Shown in pieces: positions 1 to 64,000 of a stretch of DNA of 64,000 bases (position 1 is the first letter of the stretch; every line of letters starts with the position of its first letter). The stretch lies in NCBI GenBank assembly GCA_048539495.1, contig JBLYPS010000001.1, positions 11,235-75,234 of the forward strand, given 5' to 3'. The position numbers and the translations under genes were made by a program. The notes below the pieces were generated by a model. It worked only from the letters and a program-made list of their open reading frames with translations, did no database searches and was not told where the DNA came from. Origin of the DNA: Dehalococcoidia bacterium. GTDB taxonomy: Bacteria > Chloroflexota > Dehalococcoidia > SZUA-161 > SpSt-899.

Positions 1-263
1 CTCCACCTGATCTTGCCGGGGTCGCGTTCCGCCACCACTTTGATCCTCTTTCCATCGACGATCATGGCGTCATCAGTCGCTTCCACCGTGCCGGGATAAC
101 GCCCGTAGTTCGAGTCGTATTTCAGGAGGTGGGCATTGGTTTTGGTATCTGTGAGGTCATTGACCGCCACCACCTCCAGTTCCCCGGCGTGATAGTCGTT
201 GACGGCCTTGAGTACCTGTCGCCCGATTCGCCCGAAGCCATTGATGCCGATCCTGGTTACCAT
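1..263 (-). CDS. gap: Type I glyceraldehyde-3-phosphate dehydrogenase, 5' part (runs off the window)
   Basis: Manual translation from ATG at 263: MVTRIGINGFGRIGRQVLKAVNDYHAGELEVVAVNDLTDTKTNAHLLKYDSNYG; GGGAGG RBS upstream; absent from the ORF track. Confidence 0.95.
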   Translation of the reverse strand, partial: MVTRIGINGFGRIGRQVLKAVNDYHAGELEVVAVNDLTDTKTNAHLLKYDSNYGRYPGTVEATDDAMIVDGKRIKVVAERDPGKIRW

Positions 264-277
264 ATCGATTCCTCCCT

Positions 278-338
278 TAAGTTTTAAGTTCTAAGTTGTA
301 GGTTTTAAGCTTAGCATAACACTTAAAACCTACAACTT
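278..338. repeat. Heptamer-repeat hairpin element (TAAGTTT/AAACTTA type)
   Basis: aagttgtaggttttaag (293-309) is the exact reverse complement of cttaaaacctacaactt (322-338); 7-nt period. Confidence 0.85.
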
Positions 339-438
339 TTTTCCTGAGGGCATGCTCTATAATAACAGATTATCGCCGCCTGATGTCAAGTCCCTTGTCG
401 AACCGACAAGACCACGGAAAGCTATGAGGCGCGCCCCC

Positions 439-467
439 TTGACAAAACCCTGCAAACCTAATAGATT
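439..467 (+). promoter_or_regulatory. Putative sigma70 promoter for the epimerase gene
   Basis: TTGACA-17 nt-TAGATT. Confidence 0.45.
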
Positions 468-511
468 CAAGAAAGTATAGAGTTAGTATCTTGCAAAAAT
501 AGTTGCACTAT

Positions 512-646
512 GTCATTGCGAGGAGCGTAGCGGTTGCGAGGCGCAGCCGAAGCAAACTCGGAGCGGGATTCCTCGCTTACGCTCGGAACAAGCTCCGCAA
601 TCCCAAGCTAGGATGCAATAGATTGCTTCGCTTCGCTCGCAATGAC
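512..646. repeat. REP/RPE-like palindromic miniature element (GTCATTGCGAG...CTCGCAATGAC) with an internal second palindrome
   Basis: 11-bp terminal inverted repeat, internal gaagca/tgcttc arms and cgcttcgctc mini-hairpin. Confidence 0.8.
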
Positions 647-681
647 GGGAAAAACTGTGCACTGATTTATAAGGAGATAAC

Positions 682-1617
682 ATGAAAATCCTGGTTACCG
701 GTGGGGCAGGATTTATTGGTTCGCACATAGTCGATGCCTTAATTGAGAGGGGTCACCAAGTAGTGGTGATAGATAACCTGGCCACCGGCTCGCTGGAGAA
801 CATCAATCCCAGCGCCACATTCTACAAGATGAGCATCTGTGATTCCGGGCTTGCCAGCATCTTTGAGCGGGAGAAACCGCAGATCGTCAGCCACCAGGCC
901 GCTCAGATGGTCATCACCAGGTCGGTAGCTGAACCCATCTTTGATGCCCAGGAGAACATCCTGGGCAGCCTTAATGTTATTCTCAACTGCGCCCGCTTTG
1001 GCGTAAGGAGGATTATCTATGCCTCCTCCGGCGGAGCAATTTACGGAGAGCCGGACCACCTGCCGGTTAACGAGACACATCCCATAAATCCGCTCTCACA
1101 ATATGGGATTTCCAAGCACACTGTGGAGCATTATCTGCACCTTTATGGTATTCAACACCGGCTGAACTACGTGGTGCTGCGATATCCTAACGTTTACGGT
1201 CCGCGACAGAACCCTAACGGGGAAGCCGGGGTGGTGGCTATCTTCGCCGGCCAGATGCTCCGGGGAGAGCAGCCGACCATCTTCGGTTCCGGGGATAAGA
1301 CCCGGGATTACACCCATGTATTTGATGTGGTGGCAGCCAACCTGCTGGCAATGGAGCGCGAGAACGACGGCATCTACAATATCGGCACCGGGGTGGAGAC
1401 CTCTGACAAAGAGCTCTTTGACACCCTGGCCAGGGTGCTGGGCTATTCCGGGAATCCCCGTTATGCGCCGGTTCGGGCTGGGGAGGTTTACCGTATCTGC
1501 CTCGATGCCACAAGGGCGCAAAAGGAGCTGGGCTGGCAGGCACGGCTCTCTCTCGAAAAAGGACTCCTCGAGACGGTCAGCTATTATGAGGAACGTTTGA
1601 AAGTGATTAGTGATTAG
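682..1617 (+). CDS. NAD-dependent epimerase/dehydratase (UDP-glucose 4-epimerase family)
   Basis: GGAGFIGS Rossmann motif, YGISK (YxxxK), RYPNVYGP; AAGGAG RBS; stop codon lies within the downstream repeat. Confidence 0.93.
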   Translation: MKILVTGGAGFIGSHIVDALIERGHQVVVIDNLATGSLENINPSATFYKMSICDSGLASIFEREKPQIVSHQAAQMVITRSVAEPIFDAQENILGSLNVILNCARFGVRRIIYASSGGAIYGEPDHLPVNETHPINPLSQYGISKHTVEHYLHLYGIQHRLNYVVLRYPNVYGPRQNPNGEAGVVAIFAGQMLRGEQPTIFGSGDKTRDYTHVFDVVAANLLAMERENDGIYNIGTGVETSDKELFDTLARVLGYSGNPRYAPVRAGEVYRICLDATRAQKELGWQARLSLEKGLLETVSYYEERLKVISD

Positions 1618-1663
1618 TGATTGGGGGCTGGGACAGACCACTAATTACCAATCACCAGTCACC
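1603..1663. repeat. Heptamer hairpin element (GTGATTA/TAATCAC type) overlapping the epimerase stop
   Basis: gtgattagtgattagtgatt - gggggctggg - actaattaccaatcaccagtcacc. Confidence 0.85.
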
Positions 1664-1708
1664 ATTCGGGGGATGATATCACCCCAGCCAATTCTGCGAA
1701 GCTATAAT

Positions 1709-1781
1709 CCCAAATAATGCATGATGTATCTAAATGACTGCAAAAAATGACACGAAAACGAAGCTACGTGCATAATTTGGG
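1709..1781. mobile_element. 73-bp MITE with 13-bp TIRs and 5-bp target duplication ATAAT
   Basis: cccaaataatgca / tgcataatttggg (12/13 match) flanked by ataat on both sides; the paralogous site at about 2530-2560 lacks the insert. Confidence 0.7.
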
Positions 1782-1938
1782 ATAATTCCCCAAAATAGCG
1801 GGGGAGGCAGCAAAAGACAAGCCTTGACCCCTGTTCGTGAGGCACTAAAAACTATTCTATGGTGGGGGTGGGAAGAAAGAGGAAAGTTTGTTATAATAGG
1901 AATAATAACTCCAACTATCCCGGGAGGTAATACTGGCT

Positions 1939-2157
1939 GTGGTAAGAAGCTATACTGCAAAATACAGAAAAATAAGCTCCGGTTATATGGGACAACTTGT
2001 TGAATGGCCTGAGGTAATTACCGAGGGGAAAACAATAGAGGAATGCAGAGAGATGCTTAGGGATGCCCTGCGAGAGATGATATTAGCCTATAAGCAGCAG
2101 GAGAAAGAAATCCCTCTCGGGGGAGACCTCCTGGAGCAAATGCTCGTAGAGGCATAA
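1939..2157 (+). CDS. hicB: HicB-family antitoxin (short form)
   Basis: YxGQLVEWPEVITEGKTIEECREMLRDAL pattern; GGAGG RBS. Confidence 0.85.
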   Translation: MVRSYTAKYRKISSGYMGQLVEWPEVITEGKTIEECREMLRDALREMILAYKQQEKEIPLGGDLLEQMLVEA

Positions 2158-2158
2158 A

Positions 2159-2347
2159 TTGTCGGTTAAGCGTCGAGATTTAGTGAAATACCTTGAGGAG
2201 AATAGATTCTATCTATTGCGTGAGGGTAGCAAGCACTCTATCTATACCAATGAGATTAAGACGATACCAATTAAAAGACACCGTACGCTTGATAGGATAA
2301 CTGCCAATGAATTGTGCAAGCAAGCTGGGCTTGCTCCTAAGTTCTAG
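2159..2347 (+). CDS. hicA: HicA-family toxin (mRNA interferase)
   Basis: LLREGSKHSIY...IPIKRH...ICK/LCKQAGL HicA pattern; directly after hicB. Confidence 0.85.
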   Translation: MSVKRRDLVKYLEENRFYLLREGSKHSIYTNEIKTIPIKRHRTLDRITANELCKQAGLAPKF

Positions 2348-2439
2348 ATGGAAAAAGCAAGGGTGAACGATGAAGATGAAAGGGAAAGTAAACCAAGCTC
2401 TCGTTGCCAAGCAGTAGGCCCCCCATACCGGTTTTCCTA

Positions 2440-2615
2440 GACCATCAGCCCTTGCTCCTCGCCGATGAACCGCCGGTAGGCGAGCTACGCCTTCCTGGGA
2501 TTACCCCCGAACTGATCGAGGAGCCACTCTGCGAAGCTATAATTGTCCTAAAATAGCGGGAAAGGCAGCAAAAGACAAGCTCTGACCCCTGGTCCCTGGT
2601 CTGACCCCTGTTCCC
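2440..2615 (-). pseudogene. Remnant of a REP-associated tyrosine transposase (RAYT)-like element: short coding fragment plus TCTGACCCC end motif
   Basis: Minus-strand frame EWLLDQFGGNPRKA*LAYRRFIGEEQG recalls RAYT C-terminal regions; gacaagc..tgacccctg motif also at about 1815-1836. Confidence 0.45.
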
Positions 2616-2618
2616 GAG

Positions 2619-3537
2619 TTGATCACCGCTGAGTCGGTCAGGGCATTGCTTCCTTTGCGCCCACTCGACGCTAACAAGGGAACTTTCGGGCGATTGCTGG
2701 TGGTGGCCGGCTCCATCAACTACATCGGTGCGGCATACCTCGCCTGTGAGGGAGCAATGCGGGTAGGGACGGGGCTGGTCACCCTGGCCACTGCAAAGAG
2801 TCTTCATCCAATTCTGTCTGGCAGGCTCATCGAGGTAACCTATATCCCTCTGCCGGAGAGCGAGCCCGGTGTCATTAAGAGGGAGGCCGCGCCAGTAATT
2901 CGGGAGCAGCTTCCTGACTATGACGCCATGCTTCTCGGATGTGGATTGGGACAGGATCCGGAGACGGCACGATTTCTCAGAGAACTCCTCTTCGACGGTC
3001 AGCACAGCAGTCGGCAGTCGGCAGTCGACAGTCCGGGGGGCGGGGGACTATCGACTATCGACTGATATGATCATCGATGCCGATGGTTTGAATATACTGG
3101 CGCGAATCCCGCAGTGGTGGCAGATGCTGCAGGGCAAAGCGGTGCTCACCCCCCATCCCGGAGAGATGTCGCGGCTCACCGGAGACCCTGTAGCTGAGAT
3201 ACAAAAAGGACGTTTAGAGACTGCCCTGAAGGCTGCTGCGGAATGGAAGCAGACGGTGGTGCTCAAGGGAGCCTATACGGTGCTGGCCTCATCCGAAGGT
3301 CAGGGCAGGATATGCGGGACGGCCAACCCCGGGCTCGCTTCGGCGGGAACCGGGGATGTCCTCTCGGGGGTTATCGCCGGGCTGATGGCCCAGGGGCTTT
3401 CGCCCTTTGATGCCGCCAGTTGCGGCGTCTATCTTCATGCCATGGCAGGAGAGTTGGTAAAAGCGGAGATTGGCGATACCGGCATGGTTGCCAGCGATCT
3501 CCTGCCCAGGTTGCCGCTGGTGATAAAAAGGACCTGA
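2619..3537 (+). pseudogene. nnrD: NAD(P)H-hydrate dehydratase (YjeF C-terminal domain), apparently 5'-truncated and frameshifted at a heptamer hairpin
   Basis: RPLDANKGTFG..VVAGS..YIGAA..GCGLG in frame A (2619-3065); IIDADGLN..LTPHPGEM..VLKGA..LASAGTGDVLSG in frame A+1 (to 3537). Confidence 0.85.
3003..3064. repeat. Heptamer hairpin element (CAGTCGG/GACTATC type) inside nnrD
   Basis: cagtcggcagtcggcagtcgacagtc - ggggggcggggg - actatcgactatcgactg. Confidence 0.9.
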
Positions 3538-3565
3538 GCCTTCTAACCTTGTCTTGCTTTTTTCT

Positions 3566-3898
3566 TCATCCACCGCCGCAAGTTTGCAGTGAGACGATTG
3601 CCACGTGTCTCGAGTGTTGTAGTCTTCGCCTCGGGAGGTAGACCGAGCCATGCCCTCTGCCCAGGTCTTCTGCATGGAGTCGTTTCACGCGATCCTTCAT
3701 CCCCTTGCCATCGCGCGCCTCTTCTTTTGTCAGGACGGTCGGCAGTCGTTCAGGCTGTTTAGCGCGCACGGCGTCAATGGGGCCTTCCAGGTCTTGCTTA
3801 AGCACCTGGCGCTAGAGGAACAGGAGAGCGCTAAGGGCCTGGTTTTACGTCGAGGCGGTAACGTTTTGACCGACAGCCGGATGGGTGAGAAAGGCCTT
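3566..3898 (-). pseudogene. intI: Integron integrase remnant with stops and internal deletions
   Basis: AFLTHPAVGQNVTAST*NQALSALLFL*RQVL, RAKQPERLPTVLTKEE, RDGKGMKDR and the IntI-specific LHAEDLGRGHGSVYLP segment. Confidence 0.85.
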
Positions 3899-4031
3899 TC
3901 TGAAAAGTTGTCGGGGACTGGGACTTGATGTATACTATAATAACAACAGCAGGGCCTGGGGAGCTTTCCACGAGGTGCTTCTCCAGTGGTATTATATGGA
4001 ATCTTTCCGTATAATGCAATCTCACAAAGAG

Positions 4032-4038
4032 GTTAGAT
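4032..4038 (+). other. Putative attI core site (GTTRRRY)
   Basis: GTTAGAT between the divergent intI remnant and the first cassette ORF. Confidence 0.5.
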
Positions 4039-4080
4039 GGAAAGTTTCGGCCTGGTAATTGTTCGGCTCACCAGAATCGT

Positions 4081-4554
4081 ATGAAACGTATGCTCTACAG
4101 AATGGAGCTGTGCAACGATGACGAGGGATATACGCTTCCCTGTTCGGTGGAGATCCGCCGTTATTGTGCGAAGAGGGATCACGAAGCGATCCGTTCTGTG
4201 TATGGCCGTTCTTTCGGAGAACCCCCGTGGCCTTTGGACTGGGATAGATTTGATGAGTTCGACGCCAACGGCGCTTTCATCGCAGAGGATGTAGGAACCG
4301 CGGAAGTTATTGGCTACGTTCTGAGTTTTCGCCGGCGTGACTATGGGTACATCAGCGTGGTGGCAGTTGTGCCCGAGTACCATCGGCAGGGGGTCGGCTT
4401 TGCACTTGTGGGGACTGCTATCCGTTACCTGCGTGGGCTCAGTTTGCGCACGATTAGGATCGATGTCTACGTGGACGCCACGCCGGCAGTGAACCTGTAT
4501 CGGAAGGTTGGTTTTCGGGTCGAGACAACCTTCGAAGACGAAGAGGACGAATAG
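4081..4554 (+). CDS. GNAT-family N-acetyltransferase, integron gene cassette
   Basis: VAVVPEYHRQGVGFAL acetyl-CoA motif, AVNLYRKVGF; followed by attC. Confidence 0.85.
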   Translation: MKRMLYRMELCNDDEGYTLPCSVEIRRYCAKRDHEAIRSVYGRSFGEPPWPLDWDRFDEFDANGAFIAEDVGTAEVIGYVLSFRRRDYGYISVVAVVPEYHRQGVGFALVGTAIRYLRGLSLRTIRIDVYVDATPAVNLYRKVGFRVETTFEDEEDE

Positions 4555-4566
4555 GAGAGACCGGGA

Positions 4567-4639
4567 GCCGAACAATGGCATGCAGGCTGACCGCCTTTCC
4601 ACTGCGCTCCAAGGCGGGAGCTGATGCCCAGCATTAGGC
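4567..4639 (+). other. attC site with a mutated R' box
   Basis: GCCGAAC ... ggcat(g)cag / ctgatgcc stem with extrahelical G ... ATTAGGC instead of GTTAGGC. Confidence 0.8.
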
Positions 4640-4656
4640 CCACAATAAACGGAATA

Positions 4657-4998
4657 TGAACATGCAAAGAATTAATCTTGAAGAAGTTCGGCAAGGCTTC
4701 CAAGGTAGACCATTCTGTAAACTGGTGAAACACCACCTAGCTTATCCGAAACAAGACGTTCGCGTTTGTTGGTATTCAAGGAACCGTTGAAATGCTTCCA
4801 GAAAAAGCAAAGCCGCTCGTAGAACCATTTATCGACCGTTGGAACGCAAGAGCTTATGAGAAAGACTTCTGGCAAATGGACACCGCAATCGTTTTCGATG
4901 AGATAATTGGCGATGCCAGAAGTGTTCTTTCAGAATCCGGAATTGCATTTGATGACGAAACTCTATTCAACATGTTCAATATCATCGTGCTTAGTTAG
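4657..4998 (+). pseudogene. Second cassette gene, hypothetical, frameshifted and cut by an IS end
   Basis: Low-GC reading frame starts just after attC (MNMQRINLEEV...) and continues in another frame (MLPEKAKPLV...); no attC follows. Confidence 0.5.
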
Positions 4999-5194
4999 AT
5001 TCTGGTGCGGAACTTTTAGTCCTCTGGCATCGTCTATTATAGTAGCAGATAGATGTGGGAGGCGAAAGATGTTACGAGACCGGTATGAACCAATGGACAT
5101 TTTTCAAATTGTGTCAGGACTCACCCTGGCCATGGAGCCAGAGCTAGCACAGCTTGACAGATTGCTAGAAGATGACACATTATTTCAAAAGTAA
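4999..5194 (+). mobile_element. IS left end with transposase N-terminal fragment (IS5/ISNCY-like)
   Basis: GGAGG RBS, ATG at 5069: MLRDRYEPMDIFQIVSGLTLAMEPELAQLDRLLEDDTLFQK*; family assigned from memory. Confidence 0.5.
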
Positions 5195-5274
5195 TCTCTC
5201 TCAAAATTCTAACCTTCCCTGTGCTCAGCTTATTTCTTAAATCTTATTCCTATTAATGTTTAATGTAATGTTGC

Positions 5275-5545
5275 AAGGGGCGCCCAAGAGGGGCGTCAGC
5301 TCCTCTTTTTTTGTTTTCTCCCAGCCTCCGCCACTCCCCCTGCGTCTCTTTTCCCACCCACCCGTCCTCGTGGCGTCCTCTGCTTATCCCTTATTTGTGA
5401 TCTATCCCCCTGACCCCCTTCCCTTGGTGAAGGGAAGGAGATAATTTTTAAGAGGGGCGCAAGCCCCTCTTAAACTCCCTACGCCTTTAAGAGTCTCCAT
5501 AAATCCCTCGCGAAAGCGCTTACTTATCTCCCCTACCTTTACTAA
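5275..5545. repeat. Composite palindromic repeats (AGAGGGGCG..GCCCCTCT; CCCCTTCCC..GGGAAGG) overlapping the endonuclease 3' end
   Basis: aagaggggcgcaagcccctctt, ccccttcccttggtgaagggaagg, and a second aagaggggcgtcagctcctctt. Confidence 0.6.
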
Positions 5546-6292
5546 CTCTATATCCAATCCTCGCCCTGACCTTGCCCTCGCTACCTCCTTGGATGAATGC
5601 AAGTTATACTTGGAGAAGTAGTACAGAACGCTTCTTTCCGCGATGTCCTTCATGATCTCCGCCATTTCATCGATAGACCACCTGCATTCACGGAAGTAGA
5701 AGTTGCCTCGGTTGAACTTCCCACCTTCTTCGTTGTACAAGTACGTATGATTGAGCTTCCCAAACAGGGCAACTGTCGCCACCCGGTCAAGGATTGACGA
5801 ATCGTCGGCAAAGTCGCATCCGTAGCCGAAGCACACGAAGGGAAAGATGGCTTCCCTAAGCAACGCTGTGCGCAACCCGATAACATTCTTACCTAACCGC
5901 TCAATGGCATTCCCTTTGGCTTGCTTCGGTAAGCCCTCTTTTATGCGGAGTACATTCGTGCCTTGGTTCTTCACCTCGGCAATGAGGATGGGGTAAGACA
6001 TAGGATTGCCCGGTTCCCCCTTCAAGAAGAGAATGCCACCGTCGGGGCGGATTGAACTGCTGTCGAAATAATAGTGAAACTCAATGTCCGGATAGGTGTG
6101 TTTGAGCTCTTGGACAATATCCTTCAATGGCCATTCCTTTCGGTGCGTGAGGGTTATCGCAGCGTTGAACTTGCATTCAAGGTGATTGACCACGCGCCCA
6201 AGAGCCTGGATAATGTCGCTCTCCTGCTTCTTCGATGTCACGTTAATGACTGTTCCTGTTCTAATCTGTCTCAGTTGGCCTTTCTTCGCCAT
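5402..6292 (-). CDS. EcoRI-family type II restriction endonuclease with repeat-derived C-terminal tail
   Basis: SSIRPDGGIL, ILIAEVKNQG (PD..ExK), GNAIERLGKN and FPFVCF mirror R.EcoRI motifs; likely start MAKKGQ at 6292. Confidence 0.85.
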   Translation of the reverse strand: MAKKGQLRQIRTGTVINVTSKKQESDIIQALGRVVNHLECKFNAAITLTHRKEWPLKDIVQELKHTYPDIEFHYYFDSSSIRPDGGILFLKGEPGNPMSYPILIAEVKNQGTNVLRIKEGLPKQAKGNAIERLGKNVIGLRTALLREAIFPFVCFGYGCDFADDSSILDRVATVALFGKLNHTYLYNEEGGKFNRGNFYFRECRWSIDEMAEIMKDIAERSVLYYFSKYNLHSSKEVARARSGRGLDIELVKVGEISKRFREGFMETLKGVGSLRGACAPLKNYLLPFTKGRGSGG

Positions 6293-7610
6293 AGACTGTC
6301 CTCCCCTCGAAAAGCATGAGCTGGTGTTGTCTAGCACTGACATACTCCGGGTGTCTTGAAAGCACGCTAGCCTCTTTTTCCTCAATAGAACTCTGCAATT
6401 CGTCCATAGAGACTTTGCACAGACTCTGAGTGTCTAGCACTAGAACAAACTCAATGTTTAGAGGCTTCTTGGAGAACCTCTGTGAGCTGACCCGATACCG
6501 TTTGTACCCGCGCATGAATACTTTCACATTCCCTCCCTCGATGTTTGCGCGGAGCATGTTCGGCAGAGGAATCACGCCCTCCGTGCTGTAACTTGTCAGG
6601 ATATATCGGCACTTTAGAGACGCCAGCAATTTCCTGTATGCCCGCGTTGCCTCATCTTGGTAATTGTATGCGCTACGCCGTTCTGTGCGCCAATCAAGGC
6701 GGATTGCGGATTTGGTGCCTCGCGTGATGGTCTTGGGGAATGGGGGCTTATCCCAAAGAGAGATGCTATTCAAGACATGGTAGTTGCTACCATAGGGATG
6801 TTGATTGTATGGAGGATCCAGATATACAAGGTGCACATTGTCACCATTGAGGGATTCTGCCACATCCTGCGCGTCTGCACACATGACGACGTTTTCGAGG
6901 CTATTGTCAAAGAAGAGCGCCGGCGACAACCGCAGGTCAGAGGCGATTCGGTACAAAGCTGTCGCAGTCTGCCCTCCCCATTCCTTGTGAAATCCCTTAA
7001 AGACTCCACTTGTATTGCTGGTGTACGATGCTTGGTAAAGGAGTGGCGCTAATAGGCAAGCCTCCTCTTCCGCATCAATCAAATTGTTCTGTCTCCACTG
7101 TTGGATTTGGTTACGAATCGCGTCAATCCTCATGCCGTTCTTCCGCATATAAAACATGCGGTCGATCTTCACATCATAATTTCGGTCGTCTCTTGGGCAA
7201 AGATGATCCGTCACCCAGTCCGCTATTGGCGGGAGTGAGTTCAACCTCTTTATGGCTTCATCATATCCGCCAAGGCGAGAGAACACCGGCGTCTCGTTAC
7301 ACTGGATATAACAAGTGTTCACGGGGACTGTGAAGGGCTCCCAATCATTGGCAATCACCCTAAAACCCTGTCGTTTGAGGAATCGGGAGACAACACCAGC
7401 CCCGGCGAAAATGTCCACGATACAGCACCCTCTCTCAGGCTGTGTTGAAAGCACAGCTTCCCAAATCAAATCAAGCAGCTTGCGCTTGTTGCCAATATAT
7501 GGGATTAGCTGGTTGAATACGTACGCATCGGTTTTGGCTGCCGCGTGCCTCTTCCTGTCGTATGCTAGCTCTTTATCCAGTAGCATGGAAGTTTGTGTTG
7601 TCTCAACCAT
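6261..7610 (-). CDS. N6-adenine DNA methyltransferase (D12/alpha class)
   Basis: YIGNKRKLL, DIFAGAGVVS motif I before YLDPPY motif IV; overlaps the endonuclease. Confidence 0.92.
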   Translation of the reverse strand: MVETTQTSMLLDKELAYDRKRHAAAKTDAYVFNQLIPYIGNKRKLLDLIWEAVLSTQPERGCCIVDIFAGAGVVSRFLKRQGFRVIANDWEPFTVPVNTCYIQCNETPVFSRLGGYDEAIKRLNSLPPIADWVTDHLCPRDDRNYDVKIDRMFYMRKNGMRIDAIRNQIQQWRQNNLIDAEEEACLLAPLLYQASYTSNTSGVFKGFHKEWGGQTATALYRIASDLRLSPALFFDNSLENVVMCADAQDVAESLNGDNVHLVYLDPPYNQHPYGSNYHVLNSISLWDKPPFPKTITRGTKSAIRLDWRTERRSAYNYQDEATRAYRKLLASLKCRYILTSYSTEGVIPLPNMLRANIEGGNVKVFMRGYKRYRVSSQRFSKKPLNIEFVLVLDTQSLCKVSMDELQSSIEEKEASVLSRHPEYVSARQHQLMLFEGRTVYGEERPTETD

Positions 7611-7680
7611 CGCTTCTCACGCACCGCTCTATTTTCCCTTTGATCGTATCCATATAGACTTTCTCTCTCTGACCACTCCC

Positions 7681-8418
7681 CTAAAACAACGGGAAAAAAT
7701 TCATCCGGATGAAGGCAAAGTTTTGTGCCACCTTATCCTTGCCCCGTATGATGTCCCCGTAGCCGGTGCTATGTCCGGGGAGCAAGTATTCCACATCCAG
7801 TTCCGATAACTTCTCTATGCTTTGCTTGAGCATCCTGCTATCGCCTCGGGGGAAGTCTGTCCTCCCGACGCTACCGTTGAAGATCAAATCGCCGGTTATA
7901 AGAGCCTTATTCTCGGGCGCGTAGATGCTTATCGACCCCGGGGAATGGCCTGGCGTATGGATTATTTGCAGAGTCAACTTCTTGTCCCCTTGGCCTAGAT
8001 TGAGTTCTCCCTCCTGAAGATAGAAGTCGGGCTCGAACTCCACGGTGAGCCCCAGCATACGAGACATCTGTTCTGCGATTGTCCGGCGATACTCATCCTC
8101 GATTCTGTCAATGGCAATCAGGGCTTGACCTCCATCGGGTTCAGAATTCATCCGAGCCAGAGCCTGGTTTGCCTCGCAGTGGTCCGGATGAGAATGAGTG
8201 TTGATTATCAGCCCTATCCCCCCTGGGGCGATGTCATCCCGCAGCATGGAGGAGGTGAGCTTCTCCAGACATTTCTCGTGCAGCTCATTGACCACATGCC
8301 CGGGGTCTATGAGTACATGAGGCCGCTTTCCCCGCAGGGCATCGCTGAAGAGATAGCTATGACAGTTGTTCCCCCTCCCCCTCCAAAGATAAGCGTATAT
8401 ATTATCGACAAGTCTCAT
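7681..8418 (-). CDS. Metallo-beta-lactamase-fold hydrolase
   Basis: THSHPDH, HTPGHSPGS, TGDLIF, LLPGH motifs. Confidence 0.9.
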   Translation of the reverse strand: MRLVDNIYAYLWRGRGNNCHSYLFSDALRGKRPHVLIDPGHVVNELHEKCLEKLTSSMLRDDIAPGGIGLIINTHSHPDHCEANQALARMNSEPDGGQALIAIDRIEDEYRRTIAEQMSRMLGLTVEFEPDFYLQEGELNLGQGDKKLTLQIIHTPGHSPGSISIYAPENKALITGDLIFNGSVGRTDFPRGDSRMLKQSIEKLSELDVEYLLPGHSTGYGDIIRGKDKVAQNFAFIRMNFFPLF

Positions 8419-9217
8419 CTCTCTTATTCCTTTCGATATTACGTTGTGCCAAAGGTTCCCGCTTTGCCTCCTCCCACAGAGCATCCAGGTCCTCTAGAGA
8501 GAGCTCGCGCAGTGAGATGCCCCGCTTGCGGCTGAGGTCCTCCATAAAAGCAAAACGATGGCGAAAGCGCTCGTTGGTCTGCTGCAGCGCTCCCTCAAGA
8601 TCAACATCGAGCCAGCGGGCAGCATTAGCCAGTGCAAAGATAAGGTCACCGAATTCGTGCACCTTCTGCTGATGGGTTTCGGCTCGCTTCAGTTCCTCTA
8701 TCTCCTCGTTTACCTTTTCCAGCACCCCTTCAATTTTCTTCCAATCGAAGCCCACGCGGGCGGCACGCTGCTGGATTATCTGGCTGAAGGCCAGGGCAGG
8801 GATATTCGTGGGTATGCCATCCAAAACCGATTCCTGGCCCCTCTCCCCCCGCTTTAAGTCCTCCCAGTTCAGAGCTACCTCCTGAGCATCAATATCCTTT
8901 GAGTCTCCGAAAACGTGGGGATGACGGCGGATAAGCTTTTCGTTTATATGGCGCAGAACATCGGCGAGATCAAACTCACCGGCTTTCTGGGCAATCTGGG
9001 AGTGCAGGCCGATTTGAAGCAGGAGGTCCCCCAGTTCCTCACAGAGTCTGTCCGCATCCTGCTCCTCGATCGCCTGCAGCGTCTCATATGCCTCTTCGAT
9101 GAGATAGGGTTTGAGCGACTGGTGGGTCTGGACGCGGTCCCAGGGGCAACCGTCGGGGGCACATAACCTCGCAACGAGGCGCTGAAATTCGGCGAAGCTG
9201 GCGGCATCTTGTTCCAT
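8402..9217 (-). CDS. mazG: Nucleoside triphosphate pyrophosphohydrolase MazG
   Basis: GCPWDRVQTHQSL, EEAYE, EELGDLLLQ, KLIRRHPHVFG, second EEIEE/EFGD domain. Confidence 0.95.
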   Translation of the reverse strand: MEQDAASFAEFQRLVARLCAPDGCPWDRVQTHQSLKPYLIEEAYETLQAIEEQDADRLCEELGDLLLQIGLHSQIAQKAGEFDLADVLRHINEKLIRRHPHVFGDSKDIDAQEVALNWEDLKRGERGQESVLDGIPTNIPALAFSQIIQQRAARVGFDWKKIEGVLEKVNEEIEELKRAETHQQKVHEFGDLIFALANAARWLDVDLEGALQQTNERFRHRFAFMEDLSRKRGISLRELSLEDLDALWEEAKREPLAQRNIERNKRDETCR

Positions 9218-9243
9218 TGCGTGGGGACTACACTGCAAAATTT

Positions 9244-9306
9244 CAAGTTTTAGGTCTTAAGTGTTGTGCGCTAAACCTAAAACTTAAAACTTAAGACTTA
9301 AAACTC
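9244..9306. repeat. Heptamer hairpin element (AAGTTTT/AAAACTT type)
   Basis: caagttttaggtcttaagt ... acctaaaacttaaaacttaagacttaaaactc. Confidence 0.85.
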
Positions 9307-9307
9307 A

Positions 9308-9538
9308 CTAACTACAGGTGGCACAGGTAGAAGAGGAGCAGGTGCCGCAGGAGCTGACTCCACCAATGGGGGTGGACACTCCACCGGCGTCCCGGGCAAA
9401 GGATACAAAGGATGAGATTAGCCTTCTAGCCTCGTGGTTACATTCCGGACATAAGGCTGCCTCATCTACCTGACTAAAGGGACGAAGCAAGTCGAACTTA
9501 CCACCGCAATTCGGACAGCAATACTCGTAGATCGGCAT
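9308..9538 (-). CDS. FmdB-family zinc-ribbon protein
   Basis: MPIYEYCCPNCG...CPEC...RRLIS, C-terminal Cys cluster. Confidence 0.88.
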   Translation of the reverse strand: MPIYEYCCPNCGGKFDLLRPFSQVDEAALCPECNHEARRLISSFVSFARDAGGVSTPIGGVSSCGTCSSSTCATCS

Positions 9539-9692
9539 TTCTCTTTCCCCAAGACCATTATATATCCTGGCTGAAGCTAAGTCAAGCGTGCGGATTCCCC
9601 CCAGCAAGCGAGATCATCTATGGTTTGGTGTGGCACAAATCGGAAAAGCAGATAAATACAGCCCGGATACTAACTCATTAGCTAGCTTCGCC

Positions 9693-10745
9693 TTATTTCA
9701 CGACGCGAACAGTAATCTTCCCCTTCGGCTCCCCCACTATTTCCCCAATGATGGCCGCGTCTCTGTGGCCGGTGCGATGCAGCTTCTCAAGCAGCACCTT
9801 CGCTTTCTCCGGGGAAGTGGAAATCAGCAGCCCTCCCGAGGTCTGGGGGTCGAACAGGAGGTCCGGGGCCCAGTCAGGCACACCGGCAGCAAACTCCACC
9901 ATGGCATCACGAAAATCCCTATTGCGATATGACCCGCCGGGGATAAGTCCCATTCGAGCAAATTCGATGGCTTCGGCGAAGATGGGAACCACCGAGCAGT
10001 AGATCGCCATTCCAATGGAGTTATCCCGAATCATCCCGCAGGCGTGGCCCAGAAGCCCGAAGCCGGTTATGTCGGTACAGGCATGGACTCCCACCTCCTG
10101 CATCAGCTCACAGGCTCGCCTATTCAAAGCAGCCATCTGCTCGGTAACCATGGCTACGGTTTTCTCATCGGCCATGCCCGCCTTGATTGCTGTATTGATA
10201 ATGCCCGTGCCCAGTGGCTTGGTAAGTATCAGGCTATCGCCGGGCACTGCTCCCGAATTGCGCACGATCTTGCGCGGATGGATTACCCCGGTAACCGAGA
10301 GGCCGTACTTGAGTTCCGGGTCCTCCACGCTATGCCCTCCCACCAGCGTCACCTCCGCCTCGTGGAGCTTATCCATCCCTCCACGCAGAATATCCCTCAA
10401 AATGGACATGTCCATCGATTTGCTGGGGAAACAAACGATATTCATCGCCGTGATCGGTCTACCACCCATAGCGTAGACATCGCTCAGGGCATTGGCGGCG
10501 GCGATGCGGCCGAAGTCATAGGGGTCATCAACAACGGGCGTGAAGTAATCAACGGTCTGGACGATGGCCAGATCGTCGGTTAGACGGTAGACACCAGCAT
10601 CATCGAAGCTATCCAATCCCACAATCAAGTTGGGATCGTGGGGGACTTCCAAGCCACACAGCGCCTTGTCCAGGTCCCCTGGACCGAGCTTGGAGGCTCA
10701 GCCCGCGCCGCTGACGGATTCGGTTAGACGAAGAACTTTGTCCAT
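9693..10745 (-). CDS. selD: Selenophosphate synthetase, selenoprotein form (UGA at codon 16)
   Basis: True start 10745: MDKVLRLTESVSGAG-U-ASKLGPGDL, in frame with ORF 9693-10652 (DDAGVY, TVDYFTPVVDDP, DPQTSGGLL); TGA at 10700-10698. Confidence 0.93.
10668..10684 (-). promoter_or_regulatory. Bacterial SECIS hairpin of selD
   Basis: GUCCAGG-GGA-CCUGGAC perfect 7-bp stem starting 13 nt after the UGA, G in the apical loop. Confidence 0.75.
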
Positions 10746-10774
10746 TTCCCTCCTTAAAAGGCCGATAGCGAATT

Positions 10775-10983
10775 TGGTAACTGGTAATTGGTGAGCCTCT
10801 TGCAAAAGTCGCAATTTGTCACCCTGAATTTATTTCAGGGTCTCATATCACATTCGCTTATTGAGATTCTGAAACAAGTTCAGAATGACATTTCCTATGT
10901 TTCGGGAATTTTGCAAGAGCCTGTGGTGATTGGTAATTGGTAATTGGAGGTTACCAATTACCAGTCACTATTCACCAATCACC
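10775..10983. repeat. Nested element: TGGTAAT heptamer hairpin interrupted by a MITE that itself carries a REP-like doublet
   Basis: MITE 10793-10923 (ctcttgcaaaa/ttttgcaagag, TGGT duplication); inner tgtcaccctgaa..ttcagggtctc / gagattctgaa..ttcagaatgaca at 10817-10890. Confidence 0.8.
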
Positions 10984-11070
10984 CTGTAAAATGGAGTTTG
11001 AAGTTAGCAAATCAATAGTTGCAGCCAAAAAGAAATAATTTTGCAATTTGCATTTTAGTATTTTCATTTT

Positions 11071-11328
11071 TCATTCGGTTAGTTGATGTATCCCCTGGAC
11101 TTCCAACTTGCTTCGGCTAAGTATTCCCTCAACCTTCAGCTCGTCAGCGCGCTCGAAGCGAACACATATACCACAGTCCGAGCTCAGATGCCGCGGCACC
11201 GGAATCAGCTTCAGAGGCACGCTTTCCGCCTTTAGTAGCTTTTCAGCACGGAGCGCCCCACTTATCGAGTAAAAGAGTACCACGCTGAAGGGTTCACTCT
11301 GCCCGGTCTTGTTCTTCTTAGAGAGCAA
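11071..11328 (-). CDS. DUF3343 protein (selenium-cluster associated)
   Basis: FYSISGALRAEKLLK..LIPVPRHLSSDCG pattern; upstream of selD. Confidence 0.85.
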   Translation of the reverse strand: MLSKKNKTGQSEPFSVVLFYSISGALRAEKLLKAESVPLKLIPVPRHLSSDCGICVRFERADELKVEGILSRSKLEVQGIHQLTE

Positions 11329-11899
11329 CTATCTTTCCTGCGCCCAGTAACGCCGAGGCGATATCGTACATATTGGAAATCTGCCCCACAGCGACCTTAT
11401 CCTTAATCTCATAATAACCCAGGCAGGTGCCACATGCAAGAATCTCAGTCCCCTGTGCCTCGAGAGCACGCAGATCATCCAGCACTTCGGAGCCTTCGAC
11501 TACCAACTTGACCCCGCTATTCACGAAGATGATCTGATCAGGGCTCAGGGAGACCTCGCCCAGCGTGTGGAGGAAGCTGCGCATCAGTAAGCGGCCCAGT
11601 TCTTCAGTCCCCCGACCGAAAGCGTCCGAGGCAAGGAGCAACACTGTTGGTCCGCTCACTGCCTTGCCCGGTGGCTGCTCTGCTTCAGTGGCTTCTCTGG
11701 TCAGGTGCAGATAAATTGCGCCGTCCTTCTCTTCTACTTCGACCCGGAACCCTTTGATCTTAGCCAAACGGGAGATGTTCTCCTTTGCTACCTCGCTATC
11801 AACGATGGTGGTTATCTTGTCGGATTCCCCGAAAGCCTTGTTAGTGAGGATGACCGGTTGGGGGCAGGCAAGCCCGCGAGCGTCAACCATTAAGGCCAT
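11318..11899 (-). CDS. yedF: Selenium metabolism protein YedF (TusA-like plus DsrE-like domains)
   Basis: VDARGLACPQPVI; GxGTEELGRLLMRSF; ACGTCLGYY..GQISNMYDI. Confidence 0.9.
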   Translation of the reverse strand: MALMVDARGLACPQPVILTNKAFGESDKITTIVDSEVAKENISRLAKIKGFRVEVEEKDGAIYLHLTREATEAEQPPGKAVSGPTVLLLASDAFGRGTEELGRLLMRSFLHTLGEVSLSPDQIIFVNSGVKLVVEGSEVLDDLRALEAQGTEILACGTCLGYYEIKDKVAVGQISNMYDIASALLGAGKIVAL

Positions 11900-13061
11900 C
11901 TCCGTCCTCCTTCGCTGCACCCCTAGCAACGTTAGCTATTGCTTCTACAGTGATGTTCACTTCACCTTCAGTGCTGAAATAACCCGGACTCACCCGAACT
12001 GTTCCCTCGGGGAATGTCCCCAGGGTCTTGTGGGCGATGGGGGCGCATTGCAGTCCCGGCCGACACAGAATATCATACTCTTCCTCGAGTCGCATTGCCA
12101 CCTCCGAAGGGGCTGCCCCGGCGATATTGAAGGAAAGCACCGCCACCTGTTCTCGCGCATCGCCGCTACCGTAGAGCGTGACCCCGGAAATCGCTCCCAG
12201 CCCCTCGATAAGGAGATACATCAGCCTCTCCTCCCTTTCTCGTAGGGCATCTACGCTGTGGTGCAAGACGAACTGCACTCCCGCCCCCAACCCCGCCAAC
12301 CCCACCGTGTTGGGCGTGCCGCTTTCGTACTTGTCCGGCAGAAAATCAGGCTGGTGCTCGGAATCGGATCGACTGCCGGTGCCACCACGCATCAAGGGCT
12401 GGAGCACATCTTCCATGCCCTGGCGAATGAAGAGTCCGCCGGTTCCCTGCGGGCCAAAGAGTGACTTATGCCCGGTGAACGCCAGGAGATCGACATTCAT
12501 AGAGGGTATGTCCAGAGGATAGGCGCCGGCGCTTTGAGCGGCATCGACGCAGAAGAACACCCCATGTCGGCGGGCAATTGCACCTACTTCGGCAACCGGA
12601 AGGAGGGTGCCCACCACATTGGAGGCATGATTCAGGACAATGAGCCGCGTGTTTCGCCTGACAACCTTTTCTACTTCCTGAGGATCGAGAAAACCCTCCT
12701 TGGAGCAGCTTACCACAGTTAGCTCAACCCCCCTATCCTCCAGGGCGCGCAGAGGGCGCATCACTGAGTTGTGCTCCATGCTGCTGGTGATGGCGTGATC
12801 GCCAGGGCGCAGGGTGCCGTTTATTGCCAGATTCAGTGCCTCGGTGGCATTATGGGTAAAGATGATGCGAAGAGGGTCATCGATGTTGAAGAGCTGCGCC
12901 AGGCCCTCCCGGGCCTGATATACAATACGCCCAGCCTCGATGGAAAGTCGGTGCCCGGAGCGGCCTGGGCTGGCACCCACGTGGCACATGAAGCCATTCA
13001 TCGCCTGATAGACCGCTTCCGGCTTGGGCCAGGAGGTAGCGGCATTGTCCAGATAGATCAT
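11883..13061 (-). CDS. Cysteine desulfurase/selenocysteine lyase family (class V aminotransferase)
   Basis: IYLDNAATSWPKP, SSMEHNSV, DAAQ, FTGHKSLFGPQG, RPGLQCAP. Confidence 0.92.
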   Translation of the reverse strand: MIYLDNAATSWPKPEAVYQAMNGFMCHVGASPGRSGHRLSIEAGRIVYQAREGLAQLFNIDDPLRIIFTHNATEALNLAINGTLRPGDHAITSSMEHNSVMRPLRALEDRGVELTVVSCSKEGFLDPQEVEKVVRRNTRLIVLNHASNVVGTLLPVAEVGAIARRHGVFFCVDAAQSAGAYPLDIPSMNVDLLAFTGHKSLFGPQGTGGLFIRQGMEDVLQPLMRGGTGSRSDSEHQPDFLPDKYESGTPNTVGLAGLGAGVQFVLHHSVDALREREERLMYLLIEGLGAISGVTLYGSGDAREQVAVLSFNIAGAAPSEVAMRLEEEYDILCRPGLQCAPIAHKTLGTFPEGTVRVSPGYFSTEGEVNITVEAIANVARGAAKEDGDGLNG

Positions 13062-13075
13062 AGGGCACCTTGAAC

Positions 13076-13167
13076 AGGGGGCGAATGGGAGTCGAACCCA
13101 TCACGGCGTCTTGGCCAGAGCCGCGCCCGGTTTTGCAGACCGGGGGGAACCCGGTTCCATCGCCCCC
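13076..13167 (-). tRNA. Non-canonical tRNA: tRNA-Sec-like 8/5 cloverleaf with GCA (Cys) anticodon and U73; CCA not encoded
   Basis: GGGGGCGA/TCGCCCCC 8-bp acceptor; GGAAC-CGG-GTTCC D arm; CCCGGT-CTGCAAA-ACCGGG anticodon arm; long variable arm GCGGCTCT-GGCCA-AGACGCCGT; ATGGG-TTCGACT-CCCAT T arm. Confidence 0.9.
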
Positions 13168-13186
13168 GCGTGCCACTGACTTCAAG

Positions 13187-13405
13187 CTAGCTACGGGCAG
13201 GGGTTAACTCGAGCCTATACCCATCGGGAACCGGTTCTACCTTGACCGAATATCCCCTGCTCCGGGCGAGGCGAGATACATTTTCCCTGGAAACCTCGCT
13301 CTCCACCAATACGGCGAGGCGTTCACCTGGGTTCTGGTCGAGTGCCTTCTGGGTCTTAACTACGGGGACGGGGCACGAGAGACCCCGCGCATCGATTTCA
13401 ATCAT
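13187..13405 (-). CDS. TusA/SirA-family sulfur (selenium) carrier
   Basis: IDARGLSCPVPVV, 72 aa. Confidence 0.9.
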   Translation of the reverse strand: MIEIDARGLSCPVPVVKTQKALDQNPGERLAVLVESEVSRENVSRLARSRGYSVKVEPVPDGYRLELTPARS

Positions 13406-13420
13406 ATCCTTTCTCCTTAA

Positions 13421-14485
13421 TCAATCACGCATCAGGAAGCCGACGCCCAGCATAAGAATTAGGCCTGCAACTACCGCTATCGGGCCAAAGTCCGACGGCC
13501 CTTTGGGGGAGCTTGCCAGCAAGAAGTTGTGGGCAAAGGCGGCTCCTACGAACAGGCCGAGAACGGTGATCCCGGCATCGGTGTCCCCCTCTCCCGAGAG
13601 GATCGTCTGACGCAAGGGGCAACCACCGAGAAGTGTTGCACCCAATCCAACCAGGATCATGCTGAGGAAGTTCCAGAGATGATTGGCATGAGCCACCGGT
13701 TGCCCCTCAAATCCCCAGCTCACGTTGTCCAGAATGAGATTGGATATCAGTGCTCCCACGAAGAAGGCTGCAATGCCACCGAACAGATAAGTACCCCTGA
13801 TGAGGAAAAGATCACGCCACCCGCCGACAAAGCAGAGCCGCGTCCGCTGCGCCAGGACGCCTACCCCAAGTCCGGCGAGGAGCGATATCCAGAGTGCGGC
13901 GTGCATCGATCCGGGGCCCGTCTCACTCTCAAAGATGAATCCCGGCTGGAGGATCGCCAGGAGCAGCAGTCCCAGGATAGCTGCCGGCATGATCCACCCG
14001 GCGATGGTATGCATCCTGAAGGAGCGGCCGAGGTTGAAGCCCCGTTTGAGGAAGAAGATGCCGGTCACTGCCCCTACGATGATCCCTGCCAGGGCGCTGA
14101 TGCCATTGAGGTCGCCGCCAGCAAGGCGGAGGAGGGCTCGAGTGGGGCAGCCGAGAAAGACTAATGCCCCGATCATGATAAAGGCTCCCAACAAGAAACG
14201 CACCATCGGCGAGGAGCCACCCCGGGCTCGAAACTCTCCGAACCCGTAAGCGGCGAGGAAAGCCCCCAGCACGAAGCCCATTATCTCCGGGCGGAGGTAC
14301 TGAACCACACCAGCCCGGTGCAGGCCAAGTCCGCCGGCGATATCCCGCCAGAAGCAGGCGACACAAATTCCCATATTTCCCGGGTTGCCCCACTCGGTGA
14401 GCACTGAGGCGAGCACTCCAAACACAAGGCCGCCGAGGATGATCCACATTCCCGGCGCAAACAGCCGCGAGAAATTCACTTTCAT
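13421..14485 (-). CDS. yedE: YedE-family putative selenium transporter
   Basis: GNPGNMGICVACFWRDIAG, FLGCP, GGCPLRQ, multiple TM helices. Confidence 0.92.
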   Translation of the reverse strand: MKVNFSRLFAPGMWIILGGLVFGVLASVLTEWGNPGNMGICVACFWRDIAGGLGLHRAGVVQYLRPEIMGFVLGAFLAAYGFGEFRARGGSSPMVRFLLGAFIMIGALVFLGCPTRALLRLAGGDLNGISALAGIIVGAVTGIFFLKRGFNLGRSFRMHTIAGWIMPAAILGLLLLAILQPGFIFESETGPGSMHAALWISLLAGLGVGVLAQRTRLCFVGGWRDLFLIRGTYLFGGIAAFFVGALISNLILDNVSWGFEGQPVAHANHLWNFLSMILVGLGATLLGGCPLRQTILSGEGDTDAGITVLGLFVGAAFAHNFLLASSPKGPSDFGPIAVVAGLILMLGVGFLMRD

Positions 14486-14587
14486 TGAAATGTCCCCCTT
14501 CTCAATTGCTAATGGTACCCGGCGACGCATATGGAATCATCGCTTTGCCCGCAACATAATCACCTCCTTGCGCTCCATATTTTAGAT

Positions 14588-14617
14588 ATTATATCATAGA
14601 CAGAATGGATTTGTCAA
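14588..14617 (-). promoter_or_regulatory. Consensus sigma70 promoter of the selenium operon
   Basis: TTGACA-18 nt-TATAAT with extended TGn on the minus strand. Confidence 0.65.
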
Positions 14618-14914
14618 ATCGAGATAATGAATAGCACGCCCTGTGGTCGATAGAACTTCCTTATGCAACGGATCTTCCAGCCACAAAGCCCGCTTTACAG
14701 CGGATGTTCCACCCGTTATCCGTGAAAATCACTAAAAACAGAGGCTTTTGCAAAATTCTTAGGATGAGAAGATTTTCCCTTGTAGAATGTAAGAAAATGA
14801 ATATGACAATCTCCTCCGAATGTAGTAAAATGTTAAGGATAGTGTCAGATTGCGCTTGACAGATAGGGCAATTCCCCAGGAGGAGACAGTCCACGCCCCC
14901 GTATTGGGGGCGAC

Positions 14915-16099
14915 CTAGCAATCCAGAAGCGCCGCCACCCCGGGCAGGGTCTTGCCCTCGAGAAACTCAAGCGAGGCTCCACCCCCGGTGGACACGTGGG
15001 TCATCCTGTCCGCCAGGCCCAGCTCTGCGATCGCTTCCACAGTTGAGCCGCCGCCGATAATCTTGGTCGCATCCAGGCTGGCAAGCAGATTAGCTATGGC
15101 CGTGGTCCCCTTGCGAAACGGTGCAAACTCGAAAACCCCCATGGTCCCGTTCCAGATGATGGTCTTGCATCCCTTGAGCTCATCCCCAAAGCTTTTGATG
15201 CTCTGCGGGCCGATGTCCAGGATCATCCAGCCGCGCGGTACGCCGGACAGTGATACCGTCTTATGAATGGATCCGGCGCTGAACTCCCTGGCGACTACCA
15301 CATCAGTGGGAAGAAGAAGGTGGACACCCCTCCTTGCTGCCTTCTCGATCAGACCTCGTGCAAAGCCCAGTTGGTCATCTTCAACACTGGAACTGCCAAC
15401 ATCGTACCCTTGGGCCTTGAGAAAGGTATGGGCCATCCCGCCTCCGATAATGAGGGAATTCACCTTTTCCAGGATATTCTCTAGGAGACCTATCTTGTCA
15501 CCCACCTTGGCGCCACCGACAAGCATGGCGAAGGGTCGAGCGGGGTCAGCCATGGCTTTACCCAGAAACTCCAGTTCCTTTTCCATCAGGAAGCCGGCGA
15601 CCGCGGGGAGGTAATCGGCGACCCCGACGGTCGAGGCATGAGCCCGGTGTGCCGTGCCAAAGGCATCATTGACGAAAACATCAGCGAGGCACGCCAGGGA
15701 CCTGGCAAACTCGGGGTCGTTTTTCTCCTCCTCGGGGTAGAAGCGCAGATTCTCCAGCAGGAGCACATCGCCGCTCTTCATCTGGCTCACCGCTCTCTCC
15801 ACCTCGGTGCCGATACAGTCCGGGGTGCATTTCACCGGCCTTCCCAGAAGTTGCGAAAGCCGCTCGCCGACCGGGGCCAGCCGCAATGCCTCGACCTGCC
15901 CCTTGGGCCGTCCGAGATGGGAGCACAGGATCGCCTTTGCTCCCTGATCGATTAGATATTGGATAGTCGGGATTGCTCCCCTGATGCGGCTGTCGTCGGT
16001 GATCTTGCCGGTCAACTTGTTCATAGGCACATTGAAATCGACCCGCACCAGCACCCGTTTATCACTTACTTTAATGTCTCTGATGGTTTTCTTCTCCAT
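14915..16099 (-). CDS. pgk: Phosphoglycerate kinase
   Basis: [50 protein letters not shown]. Confidence 0.98.
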
Positions 16100-16117
16100 C
16101 GCTGTCTCCTTTTGTCC

Positions 16118-16197
16118 GGTTCACGGTTCGGAGTTGGGGCTACGTAACCATTGAACGTTGAACTTTGAACGGTGAACCCTAGAACTTTGAACCCCTG
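16118..16197. repeat. Heptamer hairpin element (GGTTCAC/TTGAACC type)
   Basis: ggttcacggttcggagtt ... ttgaacgttgaactttgaacggtgaaccctagaactttgaacc. Confidence 0.8.
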
Positions 16198-16229
16198 GGC
16201 CTGCGGCCGGGGGGGGCAGGCCTGAGCAG

Positions 16230-17009
16230 TTACCCATGAATCTTCTCCAGTCGATCGACTATTCTCGCCGCCTCAGCCACCGTCTCGGGCGCGGTGTCGT
16301 ATACGCTGAGGCCCTTGAGGTCGGCCTCGCTTACCTTCGGATTGAAGCTCAAGAATCCCAGGACCTCGAAATCGGGCAGGTTGCCCTTGACGAATTCCTC
16401 GTCCTCAGGGCTCTTGATCTTATTCCCCACCACATAACACCTCCTCACTCCGAGATCCAGTGCCAGCTTTCTGACCGATTTGGCGGTCTGAATGCTCCTC
16501 TGCCCCGGCTCCACCACCACAACGAAGGCATCGACCGCGCGGACGGTTCCCCTGGCCAGATGCTCGATCCCGGCGTCCATATCAAGGATCACTACTTCGT
16601 CTCTCTTGAGGATCAGGTGGCTGAGCAGGGCCTTTAGAAGTGTGCTTTCCGGGCAGATGCACCCGCTGCCGCCGGAGGTAACGGTGCCCATGATAAGCAG
16701 TTTAACCCCGTCCTTCTCCAGCGAGAATCTGTCCGGGATGTCATCTACCTTAGGATTCAATTTGAAAAAGGGGGCGGACGTTCCCGGCCTGGCTCCGGTG
16801 CGCTCTTCGATCAGGTCGTTCATTTCAACGATAGGGGTGATCCTTTGTACTTCTTCGAAAGGGATTCCCAGAGCCGCCCCGAAGTTAGCATCCGGGTTAG
16901 CATCTATCGCCAGCACCTTGTATCCTTTGGAAGCATAGATCCTCGCCAGCAGGCTGGAGAGAGTGGTCTTGCCTACCCCTCCTTTACCACTAATAGCTAA
17001 TTTTAGCAT
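16230..17009 (-). CDS. cooC: CooC/AcsF nickel-insertion ATPase for CO dehydrogenase/acetyl-CoA synthase
   Basis: SGKGGVGKT, IDANPD, GSGCICPE (CxC), DMDAGIEH. Confidence 0.9.
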   Translation of the reverse strand: MLKLAISGKGGVGKTTLSSLLARIYASKGYKVLAIDANPDANFGAALGIPFEEVQRITPIVEMNDLIEERTGARPGTSAPFFKLNPKVDDIPDRFSLEKDGVKLLIMGTVTSGGSGCICPESTLLKALLSHLILKRDEVVILDMDAGIEHLARGTVRAVDAFVVVVEPGQRSIQTAKSVRKLALDLGVRRCYVVGNKIKSPEDEEFVKGNLPDFEVLGFLSFNPKVSEADLKGLSVYDTAPETVAEAARIVDRLEKIHG

Positions 17010-17159
17010 CCAAAACCTCCTGTTTAGTACCTAAAATCTAAAATTATGTGCGAAAATGGCAGGATATTTTTTGGGTCGTGCGTAGCTCGAAGCTAAATAT
17101 TTTTGCTCCAACTTTTGATTTTTTTGGTTCCAGCTCGTCTGGGTTAGGATGACCATACC

Positions 17160-17229
17160 GTAGCCGCAGGCTTTATGCCTACAACGGATATGTCGCCCCC
17201 GCAAACGCACCCGTAAAGGGTGCGGCTAC
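17160..17229. repeat. GTAG-family REP-like doublet
   Basis: gtagccgca ... tgcggctac terminal inverted repeat; related GTAG palindromes near 44005-44030, 47860-47890, 48461-48484, 49413-49440, 53848-53871 and 60718-60741. Confidence 0.7.
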
Positions 17230-17289
17230 AACGGGCTCCGCATGACTTATCCATCGGTCTCTGGTATCATTGGTTATGGTGATTGACCC

Positions 17290-17547
17290 ATGATTCCACC
17301 TGAACCGGAAGTGATGTTGCGGCGTCTCACTGTCGAGGACGCTCTAATAAAGCTGGATCAGTATCTTAACGATGCCTTTACTGCCGGTCTCTACTCTGTC
17401 CGGATAGTTCACGGTAAGGGTACCGGAACCCTGCGACTTGTAGTGTGCCGTGAACTGGCGCGGCACCCGTTGGTTGAGTCATTCCGTCCCGCCGACCCGT
17501 GGGAGGGTGGTCTCGGAGTCACCATTGCTCAACTGGTGCAGAAATAA
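17290..17547 (+). CDS. Stand-alone Smr/MutS2 C-terminal domain protein
   Basis: LDQYLNDA..VRIVHGKGTGTLR..GGLGVT. Confidence 0.88.
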   Translation: MIPPEPEVMLRRLTVEDALIKLDQYLNDAFTAGLYSVRIVHGKGTGTLRLVVCRELARHPLVESFRPADPWEGGLGVTIAQLVQK

Positions 17548-17548
17548 C

Positions 17549-17929
17549 TCAAATGGCAGCGATGGCCTCGATTTCCACCTTCATGTCAAAGGGAAGTCTG
17601 CTCGCCTCAATGCAGGTTCGCGCCGGCCGATCCTTGATGAAATACCGCTTATAGATCTCGTTGAGCTTCGCATAATCCTCCATTCGGCTCAGGAACACGG
17701 TGACCTTCAGCACCTTGTCCATCGAGGAGCCCGCCTCTTCCAGGATGTTCTTCAGGCTCTGCAACGTAAGCTCCAGTTCTTCCTCAAAGCTTCCCGAAAC
17801 GATGGCCTTCGTTTTCGGGTCCATCGGGCCCTGCCCGGATACAAAAAGCAATGAGCCGTAGATGATGGCCGGCGAGTACGGCGCATCCGTGGCCGGGGCG
17901 TTCCTTCTTAAGACTACCTTTTTCTCCAT
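17549..17929 (-). CDS. RidA/YjgF-family protein
   Basis: APYSPA, LFVSGQ, VLKVTVFL, PARTC..LP..VEIEAIA; upstream ORF extension is repeat-derived. Confidence 0.92.
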   Translation of the reverse strand: MEKKVVLRRNAPATDAPYSPAIIYGSLLFVSGQGPMDPKTKAIVSGSFEEELELTLQSLKNILEEAGSSMDKVLKVTVFLSRMEDYAKLNEIYKRYFIKDRPARTCIEASRLPFDMKVEIEAIAAI

Positions 17930-17942
17930 TTTCCCTCCTCTA

Positions 17943-18010
17943 TCTGGAGTCTGGAGTCTGGAGTCTGGAGTCCCCGTCCCCTCCTCTCGACTCTCGACTC
18001 TTGACTTCTG
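17943..18010. repeat. Heptamer hairpin element (GAGTCTG/GACTCTC type), intergenic
   Basis: (tctggag)x4 tc - cccgtcccctcc - tctcgactctcgactcttgact. Confidence 0.9.
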
Positions 18011-18015
18011 ATCGC

Positions 18016-18492
18016 TTACCATATTCGAGTAAGCACTATTACAATCATCACCAGGCCAGCGATGAATTTCAACACCACTCCGCCCACTGCGCCGATGACG
18101 GCTCCGAACCCGGCTCTTATAGCTTTAGAGCCACCGGCACCGGCAAGTAGCTCTCCGGCAACTGCGCCAATGATCGGGCCTATCAGTATCCCGATCGGGC
18201 CCAGGGTAAGGATACCGGCTAATCCACCGATAATTGCGCCATATACGCCAGCTTTAGAGGCGCCATATTTTTTGGCCCCGATCGCACCGGCGACATATTC
18301 CAGCAGCTCTGCTGCCACACAGATCAGCACCAGGATGGCTATCAGCCAGCCGTCAATTACCGCAAAATCGGTGGCAATCCCATACACTATCGCCCCGATT
18401 AATATCAACGGCGTGCCGGGAATCAAGGGCACGAGTGTGCCCACAAGCCCAACAAACATCAGCAGATAGGCGAGTATAACCAAGAGCTCCAT
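18016..18492 (-). CDS. DUF456 membrane protein
   Basis: GTLVPLIPG, GAKKYGASK, GPIIGAVAGEL. Confidence 0.85.
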   Translation of the reverse strand: MELLVILAYLLMFVGLVGTLVPLIPGTPLILIGAIVYGIATDFAVIDGWLIAILVLICVAAELLEYVAGAIGAKKYGASKAGVYGAIIGGLAGILTLGPIGILIGPIIGAVAGELLAGAGGSKAIRAGFGAVIGAVGGVVLKFIAGLVMIVIVLTRIW

Positions 18493-18505
18493 TTGTTCCT
18501 ACTCA

Positions 18506-18614
18506 GGTTGTCAGGTTCACGGTTCGACGTTCAAGGTTGGTCGCCTTATCTTCAAACCGTTCAATCTTCATCGCTCTCTAACCTTGAACCATGAATCCTG
18601 GAACTTTGAACCTG
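18506..18614. repeat. Heptamer hairpin element (GGTTCAN/TGAACC type)
   Basis: ggttcacggttcgacgttcaaggtt ... aaccttgaaccatgaatcctggaactttgaacc. Confidence 0.75.
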
Positions 18615-18646
18615 TGGAGTTTATGTCCATTTTTCCTCTTGGGGAT

Positions 18647-20170
18647 TTAGACCAGGCTTCTCGGCCGATACTGCAGCGCCTCGGCGAGGTGAGCGGCGCC
18701 GATAGTGCCGGCACCGTCGAGATCGGCGATGGTACGACCCAGTTTGAGGATGCGGTGAAACGAGCGGGCAGAGAGCGAAAGCTGCCTGACCGCTGACTGC
18801 AGGAGGCTTTGCGCCCCCGGCTCCGTCTGACAGAAGGCACGGATTTCAATGGGCGTCATGTCGGCATTGCAGGTGAGCTTGCTGCCATCAAATCGCTCTC
18901 GCTGAAGAAGACGCGCCGCCTCAACCCTCGCCCGGATCGCCGCTGAGCTCTCGTTCAATCTCTCATCGGCCAGCTTCTCGTATTCGATGCGCGGCACCTC
19001 GACAAAAATATCAATACGGTCAAGAAGCGGACCGCTGATTCGTTTCTGGTAACGGGAAACGAGGGCAGATGGGCAGGTGCATTGTCGCACAGGATCGCCA
19101 TAATATCCACACGGGCAGGGGTTCATCGCCCCGACCAGCATGAAGCTGGACGGATAGGTCATACTGCCCTGAGCACGGGTAATGGTTACCACGCGGTCTT
19201 CCAGAGGTTGACGCAGAACCTCTAGAACGGCGTGGCCGAATTCCGGTAACTCGTCCAGAAACAGCACCCCGCGGTGGCTCAAGCTTATCTCGCCAGGTCT
19301 GGGCCAGTGGCCCCCACCCACAAGTCCAATATGTGAGACCGTATAGTGGGGTGACCTAAACGGTCTCTGGGAAATCAGTGGCGTATCCCGGGGGAGAAGC
19401 CCGCTGACGCTGTATATCTTGGTCGTTTCCAGGGACTCATCGGGGGTCATCTCGGGGAGAATGGAGGGGAGCGATCGGGCCAGAAGCGTCTTGCCCCCTC
19501 CCGGAGGTCCGCTCATGATCAGATTGTGCCCACCGGCCGCGGCTACCTCCATGGCTCGCTTGGCGTGTTCCTGCCCCTTTATGTGAGCCATATCTATCCC
19601 CGTCTCCCTCCTTTCAGCCGCCTTCAGAGGGTCATCTTCCATAACATAGTCGGCAATGGAGGCACCACCCCGCAGATAAGCAACCAACTGTGTTAGTGAT
19701 TCCACGGGGATGACCCTTATGCCCTGGATCAGAGCGGCCTCTCTGGCATCGGCAGCAGGGACAAACACCGGGGACAACCCCTTTTCACTTGCCATGGATG
19801 CCATGGAAAGGACGCCGTGGGTATGGCGCAGACTGCCATCCAGCGAGAGCTCGCCGAGAAACAGGGCTCCTGAAAGGTCAACGGCGACTTGCTCGGAACT
19901 GAGAAGAACGCCTACGGCGATGGGCAGGTCGTAGGCCGGGCCAGCCTTCTTGAGGTCGGCAGGGGCCAGGTTGACGGTGATCCGTTTTCCAGGGAAGGTG
20001 CAACCCGCGTTCCGGATGGCAGAGCGCACCCTTTCGCGGGACTCCTGTACGGCGGTATCGGGAAGCCCCACAATCGTCATCGAGGGTAACCCGCCCGAAA
20101 TATCCACCTCTACCTCAACCAATCGCCCCTCAAGGCCAAACACTGCTGCAGAATTTACCTTAGCTAGCAT
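18647..20170 (-). CDS. comM: YifB/ComM Mg-chelatase-like AAA+ ATPase
   Basis: IVGLPDTAVQESRERV, GPPGGGKT, HRGVLFLDELPEF, AMNPCPCGY, ISGPLLDRID. Confidence 0.95.
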   Translation of the reverse strand: MLAKVNSAAVFGLEGRLVEVEVDISGGLPSMTIVGLPDTAVQESRERVRSAIRNAGCTFPGKRITVNLAPADLKKAGPAYDLPIAVGVLLSSEQVAVDLSGALFLGELSLDGSLRHTHGVLSMASMASEKGLSPVFVPAADAREAALIQGIRVIPVESLTQLVAYLRGGASIADYVMEDDPLKAAERRETGIDMAHIKGQEHAKRAMEVAAAGGHNLIMSGPPGGGKTLLARSLPSILPEMTPDESLETTKIYSVSGLLPRDTPLISQRPFRSPHYTVSHIGLVGGGHWPRPGEISLSHRGVLFLDELPEFGHAVLEVLRQPLEDRVVTITRAQGSMTYPSSFMLVGAMNPCPCGYYGDPVRQCTCPSALVSRYQKRISGPLLDRIDIFVEVPRIEYEKLADERLNESSAAIRARVEAARLLQRERFDGSKLTCNADMTPIEIRAFCQTEPGAQSLLQSAVRQLSLSARSFHRILKLGRTIADLDGAGTIGAAHLAEALQYRPRSLV

Positions 20171-20314
20171 CCTCAATAGATGATACTACTGGCTTTGGGC
20201 ATTGTCAATGAGTATGAGGAAAGTGGCCTGTTGTCAGATGGCCATTGGCTACTCAGCCTGACGGCTGAGTGCTGAATCCTGCCAGATGTGATAGAATAAG
20301 CCAGGGGGCGGAAG

Positions 20315-21670
20315 TTGACCAAGCGCATCATTGCCATCGTAGGCCGACCCAATGTGGGGAAATCGACCCTATTCAATCGTCTTGTCGGTGAGCGGCGGGC
20401 GATCACCGAGGATATCCCGGGGACCACTCGCGACCGGGCCTATGCCACTATCACCTGGCTGGATCAGCATTTTACCATCGTTGATACCGGTGGGCTGGAA
20501 CTCAGCCCCAACTCACCCATCAGCCAGAAAGTCAAGGAGCAGGTTGAAATCGCCATCGAGGAAGCCGACGCCATCATCATGCTGGTAGATGTGAAGGATG
20601 GTGTGACTATACCCGATAAGGAGATAGCCGAGACGCTCCGGCGATCGAATAAACCGGTGGTTCTGGCGGTTAACAAATGCGATAACGATGAGCGCACCCG
20701 GCAAGCATTTGAGTTTCACGAGATGCCTTTAGACCAGCCGATCACCATCAGCGCCTACCACGGCACAGGCATCGAGACACTCATGGAGAGGGTAACTGCG
20801 TCAATAGTCAAGAGTCAAGGGGAGGGGGACTCCAGACTCCAGACCCCAGACTCCAGACTCCTCGATCAGTCTGAGCCCGACATCATGAGCATAGCGATCC
20901 TTGGCCATCCCAATGTAGGGAAGTCAATGCTCCTGAATGCGCTGGTGGGACAGGAGCGGTCCATCGTCAGTGAGCTGCCGGGCACCACTCGCGACTCCAT
21001 CGATACCATAGTGGAGCGGGACGGATGGCGCGCACTGCTGATTGATACGGCGGGGATCCGGCGGCGGGGACGGATAGACCGCGGCGTAGAGACATACAGT
21101 GTGATGCGGGCGCTGAGGTCTATTGATCGGGCGGATATCTGCCTCCTGGTACTGGATGCCTCTGATATGCTGACCGCCCAGGATGCCCACATTGCCGGCT
21201 ATATAAGGGATGCCTATAAGGGAATCCTGCTGGTGGTCAACAAGTGGGATCTGGCCGATGAACTGGGATTGACGAAGAAAGACCGCATTCTCGAAGTAGA
21301 GAGGAACCTCAAGTTCCTGCATTACGCCCCGATGCTTTTTGTGTCCGCTAAGTCGGGGTTCGGAGTGAGCCAGATCCTGCCGGCGGCTGATGAAATCCAT
21401 CAGGCAAGGACTAAACGCCTCGACCCTTGCGAGCTGAGAGACATGGTAACGCGTGCCATAGAGCGACACCCTCCAATGACGAAAAGACACTTTTCTTTGC
21501 GCAATGTAATCCAACCGGAGGTTGTGCCTCCTACCTTTGTGTTTGCAGTCAACAACCCCGCCCTGGTTCACTTCTCTTACAGGCGATATCTGGAGAACAG
21601 CCTGCGGGATGCCTTTGGATTTACCGGCACGCCGCTGCGCCTCATCTTCAAGAAGAGGCTGAGTGAGTGA
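20315..21670 (+). CDS. engA: Ribosome biogenesis GTPase Der/EngA with in-frame repeat insertion (20800-20861) in the G1-G2 linker
   Basis: Two GxPNVGKS/DTxG/NKxD domains; insert SIVKSQGEGDSRLQTPDSRL. Confidence 0.97.
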   Translation: MTKRIIAIVGRPNVGKSTLFNRLVGERRAITEDIPGTTRDRAYATITWLDQHFTIVDTGGLELSPNSPISQKVKEQVEIAIEEADAIIMLVDVKDGVTIPDKEIAETLRRSNKPVVLAVNKCDNDERTRQAFEFHEMPLDQPITISAYHGTGIETLMERVTASIVKSQGEGDSRLQTPDSRLLDQSEPDIMSIAILGHPNVGKSMLLNALVGQERSIVSELPGTTRDSIDTIVERDGWRALLIDTAGIRRRGRIDRGVETYSVMRALRSIDRADICLLVLDASDMLTAQDAHIAGYIRDAYKGILLVVNKWDLADELGLTKKDRILEVERNLKFLHYAPMLFVSAKSGFGVSQILPAADEIHQARTKRLDPCELRDMVTRAIERHPPMTKRHFSLRNVIQPEVVPPTFVFAVNNPALVHFSYRRYLENSLRDAFGFTGTPLRLIFKKRLSE

Positions 21671-21741
21671 ATGGTGAATGGTGATTGGTAACTGGTAATT
21701 AGGGGTACGGGGTATCACCAATCACCAATCACTAATCACCA
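21667..21741. repeat. Heptamer hairpin element (TGGTGAT/ATCACCA type) containing the engA stop
   Basis: gtgaatggtgaatggtgattggtaactggtaatt - aggggtacgggg - tatcaccaatcaccaatcactaatcacc. Confidence 0.9.
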
Positions 21742-21750
21742 AGATATATA

Positions 21751-22404
21751 ATGATTCTACAGTTGATGGTTATTATTCTACTGGGTTACCTCTTAGGTGC
21801 CATCCCCTTCGGTCTGATCATCGGCCAATTAGCCCGTGGCATAGATGTGCGGCAGTACGGCAGTGGGAAAACCGGGTTCGCCAACGTGCTGCGCACCGCA
21901 GGAGTCAGAGCTGGCGCGGCCACATTCTTTGCCGATGTCGGGAAGGGAATACTCGCCGCCTTGCTTGGCGGAATCATAGTCGGCGGAAGCACGGCGACCG
22001 TTGGGCCTCTCATCTTTGATTTCCAGGGCGCCCAGGTTATAGCGGCAATGGCAGCCGTGGCTGGACACAACTGGTCGGTTTACATCAGATTCGAGGGCGG
22101 GCGGGGGGTGGATACATCTCTGGGCGGACTCATTGCCATGTCTCCCTTTATTGGGCTGGCCTGCCTGGCGATAGGCATGATCGTCATATTGGTTTGGCGA
22201 TACGTCTCGCTGGGATCGATGCTTGGAGCAGGCAGCAGTATCCTGATTCTGATCCCCCTAGTAGCCCTGGGGCATGAGCCGGTAGAATATTTAATCTTTG
22301 GGACGATGGCCACTGGTCTGGTTGTCTATCAGCACCGGGATAATATCGGAAGGCTCCGCGCCGGCACCGAGCGCCGACTGGAGCTAAGGAGAGGGCGAAG
22401 ATGA
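21751..22404 (+). CDS. plsY: Glycerol-3-phosphate acyltransferase PlsY
   Basis: GYLLGAIPFG, DVRQYGSG, GHNWS..F.GGRGV, HRDNIGRL. Confidence 0.95.
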   Translation: MILQLMVIILLGYLLGAIPFGLIIGQLARGIDVRQYGSGKTGFANVLRTAGVRAGAATFFADVGKGILAALLGGIIVGGSTATVGPLIFDFQGAQVIAAMAAVAGHNWSVYIRFEGGRGVDTSLGGLIAMSPFIGLACLAIGMIVILVWRYVSLGSMLGAGSSILILIPLVALGHEPVEYLIFGTMATGLVVYQHRDNIGRLRAGTERRLELRRGRR

Positions 22405-23414
22405 TGAGGATTGCCGTCATCGGTACTACAGCCTGGGGCACGACAGTGGCAGTGATGCTCGCCGCCAGGGGGATGGAGGTGGTCCTCTGGGCTCGGACCG
22501 AGGAGGAAGCAGCCAGGCTGAATAGCGATCGGGAGAATGCCGCTCATCTCCCTGCCGTGTCCTTTCCGGAAAGCCTGAGTTCTACCTCGTCTCCAGCAGA
22601 AGCTCTGGATGGAATCGAGCTTGCCATCCTCGCCGCGCCCTCGCAGACCATGCGGGACAATCTCAATATCATCAAGGACCACCTCCGGGAGCCTACATTG
22701 ATACTGAGTCTCAGTAAGGGCATCGAGATCGAGACCACCAAGCGTATGTCCGAGGTTATTGCCGAGTCACTTGCTCCGGAGTTCGGTCACCGAATAGCCG
22801 TCCTCTCTGGCCCCAATTTCGCCAAGGAAGTTATCCTGGGGCTGCCGACGGCAACGGTGATCGCCGCGGCAGATATCCAGGCCGCCGAGACGATTCAGCA
22901 ATTCGTATCTTCCCCAAACTTCAGGGCCTATGTCAATCGGGACATAGTCGGCGTTGAACTCGCCGGGGCACTGAAGAATATCATTGCCCTGGCTACCGGG
23001 ATGTCCGATGGGCTGGGTTATGGCGATAACACCCGCGCCGCCCTGATCACCAGAGGGTTGGCCGAGATCACCCGGCTTGGAGTGGCCGCCGGAGCCAACC
23101 CGCTGACCTTCTCCGGACTTGCCGGAATCGGTGACCTGGTGGCCACCTGCACCAGTCAATTGAGCCGCAATCGCTTCGTGGGGCAGGAATTGGCCCGTGG
23201 ACGTCCCTTACAGGAAATATTGTCCTCTATGAGCGGCATTGCCGAGGGGGTGGGTACTGCCGCGGCTGCCCGGGAGCTGGCGCGGCAACTGGGGGTAGAG
23301 ATGCCCGTCAGCGAGCAGGTTTACCGGGTGTTATTCGAGGGGCTCGCGGTGAAGGAGGGCGTCCCCGCCCTGATGGAACGGGAGCTGAAGCACGAAATGA
23401 GTCTGGAGTCTTGA
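22401..23414 (+). CDS. gpsA: NAD(P)H-dependent glycerol-3-phosphate dehydrogenase
   Basis: SKGIE, LSGPNFAKE, GALKNIIA, GLAGIGDLVATCTS.LSRN. Confidence 0.96.
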   Translation: MMRIAVIGTTAWGTTVAVMLAARGMEVVLWARTEEEAARLNSDRENAAHLPAVSFPESLSSTSSPAEALDGIELAILAAPSQTMRDNLNIIKDHLREPTLILSLSKGIEIETTKRMSEVIAESLAPEFGHRIAVLSGPNFAKEVILGLPTATVIAAADIQAAETIQQFVSSPNFRAYVNRDIVGVELAGALKNIIALATGMSDGLGYGDNTRAALITRGLAEITRLGVAAGANPLTFSGLAGIGDLVATCTSQLSRNRFVGQELARGRPLQEILSSMSGIAEGVGTAAAARELARQLGVEMPVSEQVYRVLFEGLAVKEGVPALMERELKHEMSLES

Positions 23415-23496
23415 GTCCCCCACCCCTCAAAGGGGTGAGTCGAAAATCACCCTGATGAGGGATAGGCAAAGTCTGAATACTAGAAAGGAGGAGCAA

Positions 23497-24144
23497 TTGA
23501 CAGAGCAAACTTCTAATCTAGATTTGATCGGAGAGAGAATCAGGACCAGCCTCTCCCTCAAACATGCGGCGAGGGAGAGGGCCATCAAGTCATCCAGGGA
23601 GGCCATCTACCGGTGTGCCACTTCGATTCGGGCGGCGCATCGCGGCGAATACGACCTGGCCAGATCCCTGGCGGATGCAGCCAGGGCTCTCTTGGATGAA
23701 GTGAGCGAGGCCATTGCCAAACACGATGATCTTCGCTATACTGGATTGGTTCATGATTCTCAGAAGGAGTACACCGAGGCCCGCACAACCCTGGCACTGA
23801 TCTCCGGTGCGCCCATCCCGGACCCCGATGAGCTAGGCGTGGGCTATGCCCCCTATCTGAACGGTCTGGGCGAGGCGGCCGGGGAGCTTCGCCGCCACAT
23901 TCTCGATGCGATGAGACGAGGCGAGATGGAGCGCTGCGAAGAGATTCTGGGGATGATGGATGATATCTATGGCCTGCTGGTGACCATTGACTTCCCGGAT
24001 GCCTTGACCGGCGGTTTGAGACGAACAACCGATATGGTCAGGGGCGTCTTGGAAAGGAGCCGTGGCGATCTCACCATTGCGCTGAGACAGAAGCAATTAG
24101 AGACAAAACTGGAGGCTTTTGAGGGGAAGTTAGGAGATAGTTGA
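23497..24144 (+). CDS. Translin-family protein (prokaryotic type)
   Basis: Helical protein with RE..IK.SRE, QKEYTEA, YLNGLGEAAGELRR, LRRTTD; TTG start after GGAGG. Confidence 0.75.
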   Translation: MTEQTSNLDLIGERIRTSLSLKHAARERAIKSSREAIYRCATSIRAAHRGEYDLARSLADAARALLDEVSEAIAKHDDLRYTGLVHDSQKEYTEARTTLALISGAPIPDPDELGVGYAPYLNGLGEAAGELRRHILDAMRRGEMERCEEILGMMDDIYGLLVTIDFPDALTGGLRRTTDMVRGVLERSRGDLTIALRQKQLETKLEAFEGKLGDS

Positions 24145-24158
24145 TGGAGGTTTGAATA

Positions 24159-26204
24159 ATGAATGCGGTATTAATAGCGCTGATAGCGGGGATCATCGGT
24201 CTGTTCTTCGTTGGGTATCTGGTCTTTACCTTGCTAAAACAGGACCCGGGCACCAAAGAGGTCCGGGAAATCTCAGCAGCCATCGAGGAAGGAGCCCTGG
24301 CTTTCCTCTATCGGCAATATAAGACCCTGGCCTGGTTCGTGGTGATCGTGGCCATTATCCTGGGGGTTTTCCTCGAGCCGCCTGGACTGGTGGCTATCGC
24401 CTACCTGGTGGGAACTTTCTGCTCTGCGGGTGCCGGGTATATCGGGATGAGGGTCGGACTGAAGGCGAATTGCCGTACCGTCGCCGGAGTCATGAGGAGC
24501 CTGAATAGCGGGCTCCGCATTGCCTTCAACAGCGGGGCGGTTATGGGGCTAACTGTCGTCTCCCTGGGGCTGGTCGGACTGAGCGTCATTTACTTCGTCT
24601 TCCAGGGCTGGGGGGCCGGTATCGTTGACATCATCGTTGGATTTAGTGCCGGAGCCTCCTCCATCGCCTTGTTTGCCAGGGTCGGCGGTGGGATTTTCAC
24701 CAAAGCCGCCGATGTCGGCTCTGACCTGGTGGGCAAGGTGGAGGCGGGAATTCCCGAGGACGACCCCCGGAATCCGGCGGTGATCGCCGATAATGTAGGT
24801 GATAATGTGGGCGATATCGCCGGTATGGGTGCCGACCTCTTCGAGTCCTATGTCAGCGCTATCGTCGCTACGTTCACAGTAGCTATCGCTGCTGGGATAG
24901 CCTTTGATTCTCATCTGGCTTTGCTGCCGTTCGTAATTGCTGGAACCGGGATCATTTGCTCGATCATCGGGACCTTTTTTGTCCGAGTGGGGGAGCAACT
25001 TAAGATGGAAGCCCTGCTCATGGCGTTGCGCCGCGGCATCTGGGTGTCTTCGATACTGGTTGCCGGCACTTCCTTTTTAGTTATCCATCTCATGGATGTC
25101 GAGAATGTTCTTGAGGGTGTCAGCGGTATGGATGTCTGGCTCTCGATCATTGCCGGACTGGTGGCGGGTGTCTTAATCGGGCTGAGCATCGAATACTATA
25201 CCTCTTACAGTTACCAGCCGACGAAGTCCATTGCCGAAGCTGCTCAAACCGGAACCGGCACCCTCATCATCCGTGGGTTTGCCACCGGAATGCTGAGCAC
25301 GGTGGCCCCGGTCGTATTCGTAGTGATTGCCGTTCTGGTCGCTTATGAATTTGCTGGTCTTTACGGGGTAGCCATCACAGCGGTGGGTATGCTTTCTACG
25401 CTGGGGATCACGCTGGCTACAGATGCCTACGGGCCGGTGGCCGATAATGCCGGTGGCATTGCCGAACAGGCCCATCTGCCAGCGGAGGTAAGGGAGAAAA
25501 CGGATGCTCTAGACGCTATGGGGAATACTACTGCGGCTACGGGCAAGGGTTTTGCCATTGGCTCGGCCGCCCTCACCGCCCTTGGCTTGACTGCCGCCTT
25601 CGGTGGTCGAATGGAGGTTTTGGGCCATCCCTTGACAATGAGCTTGCTCGATCCGAAAGTCGTCAGTGGTATACTGATAGGTGCTCTGCTGGTCTTCCTT
25701 TTCAGCGCGCTGACCATGAATGCCGTGGGCCGGGCAGCTATGCTGGTGGTCAATGAGGTACGCCGCCAGTGGCATGAGATAAAGGGGATCATGACCGGCG
25801 AAGCCAAACCGGATTATGCCCGGTGCGTTGATATTACCACCAAGGCAGCGCTGAAAGAAATGATACTGCCCGGCCTGCTGGCGATCGTCGTTCCGGTTGC
25901 GGTGGGAATGATTCCCTTCCTCGGGCCCGATGCACTGGGTGGGCTGTTGATTGGAGCTCTCGGCTGCGGCTTTCTGCTGGCGGTTACTATGGCCAATGCC
26001 GGCGGGGCCTGGGACAACGCCAAGAAGTATATCGAGTCGGGACACCTCGGCGGTAAGGGATCGCAGCAGCACAAAGCGGCGGTGGTCGGGGACACGGTCG
26101 GCGATCCGTTCAAGGACACCTCCGGGCCTTCCTTGAACATCCTGATCAAGCTGATGGCCACGGTGTCGCTGCTTTTCGCCCCAATCTTCGCTGCTATGAT
26201 GTAG
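24159..26204 (+). CDS. hppA: Membrane-bound pyrophosphatase, K+-dependent type
   Basis: [35 protein letters not shown] (K+-dependent signature), [14 protein letters not shown]. Confidence 0.97.
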
Positions 26205-26223
26205 GTGAGTATCGAGGGGAGCC

Positions 26224-26862
26224 TCAAAACTCAGAACTCATTTGTTCCAGTTGGTTCAGTGCCTTCCTGGTATCACTGGCAAGACGGGTGCTATCGGAGT
26301 TCTCTATCCGATACTTGAAGAGCCAGTAAGTAAACTCGTTGAGCTCGGTGAGCGTGATATTCTCGCACGGAGGGTAGCCAACTTCCTGTCTGAAGAGTCC
26401 AAGTAGGACCGTTTCACTTGAACCATATATCCTCTGGAAGACATCTCCTGGGCAGTTAGAGATCTTTCCGTGTTGCTCCTTCTCTATTTCCATCTCAATA
26501 GCGAGATGCAGGGCTTGCTCCACTGTAATGCCGTAGAAATAGTTGAGATGAGCTTGATATTTCTCATTTCCGATGAGCCCCTTGAATTCGCCGGCGGAAA
26601 GCTCGATGGGCGGCTGGCCGAAGAGCAGCTCGACCCTTTCTTTTTCGGGGATGAGGCTGCCGATCTCCGCGGTCAGGCGTTCCGCCAGTAAGAGCCAGTC
26701 GAAGGCCTGGCCGGCGATAAGGTATCGGTAATGACGCCCTGCATAGGTCTCCTCGGGCAGGGTCCAGAGCGCAATAGCCTCGAGCAAGGCGATATACCAA
26801 TGCTTGCCATCTGCTATCGATTGCTTCAGGTGTCGTATGGCGCCAGCATCATAACTTGTCAT
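26224..26862 (-). CDS. Hypothetical protein
   Basis: 212-aa ORF with protein-like composition ([26 protein letters not shown]); stop lies in a short heptamer element at 26208-26240. Confidence 0.75.
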
Positions 26863-27072
26863 TTCAAGTTTTAAGTTTTAAGTTTTAAGGCTGTTCATAC
26901 CTGATGCTTCATTGCTCTCTAACCCTGAACCTTGAACCTGTGTAGTTACACAGCATAATTATAGCCCTCATCGAGCATTAGGGCAACGTGTCGTAAGTTT
27001 TAAGTTTTAAGGCTATTCATACCTGATACTTCATTGCTCTCTAACCGTGAACCGTTGAACCTTGAACCTGAG
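26863..27072. repeat. Two direct copies of an approximately 78-bp element with AAGTTTT and TGAACCT arms
   Basis: taagttttaagttttaaggct.ttcatacctgat.cttcattgctctctaacc.tgaacc at about 26865-26940 and 26994-27070. Confidence 0.85.
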
Positions 27073-27080
27073 TTTAGGTA

Positions 27081-27110
27081 TTGACAAGGGGGTGTAAGGT
27101 GGTATACAAT
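27081..27110 (+). promoter_or_regulatory. Putative sigma70 promoter
   Basis: TTGACA-18 nt-TACAAT. Confidence 0.55.
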
Positions 27111-27182
27111 TCTAGATACAGGATGCAGGGTAGGGAAAAGGACTCTCGACTCCAGACTCTCGAGCTGCGGAGGTGTTATAAA

Positions 27183-27707
27183 ATGATTGAGATGAACATC
27201 GACAGCATACGCGTGAGCATGATGAATTATCAGCGTGTGGTGATCCTGAGGGAAAAGGATACGGAGCGTTATCTCCCTATCTGGATCGGTCCTGCTGAGG
27301 CCGATGCCATAGCGATCAAATTGCAAGGGGTCATCCCACCGCGCCCATTAACCCACGACCTGCTGGAATCGGTCATCAGTAAGCTGGGGGCCAGTGTAAG
27401 TTCGGTCATCGTCAGCGATCTCCAAAATGATACCTTTTACGCCAAGCTGATCCTCAATGTCAAGGGAGAACAATTGGAGCTAGACTCCCGCCCCAGCGAT
27501 GCTATGGCTATCGCGATACGGACTGACTCACCCATCTATGTCGAAGAGATGGTGCTGGATCGAGTAGGGATATTGATCGATCATGAGACTGGGAAACCCG
27601 TACCTCAGCGTAAGGCTGGCAAAGGGGAGGCTAGCGAAGAAGAGTTGAAGAGCCTTTCCGCCTTCCATGATTTCATCGATAACCTCAATCTGGAGGGCCT
27701 CCAGTGA
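27183..27707 (+). CDS. Bifunctional nuclease family protein (DUF151)
   Basis: RYLPIWIGPAEADAI, RPLTHDLL, DSRPSDAMAIA. Confidence 0.93.
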   Translation: MIEMNIDSIRVSMMNYQRVVILREKDTERYLPIWIGPAEADAIAIKLQGVIPPRPLTHDLLESVISKLGASVSSVIVSDLQNDTFYAKLILNVKGEQLELDSRPSDAMAIAIRTDSPIYVEEMVLDRVGILIDHETGKPVPQRKAGKGEASEEELKSLSAFHDFIDNLNLEGLQ

Positions 27708-27798
27708 TTCGTAGGATGGTCATCTTGCCCGTCATCAACCAGTGATTCGTAGGATGGGCATCTTGCCCGTCATCAACCAGTCACCAGTCACCGACTAC
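27701..27798. repeat. 38-bp tandem duplication of a GGGCATCTTGCCC palindrome plus heptamer arm, between convergent genes
   Basis: ccagtgattcgtaggatgg(t/g)catcttgcccgtcatcaa twice, then ccagtcaccagtcaccgact. Confidence 0.8.
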
Positions 27799-27801
27799 TC
27801 C

Positions 27802-29253
27802 CTAGCGCCATTTCCAGAAAGATGGACTGAAGAGGGCCAGAAAGGTGAGAAGCTCCAGTCGCCCCACCAGCATGCATACTATGAGAGTTACCTTGCCGGC
27901 AGCGGGGACAAAGAAGTAATTTTCCATCGGTCCTACCAGCCCCAGGCCAGGCCCAACATTCCCCAGAGTAGCCAGCACCGAAGAGAGCGCGGTGGTTTGA
28001 TCCAGTCCAACAGCACTCATTATCAGGAAGCCAGCTACAAGGATAAAAAGATACAAAATGGCAAAGCCGGCAATTTCGGAGACAATTCCCGATGGCATGG
28101 CATCCCTTCCCAGCTTCAGGGGGATAACTGCTCGGGGATTGAAGGCCAGTAAGACCTGGCGATAGCCTAACTTGACCAGCACCAGGATTCTGATAACCTT
28201 CAGCCCCCCTCCAGTAGAGCCGGCGCAACCGCCGATAAGCATCAGTATGAGTAGGACCGCTTTGGAGAACTCCGGCCAAGCGTTGAAATCGGTGGTGATG
28301 AAGCCGGTCGTTGTCATGATGGATATGGCTTGAAAGCCAGCGTAGCGCAGCGCTTCTCCTGCCGACAGGCCCATGCTTCTTACCAGGTCTATCCCGACCA
28401 AGAGGATGGCCCCGAAAAGGAAGGCGAAGTAAGCTCGGAGCTCAACGTTAGCGAAGAAGCGCTGCGGTCGGCGTTGCCACAAGAGAATGTAATACAATCC
28501 AAAGTTTACCCCGGCGGCTATCATAAAGAAGGCAACGATGCCTTCAATCACGGGATTAGCGTAGGCACCTATACTCAAGTCTCGATGCAGGAATCCTCCG
28601 GTCGACATGGTGCTGAAGGTGGTGACCAGCGCCCCGAAAAGTGACATTCCCGCAAGAAGGAGCAACAGGACCTGAAGCAGTGATAGGCCGAGGTAAGCTT
28701 GCCACAGGATTTTGGCGGTATCTCTAATTCGCGCCGTCAGTCGTTCCACCTGAGGCCCTGGAATCTCAGCCTCGAATAAGTGTGCTGCCCCGATGCCCAG
28801 GATGGGGAACAGGGCAACAAAGAGCATCACTATCCCCATCCCCCCCAGCCATTGGATGAGACTACGCCATAGGAGAAGGCCATGAGGCTGGGTTTCAATG
28901 GGGTACAGAACAGTAGCCCCGGTGGTGGTAAGCCCCGAGACGGCCTCAAAATAGGCATCAAGAAAGGACTCGAACATTCCCCCCAACCAGAAAGGAAGAG
29001 CGCTAAAGGCCGAGGCCACTACCCAGATGAGCGCCACCAGGAAGAGGGCTTCCCGCCGACTTATTCCTTCCTTACCCCGGGGGACCAAATGCCAGAGGAT
29101 CAGTCCGGTGCTGATGGTGACAACAATGGATAGGACAAAGGCAAGAGAATCGCCCCCACCATAGTATAGAGCGAAAGCCAGGGGAAGGAGCATGCAGAGA
29201 CCGAGGATGGTTAGCACCATCCCTAAGTAATGGAGGACTGACTTGAACCTCAT
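27802..29253 (-). CDS. trkH: Trk potassium uptake membrane protein
   Basis: FEAVSGLTTTGAT, QWLGGMGI, STGGF, GGCAGSTGGGLK, GNVGPG, VGRLE. Confidence 0.96.
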   Translation of the reverse strand: MRFKSVLHYLGMVLTILGLCMLLPLAFALYYGGGDSLAFVLSIVVTISTGLILWHLVPRGKEGISRREALFLVALIWVVASAFSALPFWLGGMFESFLDAYFEAVSGLTTTGATVLYPIETQPHGLLLWRSLIQWLGGMGIVMLFVALFPILGIGAAHLFEAEIPGPQVERLTARIRDTAKILWQAYLGLSLLQVLLLLLAGMSLFGALVTTFSTMSTGGFLHRDLSIGAYANPVIEGIVAFFMIAAGVNFGLYYILLWQRRPQRFFANVELRAYFAFLFGAILLVGIDLVRSMGLSAGEALRYAGFQAISIMTTTGFITTDFNAWPEFSKAVLLILMLIGGCAGSTGGGLKVIRILVLVKLGYRQVLLAFNPRAVIPLKLGRDAMPSGIVSEIAGFAILYLFILVAGFLIMSAVGLDQTTALSSVLATLGNVGPGLGLVGPMENYFFVPAAGKVTLIVCMLVGRLELLTFLALFSPSFWKWR

Positions 29254-30612
29254 TTATGTGAAGAGCCTCTCTACTGCCAGAGTTTCCGAGAGGGGGGCAA
29301 TTATAATCACGTGATCCCCTGCCTGCACAGCAGTATCAGGTGGGGGGATAAAGACGGAGTCGCCGCGGACAATAGCACCCACTATGGCTTCCTTTGGCAA
29401 GCCGGCTTCCCTGATTCTCTTATCGATGACGTGAGCCGTCGAACTGGCAGCGAATTCGATTGCTTGTATCTGTTCCCCGCCAAGCAAGGCCACCGCGAGA
29501 ACCCCGCCGTGGAGAGCGAAGCGGGCGATCTTCTTACTGGTGAGCAGGAGGGGAGATATGGCGGTATCGATGTTTACCATTTCGGCCAGGGGAATATACT
29601 CCGGTTTGTTAACCAGCACCAGGGTTCGAGGGACACCCAGGTTCCTGGCCACCAGTCCGCTGAGGATATTGAGCTCATCGCTTTCGGTAGCTGCTATCAG
29701 TGCATCCGATGAGACAACCCCTTCCTCGATAAGGAGGTCACGGTCTGCCACCTCACCCTGGATCACCACTGCTTTTTCCAGCTTGGCCGCAAGCTCCCGG
29801 CAGCGCACTGTGTCGGGCTCGATGATCTTAACCGAAGTCCCGCTTGCGCCCAGCTCCCGGGCGAGATGAAAACCAACGCGCCCCCCTCCAAGGATCACCA
29901 CTTTCCCCGCTCGAGATCGAGGGGAATCCAATGCCGGCATCACTTCCTGCATCGCTTCTCGAGAGGCGATGACATATATGTGGTCACCTCTCCTTAGAGA
30001 GTCATCCCCTCGCGGTATCTTGCTCTCCTCGGCCCGGACTATAGTGACCACCATAGAGGACGAGGGCAGACCGATCTCACTCAGGGGGCCGACCAGGTCC
30101 TCTTTTTGCACCTTGAATTCTCTTATCTGAACCCGCCCGCCGGCGAATTCGTCCATCGGGGAAAGGTAGAGTCCGGAGAGGATTGCCTCTATCTCCTTGG
30201 CGGTCTCGACCTCGGGATTTATGAAAAGATCTATCCCCAGGCTTTTCGGTCTGACCACGTGCCTTGTTGCTTGGGGGGATTTGGCAGGGGTGATGAAATA
30301 TCCGGAATACTCCGGATTACGAACTCGCGCAATGGTGCGGCCAGCGCCCAGCTCCTTGGCCATGAAACAACTCACCATATTGGTTTCATCGCTGCTGGTG
30401 GCAGCAACGAATAATTCGGCTCGGTGCACCTCGGCCTCAAGTAGAACACGTGGGGTAGCGGCACTGCCGAGGATGGTCTTGACGTCGAGCTGACGGCGCA
30501 CGTTCTCCATGGCCCTTTCCGACTGCTCCACCACCACCACTTCCTGACCTTCCTTGGCCAACAGATAGGCTATGTGGAAACCCATTACTCCGGCACCGGC
30601 GATGACGATCAT
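29254..30612 (-). CDS. trkA: Trk potassium uptake NAD-binding subunit
   Basis: Two RCK_N (GAGVMG; GGGRVG) and RCK_C domains, 452 aa. Confidence 0.95.
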   Translation of the reverse strand: MIVIAGAGVMGFHIAYLLAKEGQEVVVVEQSERAMENVRRQLDVKTILGSAATPRVLLEAEVHRAELFVAATSSDETNMVSCFMAKELGAGRTIARVRNPEYSGYFITPAKSPQATRHVVRPKSLGIDLFINPEVETAKEIEAILSGLYLSPMDEFAGGRVQIREFKVQKEDLVGPLSEIGLPSSSMVVTIVRAEESKIPRGDDSLRRGDHIYVIASREAMQEVMPALDSPRSRAGKVVILGGGRVGFHLARELGASGTSVKIIEPDTVRCRELAAKLEKAVVIQGEVADRDLLIEEGVVSSDALIAATESDELNILSGLVARNLGVPRTLVLVNKPEYIPLAEMVNIDTAISPLLLTSKKIARFALHGGVLAVALLGGEQIQAIEFAASSTAHVIDKRIREAGLPKEAIVGAIVRGDSVFIPPPDTAVQAGDHVIIIAPLSETLAVERLFT

Positions 30613-30618
30613 TAATTT

Positions 30619-30734
30619 AGTCGAGAGTCTGGAGTCTAAAGTCCAGAGTCATTAGTCCAGTCAAGAGTCTGGAGTCTAGCGTTCAGAGTCATTAGTCCCA
30701 TCCTCTGACTCTAGGCTCTAGACTCTAGACTCTT
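30619..30734. repeat. Heptamer hairpin element (GAGTC/GACTC type) with duplicated left arm, directly upstream of trkA
   Basis: agtc.agagtctggagtcta....cagagtcattagtcc twice, then gactctaggctctagactctagactc. Confidence 0.85.
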
Positions 30735-30923
30735 AACAAGGCGACGGAAATATCTTCCCCACCTTACAATAAAGTGCAAAGGACGAAACCTCCCTTGCGG
30801 CTTTTTCCACCGTAATACCACCTCACTGGGCCGGCTGGTCGGAAGTTGCTCTAGGTGTCTTTTATTCTTCATCCAGGAATACCTCCGGTAGATTGACGGG
30901 TTCAAGGTTCCAGGGTTCAGCGT

Positions 30924-31535
30924 TCAGCGGTTCCCCTCCCAGCCCAACCGTGAATCCTTTCTCCGGCATTTCTCAGCCGTTATGATGGCCTCGATCTGCG
31001 AGATCGCCATATCCACCCCGTCCTTCTGGCTCACCACGACATAGTCAAACGAGGACAGAGCCCCCATCTCCCTCTGCGCGGTCTTCAATCGCAGCTCCAA
31101 GTCGGCCGGCGATTCTGTCTTTCGTTCCCTGAGCCGCCGCTGGAGCTCCTCCATCGATGGCGGGGAGACGAAGATCAAGCTCGCATGCGGCGCGATACGC
31201 TTGATGGTAGCTGCCCCCTGGACATCAATCCTGACGATGACATCTTTGCCTTCGACCAGGGCTTGCTCAACCGGCTTCTTCGGGATCCCGTATAGGTTGC
31301 CGTAAACATTTGCCCACTCGAGAAGTTCACCTTTCTCAATCATGTCTGTGAACTTCGCTTCGGTAATAAAGTGATAGTCCACCCCATCGGTTTCCCCCGG
31401 TCGCTGTGGCCTCGTCGTGGCGGTTACCGCAAAAAAGTAAGGGTACCCCAGGTCTTTCATCTGCCAAAGAAGGGCATCTTTACCCACCCCGGAGGGGCCG
31501 GATATGACAATAAGAAGCGGTGTTGTGCTGTTCAT
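30924..31535 (-). CDS. gmk: Guanylate kinase; last residues and stop come from a heptamer element (30899-30957)
   Basis: SGPSGVGK, TTRPQRPGE.DGVDYHF, EWANVYGNLYG, IDVQGA. Confidence 0.96.
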   Translation of the reverse strand: MNSTTPLLIVISGPSGVGKDALLWQMKDLGYPYFFAVTATTRPQRPGETDGVDYHFITEAKFTDMIEKGELLEWANVYGNLYGIPKKPVEQALVEGKDVIVRIDVQGAATIKRIAPHASLIFVSPPSMEELQRRLRERKTESPADLELRLKTAQREMGALSSFDYVVVSQKDGVDMAISQIEAIITAEKCRRKDSRLGWEGNR

Positions 31536-31536
31536 T

Positions 31537-32889
31537 CTAAGTTCGTTGCACATCCTGGGCGCTGAGCCTTGCCAAATCCTCCCAGAATGCGGGATAGGAG
31601 ATGTCCACCACCTCGGCATCGGTTATGGTAGTCTCTCCTTCCGCGACGAGTCCGGCTATCCCCAGTGTCATAGCAAGCCGATGATCGCCGTGGCTGTGGC
31701 ATCGCCCTCCTCGCAGTTGGGCCACACCGTGAATAATCATACCGTCGGGAAGCTCCTCTATATCTGCGCCCAGTTTACTAAGCTCCCGAACAGTGGCGCT
31801 GATCCTGTCCACCTCCTTCACCCGAAGCTCGCCGGCATCTCGAATCACGGTGGTGCCGCTGGCCACCGATGCGGCCAGGGCAATCGTCGGAATCTCATCA
31901 ATAACCCGGGGGATGAGGTCGCCCCCGATGTTAGTCCCCTCGAGAGGGCTCGATTCGATAAGGAGATCGGCTACCGGCTCCCTCCCCTCCAATCGCTCGT
32001 TCTCTATTTTGAGGCTCGCGCCCATCGATTGCAATACCTCAATGATACCACTTCTGGTAGGATTCGTTCCCGCGCCCATTATGCGTATTCTGGCATCAGG
32101 ATGAATCGCCCCGGCCATCAGCCAGAACGCTGCCGAACTGATGTCGCCGGGGATTCGCAGCGTGAGAGGGGCTAGGGGATCAGTAATTGGGGAGAGAGTG
32201 ATGGTTGATCCCTCGGACTTTATGCTTGCTCCCATGGCCTGGAGCATGCGCTCGGTGTGATCGCGTGAAGGAGCGGGCTGTTCTATAATCGTATCTCCGG
32301 TGGCAAAAAGGGCGGCCAGGAGGATCGACGATTTCACCTGGGCGCTGGCCATTGGGAGCCGATATCGGATGCCGTGCAACATTCCCCCTTCGACTCCGCT
32401 CAGGGCAGGCCCTCGGATGGTAAGCGGCGCCCTGGTGTTGTTATCCCTGCCTCTGATGTCGGCTCCCATAAGGCTGAGCGGTTGAATCACCCGGTCCATA
32501 GGCCGGGTTCGCAGCGATGCATCACCGGTGATCACAGAGACAAACGGCTGTGCCGCAAGTAGTCCTGCCAGAAGACGCATAGTGGTGCCGCTGTTGCCCG
32601 CATCGAGCACATCCCTCGGCCCGACGAATCCTTTCTTACCTACTCCATGGATGACGACTTTACCCCTTCGACTTCGCTCAGAGCAGGCCCGATGAAGCTC
32701 TATCTCCACCCCCAGGGCCTGCAAACAGGCGAGGGTCGAAAGACAGTCAGCCGCGGGCAAAAAATTGGAAATCTCGGCCCTCCCCCGGGCGATGCTGTTG
32801 AGTATCAGCGCCCGGTGCGAAATGGACTTGTCGCCCGGTGGGGTGATCTCCCCCTTGAGCGTTCGGGCTCTCGTTACCCTTTGTTCCAT
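31537..32889 (-). CDS. aroA: EPSP synthase with two small in-frame palindromic insertions
   Basis: PGDKSISHRA, DAGNSGTTMR, ASAQVKS, RDHTERML, ELRVKE.DR, DHRLAM; inserts ACSERSRR and PALSGVEG. Confidence 0.97.
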   Translation of the reverse strand: MEQRVTRARTLKGEITPPGDKSISHRALILNSIARGRAEISNFLPAADCLSTLACLQALGVEIELHRACSERSRRGKVVIHGVGKKGFVGPRDVLDAGNSGTTMRLLAGLLAAQPFVSVITGDASLRTRPMDRVIQPLSLMGADIRGRDNNTRAPLTIRGPALSGVEGGMLHGIRYRLPMASAQVKSSILLAALFATGDTIIEQPAPSRDHTERMLQAMGASIKSEGSTITLSPITDPLAPLTLRIPGDISSAAFWLMAGAIHPDARIRIMGAGTNPTRSGIIEVLQSMGASLKIENERLEGREPVADLLIESSPLEGTNIGGDLIPRVIDEIPTIALAASVASGTTVIRDAGELRVKEVDRISATVRELSKLGADIEELPDGMIIHGVAQLRGGRCHSHGDHRLAMTLGIAGLVAEGETTITDAEVVDISYPAFWEDLARLSAQDVQRT

Positions 32890-32894
32890 CAACC

Positions 32895-32961
32895 CAGTTC
32901 CACGGTTCCGGGGTTCACGGTTCACGGTTGGGGAGAGGAGGAACCTTGAACCATTGAACCT
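32895..32961. repeat. Heptamer hairpin element (GGTTCAC/TGAACC type) between tyrA and aroA
   Basis: gttccacggttccggggttcacggttcacggtt - ggggagaggagg - aaccttgaaccattgaacc. Confidence 0.85.
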
Positions 32962-32963
32962 TC

Positions 32964-33992
32964 TTAGAGTCTAGAGTCATTAGTCCCACCCTCGCCTCCT
33001 GACTCAGGATTCCTGACTCTTGACTCTTGACTATTGAAGCGACGCCCTTCGTTCTCAAGCCACCTCTGTCGAATCCCGCGGGCATCGCGGAGCGATTCTT
33101 CCAATCTCGGGGCACCCTCCAGAACGAGACGGCGAAATCCTTTGAGCTCCTCAATGTATCGGTCGATCCAGTTGATTATCGCGCTCTGGTTGGTGAGGCA
33201 AATCCCGCAGTTTAGCTCCGGGCTCCCCGAAGCCAGGCGGGTTGAATCGCGATAACCGGTAGCGGCAAGCTTCGACATCTGCGGCCAGAGTGGGCTTCGG
33301 GCAAGGGCCGATACCAGAGCCGAGGAAAGCAGGATGGGAAGATGGCTGACCCCGGCCACGAGCTCGTCATGCATCTCGGCGTCAATAAAAAGCGGCCTGG
33401 CTCCCACGGATTTCACCAGCCTCTCCATTGATCGGGAAGCCTCGGTGTTATCAGTCAATAGTCGATAGTCGATAGTCCCCCGCTCATCCCCTGCTGACTG
33501 CTGACTGCCGACTGCCGACTGCCGACTGCCGACTGCTAACTGCGCTGGAGTCAGGCAGTAAACGCAATCCTTCAGAAGGCGTGCTTCCGCCTCACCAAGG
33601 CCGGAGGTTTCCTTCCCGGTCATGGGATGTCCCCCGACAAAGCTGACCGTTGGAGGCAGGTACTCCTGCGCCCACTTCATAACCTGGGCTTTGGTGCTGC
33701 CGGTATCGGTCACTATGGAATCGGGTGAGAGATACCCCGCGATCTCACGGAAGATGTCTTTCATCGTCATCACCGGCGTGGCGATGATGACGATGTCGGC
33801 ATGGGATACCGCCACATCCAGATGCGCCTCCGCTCTGTCAACCATACCGCGCCTGAGGGCTTCAGCGGCCGTCTCCAGGCGTCTGGAGAAACCGACTACC
33901 TCCAGTTCACTCCCCTTAGCTTGCTTCAGGGCCAGGCCCAGGGAGCCGCCGATCAGGCCCAGCCCGATTATTGCGATTCTTTCCACAGTCAT
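32964..33992 (-). CDS. tyrA: Prephenate/arogenate dehydrogenase with internal (33452-33542) and C-terminal (32965-33034) repeat insertions
   Basis: GLGLIGGS, TDTGSTK, GGHPMTG, HD..VA.VSHLP, GYRDSTRLA; insert AVGSRQSAVGSQQSAGDERGTIDYRLLTD. Confidence 0.93.
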   Translation of the reverse strand: MTVERIAIIGLGLIGGSLGLALKQAKGSELEVVGFSRRLETAAEALRRGMVDRAEAHLDVAVSHADIVIIATPVMTMKDIFREIAGYLSPDSIVTDTGSTKAQVMKWAQEYLPPTVSFVGGHPMTGKETSGLGEAEARLLKDCVYCLTPAQLAVGSRQSAVGSQQSAGDERGTIDYRLLTDNTEASRSMERLVKSVGARPLFIDAEMHDELVAGVSHLPILLSSALVSALARSPLWPQMSKLAATGYRDSTRLASGSPELNCGICLTNQSAIINWIDRYIEELKGFRRLVLEGAPRLEESLRDARGIRQRWLENEGRRFNSQESRVRNPESGGEGGTNDSRL

Positions 33993-34663
33993 TAGAAGAA
34001 TCTCTGTCCTAAGAAGAGGTTTTCCAAGGCACCTATGATTCCTCCCAGGAGGCCAGTAAAAAAGAGGAGGACTATGACTATCAACAGGAGCATTGGGCCA
34101 TAGCGTTCGGTCTCGGCTAGTGAGATGGCCCACTTGCGAGGCAAAATTCCCACCGCTATCTTGAATCCATCCAACGGCGGTATCGGCAGCAAATTGAAAA
34201 TGGCCAGAAGCAGATTAAGACGGATGATGTCGAAAATGAGAGTAGTAAATATGCCCGAGAAGGAAAAGTCAAACAGTAGATGTAATGATAGCAATTCTAG
34301 CCTGAATAGGATGGAGAACACTCCTGCCATGAGCAGATTGGAGAGAGGTCCTGCTGCGGCAACGATGGCCATACCGGATCGAGGGTCGCCACGGAGACGG
34401 TAGGGATTGACTGGAACCGGTTTTCCCCAGCCAAATCCCACCAAGAGAATCATAATAGTGCCCATACGATCGAGATGGGTTAGTGGATTTAGTGAGATCC
34501 GCCCCATCCTTTTTGCAGTGTCATCCCCAAGCTGATTGGCTATCCAGGCGTGGCTGAACTCATGGAAGGTCAGCACCACAAGTAAAGCGATCGCAAGGGT
34601 TGTTATCAGTAGGAAGAAAACCGGTGGATTTTCAAACAGGAGATGCAGATTCCCAAGTAGCAT
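33992..34663 (-). CDS. Site-2 protease (M50) family
   Basis: HEFSH, AAAGPLSN, FNLLPIPPLDG. Confidence 0.93.
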   Translation of the reverse strand: MLLGNLHLLFENPPVFFLLITTLAIALLVVLTFHEFSHAWIANQLGDDTAKRMGRISLNPLTHLDRMGTIMILLVGFGWGKPVPVNPYRLRGDPRSGMAIVAAAGPLSNLLMAGVFSILFRLELLSLHLLFDFSFSGIFTTLIFDIIRLNLLLAIFNLLPIPPLDGFKIAVGILPRKWAISLAETERYGPMLLLIVIVLLFFTGLLGGIIGALENLFLGQRFF

Positions 34664-34678
34664 TGTTTCCTCGCTGAG

Positions 34679-34872
34679 ATATTATAGCACAGTTTTGGTA
34701 GAGATAACAGTTAGCAGACCAGGAGATCACGGTCATTAGTCCCCCTCCCTAACCTTCGCCTCTTGGCTTTAGGCTCAAGACTCAGGGGTATCGTCCGAAA
34801 GGGTTAACTCAAAATATTATAGCACAGTTTCGGTAGAGATAACAGTTAGCAGACCAGGAGATCACGGTCATT
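34679..34872 (-). promoter_or_regulatory. 59-bp direct repeat (34679-34737, 34814-34872), each copy containing an extended -10 box
   Basis: 58/59 identity; minus strand reads TGCTATAAT in both copies. Confidence 0.7.
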
Positions 34873-35022
34873 CGATAGTTGATGGTTGATGGCTCCCCGC
34901 CCCGCCCCACTTAAAACTTAATCACTTAAAAAGGGTTGGCCGTTGACTCCCGGCTACTCGTTTTGTTACACTGCTTCAGTATGAGACCTTCGGCACGTTG
35001 CCACCGGTATAGCGGGTAGTAA

Positions 35023-35083
35023 GTAGCGTGCAGCGTGTAGCCCCATCCCGCCCTACACGCTACACGCTATGCGCTACACGCTA
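35023..35083. repeat. Heptamer hairpin element (TAGCGTG/CACGCTA type)
   Basis: gtagcgtgcagcgtgtag - ccccatcccgcc - ctacacgctacacgctatgcgctacacgcta. Confidence 0.88.
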
Positions 35084-35112
35084 AATAATTACCTTTTGGA
35101 GGAGGCTTATAT

Positions 35113-36021
35113 ATGCGATTGCCTCAATCAAGGAATTCACCTCGGACATTGAAGGATTACCTGTGGCTGGCGGCATGCGGCTTCTTTATCGGTTCGGCCA
35201 ATGTTGTTCCAGGCGTATCCGGTGGCACGATAGCATTTATCCTGGGTCTTTACGAAGAACTTATTGACGCCATCAATGCGGTGAATCTGGACTTTTTCCG
35301 TCGTCTGTTCACCTTTCGGCTGCGTGAAGCCTTCGACGAGTTCCCGTGGCGCTTCTTGCTAGCACTTGGTCTGGGCATCGGGATTGCCATTTTTACCCTG
35401 GCCGAGGGATTGAGGTGGGCGCTTTATCACCATCCTGAGCTGGTGTGGGCGTTCTTCTTCGGGCTGGTGCTGGCCTCTGCGGTGGTGATTCGCAAGCGGG
35501 TGTCACGCTGGAGTCCGGTTACACTCTTGATCAGCGGACTGGCGGCGGTTGCAGCATTCGTACTTATGGGGCTGAGGCCTCATCAGACACCGGATACGGC
35601 ATGGTTTTTGATGCTTAGTGGTGCGATCGTCATCTGCGTGATGATATTGCCTGGTCTATCCGGCGCCTTTGTTTTGGTACTGCTAGGGAAATACCAATAC
35701 ATGTTGGAGGCCGTTGTGCGCCTTGATGTGCTTACTCTATTGATCTTCGCCATCGGAGCCGCAGGGGGATTGGTAGCCTTCGCCCGCGCCGTTCGCTGGC
35801 TATTACTCCACTGGAAAGACAAAACTATCGGTGTGCTGGTGGGCCTGATGCTGGGATCGCTGCGTGGGATATGGCCCTGGCAGGAACAGGGAGCCATTGT
35901 GATGCCAAGTGCTTTCACTCTGGAGGTGGCGCTGGTGCTTGTCGTTGCGGCGTTTGGGGTCGGTTTGGTATTGATTTTACAATACCTGGCTGAACGCCAC
36001 CATTTATCGGGTAACGCATAG
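35113..36021 (+). CDS. DUF368 membrane protein (undecaprenyl-phosphate translocase family)
   Basis: VVPGVSGGTIAFILGLY, MILPGLSGA, GLMLGSL..WPW. Confidence 0.92.
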   Translation: MRLPQSRNSPRTLKDYLWLAACGFFIGSANVVPGVSGGTIAFILGLYEELIDAINAVNLDFFRRLFTFRLREAFDEFPWRFLLALGLGIGIAIFTLAEGLRWALYHHPELVWAFFFGLVLASAVVIRKRVSRWSPVTLLISGLAAVAAFVLMGLRPHQTPDTAWFLMLSGAIVICVMILPGLSGAFVLVLLGKYQYMLEAVVRLDVLTLLIFAIGAAGGLVAFARAVRWLLLHWKDKTIGVLVGLMLGSLRGIWPWQEQGAIVMPSAFTLEVALVLVVAAFGVGLVLILQYLAERHHLSGNA

Positions 36022-36115
36022 CGTGTAGCGTGTCTTGAACCGTGAACCTCGAACCTGAGTAGTTACTCTTGCTTATGCTATCCTCTCTGTGATATGTTAA
36101 AGTGGAAGGGGAACG

Positions 36116-36649
36116 ATGCCTTCAACCGAATTATTCAACGGATCCGAAAAACTGCGCACTGAAGTGCTGGACATGATCGATGCTATCAGGCAAAATCATG
36201 CCCTAGAGCACGCTACCATCGCTCTTCTTATGAGGCGACCGGAGGGCAAGGTTCGGTTGATCGGCCGGGCGGGACTGACGGGATTTCATATCTACGGCGA
36301 CGTCTCCACCAGGGCGCTGGAGGAAGCCGCCAGGGAGGCATTACATCGCCTTCAATCTGGCGAAGAGGAGCTGGCGGTCTCACCGATGTGCGGAACAAAT
36401 CTCGTTGTAGCCGGACTGGCAGTGGGGACGGCTTCGATGATCGCCGGACGAGGGCGTAGAGGGCTGGGAAAGTTTGTCTGCATCGTTGAGGCGGCGATGT
36501 TGGCGATGCTGGTTGCCCAACCATTGGGCAGGCTAGCCCAGAAATATCTTACCACTACAGCAGACCTGGGCAACGTCAGCATCGTGCGAGTGGTCAAAAG
36601 GGGAGAGGGGAAATGGGTCCGGCACAAGGTCGAAGTCATCCGTGAGTAG
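36116..36649 (+). CDS. Hypothetical protein (DUF6391-like)
   Basis: IRQNHALEHATI, LAVSPMCGTN motifs. Confidence 0.7.
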   Translation: MPSTELFNGSEKLRTEVLDMIDAIRQNHALEHATIALLMRRPEGKVRLIGRAGLTGFHIYGDVSTRALEEAAREALHRLQSGEEELAVSPMCGTNLVVAGLAVGTASMIAGRGRRGLGKFVCIVEAAMLAMLVAQPLGRLAQKYLTTTADLGNVSIVRVVKRGEGKWVRHKVEVIRE

Positions 36650-36662
36650 AATAAGGGGCACA

Positions 36663-37793
36663 ATGCAGAGGAATGGAACAACGTCCGGTTACCATCGCTT
36701 GGTGATCAAGTTGGGAACCAACCTCATCACCGCTGGCGGTGATAACCTGGACCGCGAGATGATGACCAGCCTTGTGGAGCAAGTGGCACAGCTTTGCGAG
36801 CGCGGACTGCAGGCGATAATCGTTTCCTCCGGAGCAGTGGCTGCCGGGAAGCATCGACTGGGCATAAAGAAGAGGCGTCGCGATATCCCCTTCAGGCAAA
36901 TGCTGGCTGCAGTGGGACAGTGTCGTCTGATGCAAGCCTACGATGAACTCTTCTCCGCCCGCGGAATCACTGTGGCTCAAACATTGCTCACCAGGCCGGA
37001 TTTCTTAAATCGGCTGGGCTACCTCAATGCACGCAATACTCTGCTGGCGCTGCTGGAACTCGGCGTAGTGCCGATTGTCAACGAGAACGATGTGGTCTTT
37101 GTCGAGGAACTCGAAGGCACGGTCTTCGGCGATAACGATAACCTATCCGCTATGGTGGCCAATCTGGTAGATGCCGATCTGCTCATCATCCTCAGCGATG
37201 TAGCAGGGCTCTACACCTCGGACCCGAACCAGGATGCCACCGCCAGGCTAATCCCTCAAGTAGAGAGGATAGATCAATCGATTGAAGATCTCGCTGGGGG
37301 GAGGTGTGGGGAGAGGGGCGTCGGTGGAATGGCCACCAAGATCGAGGCAGCCAGGCTGGCCACCTCCTCAGGGACGGCGGTGGTCATCACCAGCGGGCAG
37401 GAGCCGCGGGTGATCCTCAGGCTGGTGGAGGGTGAGGCTCTGGGGACGTTCTTCTCCCCCGTCACCACCGGGATCGAGAGCCGCAAGCGCTGGATGCTCA
37501 GCCTGCCGGTTAAAGGCAGAATCGCCATCGACGCCGGAGCGAAGACCGCCCTCCAAAAGCGCAACAAGAGTCTTCTCCCGGCGGGGGTTGTCCGGGTGGA
37601 GGGCAGATTCGAGCGGGGGGATGTGGTGGCGATTATAGATTCGCAGGATCTCAGCCTCGCGACTGGCATATCGAACTACAGCTCGGCAGATATAGCTCAA
37701 ATCAAGGGTTGCCGCTCCGATAGTATTCAAGGGATTCTCTGCTATGAATATGGGGACGAGGTGGTGCACCGGGATAATCTGGTGGTGTTTTGA
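36663..37793 (+). CDS. proB: Glutamate 5-kinase
   Basis: VIKLGT, VSSGAVAAG, PIVNEND, FGDNDNLSA, GGMATK, C-terminal PUA domain. Confidence 0.97.
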   Translation: MQRNGTTSGYHRLVIKLGTNLITAGGDNLDREMMTSLVEQVAQLCERGLQAIIVSSGAVAAGKHRLGIKKRRRDIPFRQMLAAVGQCRLMQAYDELFSARGITVAQTLLTRPDFLNRLGYLNARNTLLALLELGVVPIVNENDVVFVEELEGTVFGDNDNLSAMVANLVDADLLIILSDVAGLYTSDPNQDATARLIPQVERIDQSIEDLAGGRCGERGVGGMATKIEAARLATSSGTAVVITSGQEPRVILRLVEGEALGTFFSPVTTGIESRKRWMLSLPVKGRIAIDAGAKTALQKRNKSLLPAGVVRVEGRFERGDVVAIIDSQDLSLATGISNYSSADIAQIKGCRSDSIQGILCYEYGDEVVHRDNLVVF

Positions 37794-37798
37794 GTAAC

Positions 37799-37905
37799 GA
37801 GTCTGGAGTCTGGAGTCATTGAGTCTAGAGTTCTGAGTTTTGAGGCCCCCCTATATACTCCTCTAAACTCGATACTCAATACTCGATACTCTCGACTCTT
37901 GACTC
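37799..37905. repeat. Heptamer hairpin element between proB and proA; inverted paralogue of 55200-55313
   Basis: gagtctggagtctggagtcattgagtctagagttctgagttttgagg ... ctctaaactcgatactcaatactcgatactctcgactcttgactc. Confidence 0.9.
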
Positions 37906-37926
37906 GCATCAACAGGAGGGAGAAAA

Positions 37927-39201
37927 GTGCAATCGGCGATCGCAGAACTCGAATCGAAGGGGCAGGCTGCCAGGGCTGCCTCCCGGCGGCTGGCCTATCT
38001 TTCGACCGAGACCAAGAACAGAGCTCTGCAAAACATCGCCGAGAGCCTGATAAGCAGGCAGGAGGAGATCCTGGCGGCCAACAGGATTGACTACGATAAG
38101 TCCAAATCTGCAGGCATGGGTGAAGCGATGCTCGATCGATTGATCCTCTCAGCGAGTCGGCTTGAGGGGATGGCTCATGATGTGCGCGCCGTGGCGGCGT
38201 TGCCCGATCCGGTGGGCGAGACCTTCGACATGCACACCATGCCCAACGGCTTGCAGGTGGGCAAGAGGCGAGTACCTTTGGGCGTAATAGGCGCTATCTA
38301 CGAAAGCCGCCCCAATGTCACCGTTGATATATCAATACTCTGTCTGAAGTCGGGCAACGCTATCATCCTGCGGGGTGGTCGGGAGGCGGTGCATTCCAAT
38401 GGCGCTCTCGCCCGGATAGTACAGGATGTGGCAACCAGGGCCGGCGTGCCGCAGGGAGCGGTGCAGTTCATCGAGTCCGCCGAGCGTGCTCTGGTAGACC
38501 ACATGCTGAGGATGAAAGGCACAATTGACCTGATTATCCCACGTGGTGGGCAGGGGCTCATACTCAAGGTGGCAGAGAATGCCGCTATGCCGGTGGTTAC
38601 CGGCGGTGTGGGGGTGTGCCATACCTATGTGGATCGCCGTGCCGATCTTGACAAGGCGGTTGCCATCGCTTATAATGCCAAGGTGCAGCGTCCCACGGTT
38701 TGCAACGCTTTGGACACCCTGCTGGTTCACGAAGACGTCGCTGAAAGTTATCTTCCGCTGGTTGCCCGGGAATGGGCAAAGGCAGGGGTTGAGATGCGTT
38801 GCGACGAGCGAGCGCTGAAGATTTTGCAGCCTATCCCCATCTTAAAGCTTGTCCGGGCCACCGAGCAGGACTGGGGCAAGGAATTTCTAGCGCTCATAGC
38901 CGCCATCCGGATGGTGGAGTCCCTCGATGAAGCATTGGATTATATCGGGCGCTATGGCTCCGGGCATTCCGAGGCCATCATCACCGAGGATTACTCCGCA
39001 GCGATGCGCTTCTTAGCTGAGGTCGATTCTGCCTGCGTTTATGTCAACGCCAGCACCCGCTTCACCGACGGGGGTCAGTTTGGGCTGGGAGCGGAGGTGG
39101 GAATCAGCACTCAGAAGTTTCACGCGCGCGGCCCGATGGGACTCAAGGAGCTAACGACCTACAAATGGACTATACTGGGCAACGGACAAATAAGACCTTG
39201 A
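37927..39201 (+). CDS. proA: Gamma-glutamyl phosphate reductase
   Basis: VPLGVIGAIYESRPNVT, IIPRGG, VCNALDTLL, NASTRFTDGGQFGLGAEVGISTQK. Confidence 0.98.
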   Translation: MQSAIAELESKGQAARAASRRLAYLSTETKNRALQNIAESLISRQEEILAANRIDYDKSKSAGMGEAMLDRLILSASRLEGMAHDVRAVAALPDPVGETFDMHTMPNGLQVGKRRVPLGVIGAIYESRPNVTVDISILCLKSGNAIILRGGREAVHSNGALARIVQDVATRAGVPQGAVQFIESAERALVDHMLRMKGTIDLIIPRGGQGLILKVAENAAMPVVTGGVGVCHTYVDRRADLDKAVAIAYNAKVQRPTVCNALDTLLVHEDVAESYLPLVAREWAKAGVEMRCDERALKILQPIPILKLVRATEQDWGKEFLALIAAIRMVESLDEALDYIGRYGSGHSEAIITEDYSAAMRFLAEVDSACVYVNASTRFTDGGQFGLGAEVGISTQKFHARGPMGLKELTTYKWTILGNGQIRP

Positions 39202-39213
39202 AAGGAGGACATA

Positions 39214-39525
39214 ATGCCAGACTATCGTTTTGAGAGGGAGTGTCGTACACCCTATTCCGAGGCCTACCTTATCACTCTGGATGATGATCAGGTGGGGAGG
39301 GTGGATCTCCATTTTACCACATATATAGTCAACGCTACCCTAAGCGTCGGCGAGAATATGACCGCGGAAGAGATTCGGGAGCTTATCGATACTATCGATG
39401 AACAGTTGGTGCTTCCCGCCGACGCAGCCCGAGATGACTTTCTGGTGACAGTCTATCAGGGGCGTGAGTCCGGCGTCTTCAGCGACGCGGGATTCGATGA
39501 GGAGGATGAAGAGTTCGAAGAGTGA
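39214..39525 (+). CDS. Hypothetical acidic protein
   Basis: GGAGG RBS, 103 aa, in operon between proA and hisZ. Confidence 0.8.
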   Translation: MPDYRFERECRTPYSEAYLITLDDDQVGRVDLHFTTYIVNATLSVGENMTAEEIRELIDTIDEQLVLPADAARDDFLVTVYQGRESGVFSDAGFDEEDEEFEE

Positions 39526-39531
39526 TCACAC

Positions 39532-40992
39532 ATGAAAATCCCTAGATGTAAGGGGGCCCGAGACTTGCTGCCCCAGGATATGTCACGATTCCGCCGCATC
39601 GAGGAGGTGTTCCGAGCTTGCTGCCTGGCCTGGGGGTATGGGGAGATCCGAACGCCCACGCTGGAGTATCTGCAACTCTTCACCTCGGCGGGTACCCTAA
39701 GTCCGAGTATGCTGGACCGAGTATATTCATTCCTCGATTGGGATGGTTGGAGCGGCGAGCGAGTGGTCTTGAGGCCAGACGGCACCATTCCATCGGCCCG
39801 GCTCTACGTAGAGAACCTATCAAAGAGCAGGGGGCGAGGGTCAGGGGGCGGGGGTCAGGGGACTAACAACTGTCAACTGACAACCGACAACTGGCCTGTA
39901 GCCAGGCTCTGCTACATTGAGAATATGTTCTCCTTTGAGGGATCAGGGCAGGAATCGAGGGAGCGGTGGCAATGCGGCGTCGAGCTGATTGGAGGCACTG
40001 AGCCGGAAGGCGACTCCGAGCTTATTATGCTAGCTCTGGAAATTCTCCAGAAACTCGATGTGAGGCTCGTCAACGTCAGGTTATCCCATGTCGGACTGCT
40101 CAAGGCTTTGCTGCAGGAGCTGGGCATGGAAGACAAGGAACAGGCTCAAATGCTGGGGGAGATGCTCGCCGGCGATACCGGTGCCCTCAGCCGATATGCG
40201 AGTCAAGAGTCGAGAGTCAAGAGTCAAGAGTCAAAGGGAGGGGGACTCCAGAGCGAAGCGTCTCCAGACTCCAGACTCCAGACTTTCATAAGGCTGCTTG
40301 GCCTGCAGGGGAAGTCGCCCGGATTCCTGGCAAATCTCAAGAGCGTCCTGCCGGAGAAGTTCTGCGCCATAAAGACTTACATTGACGATCTGGCTCAGGT
40401 TGCGGAGCTCCTCGACAGTATCGGACAGAGTTACCAGATAGACTTCGCTTCCGGTGAAGGATTTGAATACTATACCGGCATGGTGTTTCGATTTTACAGC
40501 TCAGAGGAGCTAGTGGGGAAGGGCGGCCGGTATGACGAGCTGATCCCGCTTGTCGGAGGGGATAATGTCCCTGCTTCCGGATTCGCCCTTTTCACCGATA
40601 GACTCATCTCCCTCCTAGGAGCCATAATAGGAGAAGAGAAGTCCGAAAGGATTCTCCTGACCGGAAGGACCGGTAATATCCAGGAAATGAAATCGTCCTT
40701 TGAGATTGCCAGTCTGCTCCGGGAAAAGGGCTGCATCGTCGAGAACGACCTGGGGCAGAGACACGGGGATGACTATCGCTGGATTGTCTCCTTAGAGAAA
40801 GATGGGGAAGCCATCCTCCTCACTTTAACCGATAAGACGACCGGCAGGGAGCAGAAAGGACTGTCCGTTGATCAGCTCCTACAACGAGTCGAGAGTCAAG
40901 AGTCTAGAGTCGAGAGTCGGGGAGGGGCGGGGGACTCCAGACCCCAGACCCCAGACTCCAGACTCCAAGAGGAGGAGGCCAAGTGCCACTAA
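39532..40992 (+). CDS. hisZ: ATP phosphoribosyltransferase regulatory subunit with three repeat insertions (39828-39894, 40200-40284, 40886-40967)
   Basis: HisRS-like motifs (TPTLE, LRPDGT, QCGVELIG, EYYTG, GGRYD) directly upstream of hisG. Confidence 0.88.
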   Translation: MKIPRCKGARDLLPQDMSRFRRIEEVFRACCLAWGYGEIRTPTLEYLQLFTSAGTLSPSMLDRVYSFLDWDGWSGERVVLRPDGTIPSARLYVENLSKSRGRGSGGGGQGTNNCQLTTDNWPVARLCYIENMFSFEGSGQESRERWQCGVELIGGTEPEGDSELIMLALEILQKLDVRLVNVRLSHVGLLKALLQELGMEDKEQAQMLGEMLAGDTGALSRYASQESRVKSQESKGGGLQSEASPDSRLQTFIRLLGLQGKSPGFLANLKSVLPEKFCAIKTYIDDLAQVAELLDSIGQSYQIDFASGEGFEYYTGMVFRFYSSEELVGKGGRYDELIPLVGGDNVPASGFALFTDRLISLLGAIIGEEKSERILLTGRTGNIQEMKSSFEIASLLREKGCIVENDLGQRHGDDYRWIVSLEKDGEAILLTLTDKTTGREQKGLSVDQLLQRVESQESRVESRGGAGDSRPQTPDSRLQEEEAKCH

Positions 40993-42614
40993 AACTGTCC
41001 CTGCCTAAGGGTTGGCTTCAAGGTAGTACCGCCGCCTTTCTCGAAAAGGCCGGTCTGGTATACCCTGACTACCACCAATCGAGCCGTTCCTATTGCCCGA
41101 AATGCCCGGGCTTCCCCGGCCTATTCAGCAAGGTTTTCCAAGAGAAGGATATCGCCATCCAGGTTGCCATCGGGAACTACGACCTGGCGATCTGCGGGCT
41201 AGACTGGATTCAAGAGCTGCTGGTAAAGTACCGCAGTGATGCGATCGTAAAAGTCCGCGACCTGGGATATGGGCAGCGCAATCTCTATGCGGGAACCAGC
41301 AGGTTCTCTGCTCTGCACTCGGTTGAAGATGTGAAAGCCGCGCCCGATGCCGTGCGCATCGTCAGCGAGTATCCCAATCTGGCCGAAGCCTTTGCCCTGA
41401 AGCTTAGACTGAAGAGATTTAGGGTGTTGCCTGTCTGGGGAGCAACCGACGCCTATCCACCGGAACACGCCGATCTGGCCATCGTCTCTGCCGCATCGTG
41501 TGAGGAGCTTGGGGAAAGAGACCTGATCCCCATAGCAAAGATTCTCACCGGTAATGCCTGGCTTATAGCCAATAGAAGCAGCCTCGAGCAGAAAGACATG
41601 AGTTCTCTGCTGTCGCCGTTTTACAGGACCGATCCCGTGGTAGAGGCCGGGGAGGAATTATCCATCTCGGAGATTGATTCCGAGGGCGAATTTCAAGAGT
41701 CGAGAGTCAAGAGTCAGGTAAATAGACTGAAGGTAGATAGGCTGAAGGAGGGGGGAGGGAGCCTTCAGCCTTCAGCCTTCAGCCTTCGGAGTCCAGACTC
41801 CAGACTCCAGACTGTATCGCTAGCACTGCCTGACGGTCACCAGCAAAGCCATGCGATCAAGCTCCTGAAAAAGGCTGGACTGAAGATCAATGGTTATGGT
41901 TCGGCCACGCGAAGGCCCCTGATGGATTTCGGCGAGGTCAATTCGAGTCGAGAGTCGAGAGTCGAGACTCCAGACTCCAGACTCCAGACTCCAGACTTCC
42001 TTGTGAAGGTGATCCGTCCGCAGGATATGCCCCTTCAAGTGGCCAGCGGAAACTTCGACCTGGCCATCACCGGCCGAGACTGGCTCAGGGATCATCTCTG
42101 CCGGTTTCCGACCAGCCCCGTCCAGGAGATAGCCGATCTTGGCTTTGGCTGGGTGCGCATTGTTGCGGTAGTTAGCAATAATCTGCCTGCAGATGACACC
42201 GGCGAATTAAGGAACCTGCTCCGATTCGGAAGTCGGGAGTCAGGAGTCAGGAGTCAGGAGTCGAGGAGAGGGGAGGAGGACTCTAGACTCCAGACCCTAG
42301 ACTCTAGACTCGTGTTGCGCATCGCCTCGGAGTACACCAACATCGCCGACAAATACGCCAGAGATAATCACCTTGCCCCATACAAGGTGATCCCCACATG
42401 GGGGGCTACCGAGGCATTTCTGCCGGAGGATGCCGATGTGCTTATCGAAAACACCGAGACCGGCAGGACTCTAGCCAAACACAATCTCAAGATCATTGAA
42501 ACCCTTTTTGAGTCCACGGGCTGTCTGATAGGCAACTCATCTCCAAGCCCGCTGAAGGAGTCAAGAATAACCAGCCTGGTAGAGATTCTGAAGAAGGGCG
42601 TGAATTCGGCCTGA
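40983..42614 (+). CDS. hisG: ATP phosphoribosyltransferase, tandem two-domain form, with three repeat insertions (41694-41813, 41944-41997, 42228-42311)
   Basis: Two copies of LP.G..Q / D...QVA.GN.DLAI.G.DW / SEY.N.A / WGAT; ENTETGRTL in the second copy. Confidence 0.9.
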   Translation: MPLKLSLPKGWLQGSTAAFLEKAGLVYPDYHQSSRSYCPKCPGFPGLFSKVFQEKDIAIQVAIGNYDLAICGLDWIQELLVKYRSDAIVKVRDLGYGQRNLYAGTSRFSALHSVEDVKAAPDAVRIVSEYPNLAEAFALKLRLKRFRVLPVWGATDAYPPEHADLAIVSAASCEELGERDLIPIAKILTGNAWLIANRSSLEQKDMSSLLSPFYRTDPVVEAGEELSISEIDSEGEFQESRVKSQVNRLKVDRLKEGGGSLQPSAFSLRSPDSRLQTVSLALPDGHQQSHAIKLLKKAGLKINGYGSATRRPLMDFGEVNSSRESRVETPDSRLQTPDFLVKVIRPQDMPLQVASGNFDLAITGRDWLRDHLCRFPTSPVQEIADLGFGWVRIVAVVSNNLPADDTGELRNLLRFGSRESGVRSQESRRGEEDSRLQTLDSRLVLRIASEYTNIADKYARDNHLAPYKVIPTWGATEAFLPEDADVLIENTETGRTLAKHNLKIIETLFESTGCLIGNSSPSPLKESRITSLVEILKKGVNSA

Positions 42615-42904
42615 GGAGACCCAGGAGACAAGCTCATGCCCAATCCATTGAGCTCTATCATTCCCATATTAGATGTGCTGGGAAAGGAACTCAAGATCCT
42701 CCCTGCTACTGGTGGTGCCGTAGAGGATCTCCAACACCCGGACCAGGATGAAATAGAGGACGTCCTAATAAATAGGGATGCGGGGGAAATCACTGCTTTC
42801 GCCGAGATACCTGAGCCTGATATTTCTGACATCTACAGGCCAACACCACCTCTTTTCCGCCAGGAAAAACACCTATTCAGATTTTTCATTGAAGGACTAG
42901 GTTT

Positions 42905-43186
42905 GAGGATTCGGAGTCAATAGAGCTTGCCTTCATTTACGGCTCGGTAGCTAGGAACCGGGAAGAAGCGGAAAGTGATATTGACCTATTTGTCGTGGGA
43001 CAAATTGAGGAGGACGAACTCCACAAGCTAGTGTCTGACATCGAAAAAGAAATTGGCCGGGAAATCAATTATAACTTGATGACGAAAAAAGAGTTCCGGG
43101 AAAGAAGTAAGAAAGGCGAGCCATTTATCAAGCGAATTGAGAGGGAAGAGAAACTGATACTCAAAGGTAACCTTGATGTCTATTGA
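42905..43186 (+). pseudogene. Minimal nucleotidyltransferase (MNT) domain, 5' end disrupted
   Basis: IELAFIYGSVARNREEAESDIDLFVVG (GS..DxD) in frame with ORF 42995-43186; no intact start seen. Confidence 0.7.
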
Positions 43187-43601
43187 AGAACTCATTAAAG
43201 AGGGTGGTATCCATCCATTCAAAGCAACTCAGGAAGAGATTAACAGAGCTATTGAGATTGCTCAGCGCGATTTAGCCTTAGCTGAGAATATCCTGGGGGA
43301 AAGCCTGGACTGGACTTACTCCGTCGCCTACAATGCTGTGCTGCAAGCTTGCCGAGCTTATATGTTTCACCTCGGATACAGGCCTGCCAGTGCCGAAGCA
43401 CACAAGAACACTTTTGAGTTCATGCGGTTCGCTGTGGATGAACCTTTTAAGAATTCCGTTTCCTACTTTGATCGGGTCAGGAGAAAGCGACACCGCACTA
43501 TATATGATGAGGTTGGCTTGGTCAGTGAAAAAGAGGCGAGGGAATTACTCAAAAGGGCGAGAGAATTTCTATCTTACGTAGAGGGTAAGCTAAAGGAGTG
43601 A
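43176..43601 (+). CDS. HEPN-domain protein (MNT-HEPN pair)
   Basis: AYNAVLQACRA..G....AH, RRKRH..IYD motif; overlaps the MNT stop. Confidence 0.8.
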   Translation: MSIEELIKEGGIHPFKATQEEINRAIEIAQRDLALAENILGESLDWTYSVAYNAVLQACRAYMFHLGYRPASAEAHKNTFEFMRFAVDEPFKNSVSYFDRVRRKRHRTIYDEVGLVSEKEARELLKRAREFLSYVEGKLKE

Positions 43602-43960
43602 TAAGTGCAGCGATGTATAATTCGTTTCTCCCTCAGATAGCCCAGGTAAGAGTCGTAGTATATTGCCTCTATGGTCACCTGGATACACCGGATGACTTTC
43701 TTCAGCGAATAAAAGACCTCACTACCTGGGGTGTCGTAGCCTATCCAATGAGATACCAGCCACTGGAGCCCTGTGACAAGGACAGCTATATCTCTCCCAA
43801 TTGGAGTAGAGAGCAACTGGAAATGATAGCTAGGGCAAGGCGAGTCATCGGGTATGGAGGTGCCTTCCCACCCTACGAAGGACTGAAAAGGAAGCTTCTT
43901 GACGAAAAAGACTTTCAAAGAGTCTTTGAACTCAGGCCTGTGCAACTGGGTTATAGGTAA
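43598..43960 (+). pseudogene. Probable C-terminal fragment of a radical SAM-type protein
   Basis: VYCLYG..DTPDDFLQRI...GV.AYPMRYQP resembles the C-terminal half of radical SAM barrels; no CxxxCxxC. Confidence 0.4.
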
Positions 43961-44048
43961 TAGGTTATAGGACGTCGGACGTAGGACATCGGACTGCTGA
44001 CAAGTGGGGACGGGGTTACCTCGTCCCTACTAGAATGAGGGAACCGAA

Positions 44049-45371
44049 TTGAGGGTAATCCAGGATATAGAACTCGCTAAATCCACTCTGCTTAAGCGGC
44101 TGCCTGCGGAATCGGTAAAGCTGCCGCTAGAACGCATCAAAGAGACCTTCGGCAAGGAGCTGACACCTGAGGAGGCAGTAAGGCAGATAATCACCGATGT
44201 GCGAGATCGGGGCGATGCGGCCCTTCTTGACTACGCCGAAAGGCTGGAGGGAGCGAAGCTAACTCGTCTGGAAGTTTCCAGGAAAGAAATCACCGCGGCC
44301 CGGAATAACGTAGACGAAGAACTTCTGGCCGCCCTCCAAACCGCCGCCGAGAGGATTAGAGATTTCCATCAAAAACAGCGGGACTTGCTGCCAACGGGGC
44401 AGATTGACCTCGGGGAAGGACTGGGGCAGGTCATTTCTCCACTGGAGCGGGTGGGAATCTACGCCCCTGGTGGGACGGCCTCATATCCATCGACCGTCCT
44501 CATGACAGCCATCCCCGCCAGGGTGGCTGGCGTCGACGAGATTATCCTCGCCACCCCGCCCCGACCCGATGGCCATATCCCACCGCTTACCCTGGCGGCG
44601 GCAGATATCTCCGGGGCCGACCGGGTATTCGCCGTCGGGGGAGCCCAGGCTATTGCCGCCCTTGCCTTCGGAACGGAGTCGATTCCCCGGGTTGACAAGA
44701 TATGCGGGCCGGGGAACATCTTCGTTATACTGGCAAAAAAGCAGGTCTTCGGGGCAGTTGGTATAGATGGACTTCAGGGGCCAACTGAAACCATCGTCCT
44801 GGCCGATGACTGCGCAAATCCGGGCTCCTGTGCCGCCGACCTTCTGGCCCAGGCCGAACACGACGAGCTGGCCACGGCAATCATGATCACCACCTCGCCT
44901 GAATTGGCCCACGAGGTCAATGTTGAGGTAGAACGTCAGCTTGTCGAGCTGGAACGCCGCAAGATCGCCGAGAGGTCTCTGGAGCAACGCGGAGGCATAA
45001 TAGTGGTCAGCGGAATGGATGAGGCGGTCGAGCTAGTCAACGCCTACGCCCCGGAGCACCTCTGTCTGATCGTGCGGGACGCCGAGTCCGTTGTTGCCCG
45101 GATTCGAAACGCCGGAGGCATATTCATCGGCGAAAGTTCGCCTGAGGTTGTCGGCGATTATGCGGCCGGGCCGAGCCACGTAATGCCCACCGGAGGCACG
45201 GCTCGCTTCAGCTCGCCGCTGAGCGTGACCGATTTCCTCAAGATCACCAGCCTCGTCGCCCTGGATAAGAAAACCCTCAAGAAGCTGGGTCCCCATGCGG
45301 CCGCCATCGCCAGAGCCGAGGGACTCACCGCCCATGCGGCGGCAGTTGAGAGAAGAATGAGAGATGCCTAG
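44049..45371 (+). CDS. hisD: Histidinol dehydrogenase
   Basis: YAPGGTASYPSTVLM, GGAQAIAA, DKICGPGN, QAEHD, APEHL, GDYAAGPSHVMPT. Confidence 0.98.
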   Translation: MRVIQDIELAKSTLLKRLPAESVKLPLERIKETFGKELTPEEAVRQIITDVRDRGDAALLDYAERLEGAKLTRLEVSRKEITAARNNVDEELLAALQTAAERIRDFHQKQRDLLPTGQIDLGEGLGQVISPLERVGIYAPGGTASYPSTVLMTAIPARVAGVDEIILATPPRPDGHIPPLTLAAADISGADRVFAVGGAQAIAALAFGTESIPRVDKICGPGNIFVILAKKQVFGAVGIDGLQGPTETIVLADDCANPGSCAADLLAQAEHDELATAIMITTSPELAHEVNVEVERQLVELERRKIAERSLEQRGGIIVVSGMDEAVELVNAYAPEHLCLIVRDAESVVARIRNAGGIFIGESSPEVVGDYAAGPSHVMPTGGTARFSSPLSVTDFLKITSLVALDKKTLKKLGPHAAAIARAEGLTAHAAAVERRMRDA

Positions 45372-46458
45372 CATAGAGAAGCTCATCAGACGCCATCTGA
45401 CCGATCTGAAACCCTATGAATCGATCGACCCGGTGGGGGTAGTGGCCGAACGCGCCGGCATTCCTGCCGAGCAAGTGATCAAGCTAGATGCGAATGAGAA
45501 TCCTTATGGATGCTCGCCGCGAGTCCAGTGTGCCCTCGGCGAAGCCGATTCTTACCACATCTATCCGGATCCCTTAAACCGCGAGTTACGACAGCTACTG
45601 GCGGGATACACCGGATTTGACCCGCAGTATATCGCCGTCGGCAGCGGCAGCGATGAGCTGATCGACCTCATCCTGAGACTTACCCTTGAACCGGGAGACA
45701 GGGTTATTAATTGCCCCCCTACCTTCGGAATGTATCCCTTCAGCACCGGCGTCTGTGGGGGGGAGATCGTCAATGTTCCGCGGGGGCCAGATTACAGTGT
45801 CAATGTTGCCGCGATCAGATCGGCCGTTGACCAGCGCACCAGGGTCATTTTCATAACCTCCCCCAACAACCCTACGGGCAATCTCACATCAGAGGGAGAT
45901 ATACTTCAACTGCTCGAAACTGAGGTGCTGGTTGTAGTAGACGAGGCCTATTATGAGTTTGCTGAAGCAAGCGTAGCCCCCCTCGTCCCCTCCCATGCCA
46001 ATCTCATCGTGCTGCGCACCTTCAGCAAGTGGGCCGGACTGGCAGGATTGCGGGTCGGCTATGCTATTCTGTCACCCCAGATCAACGAAGTCATCTACCG
46101 AATGAAGTTGCCCTATAATATTACCATCGCTGCCGAGATCGCGGTCCGGGAGTCGCTGGCGGATATGGACTACCTGCAGGGCAAGATCAGAGCAATACTC
46201 ACTGAGAGGGAGCGCCTCTTCCAAGAGCTGAAGGTGCAGGGGATTCTTGACCCCATCCCCTCCAGGGGTAGCTTCCTGCTGTGCCGGGTAGTCAAGGGGG
46301 AGGCGCTGGAGATCAAGCAGGACCTGGAGAAGAGGGGCATCCTTGTCCGCTACTACGATGTCCACAGGCTGAGGGACAAACTTCGCATCAGCGTCGGCAG
46401 GCCGGAGCACACCGATACTCTGCTGCGGGCGCTTTCAGAAATATGCCCGGGATTGTAA
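45364..46458 (+). CDS. hisC: Histidinol-phosphate aminotransferase
   Basis: KLDANENP, SPNNPTG, VDEAYYEF, RTFSKWAGLAGLRVGY. Confidence 0.97.
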   Translation: MPSIEKLIRRHLTDLKPYESIDPVGVVAERAGIPAEQVIKLDANENPYGCSPRVQCALGEADSYHIYPDPLNRELRQLLAGYTGFDPQYIAVGSGSDELIDLILRLTLEPGDRVINCPPTFGMYPFSTGVCGGEIVNVPRGPDYSVNVAAIRSAVDQRTRVIFITSPNNPTGNLTSEGDILQLLETEVLVVVDEAYYEFAEASVAPLVPSHANLIVLRTFSKWAGLAGLRVGYAILSPQINEVIYRMKLPYNITIAAEIAVRESLADMDYLQGKIRAILTERERLFQELKVQGILDPIPSRGSFLLCRVVKGEALEIKQDLEKRGILVRYYDVHRLRDKLRISVGRPEHTDTLLRALSEICPGL

Positions 46459-46539
46459 CTCTAAGTAACTAGATTTCTGGCAAGGGTGTTTTTGTATGAA
46501 ATGCCCTGTTCTCATCCAAGTACCGACTACTGTCATCGT

Positions 46540-46782
46540 AGAATTCATGTTGTCGAAATGGAGGTAGGTTCAGAGCGCAAGCAGGGTGTGACCGGAGGGA
46601 GCAACCGAGCTCGTGAAGTGCTGAGGGCCTTGGGGATCACGGCGCTCACCCCACCCCAAGTGCCAGAAGCAGACTGAAAAAGGCGATGTAATGACAAAAT
46701 CGCCTCAAAACCCTAGACTTTGAATCTGTTTTCAGACCCAATTGTCAAACATGTGATAGTTAAGACATTGGTCAACTTGGGC
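46540..46782 (+). mobile_element. IS remnant (possible IS1634-like transposase C-terminus and right end)
   Basis: Fragment ...REVLRALGITALTPP* followed by gtaatgacaaaa..tgtcaaac / gtcaacttggg end-like motifs; family from memory only. Confidence 0.35.
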
Positions 46783-46803
46783 TAAGAGCTGACCGCTGAG
46801 CGC

Positions 46804-47760
46804 TCACCAGGCTTTATCCAGCGCAAGAGCCACCGCACCGAGAATTACCGAATCGTCCCCCAAAGCGGAGCGGATTACCCTGGCCCGATTCCTAAAATCA
46901 GGCATGGCTCGCTGTGCGATCACCTCGCGGATAGGCTTCAGAATCAGCTCGCCGGCGTTGGATACCCCACCCCCGATAATCACCACCTCAGGATCGAAGA
47001 TGTGTATTAGTGATACTATCGCCATACCGAGGCTAGTTCCTGCCTGACGCATCACCTCCTGTGCCGTCACATCACCCTGGCCGGCTGTCTCTACCACCGT
47101 TTCGGCGGTTACCCTCGATAAGTCCCCCCGGACAAGGCGAGAGATGCCGCTGGGCTCACCCTGAGAAATTCTCTCCACCGCCATGCGGGCAATGGCGGTC
47201 CCGGAGGCCAGGGCCTCGAGATGCCCTCTTCCACCACAGTTGCAGATTGGGCCATCGGGATCAACTACCATATGGCCGATCTCGGCGACTGACACACTGG
47301 ACCCACATAGAAGCTGCCCGTTGATGATTATCCCTCCCCCTATCCCGGTGCTCACGGTGATATATATCAGGCGATCGAACCCCCGGCCAGCTCCAAATCG
47401 ATGCTCGCCCAGGGCAGCCAGGTCGGCATCGTTCTCCACCCAGATGGGGATGTGGAACTCCTCCTCCAGTTGCTCCTTCAAGGGAACATCTCGCCAGGTG
47501 GGGAGACTGGGTGGGGTGAGTATCACGCCCGTTCGGGGGTTGATTGGTCCCGCTGCGCCAACCGCTATTCCCACCACCTCTTTGAAGGAGACGCTCGATG
47601 CAGTCTTCCTTATAGCGGTCTTCAGTCGCTGGATGCCCCTCTCCGGGCCTTCTTGCGGACGGGTAGGTTCTGCGCTCCTGCAAATAAGTCTCCCCTCGCG
47701 ATCCGCCAGGGCGACGCGGAAACTCGTTCCCCCAATGTCAACTGCTATGACGAAGTTCAT
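46804..47760 (-). CDS. ROK-family sugar kinase (glucokinase-like)
   Basis: AVDIGGT, ENDADLAALGE, STGIGGG, EIGH, CNCG..GHLE. Confidence 0.93.
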   Translation of the reverse strand: MNFVIAVDIGGTSFRVALADREGRLICRSAEPTRPQEGPERGIQRLKTAIRKTASSVSFKEVVGIAVGAAGPINPRTGVILTPPSLPTWRDVPLKEQLEEEFHIPIWVENDADLAALGEHRFGAGRGFDRLIYITVSTGIGGGIIINGQLLCGSSVSVAEIGHMVVDPDGPICNCGGRGHLEALASGTAIARMAVERISQGEPSGISRLVRGDLSRVTAETVVETAGQGDVTAQEVMRQAGTSLGMAIVSLIHIFDPEVVIIGGGVSNAGELILKPIREVIAQRAMPDFRNRARVIRSALGDDSVILGAVALALDKAW

Positions 47761-47813
47761 GTCCGAAGCCTCTGGTATAGAATAGCACAATATGGCACTC
47801 GAGGGAAACCGCC

Positions 47814-47842
47814 TTGACATGCCGTCAATATAAACATAAAAT
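47814..47842 (+). promoter_or_regulatory. Putative sigma70 promoter
   Basis: TTGACA-17 nt-TAAAAT upstream of the GNAT gene. Confidence 0.55.
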
Positions 47843-47901
47843 AGCGCTATGCTATCCAATAGGAGCGGGTCGGATAAATCCGACCCCTACTCCCAAGTCA
47901 G

Positions 47902-48411
47902 ATGCAGAGGCTGATGGGGCAGAAGGTTATCCTGCGAGAGAAGCAGCTTGCTGACGCCGTCAACGACTATGCCTGGGGCTGCGATACAGAACTCATGCGT
48001 TTGGATGCTGCCGATCCTATCAACATGACCTTCGCTGAATTCCTAACGCGCTGTGCTGAGGGGATAAAAAACAGAAAACATCGTCGTTTTGCCATTGAGA
48101 CGATAGACGGTAAACACATTGGTAATTGTAACTGCTACAACATTGACCACTTTCGCAAGGAGGCCGAACTGGGGATAATCATCGGCGATTGCCAGTATTG
48201 GGGGAAGGGGTATGGCACCGATGCGGTGGTGACCCTGGTGCATCACATTTTTCAGGACGTTGGATTGCGAAGGATATCTTTGCATACTCTGGGATCGAAT
48301 GTCAGGGCGCAACGATGCTTCGAAAAGTGCGGGTTCGTTCCCTGCGGCCGCCTAGTCAAGCGAGGATATGAGTTCGTGAAGATGGAATTATATCGTGGGT
48401 GGCTCACGTAG
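47902..48411 (+). CDS. GNAT N-acetyltransferase (RimJ/RimL type)
   Basis: HIGNC, AELGIIIG..YWGKGYGTDA, N.RAQRCFEKCGF. Confidence 0.9.
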   Translation: MQRLMGQKVILREKQLADAVNDYAWGCDTELMRLDAADPINMTFAEFLTRCAEGIKNRKHRRFAIETIDGKHIGNCNCYNIDHFRKEAELGIIIGDCQYWGKGYGTDAVVTLVHHIFQDVGLRRISLHTLGSNVRAQRCFEKCGFVPCGRLVKRGYEFVKMELYRGWLT

Positions 48412-48473
48412 ATTGATTTTCCAAAATCGACAATTCTATATACCGCTGCAGGGTCACGGGCGTAGCGCCGGGT

Positions 48474-49388
48474 TTACCCCCGGCTTTCCGGCGGTGCCGG
48501 GTTGACTAATCCCGCGGCCAACGTTTTCGGGATGACCTCCGCTAACTCCGCCTGAGTCCATTTCCCTTCCCGCTTGAAGATGGACTTCATCCTTACCGGC
48601 TCGGAGTAGAGAGTGATCTCCCCGCCCGCAGCCCGAAACACCTGGCCGTTTATATTGGCCGCCAGGTCGCTTGCCAGATAAACCACGAAAGGGCTCACGT
48701 ACTCCGGCGGAGGGACTCCTAGCAGCTCATCGAGTCGTTCCCTGGTTATCAGGCCGGCCTCGTGTCTTTTCTTGAAGCCTTCCACCACAGCCGGGGCAAG
48801 GGTAAACCTGGTGCTTGCTTCCGGAGCGAGGGCATTGCAGGTCACATTATATCTCCCCATCTCGCGCGCCACCGACCTGGCCAAGCCGACGATCCCCCCC
48901 TTGGCGGCACCATAATTGACGTGGCCCACCGTGCCCAGGAAAGCCTCGGAGGTCATCAGTATTATCCGTCCCCACCTCTGTTGCCTCATGAAGCCACAAG
49001 CGTGTCGCACACAGTTAAAGGTGCCCTTAAGATAGGAATCGAGGCATCTATCCCACTCGTTCTCGGTCATGTTCCAGATCATGCGCGGGGCATCGGCCCC
49101 GGCGCAGGTTACCACGATGTCTATTCGGCCGAAGTTGTCCACCGCCGCCTGGACCAGCCTCTGAGCCTCATCAAAACTGGCAACGTCGGCATACACCGGG
49201 AAAGCCTGTCCACCAGCATCCTTAATTTTGCTTGCCGTGGTCTCAGCATCCCCCCCCTCGGCCCCGGGCTTCCGGTTATTGGTTATTATCTTAGCCCCTT
49301 CGCCGGCCATCTCGATCGCGATAGCTTTTCCAATGCCCTGACCCGATCCGGTGATCAAAGCAACCCTGTCTTTCAAGCTTTCCCCCAT
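48474..49388 (-). CDS. Short-chain dehydrogenase/reductase
   Basis: TGSGQGIG, YGAAK. Confidence 0.93.
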   Translation of the reverse strand: MGESLKDRVALITGSGQGIGKAIAIEMAGEGAKIITNNRKPGAEGGDAETTASKIKDAGGQAFPVYADVASFDEAQRLVQAAVDNFGRIDIVVTCAGADAPRMIWNMTENEWDRCLDSYLKGTFNCVRHACGFMRQQRWGRIILMTSEAFLGTVGHVNYGAAKGGIVGLARSVAREMGRYNVTCNALAPEASTRFTLAPAVVEGFKKRHEAGLITRERLDELLGVPPPEYVSPFVVYLASDLAANINGQVFRAAGGEITLYSEPVRMKSIFKREGKWTQAELAEVIPKTLAAGLVNPAPPESRG

Positions 49389-49439
49389 ATTTACCTCCAG
49401 CGGACGCGCAAGCACGGGTTCGATAAATCGAACCCCTAC

Positions 49440-49853
49440 TCACGCCGCCGCAAATTCGTACAAAACCTTTTCATCAGGCAGATTGGCGACGATTGGTTTC
49501 AATGCCATGCCTACCTTGATATCATTTTCGTTGATCTCCCGACTCAGGCGCCCGAAAACCCTTACCCCTCCCTCAAAATCGGCTACTGCCAATACGTATG
49601 GGGCATCATCTTCAAACCCGGCCGGACCATAGTTCACCCTGGTATAGGTAAGTAACTTGCCCTTACTGCCGATCTCGAACCACTTCACATCGCTGGTAAG
49701 GCAATTAGAGCAATCAACGCGCGGTGGAAAATAGACTCGCCCACACTTCTTGCAGCTTGATGCCATCACCTTCCCCTGCTCCAGGTAGCTTACAAAATCC
49801 GCTACCTTCGCCTCCGAGGTGAAGCTAACGCCCCCGAATTTATCAAAGCCCAT
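49440..49853 (-). CDS. DUF35 Zn-ribbon/OB-fold thiolase partner
   Basis: CKKCG..YFPPR.DC..C followed by OB fold; adjacent to thiolase. Confidence 0.92.
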   Translation of the reverse strand: MGFDKFGGVSFTSEAKVADFVSYLEQGKVMASSCKKCGRVYFPPRVDCSNCLTSDVKWFEIGSKGKLLTYTRVNYGPAGFEDDAPYVLAVADFEGGVRVFGRLSREINENDIKVGMALKPIVANLPDEKVLYEFAAA

Positions 49854-51008
49854 CTAGTCCCTCCTCAATATCGTTACGTTGCCGTAAAGACCGGTACCAC
49901 CTATATTGTGAACCAGGCCGATCTCCGCTCCCTTCACTTGCACCTCTCCCCCCTCCCCCCGGAGCTGCTTTACGATGGTTCTGATCTGGGAGCCACCGGT
50001 GGCCCCGATGGGGTGTCCTTTGGAGAGCAAGCCGCCGTCGATGTTTACCGGTATTCTCCCCCCGACATAGGTCTGCCCCCCCTCGATGAGCCGGGCTCCC
50101 GCTCCGGGCTCGGCGAATCCCAGGTCCTCATAGGCCATTATCTCGGATATGGTGAAACAATCGTGAACCTCAGCTACATCGATGTCCTGTGGGCCTACTC
50201 CAGCCATGGTGTAAGCCTGGGTGGCAGCGTCGCGGGCACAGATTAGATTCGTCAACACTTTCCTGGAGCTAATGGTGGCAGTATCGGTTGCTGCTCCCAG
50301 ACCCACAATCCATACTGGAATGTCGGTGATCTCTCTAGCTCTTTCCTTGCTCGCTACTATAATGCAGGATGAGCCATCGGCGTTGGCGCAGCAATCGAGT
50401 TTCTTCAGCGGACTGGTTACAACCTCCGATGCCAGTATCTCTTCCAGGCTCAGTTCCTTGCGATAGTTAGCCCTCGGATTCAGGGCTCCGTAATGCGAAT
50501 TCTTAACCCTCACCTTCGCCATTTGCTCTTCAGTCGTTCCGTAGGTCGCCATGTGGGCACGAGCATATAGCGCGTAGCTGGCAGGCATAGTGACGCCAAA
50601 CGGCGATTCCCACATAATGTCGCCGCCTCTGCCCATTCTCTCCGCAGCCTCCCTTGAGGTGAGCTCCGACATCTTCTGGAAACCGATCACCGCTATCACC
50701 TGATGAAGCCCTGACTTTACCAGAGACCAGGCGACCCTCAGGCCGGTGCTGCTGGATGAGCATATCGTCTCCACGCAAAAGGAGGGACTGGGGGTTAAAC
50801 CCAAGTACTCGGAGATGACCCCTGCAGGTGAGCGTTGCCGGTCATATTCCGGGGCGGAACAAATTATGGAGGCATCAATGTCCCTGGCTTCAAGCCCCAG
50901 TCCCTCCACAGCCTCAGAGTATGCTTCAAAGCAGAGCTCTCTGGGGGACATACCACACTTGCGAGAAAAAGCGCTTTGCCCGACCCCGACAATGGCAACA
51001 TCTTGCAT
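49854..51008 (-). CDS. Thiolase (SCP2-type)
   Basis: ETICSSS, AEVHDCFT, GGLLSKGHPIGATG, HNIGG. Confidence 0.93.
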   Translation of the reverse strand: MQDVAIVGVGQSAFSRKCGMSPRELCFEAYSEAVEGLGLEARDIDASIICSAPEYDRQRSPAGVISEYLGLTPSPSFCVETICSSSSTGLRVAWSLVKSGLHQVIAVIGFQKMSELTSREAAERMGRGGDIMWESPFGVTMPASYALYARAHMATYGTTEEQMAKVRVKNSHYGALNPRANYRKELSLEEILASEVVTSPLKKLDCCANADGSSCIIVASKERAREITDIPVWIVGLGAATDTATISSRKVLTNLICARDAATQAYTMAGVGPQDIDVAEVHDCFTISEIMAYEDLGFAEPGAGARLIEGGQTYVGGRIPVNIDGGLLSKGHPIGATGGSQIRTIVKQLRGEGGEVQVKGAEIGLVHNIGGTGLYGNVTILRRD

Positions 51009-51247
51009 GATATTTGCTCCTTTCAGTTAATGGATTTCCGCAGAGAACCTCCCCCATTTAGGATACAATAACTTGTTATCCCTGTCAAACTAAAAGGGTA
51101 CATTTCAAAATTCTTGGAAAAATCCATAGTCACCAGTAACCAGCCAACGGCTGACGACTGAATGCTGACGGCTTAGGCGTAGACTATCACTACGGATCGT
51201 GCTAAAATAGGAGTCGATTCTAAATACCCCTCTTGTATGGAGAAGTC

Positions 51248-52798
51248 ATGACTGAGCCGAACGTTCGGGTGCGCTTTGCCCCCAGCCCTACCGGATACCC
51301 TCATGTGGGGAATATCAGGACCGCCCTGTTCAACTGGCTGTTCGCCCGCCACTACGGCGGTAGCTTTATCGTCAGGATCGAGGATACCGATCAAGCCCGC
51401 AAGGTGGAAGATGCCCTCGAAAGTATCCTCGATAGCCTGCGCTGGCTGGGACTGGACTGGGACGAGGGGCCGGAGGTGGGTGGGGACTACGGGCCCTACT
51501 TTCAGTCCGAGCGACTCGACACGTATCATTCTTACGCCCGACGGTTGCTCGACGAAGGTCACGCCTATCTCTGTTATTGCCCCCCGGAGCGGCTCGATGA
51601 GATGCGTGTCGAACAGGCTCGACGGAAGGAGCCGCCGCGCTACGACCGGCGCTGTCGCAATTTGAGTCGAGAGTCCCGAGTCGAGAGTCCCGAGTCGGGG
51701 GGGGAGGGGGACTCCAGAGCGAAGCGTCTCCAGAGCGAAGCGTCTCCAGAGCGAAGCGTCTCCAGACTCGTCACCCCGGTGGTGCGCCTTAAAACACCGC
51801 TCGACGGGCAGACTCGGTTTCACGATCTGATCCGGGGTGAGATAGTCTTCGAGAACAGCACTTTGGACGATTTTGTGCTCCTCAAATCGGATGGCTATCC
51901 CACATATCACCTGGCCAATATCGTCGACGACCACCTGATGGCAATTTCCCACATCATGCGAGCCGACGAGTGGCTCTCCAGCACCCCACGCCACGTCTTG
52001 CTCTATCAGGCATTTGGGTGGCAACCGCCTCTTTTTGCTCACCTGCCCATGATCCTCGGTCCCGACAAATCCAAACTGAGCAAGCGCCATGGGGCAACAT
52101 CAGTTACCGAACTGAAGGATCAGGGGTATCTCCCGGAGGCGGTGCTCAATTTCCTGGCCTTGCTGGGCTGGTCTCTAGATGACCACACCGAGATCTTGAG
52201 CCGAGAGGAACTGGTGACTAATTTCTCCATCGAGCGCGTAAGCAAGACCGGGGCCATCTTCAATCACGAGAAACTCCGCTGGATGAACGGGGTTTATCTT
52301 CGAGAACTCCGCCCCGAAGCCTTCTTGCAGCGGATAATGCCGCTTCTGGAGAGCTCCCTGCCGCAGGAAGTGGAGCGTCCCATCTCCGAGGAATATGTGA
52401 GGCGCATCGTGCCCCTGATTCAGGAGCGCATAGCTACTTTGAATGAACTCGGCGCCTACACCGACTTCTTCTTCCTCGATGCACTGCAGTATGATCCATC
52501 GCTGCTGGTCGGCAAGAAGATGACTCCGCAGTCCACACTCACGGCGCTGAATGCGGCACGGGAGAAGCTCTCCGCACTGGAGAGTTTTGATACTGATTCC
52601 ATGGAAGGCACGCTTCGTCCCCTGGCTGAGGAGATGGGACTCAAGACAGGTCAGCTTTTCGGTGTCTTGAGGGTAGCCGTCACCGGCCGCACCGCCGCCC
52701 CACCCCTCTTTCAGACGATGGTGGTTTTGGGGAAAGGGAAGTGCCTGCGGCGGATTGAGGCGGCTATCACTCTCCTTTATCGTTTAGATTCAATGTGA
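51248..52798 (+). CDS. gltX: Glutamate-tRNA ligase with in-frame repeat insertion (51664-51769)
   Basis: RFAPSPTG.PHVGN (HIGH), RIEDTD, KLSKR (KMSKS); insert SRESRVESPESGGEGDSRAKRLQSEASPERSVSRL. Confidence 0.97.
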   Translation: MTEPNVRVRFAPSPTGYPHVGNIRTALFNWLFARHYGGSFIVRIEDTDQARKVEDALESILDSLRWLGLDWDEGPEVGGDYGPYFQSERLDTYHSYARRLLDEGHAYLCYCPPERLDEMRVEQARRKEPPRYDRRCRNLSRESRVESPESGGEGDSRAKRLQSEASPERSVSRLVTPVVRLKTPLDGQTRFHDLIRGEIVFENSTLDDFVLLKSDGYPTYHLANIVDDHLMAISHIMRADEWLSSTPRHVLLYQAFGWQPPLFAHLPMILGPDKSKLSKRHGATSVTELKDQGYLPEAVLNFLALLGWSLDDHTEILSREELVTNFSIERVSKTGAIFNHEKLRWMNGVYLRELRPEAFLQRIMPLLESSLPQEVERPISEEYVRRIVPLIQERIATLNELGAYTDFFFLDALQYDPSLLVGKKMTPQSTLTALNAAREKLSALESFDTDSMEGTLRPLAEEMGLKTGQLFGVLRVAVTGRTAAPPLFQTMVVLGKGKCLRRIEAAITLLYRLDSM

Positions 52799-52941
52799 TG
52801 AAGAATGGGATTCTGCTCTTCAGCAGGGATGAGGCAGTGAGAAGTGACTTCGAAATCTTAAGCATTGTGGAGTACCATGATCTCGATTTTCACCGGAAGA
52901 GATATAGAGAGGAAGCCCTTGGGATTAAACAGTGAGGCAGA

Positions 52942-53802
52942 TTGACCGAAATGGATTTTATTGAAAAGCTGCTGAAGGCCTCCCGAAAAAACAACACCCT
53001 TCTCTGTATCGGGCTGGACCCCGATCCTCTGCTCATGCCCGACGTGGAGGTTGCCGAGTTCAATCGCCAGATCATCGAGGCGACCAAAGACCTAGTGTGT
53101 GCCTACAAGCCAAATCTCGCCTTCTATGAGGTCCTGGGCATTGATGGCCTCATCGCTCTGGAAAAGACCCTCACGTTTATTCCGGGCGACATCCCGGTCA
53201 TCGCCGATGCCAAGCGGGGTGACATCGGGAACACCGCCCGCAAGTATGCCCAGGCCCTGTTTGAGATATATGGCTTCGATGCCGCCACCGTGAATCCCTA
53301 TCTGGGGCACGACTCCCTGGAGCCGTTCACGGATTACCTCGATAGAGGGATTTTTATCCTCTGCAACACCTCGAATGCCGGGGCGGCGGACTTTCAACAA
53401 CTCCGTTGCCGTTCGGATGCGGCTAAGGATGCCGTCCCCCTTTTTGAACTGGTAGCGATGAAGGCCGCCGAATGGAATGTTCATCGCAACATCGGTCTTG
53501 TCGTCGGAGCTACCCAGCCCCGGTCCTTGAGGCGAGTCCGCCAGTTGTGCCCCGATATGTCCCTGCTGATTCCCGGCATCGGAGCCCAGGGGGGAGAGCT
53601 ATCATCGGCCGTCCAGTATGGAGTTGACGCCAACGGGGAGAAAGCAATCATCAACTGCTCGCGCCAGGTGCTATATGCTTCAAAAGGGAAGGATTTCCCC
53701 TCGGCGGCAAGGCTGGAGGCAGCCAGATTGCGGGAACAGATGAACCAGCAGCGTATGATAGCCACAGAGTCCACAGAGAAACGGGTAGGATGCAGGGGGT
53801 AG
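52942..53802 (+). CDS. pyrF: Orotidine-5'-phosphate decarboxylase
   Basis: LCIGLDP, YKPNLAFYE, DAKRGDIGNT, LIPGIGAQGG. Confidence 0.96.
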   Translation: MTEMDFIEKLLKASRKNNTLLCIGLDPDPLLMPDVEVAEFNRQIIEATKDLVCAYKPNLAFYEVLGIDGLIALEKTLTFIPGDIPVIADAKRGDIGNTARKYAQALFEIYGFDAATVNPYLGHDSLEPFTDYLDRGIFILCNTSNAGAADFQQLRCRSDAAKDAVPLFELVAMKAAEWNVHRNIGLVVGATQPRSLRRVRQLCPDMSLLIPGIGAQGGELSSAVQYGVDANGEKAIINCSRQVLYASKGKDFPSAARLEAARLREQMNQQRMIATESTEKRVGCRG

Positions 53803-53836
53803 CAATCTCTCTATGATCTCGGTGTGCTCTGTGGCT
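53760..53836. repeat. 9-nt-period palindromic element (CACAGAG/CTCTGTG) extending pyrF
   Basis: agccacagagtccacagagaa ... ctctctatgatctcggtgtgctctgtggct. Confidence 0.7.
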
Positions 53837-53890
53837 GAACAGTTTGCGTAGCGCCGGGGTTTATCCCCGGCATAACGAAAGGAGACAAGA

Positions 53891-54715
53891 GTGAGTGAGT
53901 TCATAAAGAAGCTGGAGCGAATCTCGCGCGAAAAGACACGGCCTCTGGGATTTGGCGGAATAGCGAAGCCTAAGAACGCGGGCATGATGCTGATTGCCCA
54001 GTTGCCCCCGAGCGAAGCTAGCACAGGAAATTCCATTCCCGAAGAAGTGGATGCCCTGTTGTTCGACGTTAAGGACTCAGATGACCGGGTCGAGCTCCTG
54101 TCGATGCGAGTCAAGGATCAAGAAGCCAGAAGCCAGAAGCCAGACTCTTGCCTCTTACCTCTTGCCTCTTGCCTCTTGCCTCTCGTTCCCTGGGGGGTCC
54201 GGCTGGGGACTGCGGACACCGAGGGACTAGCTGAACTTGCCGATGCAGGCTGTGACTATCTGGTATTCAAATCTGACGTGTCGGCCAGAATCGTCGTAGA
54301 GGAAAGAATGGGCTTGGTACTTGAGATCGATACCTTGCTGGGCGATAGCCTGGCCAGAGCTGTGGGGCAAATATCCGTCGAGGCCATACTTCTCAGAAGC
54401 AACGATGAACTGCCCCTGAGCGTGCATCGGCTGTTGGAGTACCAGCGGCTGATCGCTCTTGCTGGAACACCGGCCATAGCGCTCTTGCCTGCTGACATTT
54501 CCGACCTGAAATCCCTGTGGGGGATCGGGGTGAGGGGGGTGGTGGTGGACCTGAGTGGCGAGGATCGGGAACAAAAACTCTCTGCGGTGAGGGAGGCCAT
54601 TCGGAGATTGCCGGCATCACGAAAGAAACTACGGGAGAGGATCAACCCGATCTTGCCAGCCGTGCAAGCGCTTGATGAAGAGTTTGAAGATGAAGAGTTT
54701 GAAGAGAAAATATAG
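53891..54715 (+). CDS. Hypothetical protein with in-frame repeat insertion (54108-54184)
   Basis: AAGGAG RBS, 274 aa; insert RVKDQEARSQKPDSCLLPLASCLLPL. Confidence 0.75.
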   Translation: MSEFIKKLERISREKTRPLGFGGIAKPKNAGMMLIAQLPPSEASTGNSIPEEVDALLFDVKDSDDRVELLSMRVKDQEARSQKPDSCLLPLASCLLPLVPWGVRLGTADTEGLAELADAGCDYLVFKSDVSARIVVEERMGLVLEIDTLLGDSLARAVGQISVEAILLRSNDELPLSVHRLLEYQRLIALAGTPAIALLPADISDLKSLWGIGVRGVVVDLSGEDREQKLSAVREAIRRLPASRKKLRERINPILPAVQALDEEFEDEEFEEKI

Positions 54716-54721
54716 GCGGCC

Positions 54722-55054
54722 TCACCCGAATATGATAGCCAGCACGATAAGCAGGGCAAATATTGCTCCGGTGATCATGCCGATCCGCTTCAGGTCGGCG
54801 GCCACATAGGCATAGGTGGCAGCCACCACTTCTCGAGCCTGGAGATGCTTCGCTCTGGAGTCTGGAGTCTCGGCTCTCGACTCTCGACTCTCGACTGCCA
54901 GTTGTTTAGGTTGAACTTCTTCTGTTTGTGGAGCAGCGATTTTGGCCTCTGACAGAGGATGAGACTTCGGTGGCCGTTTTCTCTTCCCTTGCCCACTCCG
55001 TTTGGCATATCTCGCTGCTGCCTGATGCGATCTCTTGGTCACTGACACCCCCAT
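54722..55054 (-). CDS. Small basic membrane-anchored hypothetical protein with in-frame repeat insertion (54835-54899)
   Basis: K/R-rich N-terminus, YAYV..DLKRIG plus C-terminal TM helix; insert AVESRESRAETPDSRAKHLQAR. Confidence 0.7.
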   Translation of the reverse strand: MGVSVTKRSHQAAARYAKRSGQGKRKRPPKSHPLSEAKIAAPQTEEVQPKQLAVESRESRAETPDSRAKHLQAREVVAATYAYVAADLKRIGMITGAIFALLIVLAIIFG

Positions 55055-55056
55055 TA

Positions 55057-55146
55057 GTCTGGAGTCTGGAATCGAGAGTCTGGAGTCCCCCGCCCAGCCC
55101 CCGTTGACTGCCGACCGCCGACTGCCAGACTGCTAACTTGAACCTG
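55057..55146. repeat. Heptamer hairpin element with mixed arm types
   Basis: agtctggagtctggaatcgagagtctggagtc - ccccgcccagcccc - gactgccgaccgccgactgccagactgctaact. Confidence 0.85.
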
Positions 55147-55199
55147 AATAGATTCTAACGCATAGGGCCTGCTTTTGCAAGTCTAGCCCCACACAAGAG

Positions 55200-55313
55200 G
55201 AGTTAAGAGTATCGAGTATCGAGTATTGAGTATCGAGTATCGAGTTTAGAGGAGGGGAGGGGGGAGGCCTCAAAACTCAAAACTCAGAACTCTAAACTCA
55301 ATGACTCCAGACT
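55200..55313. repeat. Heptamer hairpin element (GAGTATC/AAAACTC type)
   Basis: (gagtatc)-type units x5, gagtttagaggaggggagggggg, cctcaaaactcaaaactcagaactctaaactcaatgactccagact. Confidence 0.9.
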
Positions 55314-55359
55314 GATTTGCACCCGGTGCGAATAAGCGGTTATAATGAGAGGAAGAGTG

Positions 55360-57201
55360 ATGTTTGATCTGGACGCCATACTGCACAAGGTTACCCGGCC
55401 CGCGCGCTACACCGGCGGCGAGTGGAATAGCATCAAGAAGGACTGGAACGCGGTTGATGTCAGGATCGCCCTCTCTTATCCCGATGCCTATGAGATCGGC
55501 ATGTCCAACCTCGGACTGGCGATTCTATATGACCTCTTGAATAGGGAGTCTGATGTCCTTGCCGAACGGGTCTATGCCCCCTGGAGTGATATGTCCGCGG
55601 CGATGCGGAGTGTGGGGATTCCGTTATTCAGTCTGGAATCGAGGCGACCTATAAGGGATTTCGATATCATCGGGTTTTCGCTTGGTTACGAGCTTACCTT
55701 CACCAATGTGCTCAATATGCTCGACCTGGCTCGAATCCCGGTGCTCGCCGCCGACAGGGGTGATTCCCTCCCGCTGGTGATCGCTGGCGGTAGCTGTGCC
55801 CTCAACCCTGAACCGATGTCTGATTTCATCGACCTCTTCGTCGTTGGCGAGGGAGAGGAGGTGATCCTCGAATTGGTCCAGGCTTTTCGTTGCTGGAATA
55901 ATGGTAGAACGGGCATCTTGCCCGTCAATGGTGGAAAGAGGGAATTACTTTGTGAGCTCTCCAAAATCCGCGGCATCTATGTCCCCGGTTTGTATCGAGC
56001 TCAATACCTCGCCGATGGCAGCTTTGCATCCATCATTCCCGAAGTGCCGCAGGCAAAGGGCTCGATAGAGCGGCGCATTAGTAAGCTCCCGCCTCCGCTG
56101 ACCCGCCCCATTGTTCCCTTCGTTGAGATAATCCATGACCGGGGAGCAGTAGAGATTCAGCGCGGCTGCCCGCAGGGGTGCCGCTTCTGCCAGGCAGGCA
56201 TCATCTATCGGCCGGTGCGAGAACGACCGGTGGCGGAGGTAATCCAGGCCGTGGACGAACTGGTGGCTAACTGCGGCTATGACGAAATCTCGCTGCTCTC
56301 CCTCAGCACCAGCGACTATTCGGGCATCGCTGAACTGGTTGGGTCTCTGTCAGACCGCTACCGGGGGAGGCATCTCAATCTCTCGCTTCCCAGCCTGCGG
56401 CCGGATTCCTTCTCCGTAGAGTTGGCCAACGCCATTCGGGATCAGCGCAAGGCAAGCCTCACCTTTGCCCCGGAGGCGGGAACCGATCGTCTTCGCCGGG
56501 TGATCAATAAAGGCATTTCCGGGGGCAATCCGGTGCAAACCATTGAGCTGGCACTGGATCGGGGCTGGCGCAGCTTCAAGCTGTATTTCATGATCGGCCT
56601 GCCCACCGAGACGGCGGACGATGTCCTGGGCATCGTTGATCTCGTTCGCCGAGTGAGACAAATCAAGGGGGCAGCGGGCAAGAGCCCAAACATCCGCGTG
56701 AGCGTTGCTACCTTCATTCCCAAACCCCACACGCCATTTCAATGGGTGGCGCAGAACCCGGAGGAGGAACTGCTCTCGAAGCATCAGATCCTGCGTCGCG
56801 GGCTTCAGAAAGCCGGTGCCAGCCCATCTTGGCACGATCCCAGGGTGAGCCTGCTTGAAGGGGTGATGTCCCGGGGAGACCGTCGCCTGGGGCAGGTGAT
56901 TCTCCGCGCCTGGCAGTTGGGCTGCCTCTTTGATGCCTGGAGTGACATCTTCGACTATGAAAAATGGCTGCAGGCCTTCGATGAATGCGGCATCGACCCA
57001 AAGGCATACATCCGGGAGCGCTCACTGGATGAGGTTCTTCCCTGGTCTCACATCGATACCGGCGTCAGTATCAACTTCCTCAAATGCGAGTACCAGCGCG
57101 CCCTGGCGGGAGAGGAAACCCTTAATTGTTGTTCAGGGCCGTGCATCGGCTGCGGATTGCAGCGGTGGGATGAAGGTTGCCAGGAGAAATACCAGAAGTA
57201 G
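55360..57201 (+). CDS. TIGR03960-type radical SAM protein with a 27-bp in-frame insertion (about 55906-55932)
   Basis: RPARYTGGE, YPDAYEIGMSNLG, RGCPQGCRFCQAG (CxxxCxxC), YFMIGLPTET, FIPKPHTPFQW. Confidence 0.92.
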   Translation: MFDLDAILHKVTRPARYTGGEWNSIKKDWNAVDVRIALSYPDAYEIGMSNLGLAILYDLLNRESDVLAERVYAPWSDMSAAMRSVGIPLFSLESRRPIRDFDIIGFSLGYELTFTNVLNMLDLARIPVLAADRGDSLPLVIAGGSCALNPEPMSDFIDLFVVGEGEEVILELVQAFRCWNNGRTGILPVNGGKRELLCELSKIRGIYVPGLYRAQYLADGSFASIIPEVPQAKGSIERRISKLPPPLTRPIVPFVEIIHDRGAVEIQRGCPQGCRFCQAGIIYRPVRERPVAEVIQAVDELVANCGYDEISLLSLSTSDYSGIAELVGSLSDRYRGRHLNLSLPSLRPDSFSVELANAIRDQRKASLTFAPEAGTDRLRRVINKGISGGNPVQTIELALDRGWRSFKLYFMIGLPTETADDVLGIVDLVRRVRQIKGAAGKSPNIRVSVATFIPKPHTPFQWVAQNPEEELLSKHQILRRGLQKAGASPSWHDPRVSLLEGVMSRGDRRLGQVILRAWQLGCLFDAWSDIFDYEKWLQAFDECGIDPKAYIRERSLDEVLPWSHIDTGVSINFLKCEYQRALAGEETLNCCSGPCIGCGLQRWDEGCQEKYQK

Positions 57202-57323
57202 AGATTGTCTACAGCAACTAACCCTGGCATTCTGCTTCGAGGTTATTCACACTTCGTAGGGTCAGACTTGCAATACAACTTTCGGCTTGCTCTTACGGCT
57301 GGGCTTATCCCGCTTACGGGATC

Positions 57324-57404
57324 AGGAGTTACGCAGTTGGCTGTGCCATAGCTTCAAAAAATCGGCTAAACCACTAAGCATCAGCTTTCAACTGCGTAAG
57401 TCCT
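57324..57404. mobile_element. 81-bp MITE with 16-bp TIRs
   Basis: aggagttacgcagttg / caactgcgtaagtcct, 15/16 match. Confidence 0.7.
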
Positions 57405-57459
57405 ACCTCTCTGCTTAATTATAGCCTTATGAAAGGGATTGTCAAGGGTGCGTATTTAA

Positions 57460-59168
57460 CCTTAATCCGTGGATTAGAGAGCCGGTTTACATCTGGATCA
57501 GATTGGGGTAAACTATCACCCAGGAGGTGATTTAGATCGTGAAGCAAAAGAAGTCACTTTTGGGTGTAGCGCTTACTGGGGGGTTAGAAGAGGAAATGAC
57601 CGCATGGGCAGGAACCTCGCTCCTGATAGAAATAGGGCGAAAGTGTGGAGCGATAGAGATAGCAGAGAGGGTACTACCCCCAAAGAAGTTAGTCAAAGGG
57701 TTAACGCAAGGGCAAATGGTGGAGTCTTTTGTTCTTTTGAGTGCCGTGGGTGGGGACTGCATTGATGATATGGAGCAATTACGGTGGGATAAGGGATTAG
57801 TAGCGATGGTGGGATACACCCCCCTAGGAGACGGCAAGGCAATGGCTGGACAAATTTCATGATGAGGAGCTGATGGCAGGGCGGCCGCTGCAGGGTTCAT
57901 TCCTTCCCCCGAAATCGAAGCCTTTAGCAGAGTTAAGGGAGGTAAGCCGGCGAGTGATAGTGAGGTTATAGGTTATAGGCGATAGGCGATAGGGGCACCG
58001 CGTAACCCCTATCACCTATTACCCATTACCTAAAAATAGAGGATGCCCAGTATTGTTACAAAGGACACAAAGCTTTTCAGCCCGCAGTGGTAACCTGGGC
58101 GGAGACCAGGCTGGTGATGGTTGATGAGTTTCGAGAGGGGAATGTGCCTGCTTCTAAGGATACGATAAGGCTGGTAGATGACGCTCATGAGATGCTACCG
58201 CTGGGGCTATGGCGGGTAAGGGTGAGGTCTGACCAGCTTATGAGCAGCGGAAGCCACTGGCACAATCGGGGATGGGAGTTTGCGGTGAGTGCTGATATGA
58301 GTCCGCAACTTAGACAGGAGATTGAAGCCTTACCGGAAGATGCTTGGAAGGTGTGGAAAGAAGAGAAACGAGGGATGGTGCGAGAATGGGCTGAGGTGCC
58401 ATATGTACCCGGCAGAAAATATGAGAAGAAAGATGCTCAACCCTACCGCTATCTGGCGATCAGGGTGCGTCGGCAACAAGGGGAGTTATTTGAGGAAGGA
58501 GTTAAGGTACGTCACCATGCTGTGGTAAGCAACAATTGGGATATGGATGGGCAAGCTCTATTGGAGTGGCAACGAGGCAAAGCCGGGACTATTGAGCACA
58601 TTCATCACATTCTGAATAATGAACTAGCAGCAGGGGTGTATCCCAGCGCTAAACATGGAGCCAACGCTGCCTGGTTAAGGCTACAGGTGCTGACCCACAA
58701 CTTACTCCAACTGCTGAAGGTAGTTGCCTTGCCGCAAGAATATGCTACTGCCCGACCCAAGCGGCTAAGATTTGCCATCTTCACTCAGTTCGGGCGCATA
58801 GTGCGTCATGCTGGTCAGGTCTTGCTGCGCCTTGCTAGTGAGGCTTGGAAGACCATAATTGGTCCAGGACACCGTAGCGTACAAGCGGTGAGATGGGACA
58901 GTAGCTAAGGCATACAAATATCTGTCTCCATCCAGCAAACAGAAAACAGAGCTGGTTCATCCTCCAGAGGGAGAGAGTTTGCCTCACGAAGACCAGGATG
59001 GTCAATTATTAGCTAATCAGCACCCGCAGAAGCCTATAGTGGCAAGATAAAAGTGCCTTTTAGTAGCTCAATCTGGCCTGGTTTGCTTGGCACCTGAAAT
59101 CCCATGCCGGCAAAATACCCATAATCGCTGTCAGCGTCATTTTACTCGACTTAACTCACGGATTAAGG
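57460..59168 (+). mobile_element. IS1380-family insertion sequence with broken transposase
   Basis: TIR ccttaatccgtg / cacggattaagg; fragments 57539-57862 and about 58035-58908 (DEFREGNVPA, RVRSD, GTIEHIH..L.NEL, ANAAW..L..L.HNL). Confidence 0.85.
57955..58033. repeat. Heptamer hairpin element (AGGTTAT/CCTATCA type) inside the IS1380 transposase
   Basis: aggttataggttataggcgataggcgatagggg ... cccctatcacctattacccattaccta. Confidence 0.88.
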
Positions 59169-59236
59169 AGTTCTTCCCTTAATACGTGAGTGAAGACTCA
59201 AAACGTCCGGAAATCAAAACCTCACCCCAATCCTGC

Positions 59237-60109
59237 TCAGGGAGGGTTCCAGGTGTAAATAGATATCTTGTTGGTGATCCAGCTCGACTTATCCCCCGTC
59301 CACCCCGCCTGCCGGACGGGGGGCTCAGAGAACCCGGGAACCTGGCGCACATAAGCAGATACGCTGATCCCACCGGCAGTGGCGGTGATGATATAGTCGC
59401 GGAAAGCCCTGACATATATCCAGGTATCACCGGTGCCTCCGGGGGACCGGAAGGGCTTTGTCACCCTATCTATATGGCCCCGGTTGTAGAAGACAATGGT
59501 GTAGATGCCGGGAGTGGTGATGTCCACCGAGACATGATTGTGATCGTCTTTTGGTCTTGATCTAGCGACTGCCAGCGGTTTCTCCCTCGGCCAGTCGTAA
59601 ATCCTCCCTGCATCCTGGGCGGTCAGTCCCTTCCAGATACCCACCCATGTTAACCCGGCAGGACTATATGCCCAGTTCACCCGAAGCTCACCTTCGTGTA
59701 CATGGTGCAGCCTCATCAGGTAACCCTCGCGGGCAGGAATCAGGCGCAGGGCAGGGTCCCGAACACCGGGATCGACATAAAGCTGCTCGGAGGGAAGGGT
59801 GATGGTGGCCGCACGGATAGCGATGGTGGGCGTGTGATCATTGACAGTGATCTTGGGAACGGTGTAATGAGGGCTGAGGACGTCCGCCCCGCGAATGAGG
59901 TCGGCGACTACTCTCTTTATCCCGGCCTCGGCGGCATAGCCAGCCATCACCTGCACCCGCCCGGCAGCCTGCCGGCGGAAACCAGCACCCAGGAAAGGCA
60001 CCAGCGAGGCCACCAGCAGCGACCCCACCACCAGGAAGAGGAGTACGTAAACAAGCGTCTGTCCCTGCTCGTGTCTGGAGATCATGGCTTTGTCCAGGGT
60101 GTCAAACAT
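59237..60109 (-). CDS. Hypothetical protein with prepilin-like N-terminus
   Basis: EQG|QTLVYVLLFLVVGSLLVASL followed by YAAEAGI, resembling minor pilin/PilX N-termini. Confidence 0.6.
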   Translation of the reverse strand: MFDTLDKAMISRHEQGQTLVYVLLFLVVGSLLVASLVPFLGAGFRRQAAGRVQVMAGYAAEAGIKRVVADLIRGADVLSPHYTVPKITVNDHTPTIAIRAATITLPSEQLYVDPGVRDPALRLIPAREGYLMRLHHVHEGELRVNWAYSPAGLTWVGIWKGLTAQDAGRIYDWPREKPLAVARSRPKDDHNHVSVDITTPGIYTIVFYNRGHIDRVTKPFRSPGGTGDTWIYVRAFRDYIITATAGGISVSAYVRQVPGFSEPPVRQAGWTGDKSSWITNKISIYTWNPP

Positions 60110-60341
60110 TGCCGCTGCGGAGAGTCCGGAAGTCGGAAGGCTCCATCCTCCTTGGCGACTAACGACTATTGACTCCTAACCCAGACAAGCTGGAATCAAA
60201 AAGTGAATCATAAGCGTTCAGCCGTCAGCTTTCAGCTATCAGCCAGTAGTCAGTAAGGGGTGGAACTCCTGAATTCTGGATAGTGAATCTTTCTCCCCAG
60301 TATTGTATAATGGATGAAAACAGTTCAAATGGAGAAAGACA

Positions 60342-60632
60342 ATGTTGATCACCGAACGTTATAAAGACCAAATTCGTGGTGTCCTCTCCTGTTATGACCG
60401 GGTTCGTCTCCGGGGAACACTCCCTGGCTGGCACTATGCTCAGGGTATGACATCTTTCCTGTATGCAAACCAGATCAGAATCTTTGATTATCCGGCCTTT
60501 GCACAATCCCTGAGAGAGGAAGTCCGCCAAAATACGGAACGAATCGCCAAAGAGAACGGATTGGAGATAGAGCATATTCGAAAGATAAAGGCCTTTCGGA
60601 AGGAAAACCGCATTCAGGATATCCTAAAATAA
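60342..60632 (+). pseudogene. N-terminal fragment of a mobile-element-associated protein
   Basis: MLITERYKDQIRGVLSCYDRV...GTLP..YAQGMTSFL; low GC; ends abruptly next to a heptamer element (60643-60690). Confidence 0.5.
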
Positions 60633-60757
60633 GCGAACCATGGGTATTGAGTTTTGAGGAGGGGGGGAGGTCTCTAAACTCTAAACTCGATTAGGGCATT
60701 GCCGAAATATGGGAGGAGTAGGGGGCGAATTTATTCGCCTCGAGGCTCGTCAATCAA

Positions 60758-61447
60758 ATGTCTGCCAGTAAGATCCTGATAGTAGAAGACGAACATACTC
60801 TGCTTGAAGCGCTGCGTTACAACCTCGAGAAAGAAGGGTATACGGTGGTCACGGCAGTTGATGGCATTCAAGCGTTAGACTCGGCGCGCTCTGAGTCGCC
60901 CGATCTGATCATCCTCGACATCATGCTGCCCCAACTGGACGGTTTCGAGGTCTGCCGTATCCTGCGCAAGGACATGGCCGTGCCCATCCTGATCCTCACC
61001 GCCAAAGGCGAGGAGATAGACAAAGTGATCGGCCTGGAATGGGGTGCTGATGACTATATGGTCAAGCCCTTCAGCATGCGTGAACTCAAGGCCCGCATCA
61101 AAGCCATACTGCGCCGCACCGCATCCGAACCCCAGAGCGCCGAGGAGGGTGTGCTAAAGATAGGCGACCTGACGATAGACCCCGGCGGACATAAGGTTAC
61201 TCTGGGAGAATCCGTCGTCACTCTTAACCCAAAAGAGTACGATCTCCTTGCCTTCCTGGTCAAGAACAAAGGGCGGGTCTTTTCACGGGAGCATCTCCTG
61301 GAACGTGTTTGGGGCTATGACTACGTCGGGGACACCCGCACAGTGGATGTTCACATTCGCTGGCTTCGGGAGAAAATAGAGTCTGATCCGTCAAAACCCA
61401 GACGGTTGATAACCGTCAGAGGTACAGGCTACAAGATCGAAGGTTAG
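60758..61447 (+). CDS. OmpR/PhoB-family response regulator
   Basis: ILIVEDE, LDIMLP, GADDYMVKPF, RTVDVHIRWLREKIE. Confidence 0.96.
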   Translation: MSASKILIVEDEHTLLEALRYNLEKEGYTVVTAVDGIQALDSARSESPDLIILDIMLPQLDGFEVCRILRKDMAVPILILTAKGEEIDKVIGLEWGADDYMVKPFSMRELKARIKAILRRTASEPQSAEEGVLKIGDLTIDPGGHKVTLGESVVTLNPKEYDLLAFLVKNKGRVFSREHLLERVWGYDYVGDTRTVDVHIRWLREKIESDPSKPRRLITVRGTGYKIEG

Positions 61448-61448
61448 C

Positions 61449-62924
61449 ATGTTTCGCAGCATTAAATGGCGGATAGCCATATCCTTTATCTCGCTCATGC
61501 TGGTCAGCATGGCGGTATTCTTCTTTGCGGAGATCGATCGCGCGGTGATAATCGCCCTCGCTCTGGTAATAGGCATTGCTATGCTGCTTGCGCTCTCTAT
61601 CACACGGGCCACCGTGAGCTCGATTAAGGGGGTTACCCGGGCAATGGAAGGGATAGCATCGGGAGAGATAGACCAGAAAATCTACGTCGGGACAAGGGAT
61701 GAATCCGCTGAACTGGCGCACGCCTTCAATGAGATGGCGCAGAGTATTAAACAGACGATAGGCACGCTCTCTACGGAGCGGAATATGCTGGCGGCCATGC
61801 TCTCGACGATGGTGGATGGCGTGTTGATGACTAACCTCGAAGGAAACGTTCTCATGGCAAATTCAGCCGCCGAGAAACTCTTCGGCTTTAAGTTCGCAAA
61901 GGGATATCCCCTGATAGAAACAATCCCGGACCATGAGATCAGCGATATTCTGCAGTCGTGTCTGAGGAGTGGACAACAACAGGCGGGGCAAATCGATTCA
62001 CGGGGTCGGCTTCTCAGGGTTATCGCTACCCCGATCGTGGTCCGTGCCCGTGGTCCGTATCCGGACACGGGGGACGGACACGTACTCCGGACACGGGGGA
62101 CGGACACGTACTCCGGACACGGCGGTGCCTTGCTCATATTTCAAGACCTCACTGAGGTCAAGCGCTTCCAGACGACGAGGCAGGAGTTCGTAGGCAATAT
62201 CTCGCATGAACTGAGAACCCCTCTAGCGTCGATGAAGGCCGTCCTGGAGACCCTTAACGAGGGAGCGATCGACGACCGCCCGAAGCTTGAGGATTTTCTG
62301 ACTATGATGGGTGGCGAGGTTGACCGTATGACCCGGTTGGTCCGGGAGCTGGCGGAACTATCTCGGATCGAGACCGGGCAAGATAAGTTGAAGATGGCTG
62401 CGGTAGACTTGAATTCAGTAATTGACCAGGCCATAACCAAGCTGAAACCGCAGTCACAAAGAAAGCAGATCGATATCTTGAGGCAGTCCGATCCTTCATT
62501 GCCGATGATCCCGGCGGAAGAAGAGCGAATCCTGCAGGTGCTAACTAACCTGCTTGATAATGCCATCAAGTTCACTCCAGCGGGCGGCAAGATTATTATC
62601 TCGGCTGAGTCGGAGGGAGAGAGCGTCTTAGTCACCGTGGAGGATACGGGTGTGGGCATCCCGGCAGACTCTCTGCCGCATGTTTTTGAGCGCTTCTATA
62701 AGGCGGATAAGGCTCGTTCCAGTGAGGGCACCGGACTGGGGCTTGCCATCGCCAGGCACATAGTTCAGGCTCACGGAGGCGAGATCTGGGTGAAGAGCAA
62801 GGAGGGTCAAGGCTCCGTTTTCAGTTTCAGGATGCCGGCCACCAAGAGTCGAGAGTCGAGAGTCAAGAGTGAAGAGTCACGGGGAGGGGGACTCCAGACT
62901 CCAGACTCCAGACTGGAGGGATGA
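61449..62924 (+). CDS. PhoR-like sensor histidine kinase (HAMP-PAS-HisKA-HATPase) with internal (62040-62121) and C-terminal (62843-62914) repeat insertions
   Basis: SHELRTPL, NLLDNAIKF, DTGVGI, GTGLGLAI. Confidence 0.95.
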   Translation: MFRSIKWRIAISFISLMLVSMAVFFFAEIDRAVIIALALVIGIAMLLALSITRATVSSIKGVTRAMEGIASGEIDQKIYVGTRDESAELAHAFNEMAQSIKQTIGTLSTERNMLAAMLSTMVDGVLMTNLEGNVLMANSAAEKLFGFKFAKGYPLIETIPDHEISDILQSCLRSGQQQAGQIDSRGRLLRVIATPIVVRARGPYPDTGDGHVLRTRGTDTYSGHGGALLIFQDLTEVKRFQTTRQEFVGNISHELRTPLASMKAVLETLNEGAIDDRPKLEDFLTMMGGEVDRMTRLVRELAELSRIETGQDKLKMAAVDLNSVIDQAITKLKPQSQRKQIDILRQSDPSLPMIPAEEERILQVLTNLLDNAIKFTPAGGKIIISAESEGESVLVTVEDTGVGIPADSLPHVFERFYKADKARSSEGTGLGLAIARHIVQAHGGEIWVKSKEGQGSVFSFRMPATKSRESRVKSEESRGGGLQTPDSRLEG

Positions 62925-62925
62925 A

Positions 62926-63747
62926 TTGAGGCAAGTTCCAGCTCCAATAGTTTCCCGCACGCAGGTAATGCCCGGGGTTTACCTTATTTGGGTTGAGGCT
63001 CCGGATATCGCTGCGGAAGCTCGACCAGGGCAGTTTGTCACTGTTCGCTGTGGGGAACACCTTCCGCTGCGTCGCCCATTGAGCATTCATAGAACTGATG
63101 GTCGAAAGCTGGCCCTACTCTTCGCCGTGGTAGGACAGGGGACTAAATGGCTCTCAGTCCGCATGGTTGGCGAATCTCTGGATCTCCTGGGTCCGCTGGG
63201 GAACGGCTTTGAGATCCGCCAGGGTTCACAGAAATTGCTTCTGATTGCTGGAGGAATCGGCGTCGCTCCTTTAATAGCCCTGGCCGATGAGGGAGTGGGC
63301 AATGGCCTCCTGGTGAAATTTGTGATCGGTGCAAAAACCGCCTCCAAACTCTATGCCCCAGAGTCTGGAGTCTGGAGTCTCGAGTCTGGAGTCTGGAGTC
63401 TCGAGTCTGGAGTCTCGAGTCTAGAAGCAGTGGAGCTCATTCGGGTGACTGATGATGGTTCGGCGGGAGAGAGGGGTCAGGCAACTGATTTTCTGCCTTC
63501 CCTTGCGGATTGGGCCGACCAGATCTTTGCCTGTGGCCCGCTCCCCATGTATCGCCGGATGGCAGAGATGAGGGCTTGGCCTGGCAACAAATCTGTGCAG
63601 GTTCTTCTGGAGCAGGTGATGGGCTGCGGGGTGGGGGCCTGCCGCGGCTGCGCCGTGGTGACCAACAAGGGAATAAAGCTGGTATGTGAAGAGGGTCCCG
63701 TATTCGAGCTGGGGGAAATTGTCTGGGATAAGAGTTTTAAGTTCTGA
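62926..63747 (+). CDS. pyrK: Dihydroorotate dehydrogenase electron transfer subunit with a 63-bp in-frame heptamer array (63361-63423)
   Basis: PGQFV, LRRPLS, GPLGNGF, AGGIGVAP, ACGP, MGCGVGACRGC..C.EGPVF; TTG start after GGAGG. Confidence 0.93.
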   Translation: MRQVPAPIVSRTQVMPGVYLIWVEAPDIAAEARPGQFVTVRCGEHLPLRRPLSIHRTDGRKLALLFAVVGQGTKWLSVRMVGESLDLLGPLGNGFEIRQGSQKLLLIAGGIGVAPLIALADEGVGNGLLVKFVIGAKTASKLYAPESGVWSLESGVWSLESGVSSLEAVELIRVTDDGSAGERGQATDFLPSLADWADQIFACGPLPMYRRMAEMRAWPGNKSVQVLLEQVMGCGVGACRGCAVVTNKGIKLVCEEGPVFELGEIVWDKSFKF

Positions 63748-64000
63748 GAGGATGACCCCTGATGCTACTTAACACTTCCTCACAAAATAGGCTTGATCAT
63801 GATCGATTGCTCCCGGATGACATCTGGAATGAGGTCACTCAGTCTGGTCGCATTTCACCTGGCATGAGGCTGTCTTCCTGAGTGAACTAATATTAGGCTA
63901 TGGTCATAGAACCTTGGCCGTTGGTCAAACTATGCCCAAGATAACCCTCACTTCGTTCGGGCAAATTCAAATTGTAAATTGCAGAAGTCAAATTTTCCCC

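Follow-up and report, generated by a model that had tools for sequence, protein, structure and literature searches.

Tandem-heptamer hairpin elements within and between genes of a Dehalococcoidia bacterium

The window, a 64,000-nt stretch from the 1.86-Mb genome of a groundwater Dehalococcoidia bacterium (G000, compared below with four congeners, G001-G004), holds der (engA), tyrA, hisZ, hisG, gltX, pyrK and further genes, named from NCBIfam/TIGRFAM profile matches (for example TIGR00464 for gltX), and short arrays with a period of 7 nt lie inside and between them. TRF gave about 80 period-7 rows among 107 across the window, and these include every heptamer named as a subfamily in the first-pass annotation of this DNA; exact arrays, counted across periods as at least two copies plus 3 nt, numbered 44 at period 7 against 4, 3 and 1 at periods 4, 5 and 6 and none at periods 8-12. 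Our scan resolved 35 period-7 loci, 22 of which exceed the hairpin threshold (the 95th percentile of ungapped scores at random loci); several other loci, the Der element among them, fold only when a gap is allowed. The elements are listed here with z values from a fold test of ten window elements against dinucleotide shuffles:

1600..1667, plus strand: AGTGATT/CACCAAT hairpin overlapping an epimerase gene's stop codon
2983..3089, plus strand: CAGTCGG/GACTATC hairpin in yjeF-C (NAD(P)H-hydrate dehydratase), the gene being split into frames 2619-3065 and 2920-3537
17941..18012, minus strand: GAGTC hairpin in a Rid-family ORF (17549-18022, also minus strand), within its N-terminal extension; another hairpin in G001
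20799..20862, plus strand: GAGTC hairpin in der (engA; 20315-21670), in the linker that joins its two GTPase domains, adding about 14 amino acids
21666..21742, plus strand: intergenic GGTGAAT/ATCACCA hairpin after der; z = -5.5
26861..27070, unstranded: two intergenic AAGTTTT ... GAACCTT elements; G001 lacks the first, and G002 and G004 have the same family
27701..27792, plus strand: doublet of a GTAG-tagged REP (38-nt unit), then an ACCAGTC array; G003 empty
30619..30737, minus strand: intergenic GAGTC-type hairpin; G001, G002 and G004 each have a hairpin of another family here
33447..33543, minus strand: CAGTCGG/GACTATC hairpin in tyrA (32964-34133, minus strand), its loop being G-rich on the coding strand; z = -2.8
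37797..37892, minus strand: intergenic GAGTCTG/GAGTTYT hairpin
39828..39896, plus strand: GGGTCAG/CTGACAA hairpin in hisZ (39532-40992); G004 empty, net gain 66 nt
40195..40290, plus strand: GAGTC hairpin in hisZ with a 16-nt sub-insert (GCGAAGC core) in the right arm; z = -3.9
40886..40968, plus strand: C-terminal GAGTC hairpin of hisZ, directly upstream of the hisG start; G004 empty, net gain 81 nt
41693..41816, plus strand: two nested hairpins, outer GAGTC and inner GGCTGAA/AGCCTTC, in the linker of the hisG ORF (40983-42614, double HisG); -60 kcal/mol, z = -6.2
41943..42000, plus strand: GAGTC hairpin without spacer in hisG; G004 empty, 60 nt cleanly gained and no target duplicated
42226..42312, plus strand: GAGTC hairpin in hisG; z = -2.9; about 15 nt of native sequence there in G004
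51664..51766, plus strand: GAGTC element in gltX (51233-52798), right arm with 3.4 copies of the 16-nt sub-repeat; congener sequences do not reach this site
54095..54195, minus strand: AGAAGCC/CTCTTGC hairpin antisense to a putative ORF (53891-54715) that has no NCBIfam match
55200..55301, plus strand: intergenic GAGTATC/CTCAAAA hairpin with a G-rich loop; z = -4.1
57963..58035, minus strand: intergenic AGGTTAT/ATAGGCG hairpin; z = -4.6
62842..62918, plus strand: C-terminal GAGTC hairpin in a histidine kinase gene (61449-62924), upstream of pyrK
63337..63431, plus strand: (GAGTCTG)x9 array in pyrK (62869-63747), read as a GVWSLES repeat

The gene assignments made at first pass stand for engA, tyrA, hisG (three elements), gltX and pyrK, whereas hisZ carries three elements, not two. 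We discarded 27701..27792 as a heptamer hairpin, as it is the REP doublet (27701-27781).

An element consists of a 5' arm of three to seven tandem 7-nt units, G-rich and with an AGT or GT core, a G-rich loop of 9-16 nt and a 3' arm of inverted units; in the stem, five of the seven positions of each unit pair and two do not. Across the genome we counted 341 exact arrays at period 7 against 2 at period 8, and at least 212 paired hairpins, counts that are approximate because they rest on a crude gene model and an ungapped hairpin caller. Most arrays have an inverted counterpart: of the closest neighbouring arrays at up to 60 nt, 43 were inverted-complementary and 14 direct, in agreement with the order of array, G-rich spacer and inverted array described earlier; loops are 52% G, on the strand with the G-rich 5' arm, and of 193 oriented hairpins, 168 show in the left arm the GT said to recur every 7 nt, whereas 19 show AC. 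The idea that structure and periodicity, not sequence, define the elements needs qualifying, in that the arms share the AGT/GT core and a fixed polarity. Folding was stronger than in shuffles (z of -2 or below) in eight of the ten elements; z ranged from -1.6 to -6.2, the gltX copy apart, which folds no better than its shuffles (z = +0.25). Forty pairs of elements are at least 88% identical over at least 85% of their length, near-identical copies occur in unrelated contexts, and arm lengths vary between genomes in 7-nt steps.

Seventy-six hairpins lie deep within 62 genes of G000, and all 20 host proteins tested belong to housekeeping families (RpoC, DnaE, IF-2, PolA, UvrA and others). One frame is open for at least 100 codons on both sides at 103 period-7 loci, and the net length difference is a multiple of 3 at all nine intragenic window sites compared. 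On the G strand, hairpins inside genes leave 2.0 frames open, and all three frames are closed in 81 of 110 hairpins outside genes; the stop-free GAGTC and CAGTC families occur inside genes at about coding density and mostly in sense, the stop-containing families between genes. In Der, the element gives a net gain of 42 nt (451 amino acids here, 430-438 in the 23 other orthologues aligned), and the insert is missing from 25 of 25 other genomes (G001, G003 and those 23 further orthologues); in gltX, it falls between TIGR00464 profile positions of about 131 and 132. The Rid-ORF copy may lie in the 5' UTR instead of coding sequence, because the Rid profile begins only at residue 34. In-frame insertion, as proposed at first pass, thus describes many housekeeping genes but not yjeF-C, which is split exactly at its hairpin: the G000 locus is 7 nt (one unit) longer than those of G002 and G004, the G004 gene reads through the element as a single open frame of 301 residues, and the G003 site is empty.

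That yjeF-C is broken by exactly one unit, and that congener contigs often end at these repeats, might suggest repeats misjoined into genes during metagenome assembly. We find this barely credible: chance misjoins would not leave 103 loci open in frame, and independently assembled congeners have in-frame elements of their own (tyrA and yjeF-C of G004, a 693-residue ORF of G003). Moreover, words were sampled from a 3.2-kb stretch with six elements, about one-fifth of them touching elements, and contigs of eight groundwater runs from two studies contain 0.90-0.96 of these words.

The disrupted yjeF-C frame would also suit hairpins that act as intervening sequences, excised from the RNA or passed over by the ribosome so that the peptides are never made. 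The 23S rRNA gene of G000 does carry, at the classical site, an inserted hairpin about 135 nt long, and PMC3936711 states that TIGR02436 genes, to which we return below, were first named after such 23S rRNA sequences. Removal before translation would, however, make frame and stops irrelevant, so that the nine gains in multiples of 3 count against it, as do the 103 loci open in frame and the derivation of intragenic copies from stop-free families; two of the eight runs are RNA libraries with 0.95 and 0.90 of the words, a slight hint in the same direction, given that repeated words are also present elsewhere and that DNA may have carried over. We regard this explanation as very unlikely.

Comparison with the congeners showed the G000 element to be missing from at least one of them at nine of nine intragenic window sites, with no target-site duplication at any of the nine and with 0-43 nt of target replaced; at 40195..40290 in hisZ, for instance, G004 has some 30-43 nt of unrelated sequence. 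Arrays of four GAGTC units number 180 in G000 and 5-46 in each of the four congeners. Among 26 genomes from 16 further genera in the order, 25 have none and the family occurs in one, and a reversed control pattern is absent from all; of 200 more genomes from the phylum, 2 have the hairpin pattern. Arrays of five GAGTCNN units occur in many phyla, and 6 of 127 GAGTC arrays at the other-phylum loci fetched have an inverted partner within 110 nt. The empty congener sites and the restriction to one genus together point to a recent copy-and-paste spread, apparently without target-site duplication.

At six window sites, however, the orthologous congener site holds a hairpin of a different heptamer family (at the tyrA site, G003 is empty and G004 has such a hairpin), which is not predicted by a simple transposon model. 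Some empty sites also look like part of an element: those at 41943 and 42226 resemble a loop/arm junction or one unit, and the 31 nt of G004 at the 41693 site include one AGCCTTC-like unit. These family swaps and element-like empty sites are as compatible with local generation or hot spots as with transposition. Each hairpin would then have arisen in place, without movement, from a native seed through 7-nt slippage and fold-back (snap-back) synthesis of the inverted arm; arrays do change by whole units between genomes (G003 and G004 differ in unit number at window position 30909), and PMC4679880 reports that in many bacteria heptamers outnumber all other longer simple repeats, and proposes polymerase slippage as the cause.

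The main family, (GAGTCRA)n-GGGGAGGGG-(GACTCCA)n, argues against an origin in place. Its 59 copies in G000 share one consensus that includes the loop and the non-complementary RA/CA dinucleotides, whereas fold-back would yield perfectly complementary arms, and they run in one polarity (GAGTC arm, G loop, GACTC arm) in 59 of 59 cases, the opposite order occurring in none. Irregular sub-inserts recur at unrelated loci, with at least eight copies of the 16-nt GCGAAGC unit; most of the empty sites compared have no unit-like seed; and the family is restricted to one genus within its order. We therefore consider local generation an improbable, though not a negligible, account of the hairpins. Within genes lie 47 of the 56 classed GAGTC copies (coding fraction 0.846), 42 in sense and 5 in antisense, where stops alone would give 67% sense (p = 6e-4), and the sense peptides are more hydrophilic in conceptual translation.

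Selection by the host for the structures themselves, with spread secondary, is another candidate: the hairpins could be RNase III or other processing sites, mRNA stabilisers, attenuators, G-quadruplex or hairpin switches, or protein-binding sites. Folds are strong, a hairpin is kept at orthologous intergenic sites while its sequence differs from congener to congener, and two papers describe G-rich heptamers of Xanthomonas and Nostoc that form quadruplexes and lie near gene ends (PMC4692102) and a proposed role in translation for the TAACTGA repeats of Beggiatoaceae (PMC4679880). The 76 copies are nevertheless scattered over 62 unrelated housekeeping genes, and close relatives have empty sites there; intergenic copies have no preferred orientation or end (31 versus 26 near 3' ends, 22 versus 27 near 5' ends), a T-run follows only 14 of 123 of them, and Rfam has no family that matches the hairpins. 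Such a role as the origin of the pattern thus seems unlikely.

As candidate partners we considered genes of TIGR02436, an Avd-like, pentameric four-helix-bundle family. None lies in the window, as first annotated, and three lie elsewhere in the genome, all three between inverted 7-nt-period arms; no GAGTC copy bears an ORF, either in G000 or among 31 TIGR02436 loci of relatives examined. Flanking inverted repeats exceed the 95th percentile of controls at 27 of the 31 TIGR02436 loci, from 15 genomes (p = 2e-18; median flank score 19 against 8 in controls), and lag-7 periodicity is raised on both sides of the genes. In other phyla, six of six TIGR02436 genes found have inverted 7-nt-period arms by eye, and the first-pass statement that these genes are often heptamer-flanked is thereby upheld; arms of GAGTC/GACTC type surround them in one Phormidium and one Chitinophagaceae record. 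In the library of papers searched, none describes heptamer arms around TIGR02436 genes, although TIGRFAM or InterPro notes may mention them.

The arm-gene-arm unit, about 425 nt, is the only part common to three genomes with different flanks and is, from such sequence comparison, apparently mobile itself. TIGR02436 genes occur in 15 of the 26 other-genus genomes without a GAGTC bloom. Long units lack the G-rich loop, and we accordingly rejected the short elements as simple deletion derivatives of them. The closest solved chain to the TIGR02436 protein is XCC0516 (2GSC, an entry with five chains; E = 1.8e-15). We know of no function for stand-alone TIGR02436 proteins; that the protein acts on the arms is a tentative suggestion, in our view less likely right than wrong.

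No transposase or other mobilising enzyme tied to the hairpins was found in G000, whose reverse transcriptases are group II intron fragments only. The genome does encode a single RAYT-type Y1 transposase (G000:C1:94676-95134; NF047646, 131.6 bits where the cut-off is 80), and REPINs, as described in PMC3116915, are likewise hairpin doublets spread by a single-copy RAYT. It is nonetheless preceded by three copies of the GTAG-tagged REP seen in the window doublet and not by heptamer arrays; this REP is a separate family, nested in three heptamer-hairpin loops, the heptamer hairpins have no GTAG tag, and their main family, unlike REPs, is mostly intragenic. Mobilisation by this RAYT is accordingly highly improbable.

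The hairpins are probably small non-coding copy-and-paste DNA elements that bloomed in one genus, ORF-less kin of the TIGR02436 unit; dispersal, presence/absence variation, near-identical copies and genus restriction back the mobile element proposed at first pass, although a target duplication and a transposase partner are missing. Insertion would be a DNA-level event, with no cut by a classical transposase. The lack of duplication and the 0-43 nt of replaced target are what one would see if a hairpin-forming donor were copied into a break or gap, conceivably by template switching or microhomology. Selection would then retain within genes only hydrophilic, stop-free copies whose length is a multiple of 3, which would explain why GAGTC and CAGTC are intragenic and mostly in sense and stop-containing families intergenic. 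The short elements would be ORF-less relatives of a longer mobile unit, whose arms are of a like kind and enclose a TIGR02436 gene.

Hairpins of this kind invite comparison with known systems. Like Rickettsia palindromic elements (RPE), they are small palindromes in frame in many unrelated housekeeping genes, where they would add a peptide without destroying the protein; R. conorii has 44 RPE insertions, nearly half in ORFs, according to PMC10969869. RPE, at about 150 bp, have family-specific sequence and no 7-nt periodicity, and the tandem-heptamer arms and G-rich loop set the present elements apart by description, as do a higher load (76 deep copies in 62 genes of 1.86 Mb) and a free-living groundwater host unlike that of RPE. 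Abundant, dispersed tandem 7-nt units recall STRR, GGGNATC and TAACTGA repeats of cyanobacteria, Xanthomonas and Beggiatoaceae, which PMC4692102 and PMC4679880 present as lineage-specific and mostly non-coding; STRR-type repeats are described as direct arrays, whereas in G000 an inverted arm and G-rich loop are usual and whole hairpins lie in frame in genes. REPs and REPINs are also short, dispersed, lineage-specific hairpins in tens to hundreds of copies (PMC3116915, PMC3733652), but the heptamer hairpins lack the GTAG/CGTC tag and an adjoining RAYT, and their main families are intragenic. Like MITEs, they are small, non-coding and multi-copy, with inverted ends, between and inside genes with occasional in-frame fusions (PMC10969869); they differ in having neither target-site duplication (nine sites) nor a detected parent IS with transposase, and in being wholly a hairpin of tandem units where MITEs have unique sequence between terminal repeats. 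Genes for TIGR02436, or 23S rRNA intervening-sequence, proteins (solved relatives 2GSC and 2RLD) have similar inverted 7-nt-period arms, but those units carry an ORF and no G-rich loop, and the window elements are ORF-less. The 16-nt GCGAAGC unit and the REP, both nested in arms or loops of G000 elements, have a parallel of their own: Elhai et al. reportedly described in 2008 the SDR of Nostoc, very small mobile hairpin repeats nested in tandem heptamer repeats. The Nostoc SDR resemble these nested guests, not the heptamer hairpin itself.

Period-7 repeats dominate the window: Tandem Repeats Finder assigned a period of 7 nt to ~80 of its 107 rows in these 64 kb, and exact arrays (at least two copies plus 3 nt) numbered 44 at period 7, with four, three and one at periods 4, 5 and 6 and none at periods 8–12. 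The first-pass annotation had seen these repeats in the window, and they proved to extend across the whole 1.86-Mb genome (G000; 80 contigs, 97% complete, with the window on contig C1), where exact arrays number 341 at period 7, 24 at period 6 and 2 at period 8; a looser rule gave 550 arrays in 404 loci, or 2.5% of the genome. The architecture described from the window, a tandem arm, a spacer and an inverted arm, was also evident genome-wide: where an array had a neighbour within 60 nt, the closest one was its inverted complement 43 times and a direct repeat 14 times, and an ungapped stem scored above the 95th percentile of random loci in 212 of the 404 loci, an undercount because some hairpins, such as that in der, need a gap. 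The elements are 50–120 nt long, multi-copy (at least 212 hairpins), dispersed and non-coding, with loops of 9–16 nt in the short hairpins. Their stems consist of five paired positions followed by a 2 × 2 mismatch, once per heptamer; ten window elements folded as RNA at −27 to −60 kcal/mol, eight of them with z ≤ −2 against dinucleotide shuffles. Rfam, searched over the window at the gathering score, held no match to the hairpins, and its sole hit was the following gene:

13077–13167 of the window, minus strand: selenocysteine tRNA gene.

Orienting each hairpin by its loop revealed a common polarity, with a G-rich 5′ arm (34% G, 15% C), a loop of 52% G and a C-rich 3′ arm. The consensus unit contained GT in 168 of 193 oriented 5′ arms and AC in 19; counted once per distinct heptamer, the figures were 53 and 11 of 72. 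The GT first noted every 7 nt in left arms is therefore a rule, and since the families have it in common, the further claim that they are defined by structure rather than sequence needs qualifying: their heptamers are not arbitrary, sharing an AGT/GT core. The main family, GAGTC (n = 59), has the consensus (GAGTCRA)n, a GGGGAGGGG-like loop and (GACTCCA)n, and ran in the order GAGTC, loop, GACTC in all 59 copies and in the reverse order in none. Forty pairs of elements aligned over 85% or more of their length with an identity of 88% or higher, and GACCCCA variant units recur in several GAGTC copies at unrelated loci. So do two smaller units: a GTAG-tagged hairpin inside the loop of three copies, and, in the right arm of at least eight, a 16-nt unit with a GCGAAGC core, which is single in most carriers, reaches 3.4 tandem copies in gltX (window 51712–51766) and may itself be mobile, as a still smaller unit nested in the element. 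Elhai and colleagues reportedly described small repeats within heptamer arrays of Nostoc in 2008.

Comparison of the window with four congeners (G001–G004), whose aligned DNA is 77–99% identical, bore out presence/absence variation between orthologues: at each of nine comparable intragenic sites, the G000 element was missing from at least one congener.

State of the nine comparable intragenic sites of the window in congeners
der: element missing in G001 and G003
tyrA: empty in G003
hisZ, position 39828: empty in G004
hisZ, position 40886: empty in G004
hisZ, position 40200: short unrelated sequence in G004
hisG, position 41693: short unrelated sequence in G004
hisG, position 42226: short unrelated sequence in G004
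hisG, position 41943: empty in G004
yjeF-C: empty in G003

The net length difference was a multiple of 3 at all nine sites. Der has 451 residues in G000 and 430–438 in 23 full-length orthologues of the order, and the insert was missing from all of these and from two partial orthologues covering the site. Set against their empty sites, the nine elements showed no target-site duplication; between 0 and 43 nt of native target had been replaced at the compared sites, and at a few sites the empty sequence looks like a single unit or like the junction of loop and arm. By eye, a congener carried the same family at the same site at only ~4 of ~21 window loci with a comparator, and at six window sites a congener held a different heptamer family; at the tyrA site, for instance, a CAGTCGG-type hairpin in G000 corresponds to a GAGTTCT-type hairpin in G004 and to nothing in G003. 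Such swaps could reflect insertion hot spots or turnover in place. That the hairpins form a mobile, non-autonomous family is well supported. Template switching might copy a hairpin-forming donor into a break or gap, with slippage to follow; we favour copying of this kind because the target is not duplicated, little of it is lost and microhomology is occasionally present.

In a crude gene model based on codon usage (1826 genes, 84.6% coding), the 212 hairpins were placed as 89 intragenic, 54 spanning a gene end and 69 intergenic; 76, spread over 62 genes, lay 90 nt or more from either gene end; 50 of these genes held one hairpin, 11 held two and one held four. Each of the 20 host proteins submitted to NCBIfam gave a strong match to a housekeeping family, and the names that the first-pass annotation had given to hosts in the window (Der, TyrA, HisZ, HisG, GltX and PyrK) were right.

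Host proteins matched by NCBIfam
PurK-PurE, TsaC, CarA, CarB, nicotinate phosphoribosyltransferase
PyrC, pyruvate carboxylase B, AccD-AccA, FtsK, aldehyde oxidoreductase
acyl-CoA dehydratase activase, PolA, IF-2, IspH, DnaE (four elements)
RpoC, UvrA (two elements), TilS, DinG, Dxr

The fraction of copies inside genes and their orientation differed between families.

Placement of hairpins by heptamer family
GAGTC: 47 of 56 intragenic (about the coding fraction); sense to antisense, 42:5
CAGTC: 12 of 13 intragenic; sense to antisense, 11:1
All other families: 30 of 143 intragenic

The predicted peptides are repetitive, for example ESRVKSQESRV-GEGG-DSRLQTPDSRL or, for the CAGTCGG family, QSAVGSRQS-GRG-TIDYRLST; a tandem heptamer encodes the identical seven-residue repeat in all frames, so the choice of frame shifts its phase only. 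Of the three frames, intragenic hairpins left on average 2.0 open on the G strand and 1.06 on its complement, and no frame was open on the G strand in 39 of 49 hairpins spanning a gene end and 42 of 61 intergenic ones. For the GAGTC family, 89% of intragenic copies were in sense orientation against 67% expected from stops alone (binomial p = 6e-4, with some circularity), and the sense peptides were the more hydrophilic, with a mean Kyte–Doolittle value of −1.37 versus −0.39. One frame stayed open for 100 codons or more to either side of 103 period-7 loci. Taken from sequence, the frame, stop, strand and hydrophilicity data fit translation through the elements, and a survival filter could account for them if only copies that are 3n nt long, stop-free and hydrophilic persist inside genes. 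A protein-database search with the 42-residue HisZ insert region, a query too short and too low in complexity to be informative, gave five candidates of which only the protein itself passed. The hisG reading frame (window 40983–42614, 543 residues) joins two HisG-like halves in tandem, as it does in G004; the NCBIfam HisG profile covers only residues 279–516.

The filter would not be perfect, as a broken frame indicates:

2619–3537 of the window: yjeF-C, NAD(P)H-hydrate dehydratase, in two frames with the break exactly at a CAGTCGG hairpin.

The two halves match profile positions 3–122 and 126–277. The hairpin is one 7-nt unit longer in G000 than in G002 and G004, and the G004 gene is a single open frame of 301 residues that reads ...SSRQSGGWGTIDYRLST... 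through the element. This difference of one unit implies that arrays slip by whole units, each slip within a gene shifting its frame; the G000 copy itself could be a pseudogene, an error in the repeat consensus, or a variable site acting as a slippage switch. A scan for frame switches returned 33 candidate loci, mostly ordinary gene boundaries such as hisZ/hisG, and missed yjeF-C.

Words from groundwater metagenomes weakly back the existence of the inserts outside this assembly. In eight runs from two studies, one of whose DNA runs may be the source sample, 0.90–0.96 of the 31-mers sampled from window 39501–42700, which holds six elements, were present, with the limit that arm words recur elsewhere. 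Two of the runs are metatranscriptomes, with shares of 0.95 and 0.90 and possible DNA carry-over; about a fifth of the 31-mers touch elements, so RNA free of elements should hold less than ~0.8.

Four consecutive GAGTCNN units matched 180 times in G000, and 30, 5, 21 and 46 times in its congeners; among 26 genomes from 16 other genera of the order, one genome had one match and 25 had none, and the reversed control pattern had none in every genome scanned. In ~23 kb sampled from five genomes of this genus we found 12 period-7 arrays, and in ~130 kb sampled from the 26 other genomes only three, each adjoining a gene of TIGR02436, the Avd-like four-helix-bundle family (23S rRNA intervening-sequence protein). 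These counts confine the bloom to the genus, with similar blooms arising sporadically elsewhere. A hairpin pattern (two GAGTC units, 7–24 nt, two GACTC units) occurred in 2 of 200 other genomes across the phylum: one had three matches per strand, and the other, of 6.3 Mb, holds a separate bloom, of GAGTCGG hairpins whose arms are fully complementary. This distant bloom amounts to 49 pattern matches per strand, has short loops that are not G-rich, and is missing from three other sampled genomes of the same genus. Across all species representatives, arrays of five GAGTCNN units occur in many phyla, and among the matches listed the holders include cyanobacteria, Lysobacteraceae, Gemmatimonadales, Acidobacteriota and Chitinophagaceae; 121 of 127 GAGTC arrays fetched from other phyla were plain direct arrays with no inverted partner within 110 nt. 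Viral contigs yielded only eight stretches matching the hairpin pattern, and tblastn found no TIGR02436 gene in them.

The first-pass annotation had stated that TIGR02436 genes are often flanked by heptamers and had seen none in the window. None is indeed present there; G000 has three, each with an array upstream and its inverted complement downstream, and across the order members of the family were present in 19 of 31 genomes. We tested 31 TIGR02436 genes with both flanks, from 15 genomes, against 200 small control genes. The best inverted match between upstream and downstream flanks had a median score of 19, versus 8 in controls (p = 2e-18), and exceeded the control 95th percentile at 27 of 31 loci, so that the stated association holds; lag-7 self-similarity was raised both upstream and downstream (p = 1e-8 and 1e-6). 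This stem-score and lag-7 test replaced a strict array caller that under-called the flanks, finding both arms at 5 of 31 loci and 2 of 459 controls. The G-rich arm lay upstream of the gene at 27 of 31 loci, which is the polarity of the short elements; GC skew of the downstream arm was noisy (11 of 31). Among loci fetched from other phyla were six TIGR02436-like genes, all with inverted heptamer-like arms by eye; a GAGTC or GACTC array lay less than 200 nt from the gene in three of them (L042 from Chitinophagaceae, L104 from Phormidium, and L134), with such arrays on either side of the gene in the Phormidium record. The association of hairpin arms with TIGR02436 genes is strongly supported. On contig C9 of G000, downstream of 42368, the N-terminus of a putative corrinoid iron–sulfur protein (AcsC-like, identified by eye in the translation) adjoins a TIGR02436 gene; this neighbour suggests a Wood–Ljungdahl-type anaerobe. 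The Atlas cluster closest to the H+-PPase of G000 has most of its occurrences in Chloroflexota.

The arms and gene appear to move together. For three genes from three genomes and two families, with proteins 76–85% identical, DNA similarity extended over only ~370–430 nt, comprising arms and gene, with unrelated flanks on either side; this confinement indicates that the arm–gene–arm unit is itself a mobile module. The heptamers flanking the three G000 genes recur across the genome in 33, 24 and 20 loosely defined arrays, and one of them forms the inner hairpin in the hisG linker. The window elements share with these units their inverted 7-nt-periodic arms, the G-rich one first, and enclose no open reading frame. 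A picture in which the units are parents and the short hairpins their derivatives has against it that the long units lack a G-rich loop, that no copy of the GAGTC family bearing a reading frame occurs in the G000 assembly or the relatives' loci examined, and that many genomes with TIGR02436 genes show no bloom.

TIGR02436 genes were the only open reading frames found between such arms. Other new cargo did not appear: inverted array pairs 150–4000 nt apart were no commoner than direct pairs, and translated long loops held pieces of host genes or small host genes. Two of these, infA and rpsL (G000 C3:94167–94662 and C3:78223–78895), each lie between inverted arrays that belong to a single heptamer family, an arrangement that may be chance, arising from two separate intergenic hairpins. 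No parent insertion sequence with a transposase was found in searches of the genome for Y1 transposases and reverse transcriptases. The only RVT_1 hits were fragments of group II intron reverse transcriptase/maturase at contig ends, and in this 97% complete genome no reverse transcriptase of a diversity-generating type lies near an Avd-like gene. G000 does encode a REP-associated tyrosine transposase (RAYT; C1:94676–95134, outside the window), which scores 131.6 bits with NF047646 (cut-off 80). Ahead of it stand three tandem units with a GTAG-tagged hairpin and no heptamer arrays; flanked by another repeat, it is rejected as mobiliser. The GTAG-tagged REP is a family of its own, found as a doublet at a gene end (window 27701–27781) that is empty in G003, and also nested in the loops of three heptamer hairpins.

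Other roles fitted poorly. A T-run followed only 14 of 123 non-intragenic hairpins and orientation was unbiased, which argues against terminators. GAGTC and GACTC are GANTC sites, which are recognised by enzymes, but nothing pointed to a restriction system specific for GAGTC as the driver of the arrays: outside repeats GAGTC is mildly under-represented (observed/expected 0.90, rank 37 of 512 pentamers) and not notably avoided. A separate repeat of ~210 nt, in four copies 98–100% identical (G000 C2:20097, C3:76249, C8:3916 and C19:17926), has sharp ends, unrelated flanks and a long hairpin with AAATCCC/GGATTTA-like arms, and most likely represents a MITE or a family of small RNA genes.

Among known systems, the heptamer hairpins come closest in their way of working to the palindromic elements of Rickettsia (RPEs), which insert in frame into unrelated conserved genes with the sites of relatives empty; we claim no kinship of sequence. 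R. conorii is reported to carry 44 RPE insertions, nearly half of them in open reading frames (PMC10969869). The heptanucleotide repeats of cyanobacteria, Xanthomonas and Beggiatoaceae are similar building blocks of tandem 7-nt units (PMC4692102, PMC4679880). STRR-like repeats, however, are described as direct arrays, unlike the predominantly inverted pairs here. REPs and REPINs differ in carrying a GTAG or CGTC tag and in flanking RAYT genes, neither of which applies to the heptamer hairpins. MITEs share the small, multi-copy, non-coding form, but the present elements have neither target duplications nor a parent insertion sequence. Searches of mainly open-access papers turned up no account of hairpins with heptamer arms lying in frame within genes, and none of such arms flanking TIGR02436 genes.

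The first-pass annotation's interpretation survives in two respects, the mobile non-autonomous family and the tie to TIGR02436, and not in its definition by structure alone. The closest solved chains to TIGR02436 are XCC0516 (2GSC) and 2RLD, with five chains in each entry; Avd is pentameric. One reading would join all these observations, and we regard it as speculative and unlikely to hold in full: heptamer-armed hairpins would be the ends of a widespread cross-phylum mobile class whose sole gene is TIGR02436, with a pentamer of its product reading the 7-nt-spaced repeats on both arms and recruiting host replication or repair enzymes to copy the unit to new sites without a transposase. In this genus a stop-free derivative lacking the reading frame would have escaped and added hydrophilic peptides to more than 60 housekeeping proteins, and every array inside a gene would also be a 7-nt slippage switch able to break it, as in yjeF-C.

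The colonisation would rank among the heaviest known of essential genes by a selfish repeat, with targets including RpoC, DnaE (four copies), IF-2, PolA, UvrA, GltX and Der in a free-living host with a streamlined 1.86-Mb genome. So heavy an in-frame load makes a natural experiment on the tolerance of core proteins to insertion and on the origin of linker peptides. The heptamer repeats known for years from cyanobacteria and other bacteria are now tied to a concrete candidate partner: the stand-alone four-helix-bundle proteins of the Avd-like/23S-IVS type, a large orphan family. In practice, the elements fragment assemblies and inflate protein lengths, and their frame breaks can mimic pseudogenes. 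The 23S rRNA gene of G000 (C13:51179–54287, locus L239) carries a ~135-nt hairpin insertion with no reading frame near model position 583, the classical intervening-sequence region of 23S rRNA.

Follow-up and report, generated by a model that had tools for sequence, protein, structure and literature searches.

A cysteine tRNA with the fold of tRNA-Sec, of the selC* type, in a selenium operon of Chloroflexota

The window, i.e. the whole stretch of 64,000 nucleotides that was analysed, from a Chloroflexota bacterium of groundwater, contains a real extra cysteine tRNA which has the fold of tRNA-Sec and is of an already described kind, namely the selC* tRNA-Cys or tRNA-ReC. Most likely, it is derived from, or modelled on, tRNA-Sec and has been given the cysteine identity set U73, GCA and G1:C72. 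The tRNA-ReC paper is reportedly that of Vargas-Rodriguez et al. from 2018 (RNA Biol). By analogy with characterized members of the class, we consider it quite probable that the gene is functional and that its product would work as a SelB-delivered inserter of cysteine at UGA codons accompanied by a SECIS element.

Structure and identity of the tRNA

ARAGORN identified a tRNA-Cys with the anticodon gca at exactly the position given in Table 1, and found no other tRNA in the 64-kb window. The Rfam model of tRNA-Sec, RF01852, matched positions 13077-13167 on the minus strand with 56.1 bits (E-value 1.2e-08), where the gathering score of the model is 47; this was the sole Rfam match in the window. 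In RNAfold, the minimum-energy structure was an 8/5 cloverleaf with U73 at -50.2 kcal/mol (z = -2.9), and 2 out of 200 shuffled sequences folded as well as the tRNA itself. Our own covariance model, R1, scored it at 90 bits, with all of the 24 modelled pairs being standard.

The tRNA is 92 nt long and has an acceptor stem of 8 bp (GGGGGCGA/UCGCCCCC), after which one linker nucleotide leads to a D arm with a 5-bp stem and a 3-nt loop (GGAAC-CGG-GUUCC). The anticodon arm consists of a 6-bp stem and the loop CUGCAAA, with GCA as the anticodon, and is followed by a stem-forming variable arm of 24 nt. Together with a T stem of 5 bp, the acceptor stem forms a branch of 13 bp (8/5). The discriminator, directly after the acceptor stem, is a U, the first pair is G1:C72, and no CCA is encoded at the 3' end. 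Every structural detail that an earlier note on this DNA had given for the tRNA was thus recovered by ARAGORN, RF01852 and RNAfold, and the hybrid identity claimed there, i.e. tRNA-Sec geometry plus GCA and U73 as identity elements for CysRS, was borne out as well.

The tRNA is bridged, together with its two flanks, by groundwater metagenome contigs from four runs, two of DNA and two of RNA libraries, and none of the four lists a variant within positions 13076-13167. Sequencing error, in the form of TCA and G73 misread as GCA and U73, was a concern for which the earlier note had proposed a check; it is ruled out by the four runs, and by dozens of homologues in which GCA and U73 are kept. The contigs from the RNA libraries span tusA, the tRNA and sclA, but since DNA can occur in such libraries, neither transcription nor transcript ends or levels can be read from them. 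Copies that are 100% and 98% identical to the tRNA of the window are found in metagenome contigs.

Operon context

The 5' end of the tRNA lies 19 nt past the stop codon of tusA, and its 3' end 14 nt ahead of the start codon (ATG) of the gene for the class-V aminotransferase, which agrees with the place that the earlier note had assigned to it between tusA and the desulfurase gene. Judging from its sequence, the promoter-like site upstream of yedE is likely to be where transcription of the operon, including the tRNA, begins, and no terminator-like site was found on the minus strand between yedE and the DUF3343 gene. The PLP enzyme encoded downstream of the tRNA scores 391.9 with the SclA model, which is under the cut-off of 525 for this model, and the true start of yedF is probably situated about 30 nt downstream of the start of the open reading frame. 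Further downstream, selD is itself a selenoprotein gene, in which codon 16, at 10698-10700, is an in-frame TGA (context …SGAG-TGA-ASKLGPGDL…). A hairpin can be drawn 3' of this UGA, but its energy is not significant (z = -1.1).

Table 1. Features of the selenium operon and its surroundings, in window coordinates.
Feature	Position	Strand	Evidence
Sigma-70-like promoter upstream of yedE	14588..14617	-	TTGACA, 18-nt spacer, TATAAT; 12/12 matches, extended TG; consensus match only
yedE, putative selenium transporter	13421..14530	-	TIGR04112 seleno_YedE, 481.9 bits (cut-off 200); Pfam Sulf_transp
tusA/sirA-like small sulfurtransferase, directly upstream of tRNA	13187..13405	-	Pfam TusA, 70.1 bits
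selC*-type tRNA-Cys (tRNA-ReC)	13076..13167	-	ARAGORN, RF01852, RNAfold, model R1, covariation
Cysteine desulfurase / selenocysteine-lyase-like PLP enzyme	11883..13061	-	TIGR01977, 472.1 bits (cut-off 377); Aminotran_5
yedF, selenium-metabolism protein with TusA-like domain	11318..11929	-	TIGR03527 selenium_YedF, 212.6 bits (cut-off 110), residues 15-202
DUF3343 / Se_S_carrier small protein	11071..11328	-	PF11823, 76.5 bits
selD, selenophosphate synthetase	9693..10745	-	TIGR00476, 373.4 bits

Host genome

A total of 47 tRNAs were found in the host genome, including a canonical 7/5 tRNA-Cys(GCA) of 76 nt on contig 11 and a canonical tRNA-Sec(UCA) on another contig than the window. The latter has G73, a D stem of 6 bp closing a loop of 4 nt, and an 8/4 branch with a bulged nucleotide in the T stem. 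One selB, one cysS and one selA scored above the cut-offs, and selD is present too; additional selB or cysS paralogues, for which the earlier note had proposed a search, were not found in the host genome. The tRNA of the window thereby coexists with a canonical tRNA-Sec, a canonical tRNA-Cys and a complete selA/selB/selD set, in keeping with the selC* genomes of Mukai 2017 (PMC5389517), which are described as carrying the complete selABCD set.

Homologues and covariation

A BLAST search with the tRNA against 401 genomes of the phylum mostly retrieved canonical tRNA-Sec, which accounted for 27 of the 30 loci inspected. In a pattern scan, the 8/5 form with U73, GCA, a 5-bp D stem and a CCA encoded right after the discriminator was found in 30 of 80 named-genome loci, distributed over Nitrospirota/Thermodesulfovibrionales (24), Actinomycetota (three), Chloroflexota (one), Desulfitispora (one) and one unclassified genome. 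The same scan also yielded about 22 GCA tRNAs from Burkholderiales, with G73 and a 6-bp D stem.

The window tRNA could be aligned, and showed covariation, with 32 tRNAs that have U73 and GCA and come from taxa which Mukai 2017 names, e.g. Thermodesulfovibrionales and a clostridial genus; these are other sequences than the published reference ones. In the resulting alignment of 33 sequences, 93.0% of 790 cells are paired, versus 50-58% in slid controls. Compensatory changes were seen at 16 of the 24 pairs, and none of 500 shuffles reached the observed values. In a by-eye comparison, the tRNA of a genome from another family (G492) was about 92% identical to that of the window, and the differences include a compensatory change from A8-U to G8-C.

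Selenium genes next to related tRNAs

Neighboring genes were compared with a selenium panel consisting of YedE, YedF, TusA, DUF3343, SclA-like, SelD, SelA, SelB, LysR_Se, DCCP, transglutaminase-like and Carb_kinase-like proteins. At least one of these was found within 4 kb in 25 out of 35 loci outside the window, and likewise in 29 out of 42 related metagenome contigs. In 13 of the 42 contigs, and also in one further locus (L198), the gene that immediately precedes the tRNA on its own strand encodes a TusA homologue. Directly downstream, the contigs have SelD (8), SelB (7), YedF (3) or SclA-like genes (2). A SelB-family gene comes directly after the tRNA in seven of the 35 loci as well. Of those seven loci, five could be assigned to four genomes (one genome having two of them), which hold two or three SelB-family genes above the cut-off. 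The gene adjoining the tRNA thus differs among loci, being e.g. yedF, selD, selB, sclA or DCCP.

A selenium-type LysR regulator is often close to these tRNAs. In one locus (L199), the LysR protein encoded beside the tRNA matches NF040786, the model for LysR in selenium metabolism.

Near relatives without the tRNA

The same operon occurs without the tRNA in three genomes of the same genus, which are all that hold the locus, and the tRNA is also missing from the syntenic spacer in two further relatives. In two of the same-genus genomes (G552 and G553), an 11-nt stub of the 5' end of the tRNA is left. The tRNA is consequently dispensable in near relatives. A canonical selC occupying this place in relatives was what the earlier note had named as speaking against its reading; the syntenic spacer of the five relatives holds no tRNA at all, and hence no such gene. 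A canonical tRNA-Sec does lie upstream of yedE in one genome (G523), not at the site of the tRNA.

The selD gene carries a TGA in all seven selD genes examined, with or without the tRNA. As the codon is kept in relatives that lack the tRNA, the tRNA is not needed for a Sec-type SelD, and a 'bootstrapping' role, in which it would be required for making such a SelD when Sec is absent, is unsupported as a requirement.

Proposed function and alternatives

Sequence features and synteny suggest that the tRNA would be transcribed from the promoter-like site ahead of yedE as part of the yedE-tusA-tRNA-sclA-yedF-DUF3343 operon, whereupon normal tRNA-processing enzymes would excise it and CCA would be added. 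By analogy with the Desulfotomaculum nigrificans tRNA, the single canonical CysRS of the genome would then charge it with cysteine. Owing to its tRNA-Sec-like 13-bp acceptor/T helix, the charged tRNA is expected to bypass EF-Tu and to be delivered by the single SelB to UGA codons with a SECIS element, where Cys would replace Sec. Charging by CysRS, avoidance of EF-Tu and SelB delivery with Cys insertion are all assigned by homology: the tRNA-ReC of D. nigrificans is reported to be bound by SelB and not by EF-Tu, and to recode UGA with a SECIS as Cys (PMC13582414, PMC11415595), and both GCA and UCA forms are described as mediating UGA recoding when a SECIS is located downstream (PMC13582414). 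That the one SelB accepts an 8/5 tRNA next to the 8/4 tRNA-Sec of the host is likewise a prediction. SerRS, acting through the long variable arm, may be an alternative to CysRS in the charging step, given that G73 or U73 together with a long arm is taken to suggest serine identity in allo-tRNAs (Mukai 2017, PMC5389517). Finally, with its supply tied to genes for selenium uptake and activation, the tRNA could provide a cysteine fallback, or a competitor, at selenoprotein UGA codons, including that of selD.

Among the functions put forward in the earlier note, a SelB-dependent decoder comes closest to the published one, although the target reported for the class is UGA with a SECIS, read as Cys, and not UGY (PMC11415595, PMC13582414). 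A decoder of UGC and UGU, in which GCA would read the matching Cys codons only if SelB is brought in by a SECIS-like hairpin, and would insert Cys or Sec, appears very unlikely to us. The anticodon is indeed cognate for UGY, and tRNA-Sec with GCA is reported to translate targeted UGC codons as Sec (PMC11415595), the Burkholderiales tRNAs from our scan being of this kind. Such tRNAs differ from that of the window, however, in G73 and a D stem of 6 bp as against U73 and 5 bp, and the activity reported for the U73 class is at UGA with a SECIS. Somewhat less far-fetched, though still unlikely, is a salvage route for Sec, where CysRS would load free Sec onto the tRNA and SelB would prefer the Sec-charged form, such that UGA could be served without SelA or selenophosphate; the neighborhood of the gene, with a Sec-lyase-like enzyme and selenium carriers, would then reflect the handling of a free Sec pool. 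CysRS is reported to be capable of misacylating tRNA-Cys with Sec (PMC11431864), the tRNA immediately precedes a Sec-lyase-family gene in the window and is found within selenium-trafficking operons in most relatives, and SelB-family genes directly follow it in 7/35 loci and 7/42 contigs. Yet the reported insertion is that of Cys (PMC13582414, PMC11415595), the genome keeps the complete SelA/SelD route, and a Sec-lyase neighbor is exceptional, occurring in two of the 42 contigs in addition to the window. Salvage could also be imagined as a selenium-status switch, inserting Sec at UGA via CysRS and SelB, and Cys when selenium is short, with a gene that travels from one selenium operon to another (tusA-tRNA-selD/selB/yedF) and comes and goes among the species of one genus; the neighboring Sec-lyase-like, TusA and YedF proteins would in that case handle the free Sec. 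We regard this version, too, as improbable.

The remaining alternatives assign no decoding role to the tRNA. It might be a recently acquired or decaying passenger, either neutral or a mere punctuation mark for RNA processing in the operon transcript, and its absence from the three same-genus genomes and the two further relatives, the stub in two of them, a geometry unlike that of the 8/4 tRNA-Sec of the host, and the high identity to the G492 tRNA, which is compatible with transfer, would all fit. The cloverleaf is nevertheless flawless in its modelled pairs, the identity elements are intact, the differences from the G492 tRNA include a compensatory one, identical and nearly identical metagenome copies exist with no variants in the four runs, and the pairing of tusA and tRNA recurs; we therefore give this explanation little chance. 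The processing signal proposed in the earlier note is weakened in particular by the three same-genus genomes, in which the same operon does without the tRNA. Hardly credible, in our view, is a non-translational carrier, i.e. a Cys- or Sec-charged tRNA that would serve as substrate or scaffold for the PLP enzyme, TusA or YedF, in analogy with tRNA-dependent Cys and Sec synthesis. The tRNA does adjoin an enzyme with the class-V aminotransferase fold and is steadily co-located with Se/S carrier proteins. However, no one protein partner is conserved beside it, which also leaves the lyase/TusA/YedF relay of the earlier note without specific support. In addition, the PLP enzyme is an ordinary TIGR01977 or Sec-lyase-like one, scoring 40.1 bits with the Sep-tRNA:Cys-tRNA synthase model against a cut-off of 301, same-genus relatives keep this enzyme without the tRNA, and the class is reported to act in translation (PMC11415595).

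If the tRNA works like its clostridial relative, UGA in selenoprotein genes would be readable as Cys as well as Sec, and how the two are balanced would hinge on an operon with genes for selenium import and activation as well. This would bear on the annotation of selenoproteomes in uncultured groundwater Chloroflexota. The synteny, with tusA upstream, selD, selB, yedF or a Sec-lyase-like gene downstream and LysR nearby, offers a handle on the purpose of these tRNAs, and their presence and absence inside one genus supplies natural controls.

Comparison with known systems

With bacterial tRNA-Sec (RF01852), the window tRNA shares a score above the gathering threshold, the 13-bp branch, the 6-bp anticodon stem and the long variable arm. 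It differs in having GCA instead of UCA, U73 instead of G73, and a D arm of 5 bp and 3 nt instead of 6 bp and 4 nt; it is hence no true tRNA-Sec, and that of the host is found elsewhere. Nor is it a mimic of the host tRNA-Sec, as its geometry is 8/5 and that of the latter 8/4 with a bulge. The tRNA-Sec(GCA) reported by Mukai et al. 2016 (Angew Chem) also combines the tRNA-Sec fold with a GCA anticodon and is reported to insert Sec at UGC, but it keeps G73 and a D stem of 6 bp, as the Burkholderiales G73 forms of our scan show; U73, the Cys identity base, and the D arm place the window tRNA outside that group. A canonical tRNA-Cys, with its 7/5 branch and short variable loop, is incompatible with an 8/5 branch and a variable arm of 24 nt. 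The allo-tRNAs (Mukai 2017) likewise have a long variable arm and arose as false positives of tRNA-Sec searches; their branch is 12 bp long (8/4 or 9/3) and their identity mostly serine, whereas that of the window tRNA is 13 bp (8/5) with cysteine identity, so it does not belong there either.

According to Mukai 2017 (PMC5389517), selC* tRNA-Cys is shaped like tRNA-Sec, carries U73 and has GCA or UCA as its anticodon, each phylum having its own arrangement and a modified 8/4 form being limited to 'certain delta-proteobacteria'. The latter, accompanied by selB* and cysS*, is of the same class as the window tRNA and shares its U73, and some relatives of the window tRNA also precede an extra SelB gene. 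The window tRNA is, however, 8/5, lacks the T-stem bulge, and has GCA and G1:C72 rather than UCA and A1:U72, in a host with a single selB and a single cysS. The operational definition of tRNA-ReC in PMC13582414 asks for 80 nt or more, UCA or GCA as the anticodon, and U as the discriminator; the window tRNA, with 92 nt, GCA and U, agrees on all points. The earlier note was correct in pointing to selC* research by Mukai, Soll and colleagues, but its view that an 8/5 tRNA with U73 and a short D arm matches neither of the published types is not borne out, since the definition in Mukai 2017 fits and the same form occurs in 30 of the 80 named-genome loci.

To selC* tRNA-Cys as a whole, the likeness extends to the long variable arm, the longer acceptor and anticodon stems, U73, GCA, the co-occurrence, as an additional gene, with canonical tRNA-Cys, tRNA-Sec and selABD, and the anaerobic or subsurface setting. 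The host differs, as the main text of Mukai 2017 names Firmicutes, Thermodesulfobacteria, Nitrospirae and Proteobacteria for this class, and mentions Chloroflexi only under 8/4 tRNA-Sec. So does the genomic context, a yedE-tusA-sclA-yedF operon, as that main text is without yedE, desulfurase, sulfur or operon. The same protein neighborhood is described in Lin et al. 2015, in an account of it without tRNA-Cys. Our literature search gave no paper tying this tRNA class to yedE, yedF or LysR_Se, though the 2017 supplements or the 2018 survey may already cover this context, Chloroflexi members and 8/5 forms. What may be new compared with the known selC* systems is that three genomes of the same genus have the operon but lack the tRNA, the occurrence in Chloroflexota, and the tight linkage to selenium genes, i.e. 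tusA-tRNA-selD/selB/yedF/sclA.

A tRNA-Sec-shaped tRNA-Cys in the selenium operon

The tRNA-Cys(gca) was the sole tRNA identified by ARAGORN in the 64-kb window, and the only Rfam family to reach its gathering score there was RF01852 (tRNA-Sec; 56.1 bits, cut-off 47, E 1.2e-08). The earlier note's description of it agreed with the sequence on inspection. The tRNA has an 8-bp acceptor stem, a one-base linker, a D arm with a 5-bp stem and a loop of 3 nt, an anticodon stem of 6 bp with the loop CUGCAAA, a paired variable arm of 24 nt, a 5-bp T stem and a discriminator U, and its gene encodes no CCA. The cloverleaf proposed in the note is the minimum-energy structure of the isolated 92 nt (-50.2 kcal/mol, z -2.9; equalled by 2 out of 200 shuffles). 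Metagenome contigs of two DNA and two RNA-library runs bridged the tRNA and both its flanks; all four runs are groundwater metagenomes that possibly include the source sample and count as independent support only against read error. Such error was ruled out for the GCA anticodon and U73, since these contigs list no variant within the tRNA.

All neighboring genes share the strand of the tRNA. The stop codon of tusA lies 19 nt ahead of the tRNA, and 14 nt separate the end of the tRNA from the ATG of the next gene. By consensus matching only, yedE is preceded by a perfect sigma-70-like promoter match and the operon contains no terminator-like site on the tRNA strand, which suggests that the tRNA most simply belongs to the operon transcript. 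Codon 16 of selD is an in-frame TGA (motif SGAG-U-ASKLGPGDL) and SelD is therefore itself a selenoprotein; this TGA was present in seven out of seven loci examined, whether the tRNA was present or absent. The spacer ahead of selD varies between strains, as the metagenome contigs of all four runs diverge there. The motif ACCARTYACCART has 34 occurrences in 21 clusters genome-wide, compared to 0.2 expected, and looks like a dispersed intergenic repeat.

Features of the selenium operon and of related loci (window positions unless a locus or contig is named)
Feature	Position	Strand	Details
yedE		minus	TIGR04112, 481.9 bits
tusA		minus	small TusA/SirA-like protein, between yedE and tRNA
tRNA-Cys(GCA)	13076-13167	minus	
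RF01852 match	13077-13167	minus	
PLP enzyme gene	 	minus	after tRNA; cysteine-desulfurase/Sec-lyase-like; TIGR01977, 472.1 bits; SclA model below cut-off
yedF		minus	after PLP enzyme gene; TIGR03527
DUF3343/Se_S_carrier gene		minus	after yedF
AT-rich spacer	10746-11070		DUF3343 gene to selD, ~325 nt; inverted runs of ACCAATY heptamer
Contig divergence	11007-11087		
selD		minus	beyond the spacer
ACCAATY-type repeats	1641-1663; 21673-21740		
Host tRNA-Sec(UCA)	C12:31203-31295 (L001:1501-1593)		
Divergent tRNA(GCA), same-family genome G481	L201:8055-8147		
tRNA-Sec(UCA), same-order genome G523	C2:12399-12494 (L220)		~260 nt upstream of yedE operon, same strand as operon
VKOR-family (vitamin-K-epoxide-reductase) genes, Actinomycetota	L050:5282-5719; L076:2230-2730		after selC*-type tRNA, in place of a selenium gene

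Class and frequency of the form

In the passages on the class in Mukai et al. 2017 (PMC5389517), selC* tRNA-Cys combines a tRNA-Sec-like structure with U73 and a GCA or UCA anticodon, is always accompanied by a complete selABCD set, and occurs in Clostridia, Bacilli, Thermodesulfobacteria, Thermodesulfovibrio and delta-proteobacteria; the arrangement differs by phylum, and the modified 8/4 structure is limited to 'certain delta-proteobacteria'. The relevant part of a 2026 paper (PMC13582414) names the class tRNA-ReC and, as a working definition, delimits it by a length of 80 nt or more, a discriminator U and an anticodon that is either UCA or GCA. The window tRNA has every sequence-level feature of this class. 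Thus, the observation was correct and the kind of tRNA is already known.

The suggestion that its 8/5, U73, short-D form is unusual did not hold. Species-representative genomes were scanned for the combination of a GCA anticodon loop with a long variable arm and a T loop, giving at least 120 stretches. Out of the 80 named-genome loci listed, 30 had a U discriminator with an encoded CCA behind it, exactly 5+8+1 nt past the T loop, a spacing that marks a 13-position acceptor/T branch. By record title, these 30 among the listed matches were 24 Nitrospirota/Thermodesulfovibrionales, three Actinomycetota (Actinomycetes, Thermoleophilia and Gaiellales), one Chloroflexota, one Desulfitispora (Firmicutes) and one unclassified. 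Another approximately 22 listed loci, from Burkholderiales, belong to the separate tRNA-Sec(GCA) type and have G73 and a 6-bp D stem, whereas the window tRNA has U73 and a 5-bp D stem. The remaining listed loci were allo-tRNA-like, other long-arm tRNAs or non-tRNAs.

We aligned 33 sequences, namely the window tRNA, 29 of the 30 8/5 loci, the 7/5-like L075, L023 from a phylum relative, and L055, representing its identical twin L024. Out of 790 cloverleaf cells 93.0% were paired, compared to 50.5-57.9% with slid partners, and 16 of 24 pairs showed compensatory change; none of 500 shuffles reached the observed values. This alignment supports the cloverleaf. The sixth anticodon-stem pair forms in only 13 sequences, among them the window tRNA, and five have a mismatch at the eighth acceptor pair.

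Other long tRNAs were also encountered. Five loci (L052, L063, L116, L118 and L121, with record titles of Mollicutes, Clostridium, Methanothrix, Bacteriovoracaceae and Longimicrobium) encode 7/5 tRNA-Cys(GCA) that are 83-86 nt long, carry U73 and have variable arms of 13-17 nt; these are neither canonical tRNA-Cys nor tRNA-Sec-like. Three Cloacimonadota loci (L086, L100 and L117) have a long tRNA(GCA) with discriminator G, in which the encoded CCA comes one position sooner than at the 8/5 loci, indicating a 12-position branch.

Genomic context in relatives

A covariance model built from the alignment scored the window tRNA at 90 bits. The next scores over 151 same-class genomes were 86.8, 86.5 and 73.8 bits, with all others at 60.6 or below; the 29 further loci inspected, all from the higher-scoring matches, comprised four tRNA-Cys(gca) and 25 tRNA-Sec(tca). 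In all four class relatives the tRNA lies within a selenium gene cluster, on the same strand, with differing neighbors: yedE-DUF3343-Carb_kinase-like-tusA-tRNA-yedF; a divergently transcribed LysR_Se (NF040786) followed by tRNA-DCCP-yedF, DCCP being a double-cubane reductase (Pfam HGD-D); yedF-tRNA-selD; and the tRNA followed by a thioredoxin-like gene, two genes without Pfam match, and then selD.

Synteny was assessed with 14 query proteins related to selenium, used as a fixed panel. At least one panel gene was found within 4 kb at 25 out of 35 non-window loci, many of the remainder being cut close to the tRNA. A SelB-family gene lies directly 3' of the tRNA at seven of the 35, and the selB* adjacency of delta-proteobacteria is thus found also in Nitrospirota and Chloroflexota. 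Five of these seven were traced to four genomes, each with two to three SelB-family genes above cut-off. The Nitrospira-labelled MAG G519 carries two selC*-type tRNA-Cys genes (L054 and L062), each directly followed by a SelB-family gene, and a third such gene elsewhere. A metagenome scan for the D-arm subtype of the window tRNA gave 64 stretches, 42 with a long tRNA-Cys(gca). Among these 42 contigs, 29 had a panel gene within 4 kb and 13 had TusA directly upstream on the same strand, while SelD (8), SelB (7), YedF (3) and Sec-lyase-like (2) genes were found directly downstream, distances being taken from tblastn matches. The window operon recurs unchanged in contig L255, which may represent the same population.

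Host genome and near relatives

The source assembly (1.86 Mb, 80 contigs, 97% complete) has 47 tRNA genes, including an ordinary 76-nt tRNA-Cys(GCA) and a tRNA-Sec(UCA), both on other contigs. Single selB, cysS and selA genes exceed the family cut-offs, at which no extra selB or cysS paralogues were found. The canonical tRNA-Sec of the host has a 6-bp D stem and an 8/4 fold in which one T-stem base is bulged, and its geometry therefore differs from that of the 8/5 window tRNA; a minor 8/4 tRNA-Sec form is noted for Chloroflexi and Actinobacteria in part of Mukai 2017 (PMC5389517). The divergent tRNA(GCA) of G481 has a T arm like this host-type tRNA-Sec, unlike the window tRNA.

The Sec-lyase-like protein was matched at E <= 1e-60 in 11 out of 50 same-order genomes, with no tRNA at these 11 loci by ARAGORN. 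The yedE-tusA-sclA-(yedF)-DUF3343-selD cluster is kept in three same-genus genomes (84-87% identity), one same-family and one same-order genome, in which the covariance model gave only tRNA-Sec and tRNA-Ser, the same-genus assemblies being 58-68% complete, so that the absence applies to their assembled parts. The tusA-sclA spacer of two same-genus genomes still holds two pre-tRNA bases and the first 11 nt of the tRNA, then 13 unrelated bases, and the 11 nt are probably a deletion remnant. The tRNA-Sec(UCA) of G523 is canonical, so both kinds of Sec-shaped tRNA can adjoin yedE in this lineage.

Proposed function

The published class mechanism, Cys insertion at UGA via SelB, appears to be the best-supported account of the window tRNA. 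CysRS would charge it via U73, GCA and G1:C72, EF-Tu would exclude the charged tRNA, and SelB would bring it to UGA codons with a SECIS, where Cys would be inserted. A 2024 review, in its section on Vargas-Rodriguez et al. 2018, describes the Desulfotomaculum nigrificans member as lacking EF-Tu interaction, with SelB as carrier (PMC11415595), and according to PMC13582414, UCA and GCA types alike mediate UGA recoding given a downstream SECIS. To this, the window would add a tRNA supply coupled to an operon for selenium uptake and activation.

Against Cys insertion at UGA stand the 8/4 form of the host tRNA-Sec beside an 8/5 tRNA-Cys, and the near relatives that do without the tRNA; the charging enzyme may also be SerRS. 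We regard Sec salvage through CysRS as unlikely, and decoding of UGY codons by the tRNA as distinctly improbable, just as we do a mere passenger or processing mark. A non-translational carrier seems least credible of all.

Comparison with known selenium systems

The selenium neighborhood set out in the relevant part of Lin et al. 2015 (PMC5322559) comprises YedE, YedF, LysR_Se, DUF3343, SirA-like, Sec lyase, a 2-hydroxyglutaryl-CoA-dehydratase-like subunit and a transglutaminase-like enzyme. These proteins match the tRNA neighborhoods found here, while that part leaves tRNA-Cys unmentioned. Possibly new, if modest, are the Chloroflexota host of a selC* tRNA-Cys, the tight tusA-tRNA-selD/selB/yedF/sclA synteny, additional SelB genes in hosts other than delta-proteobacteria, and the within-genus loss of the tRNA.
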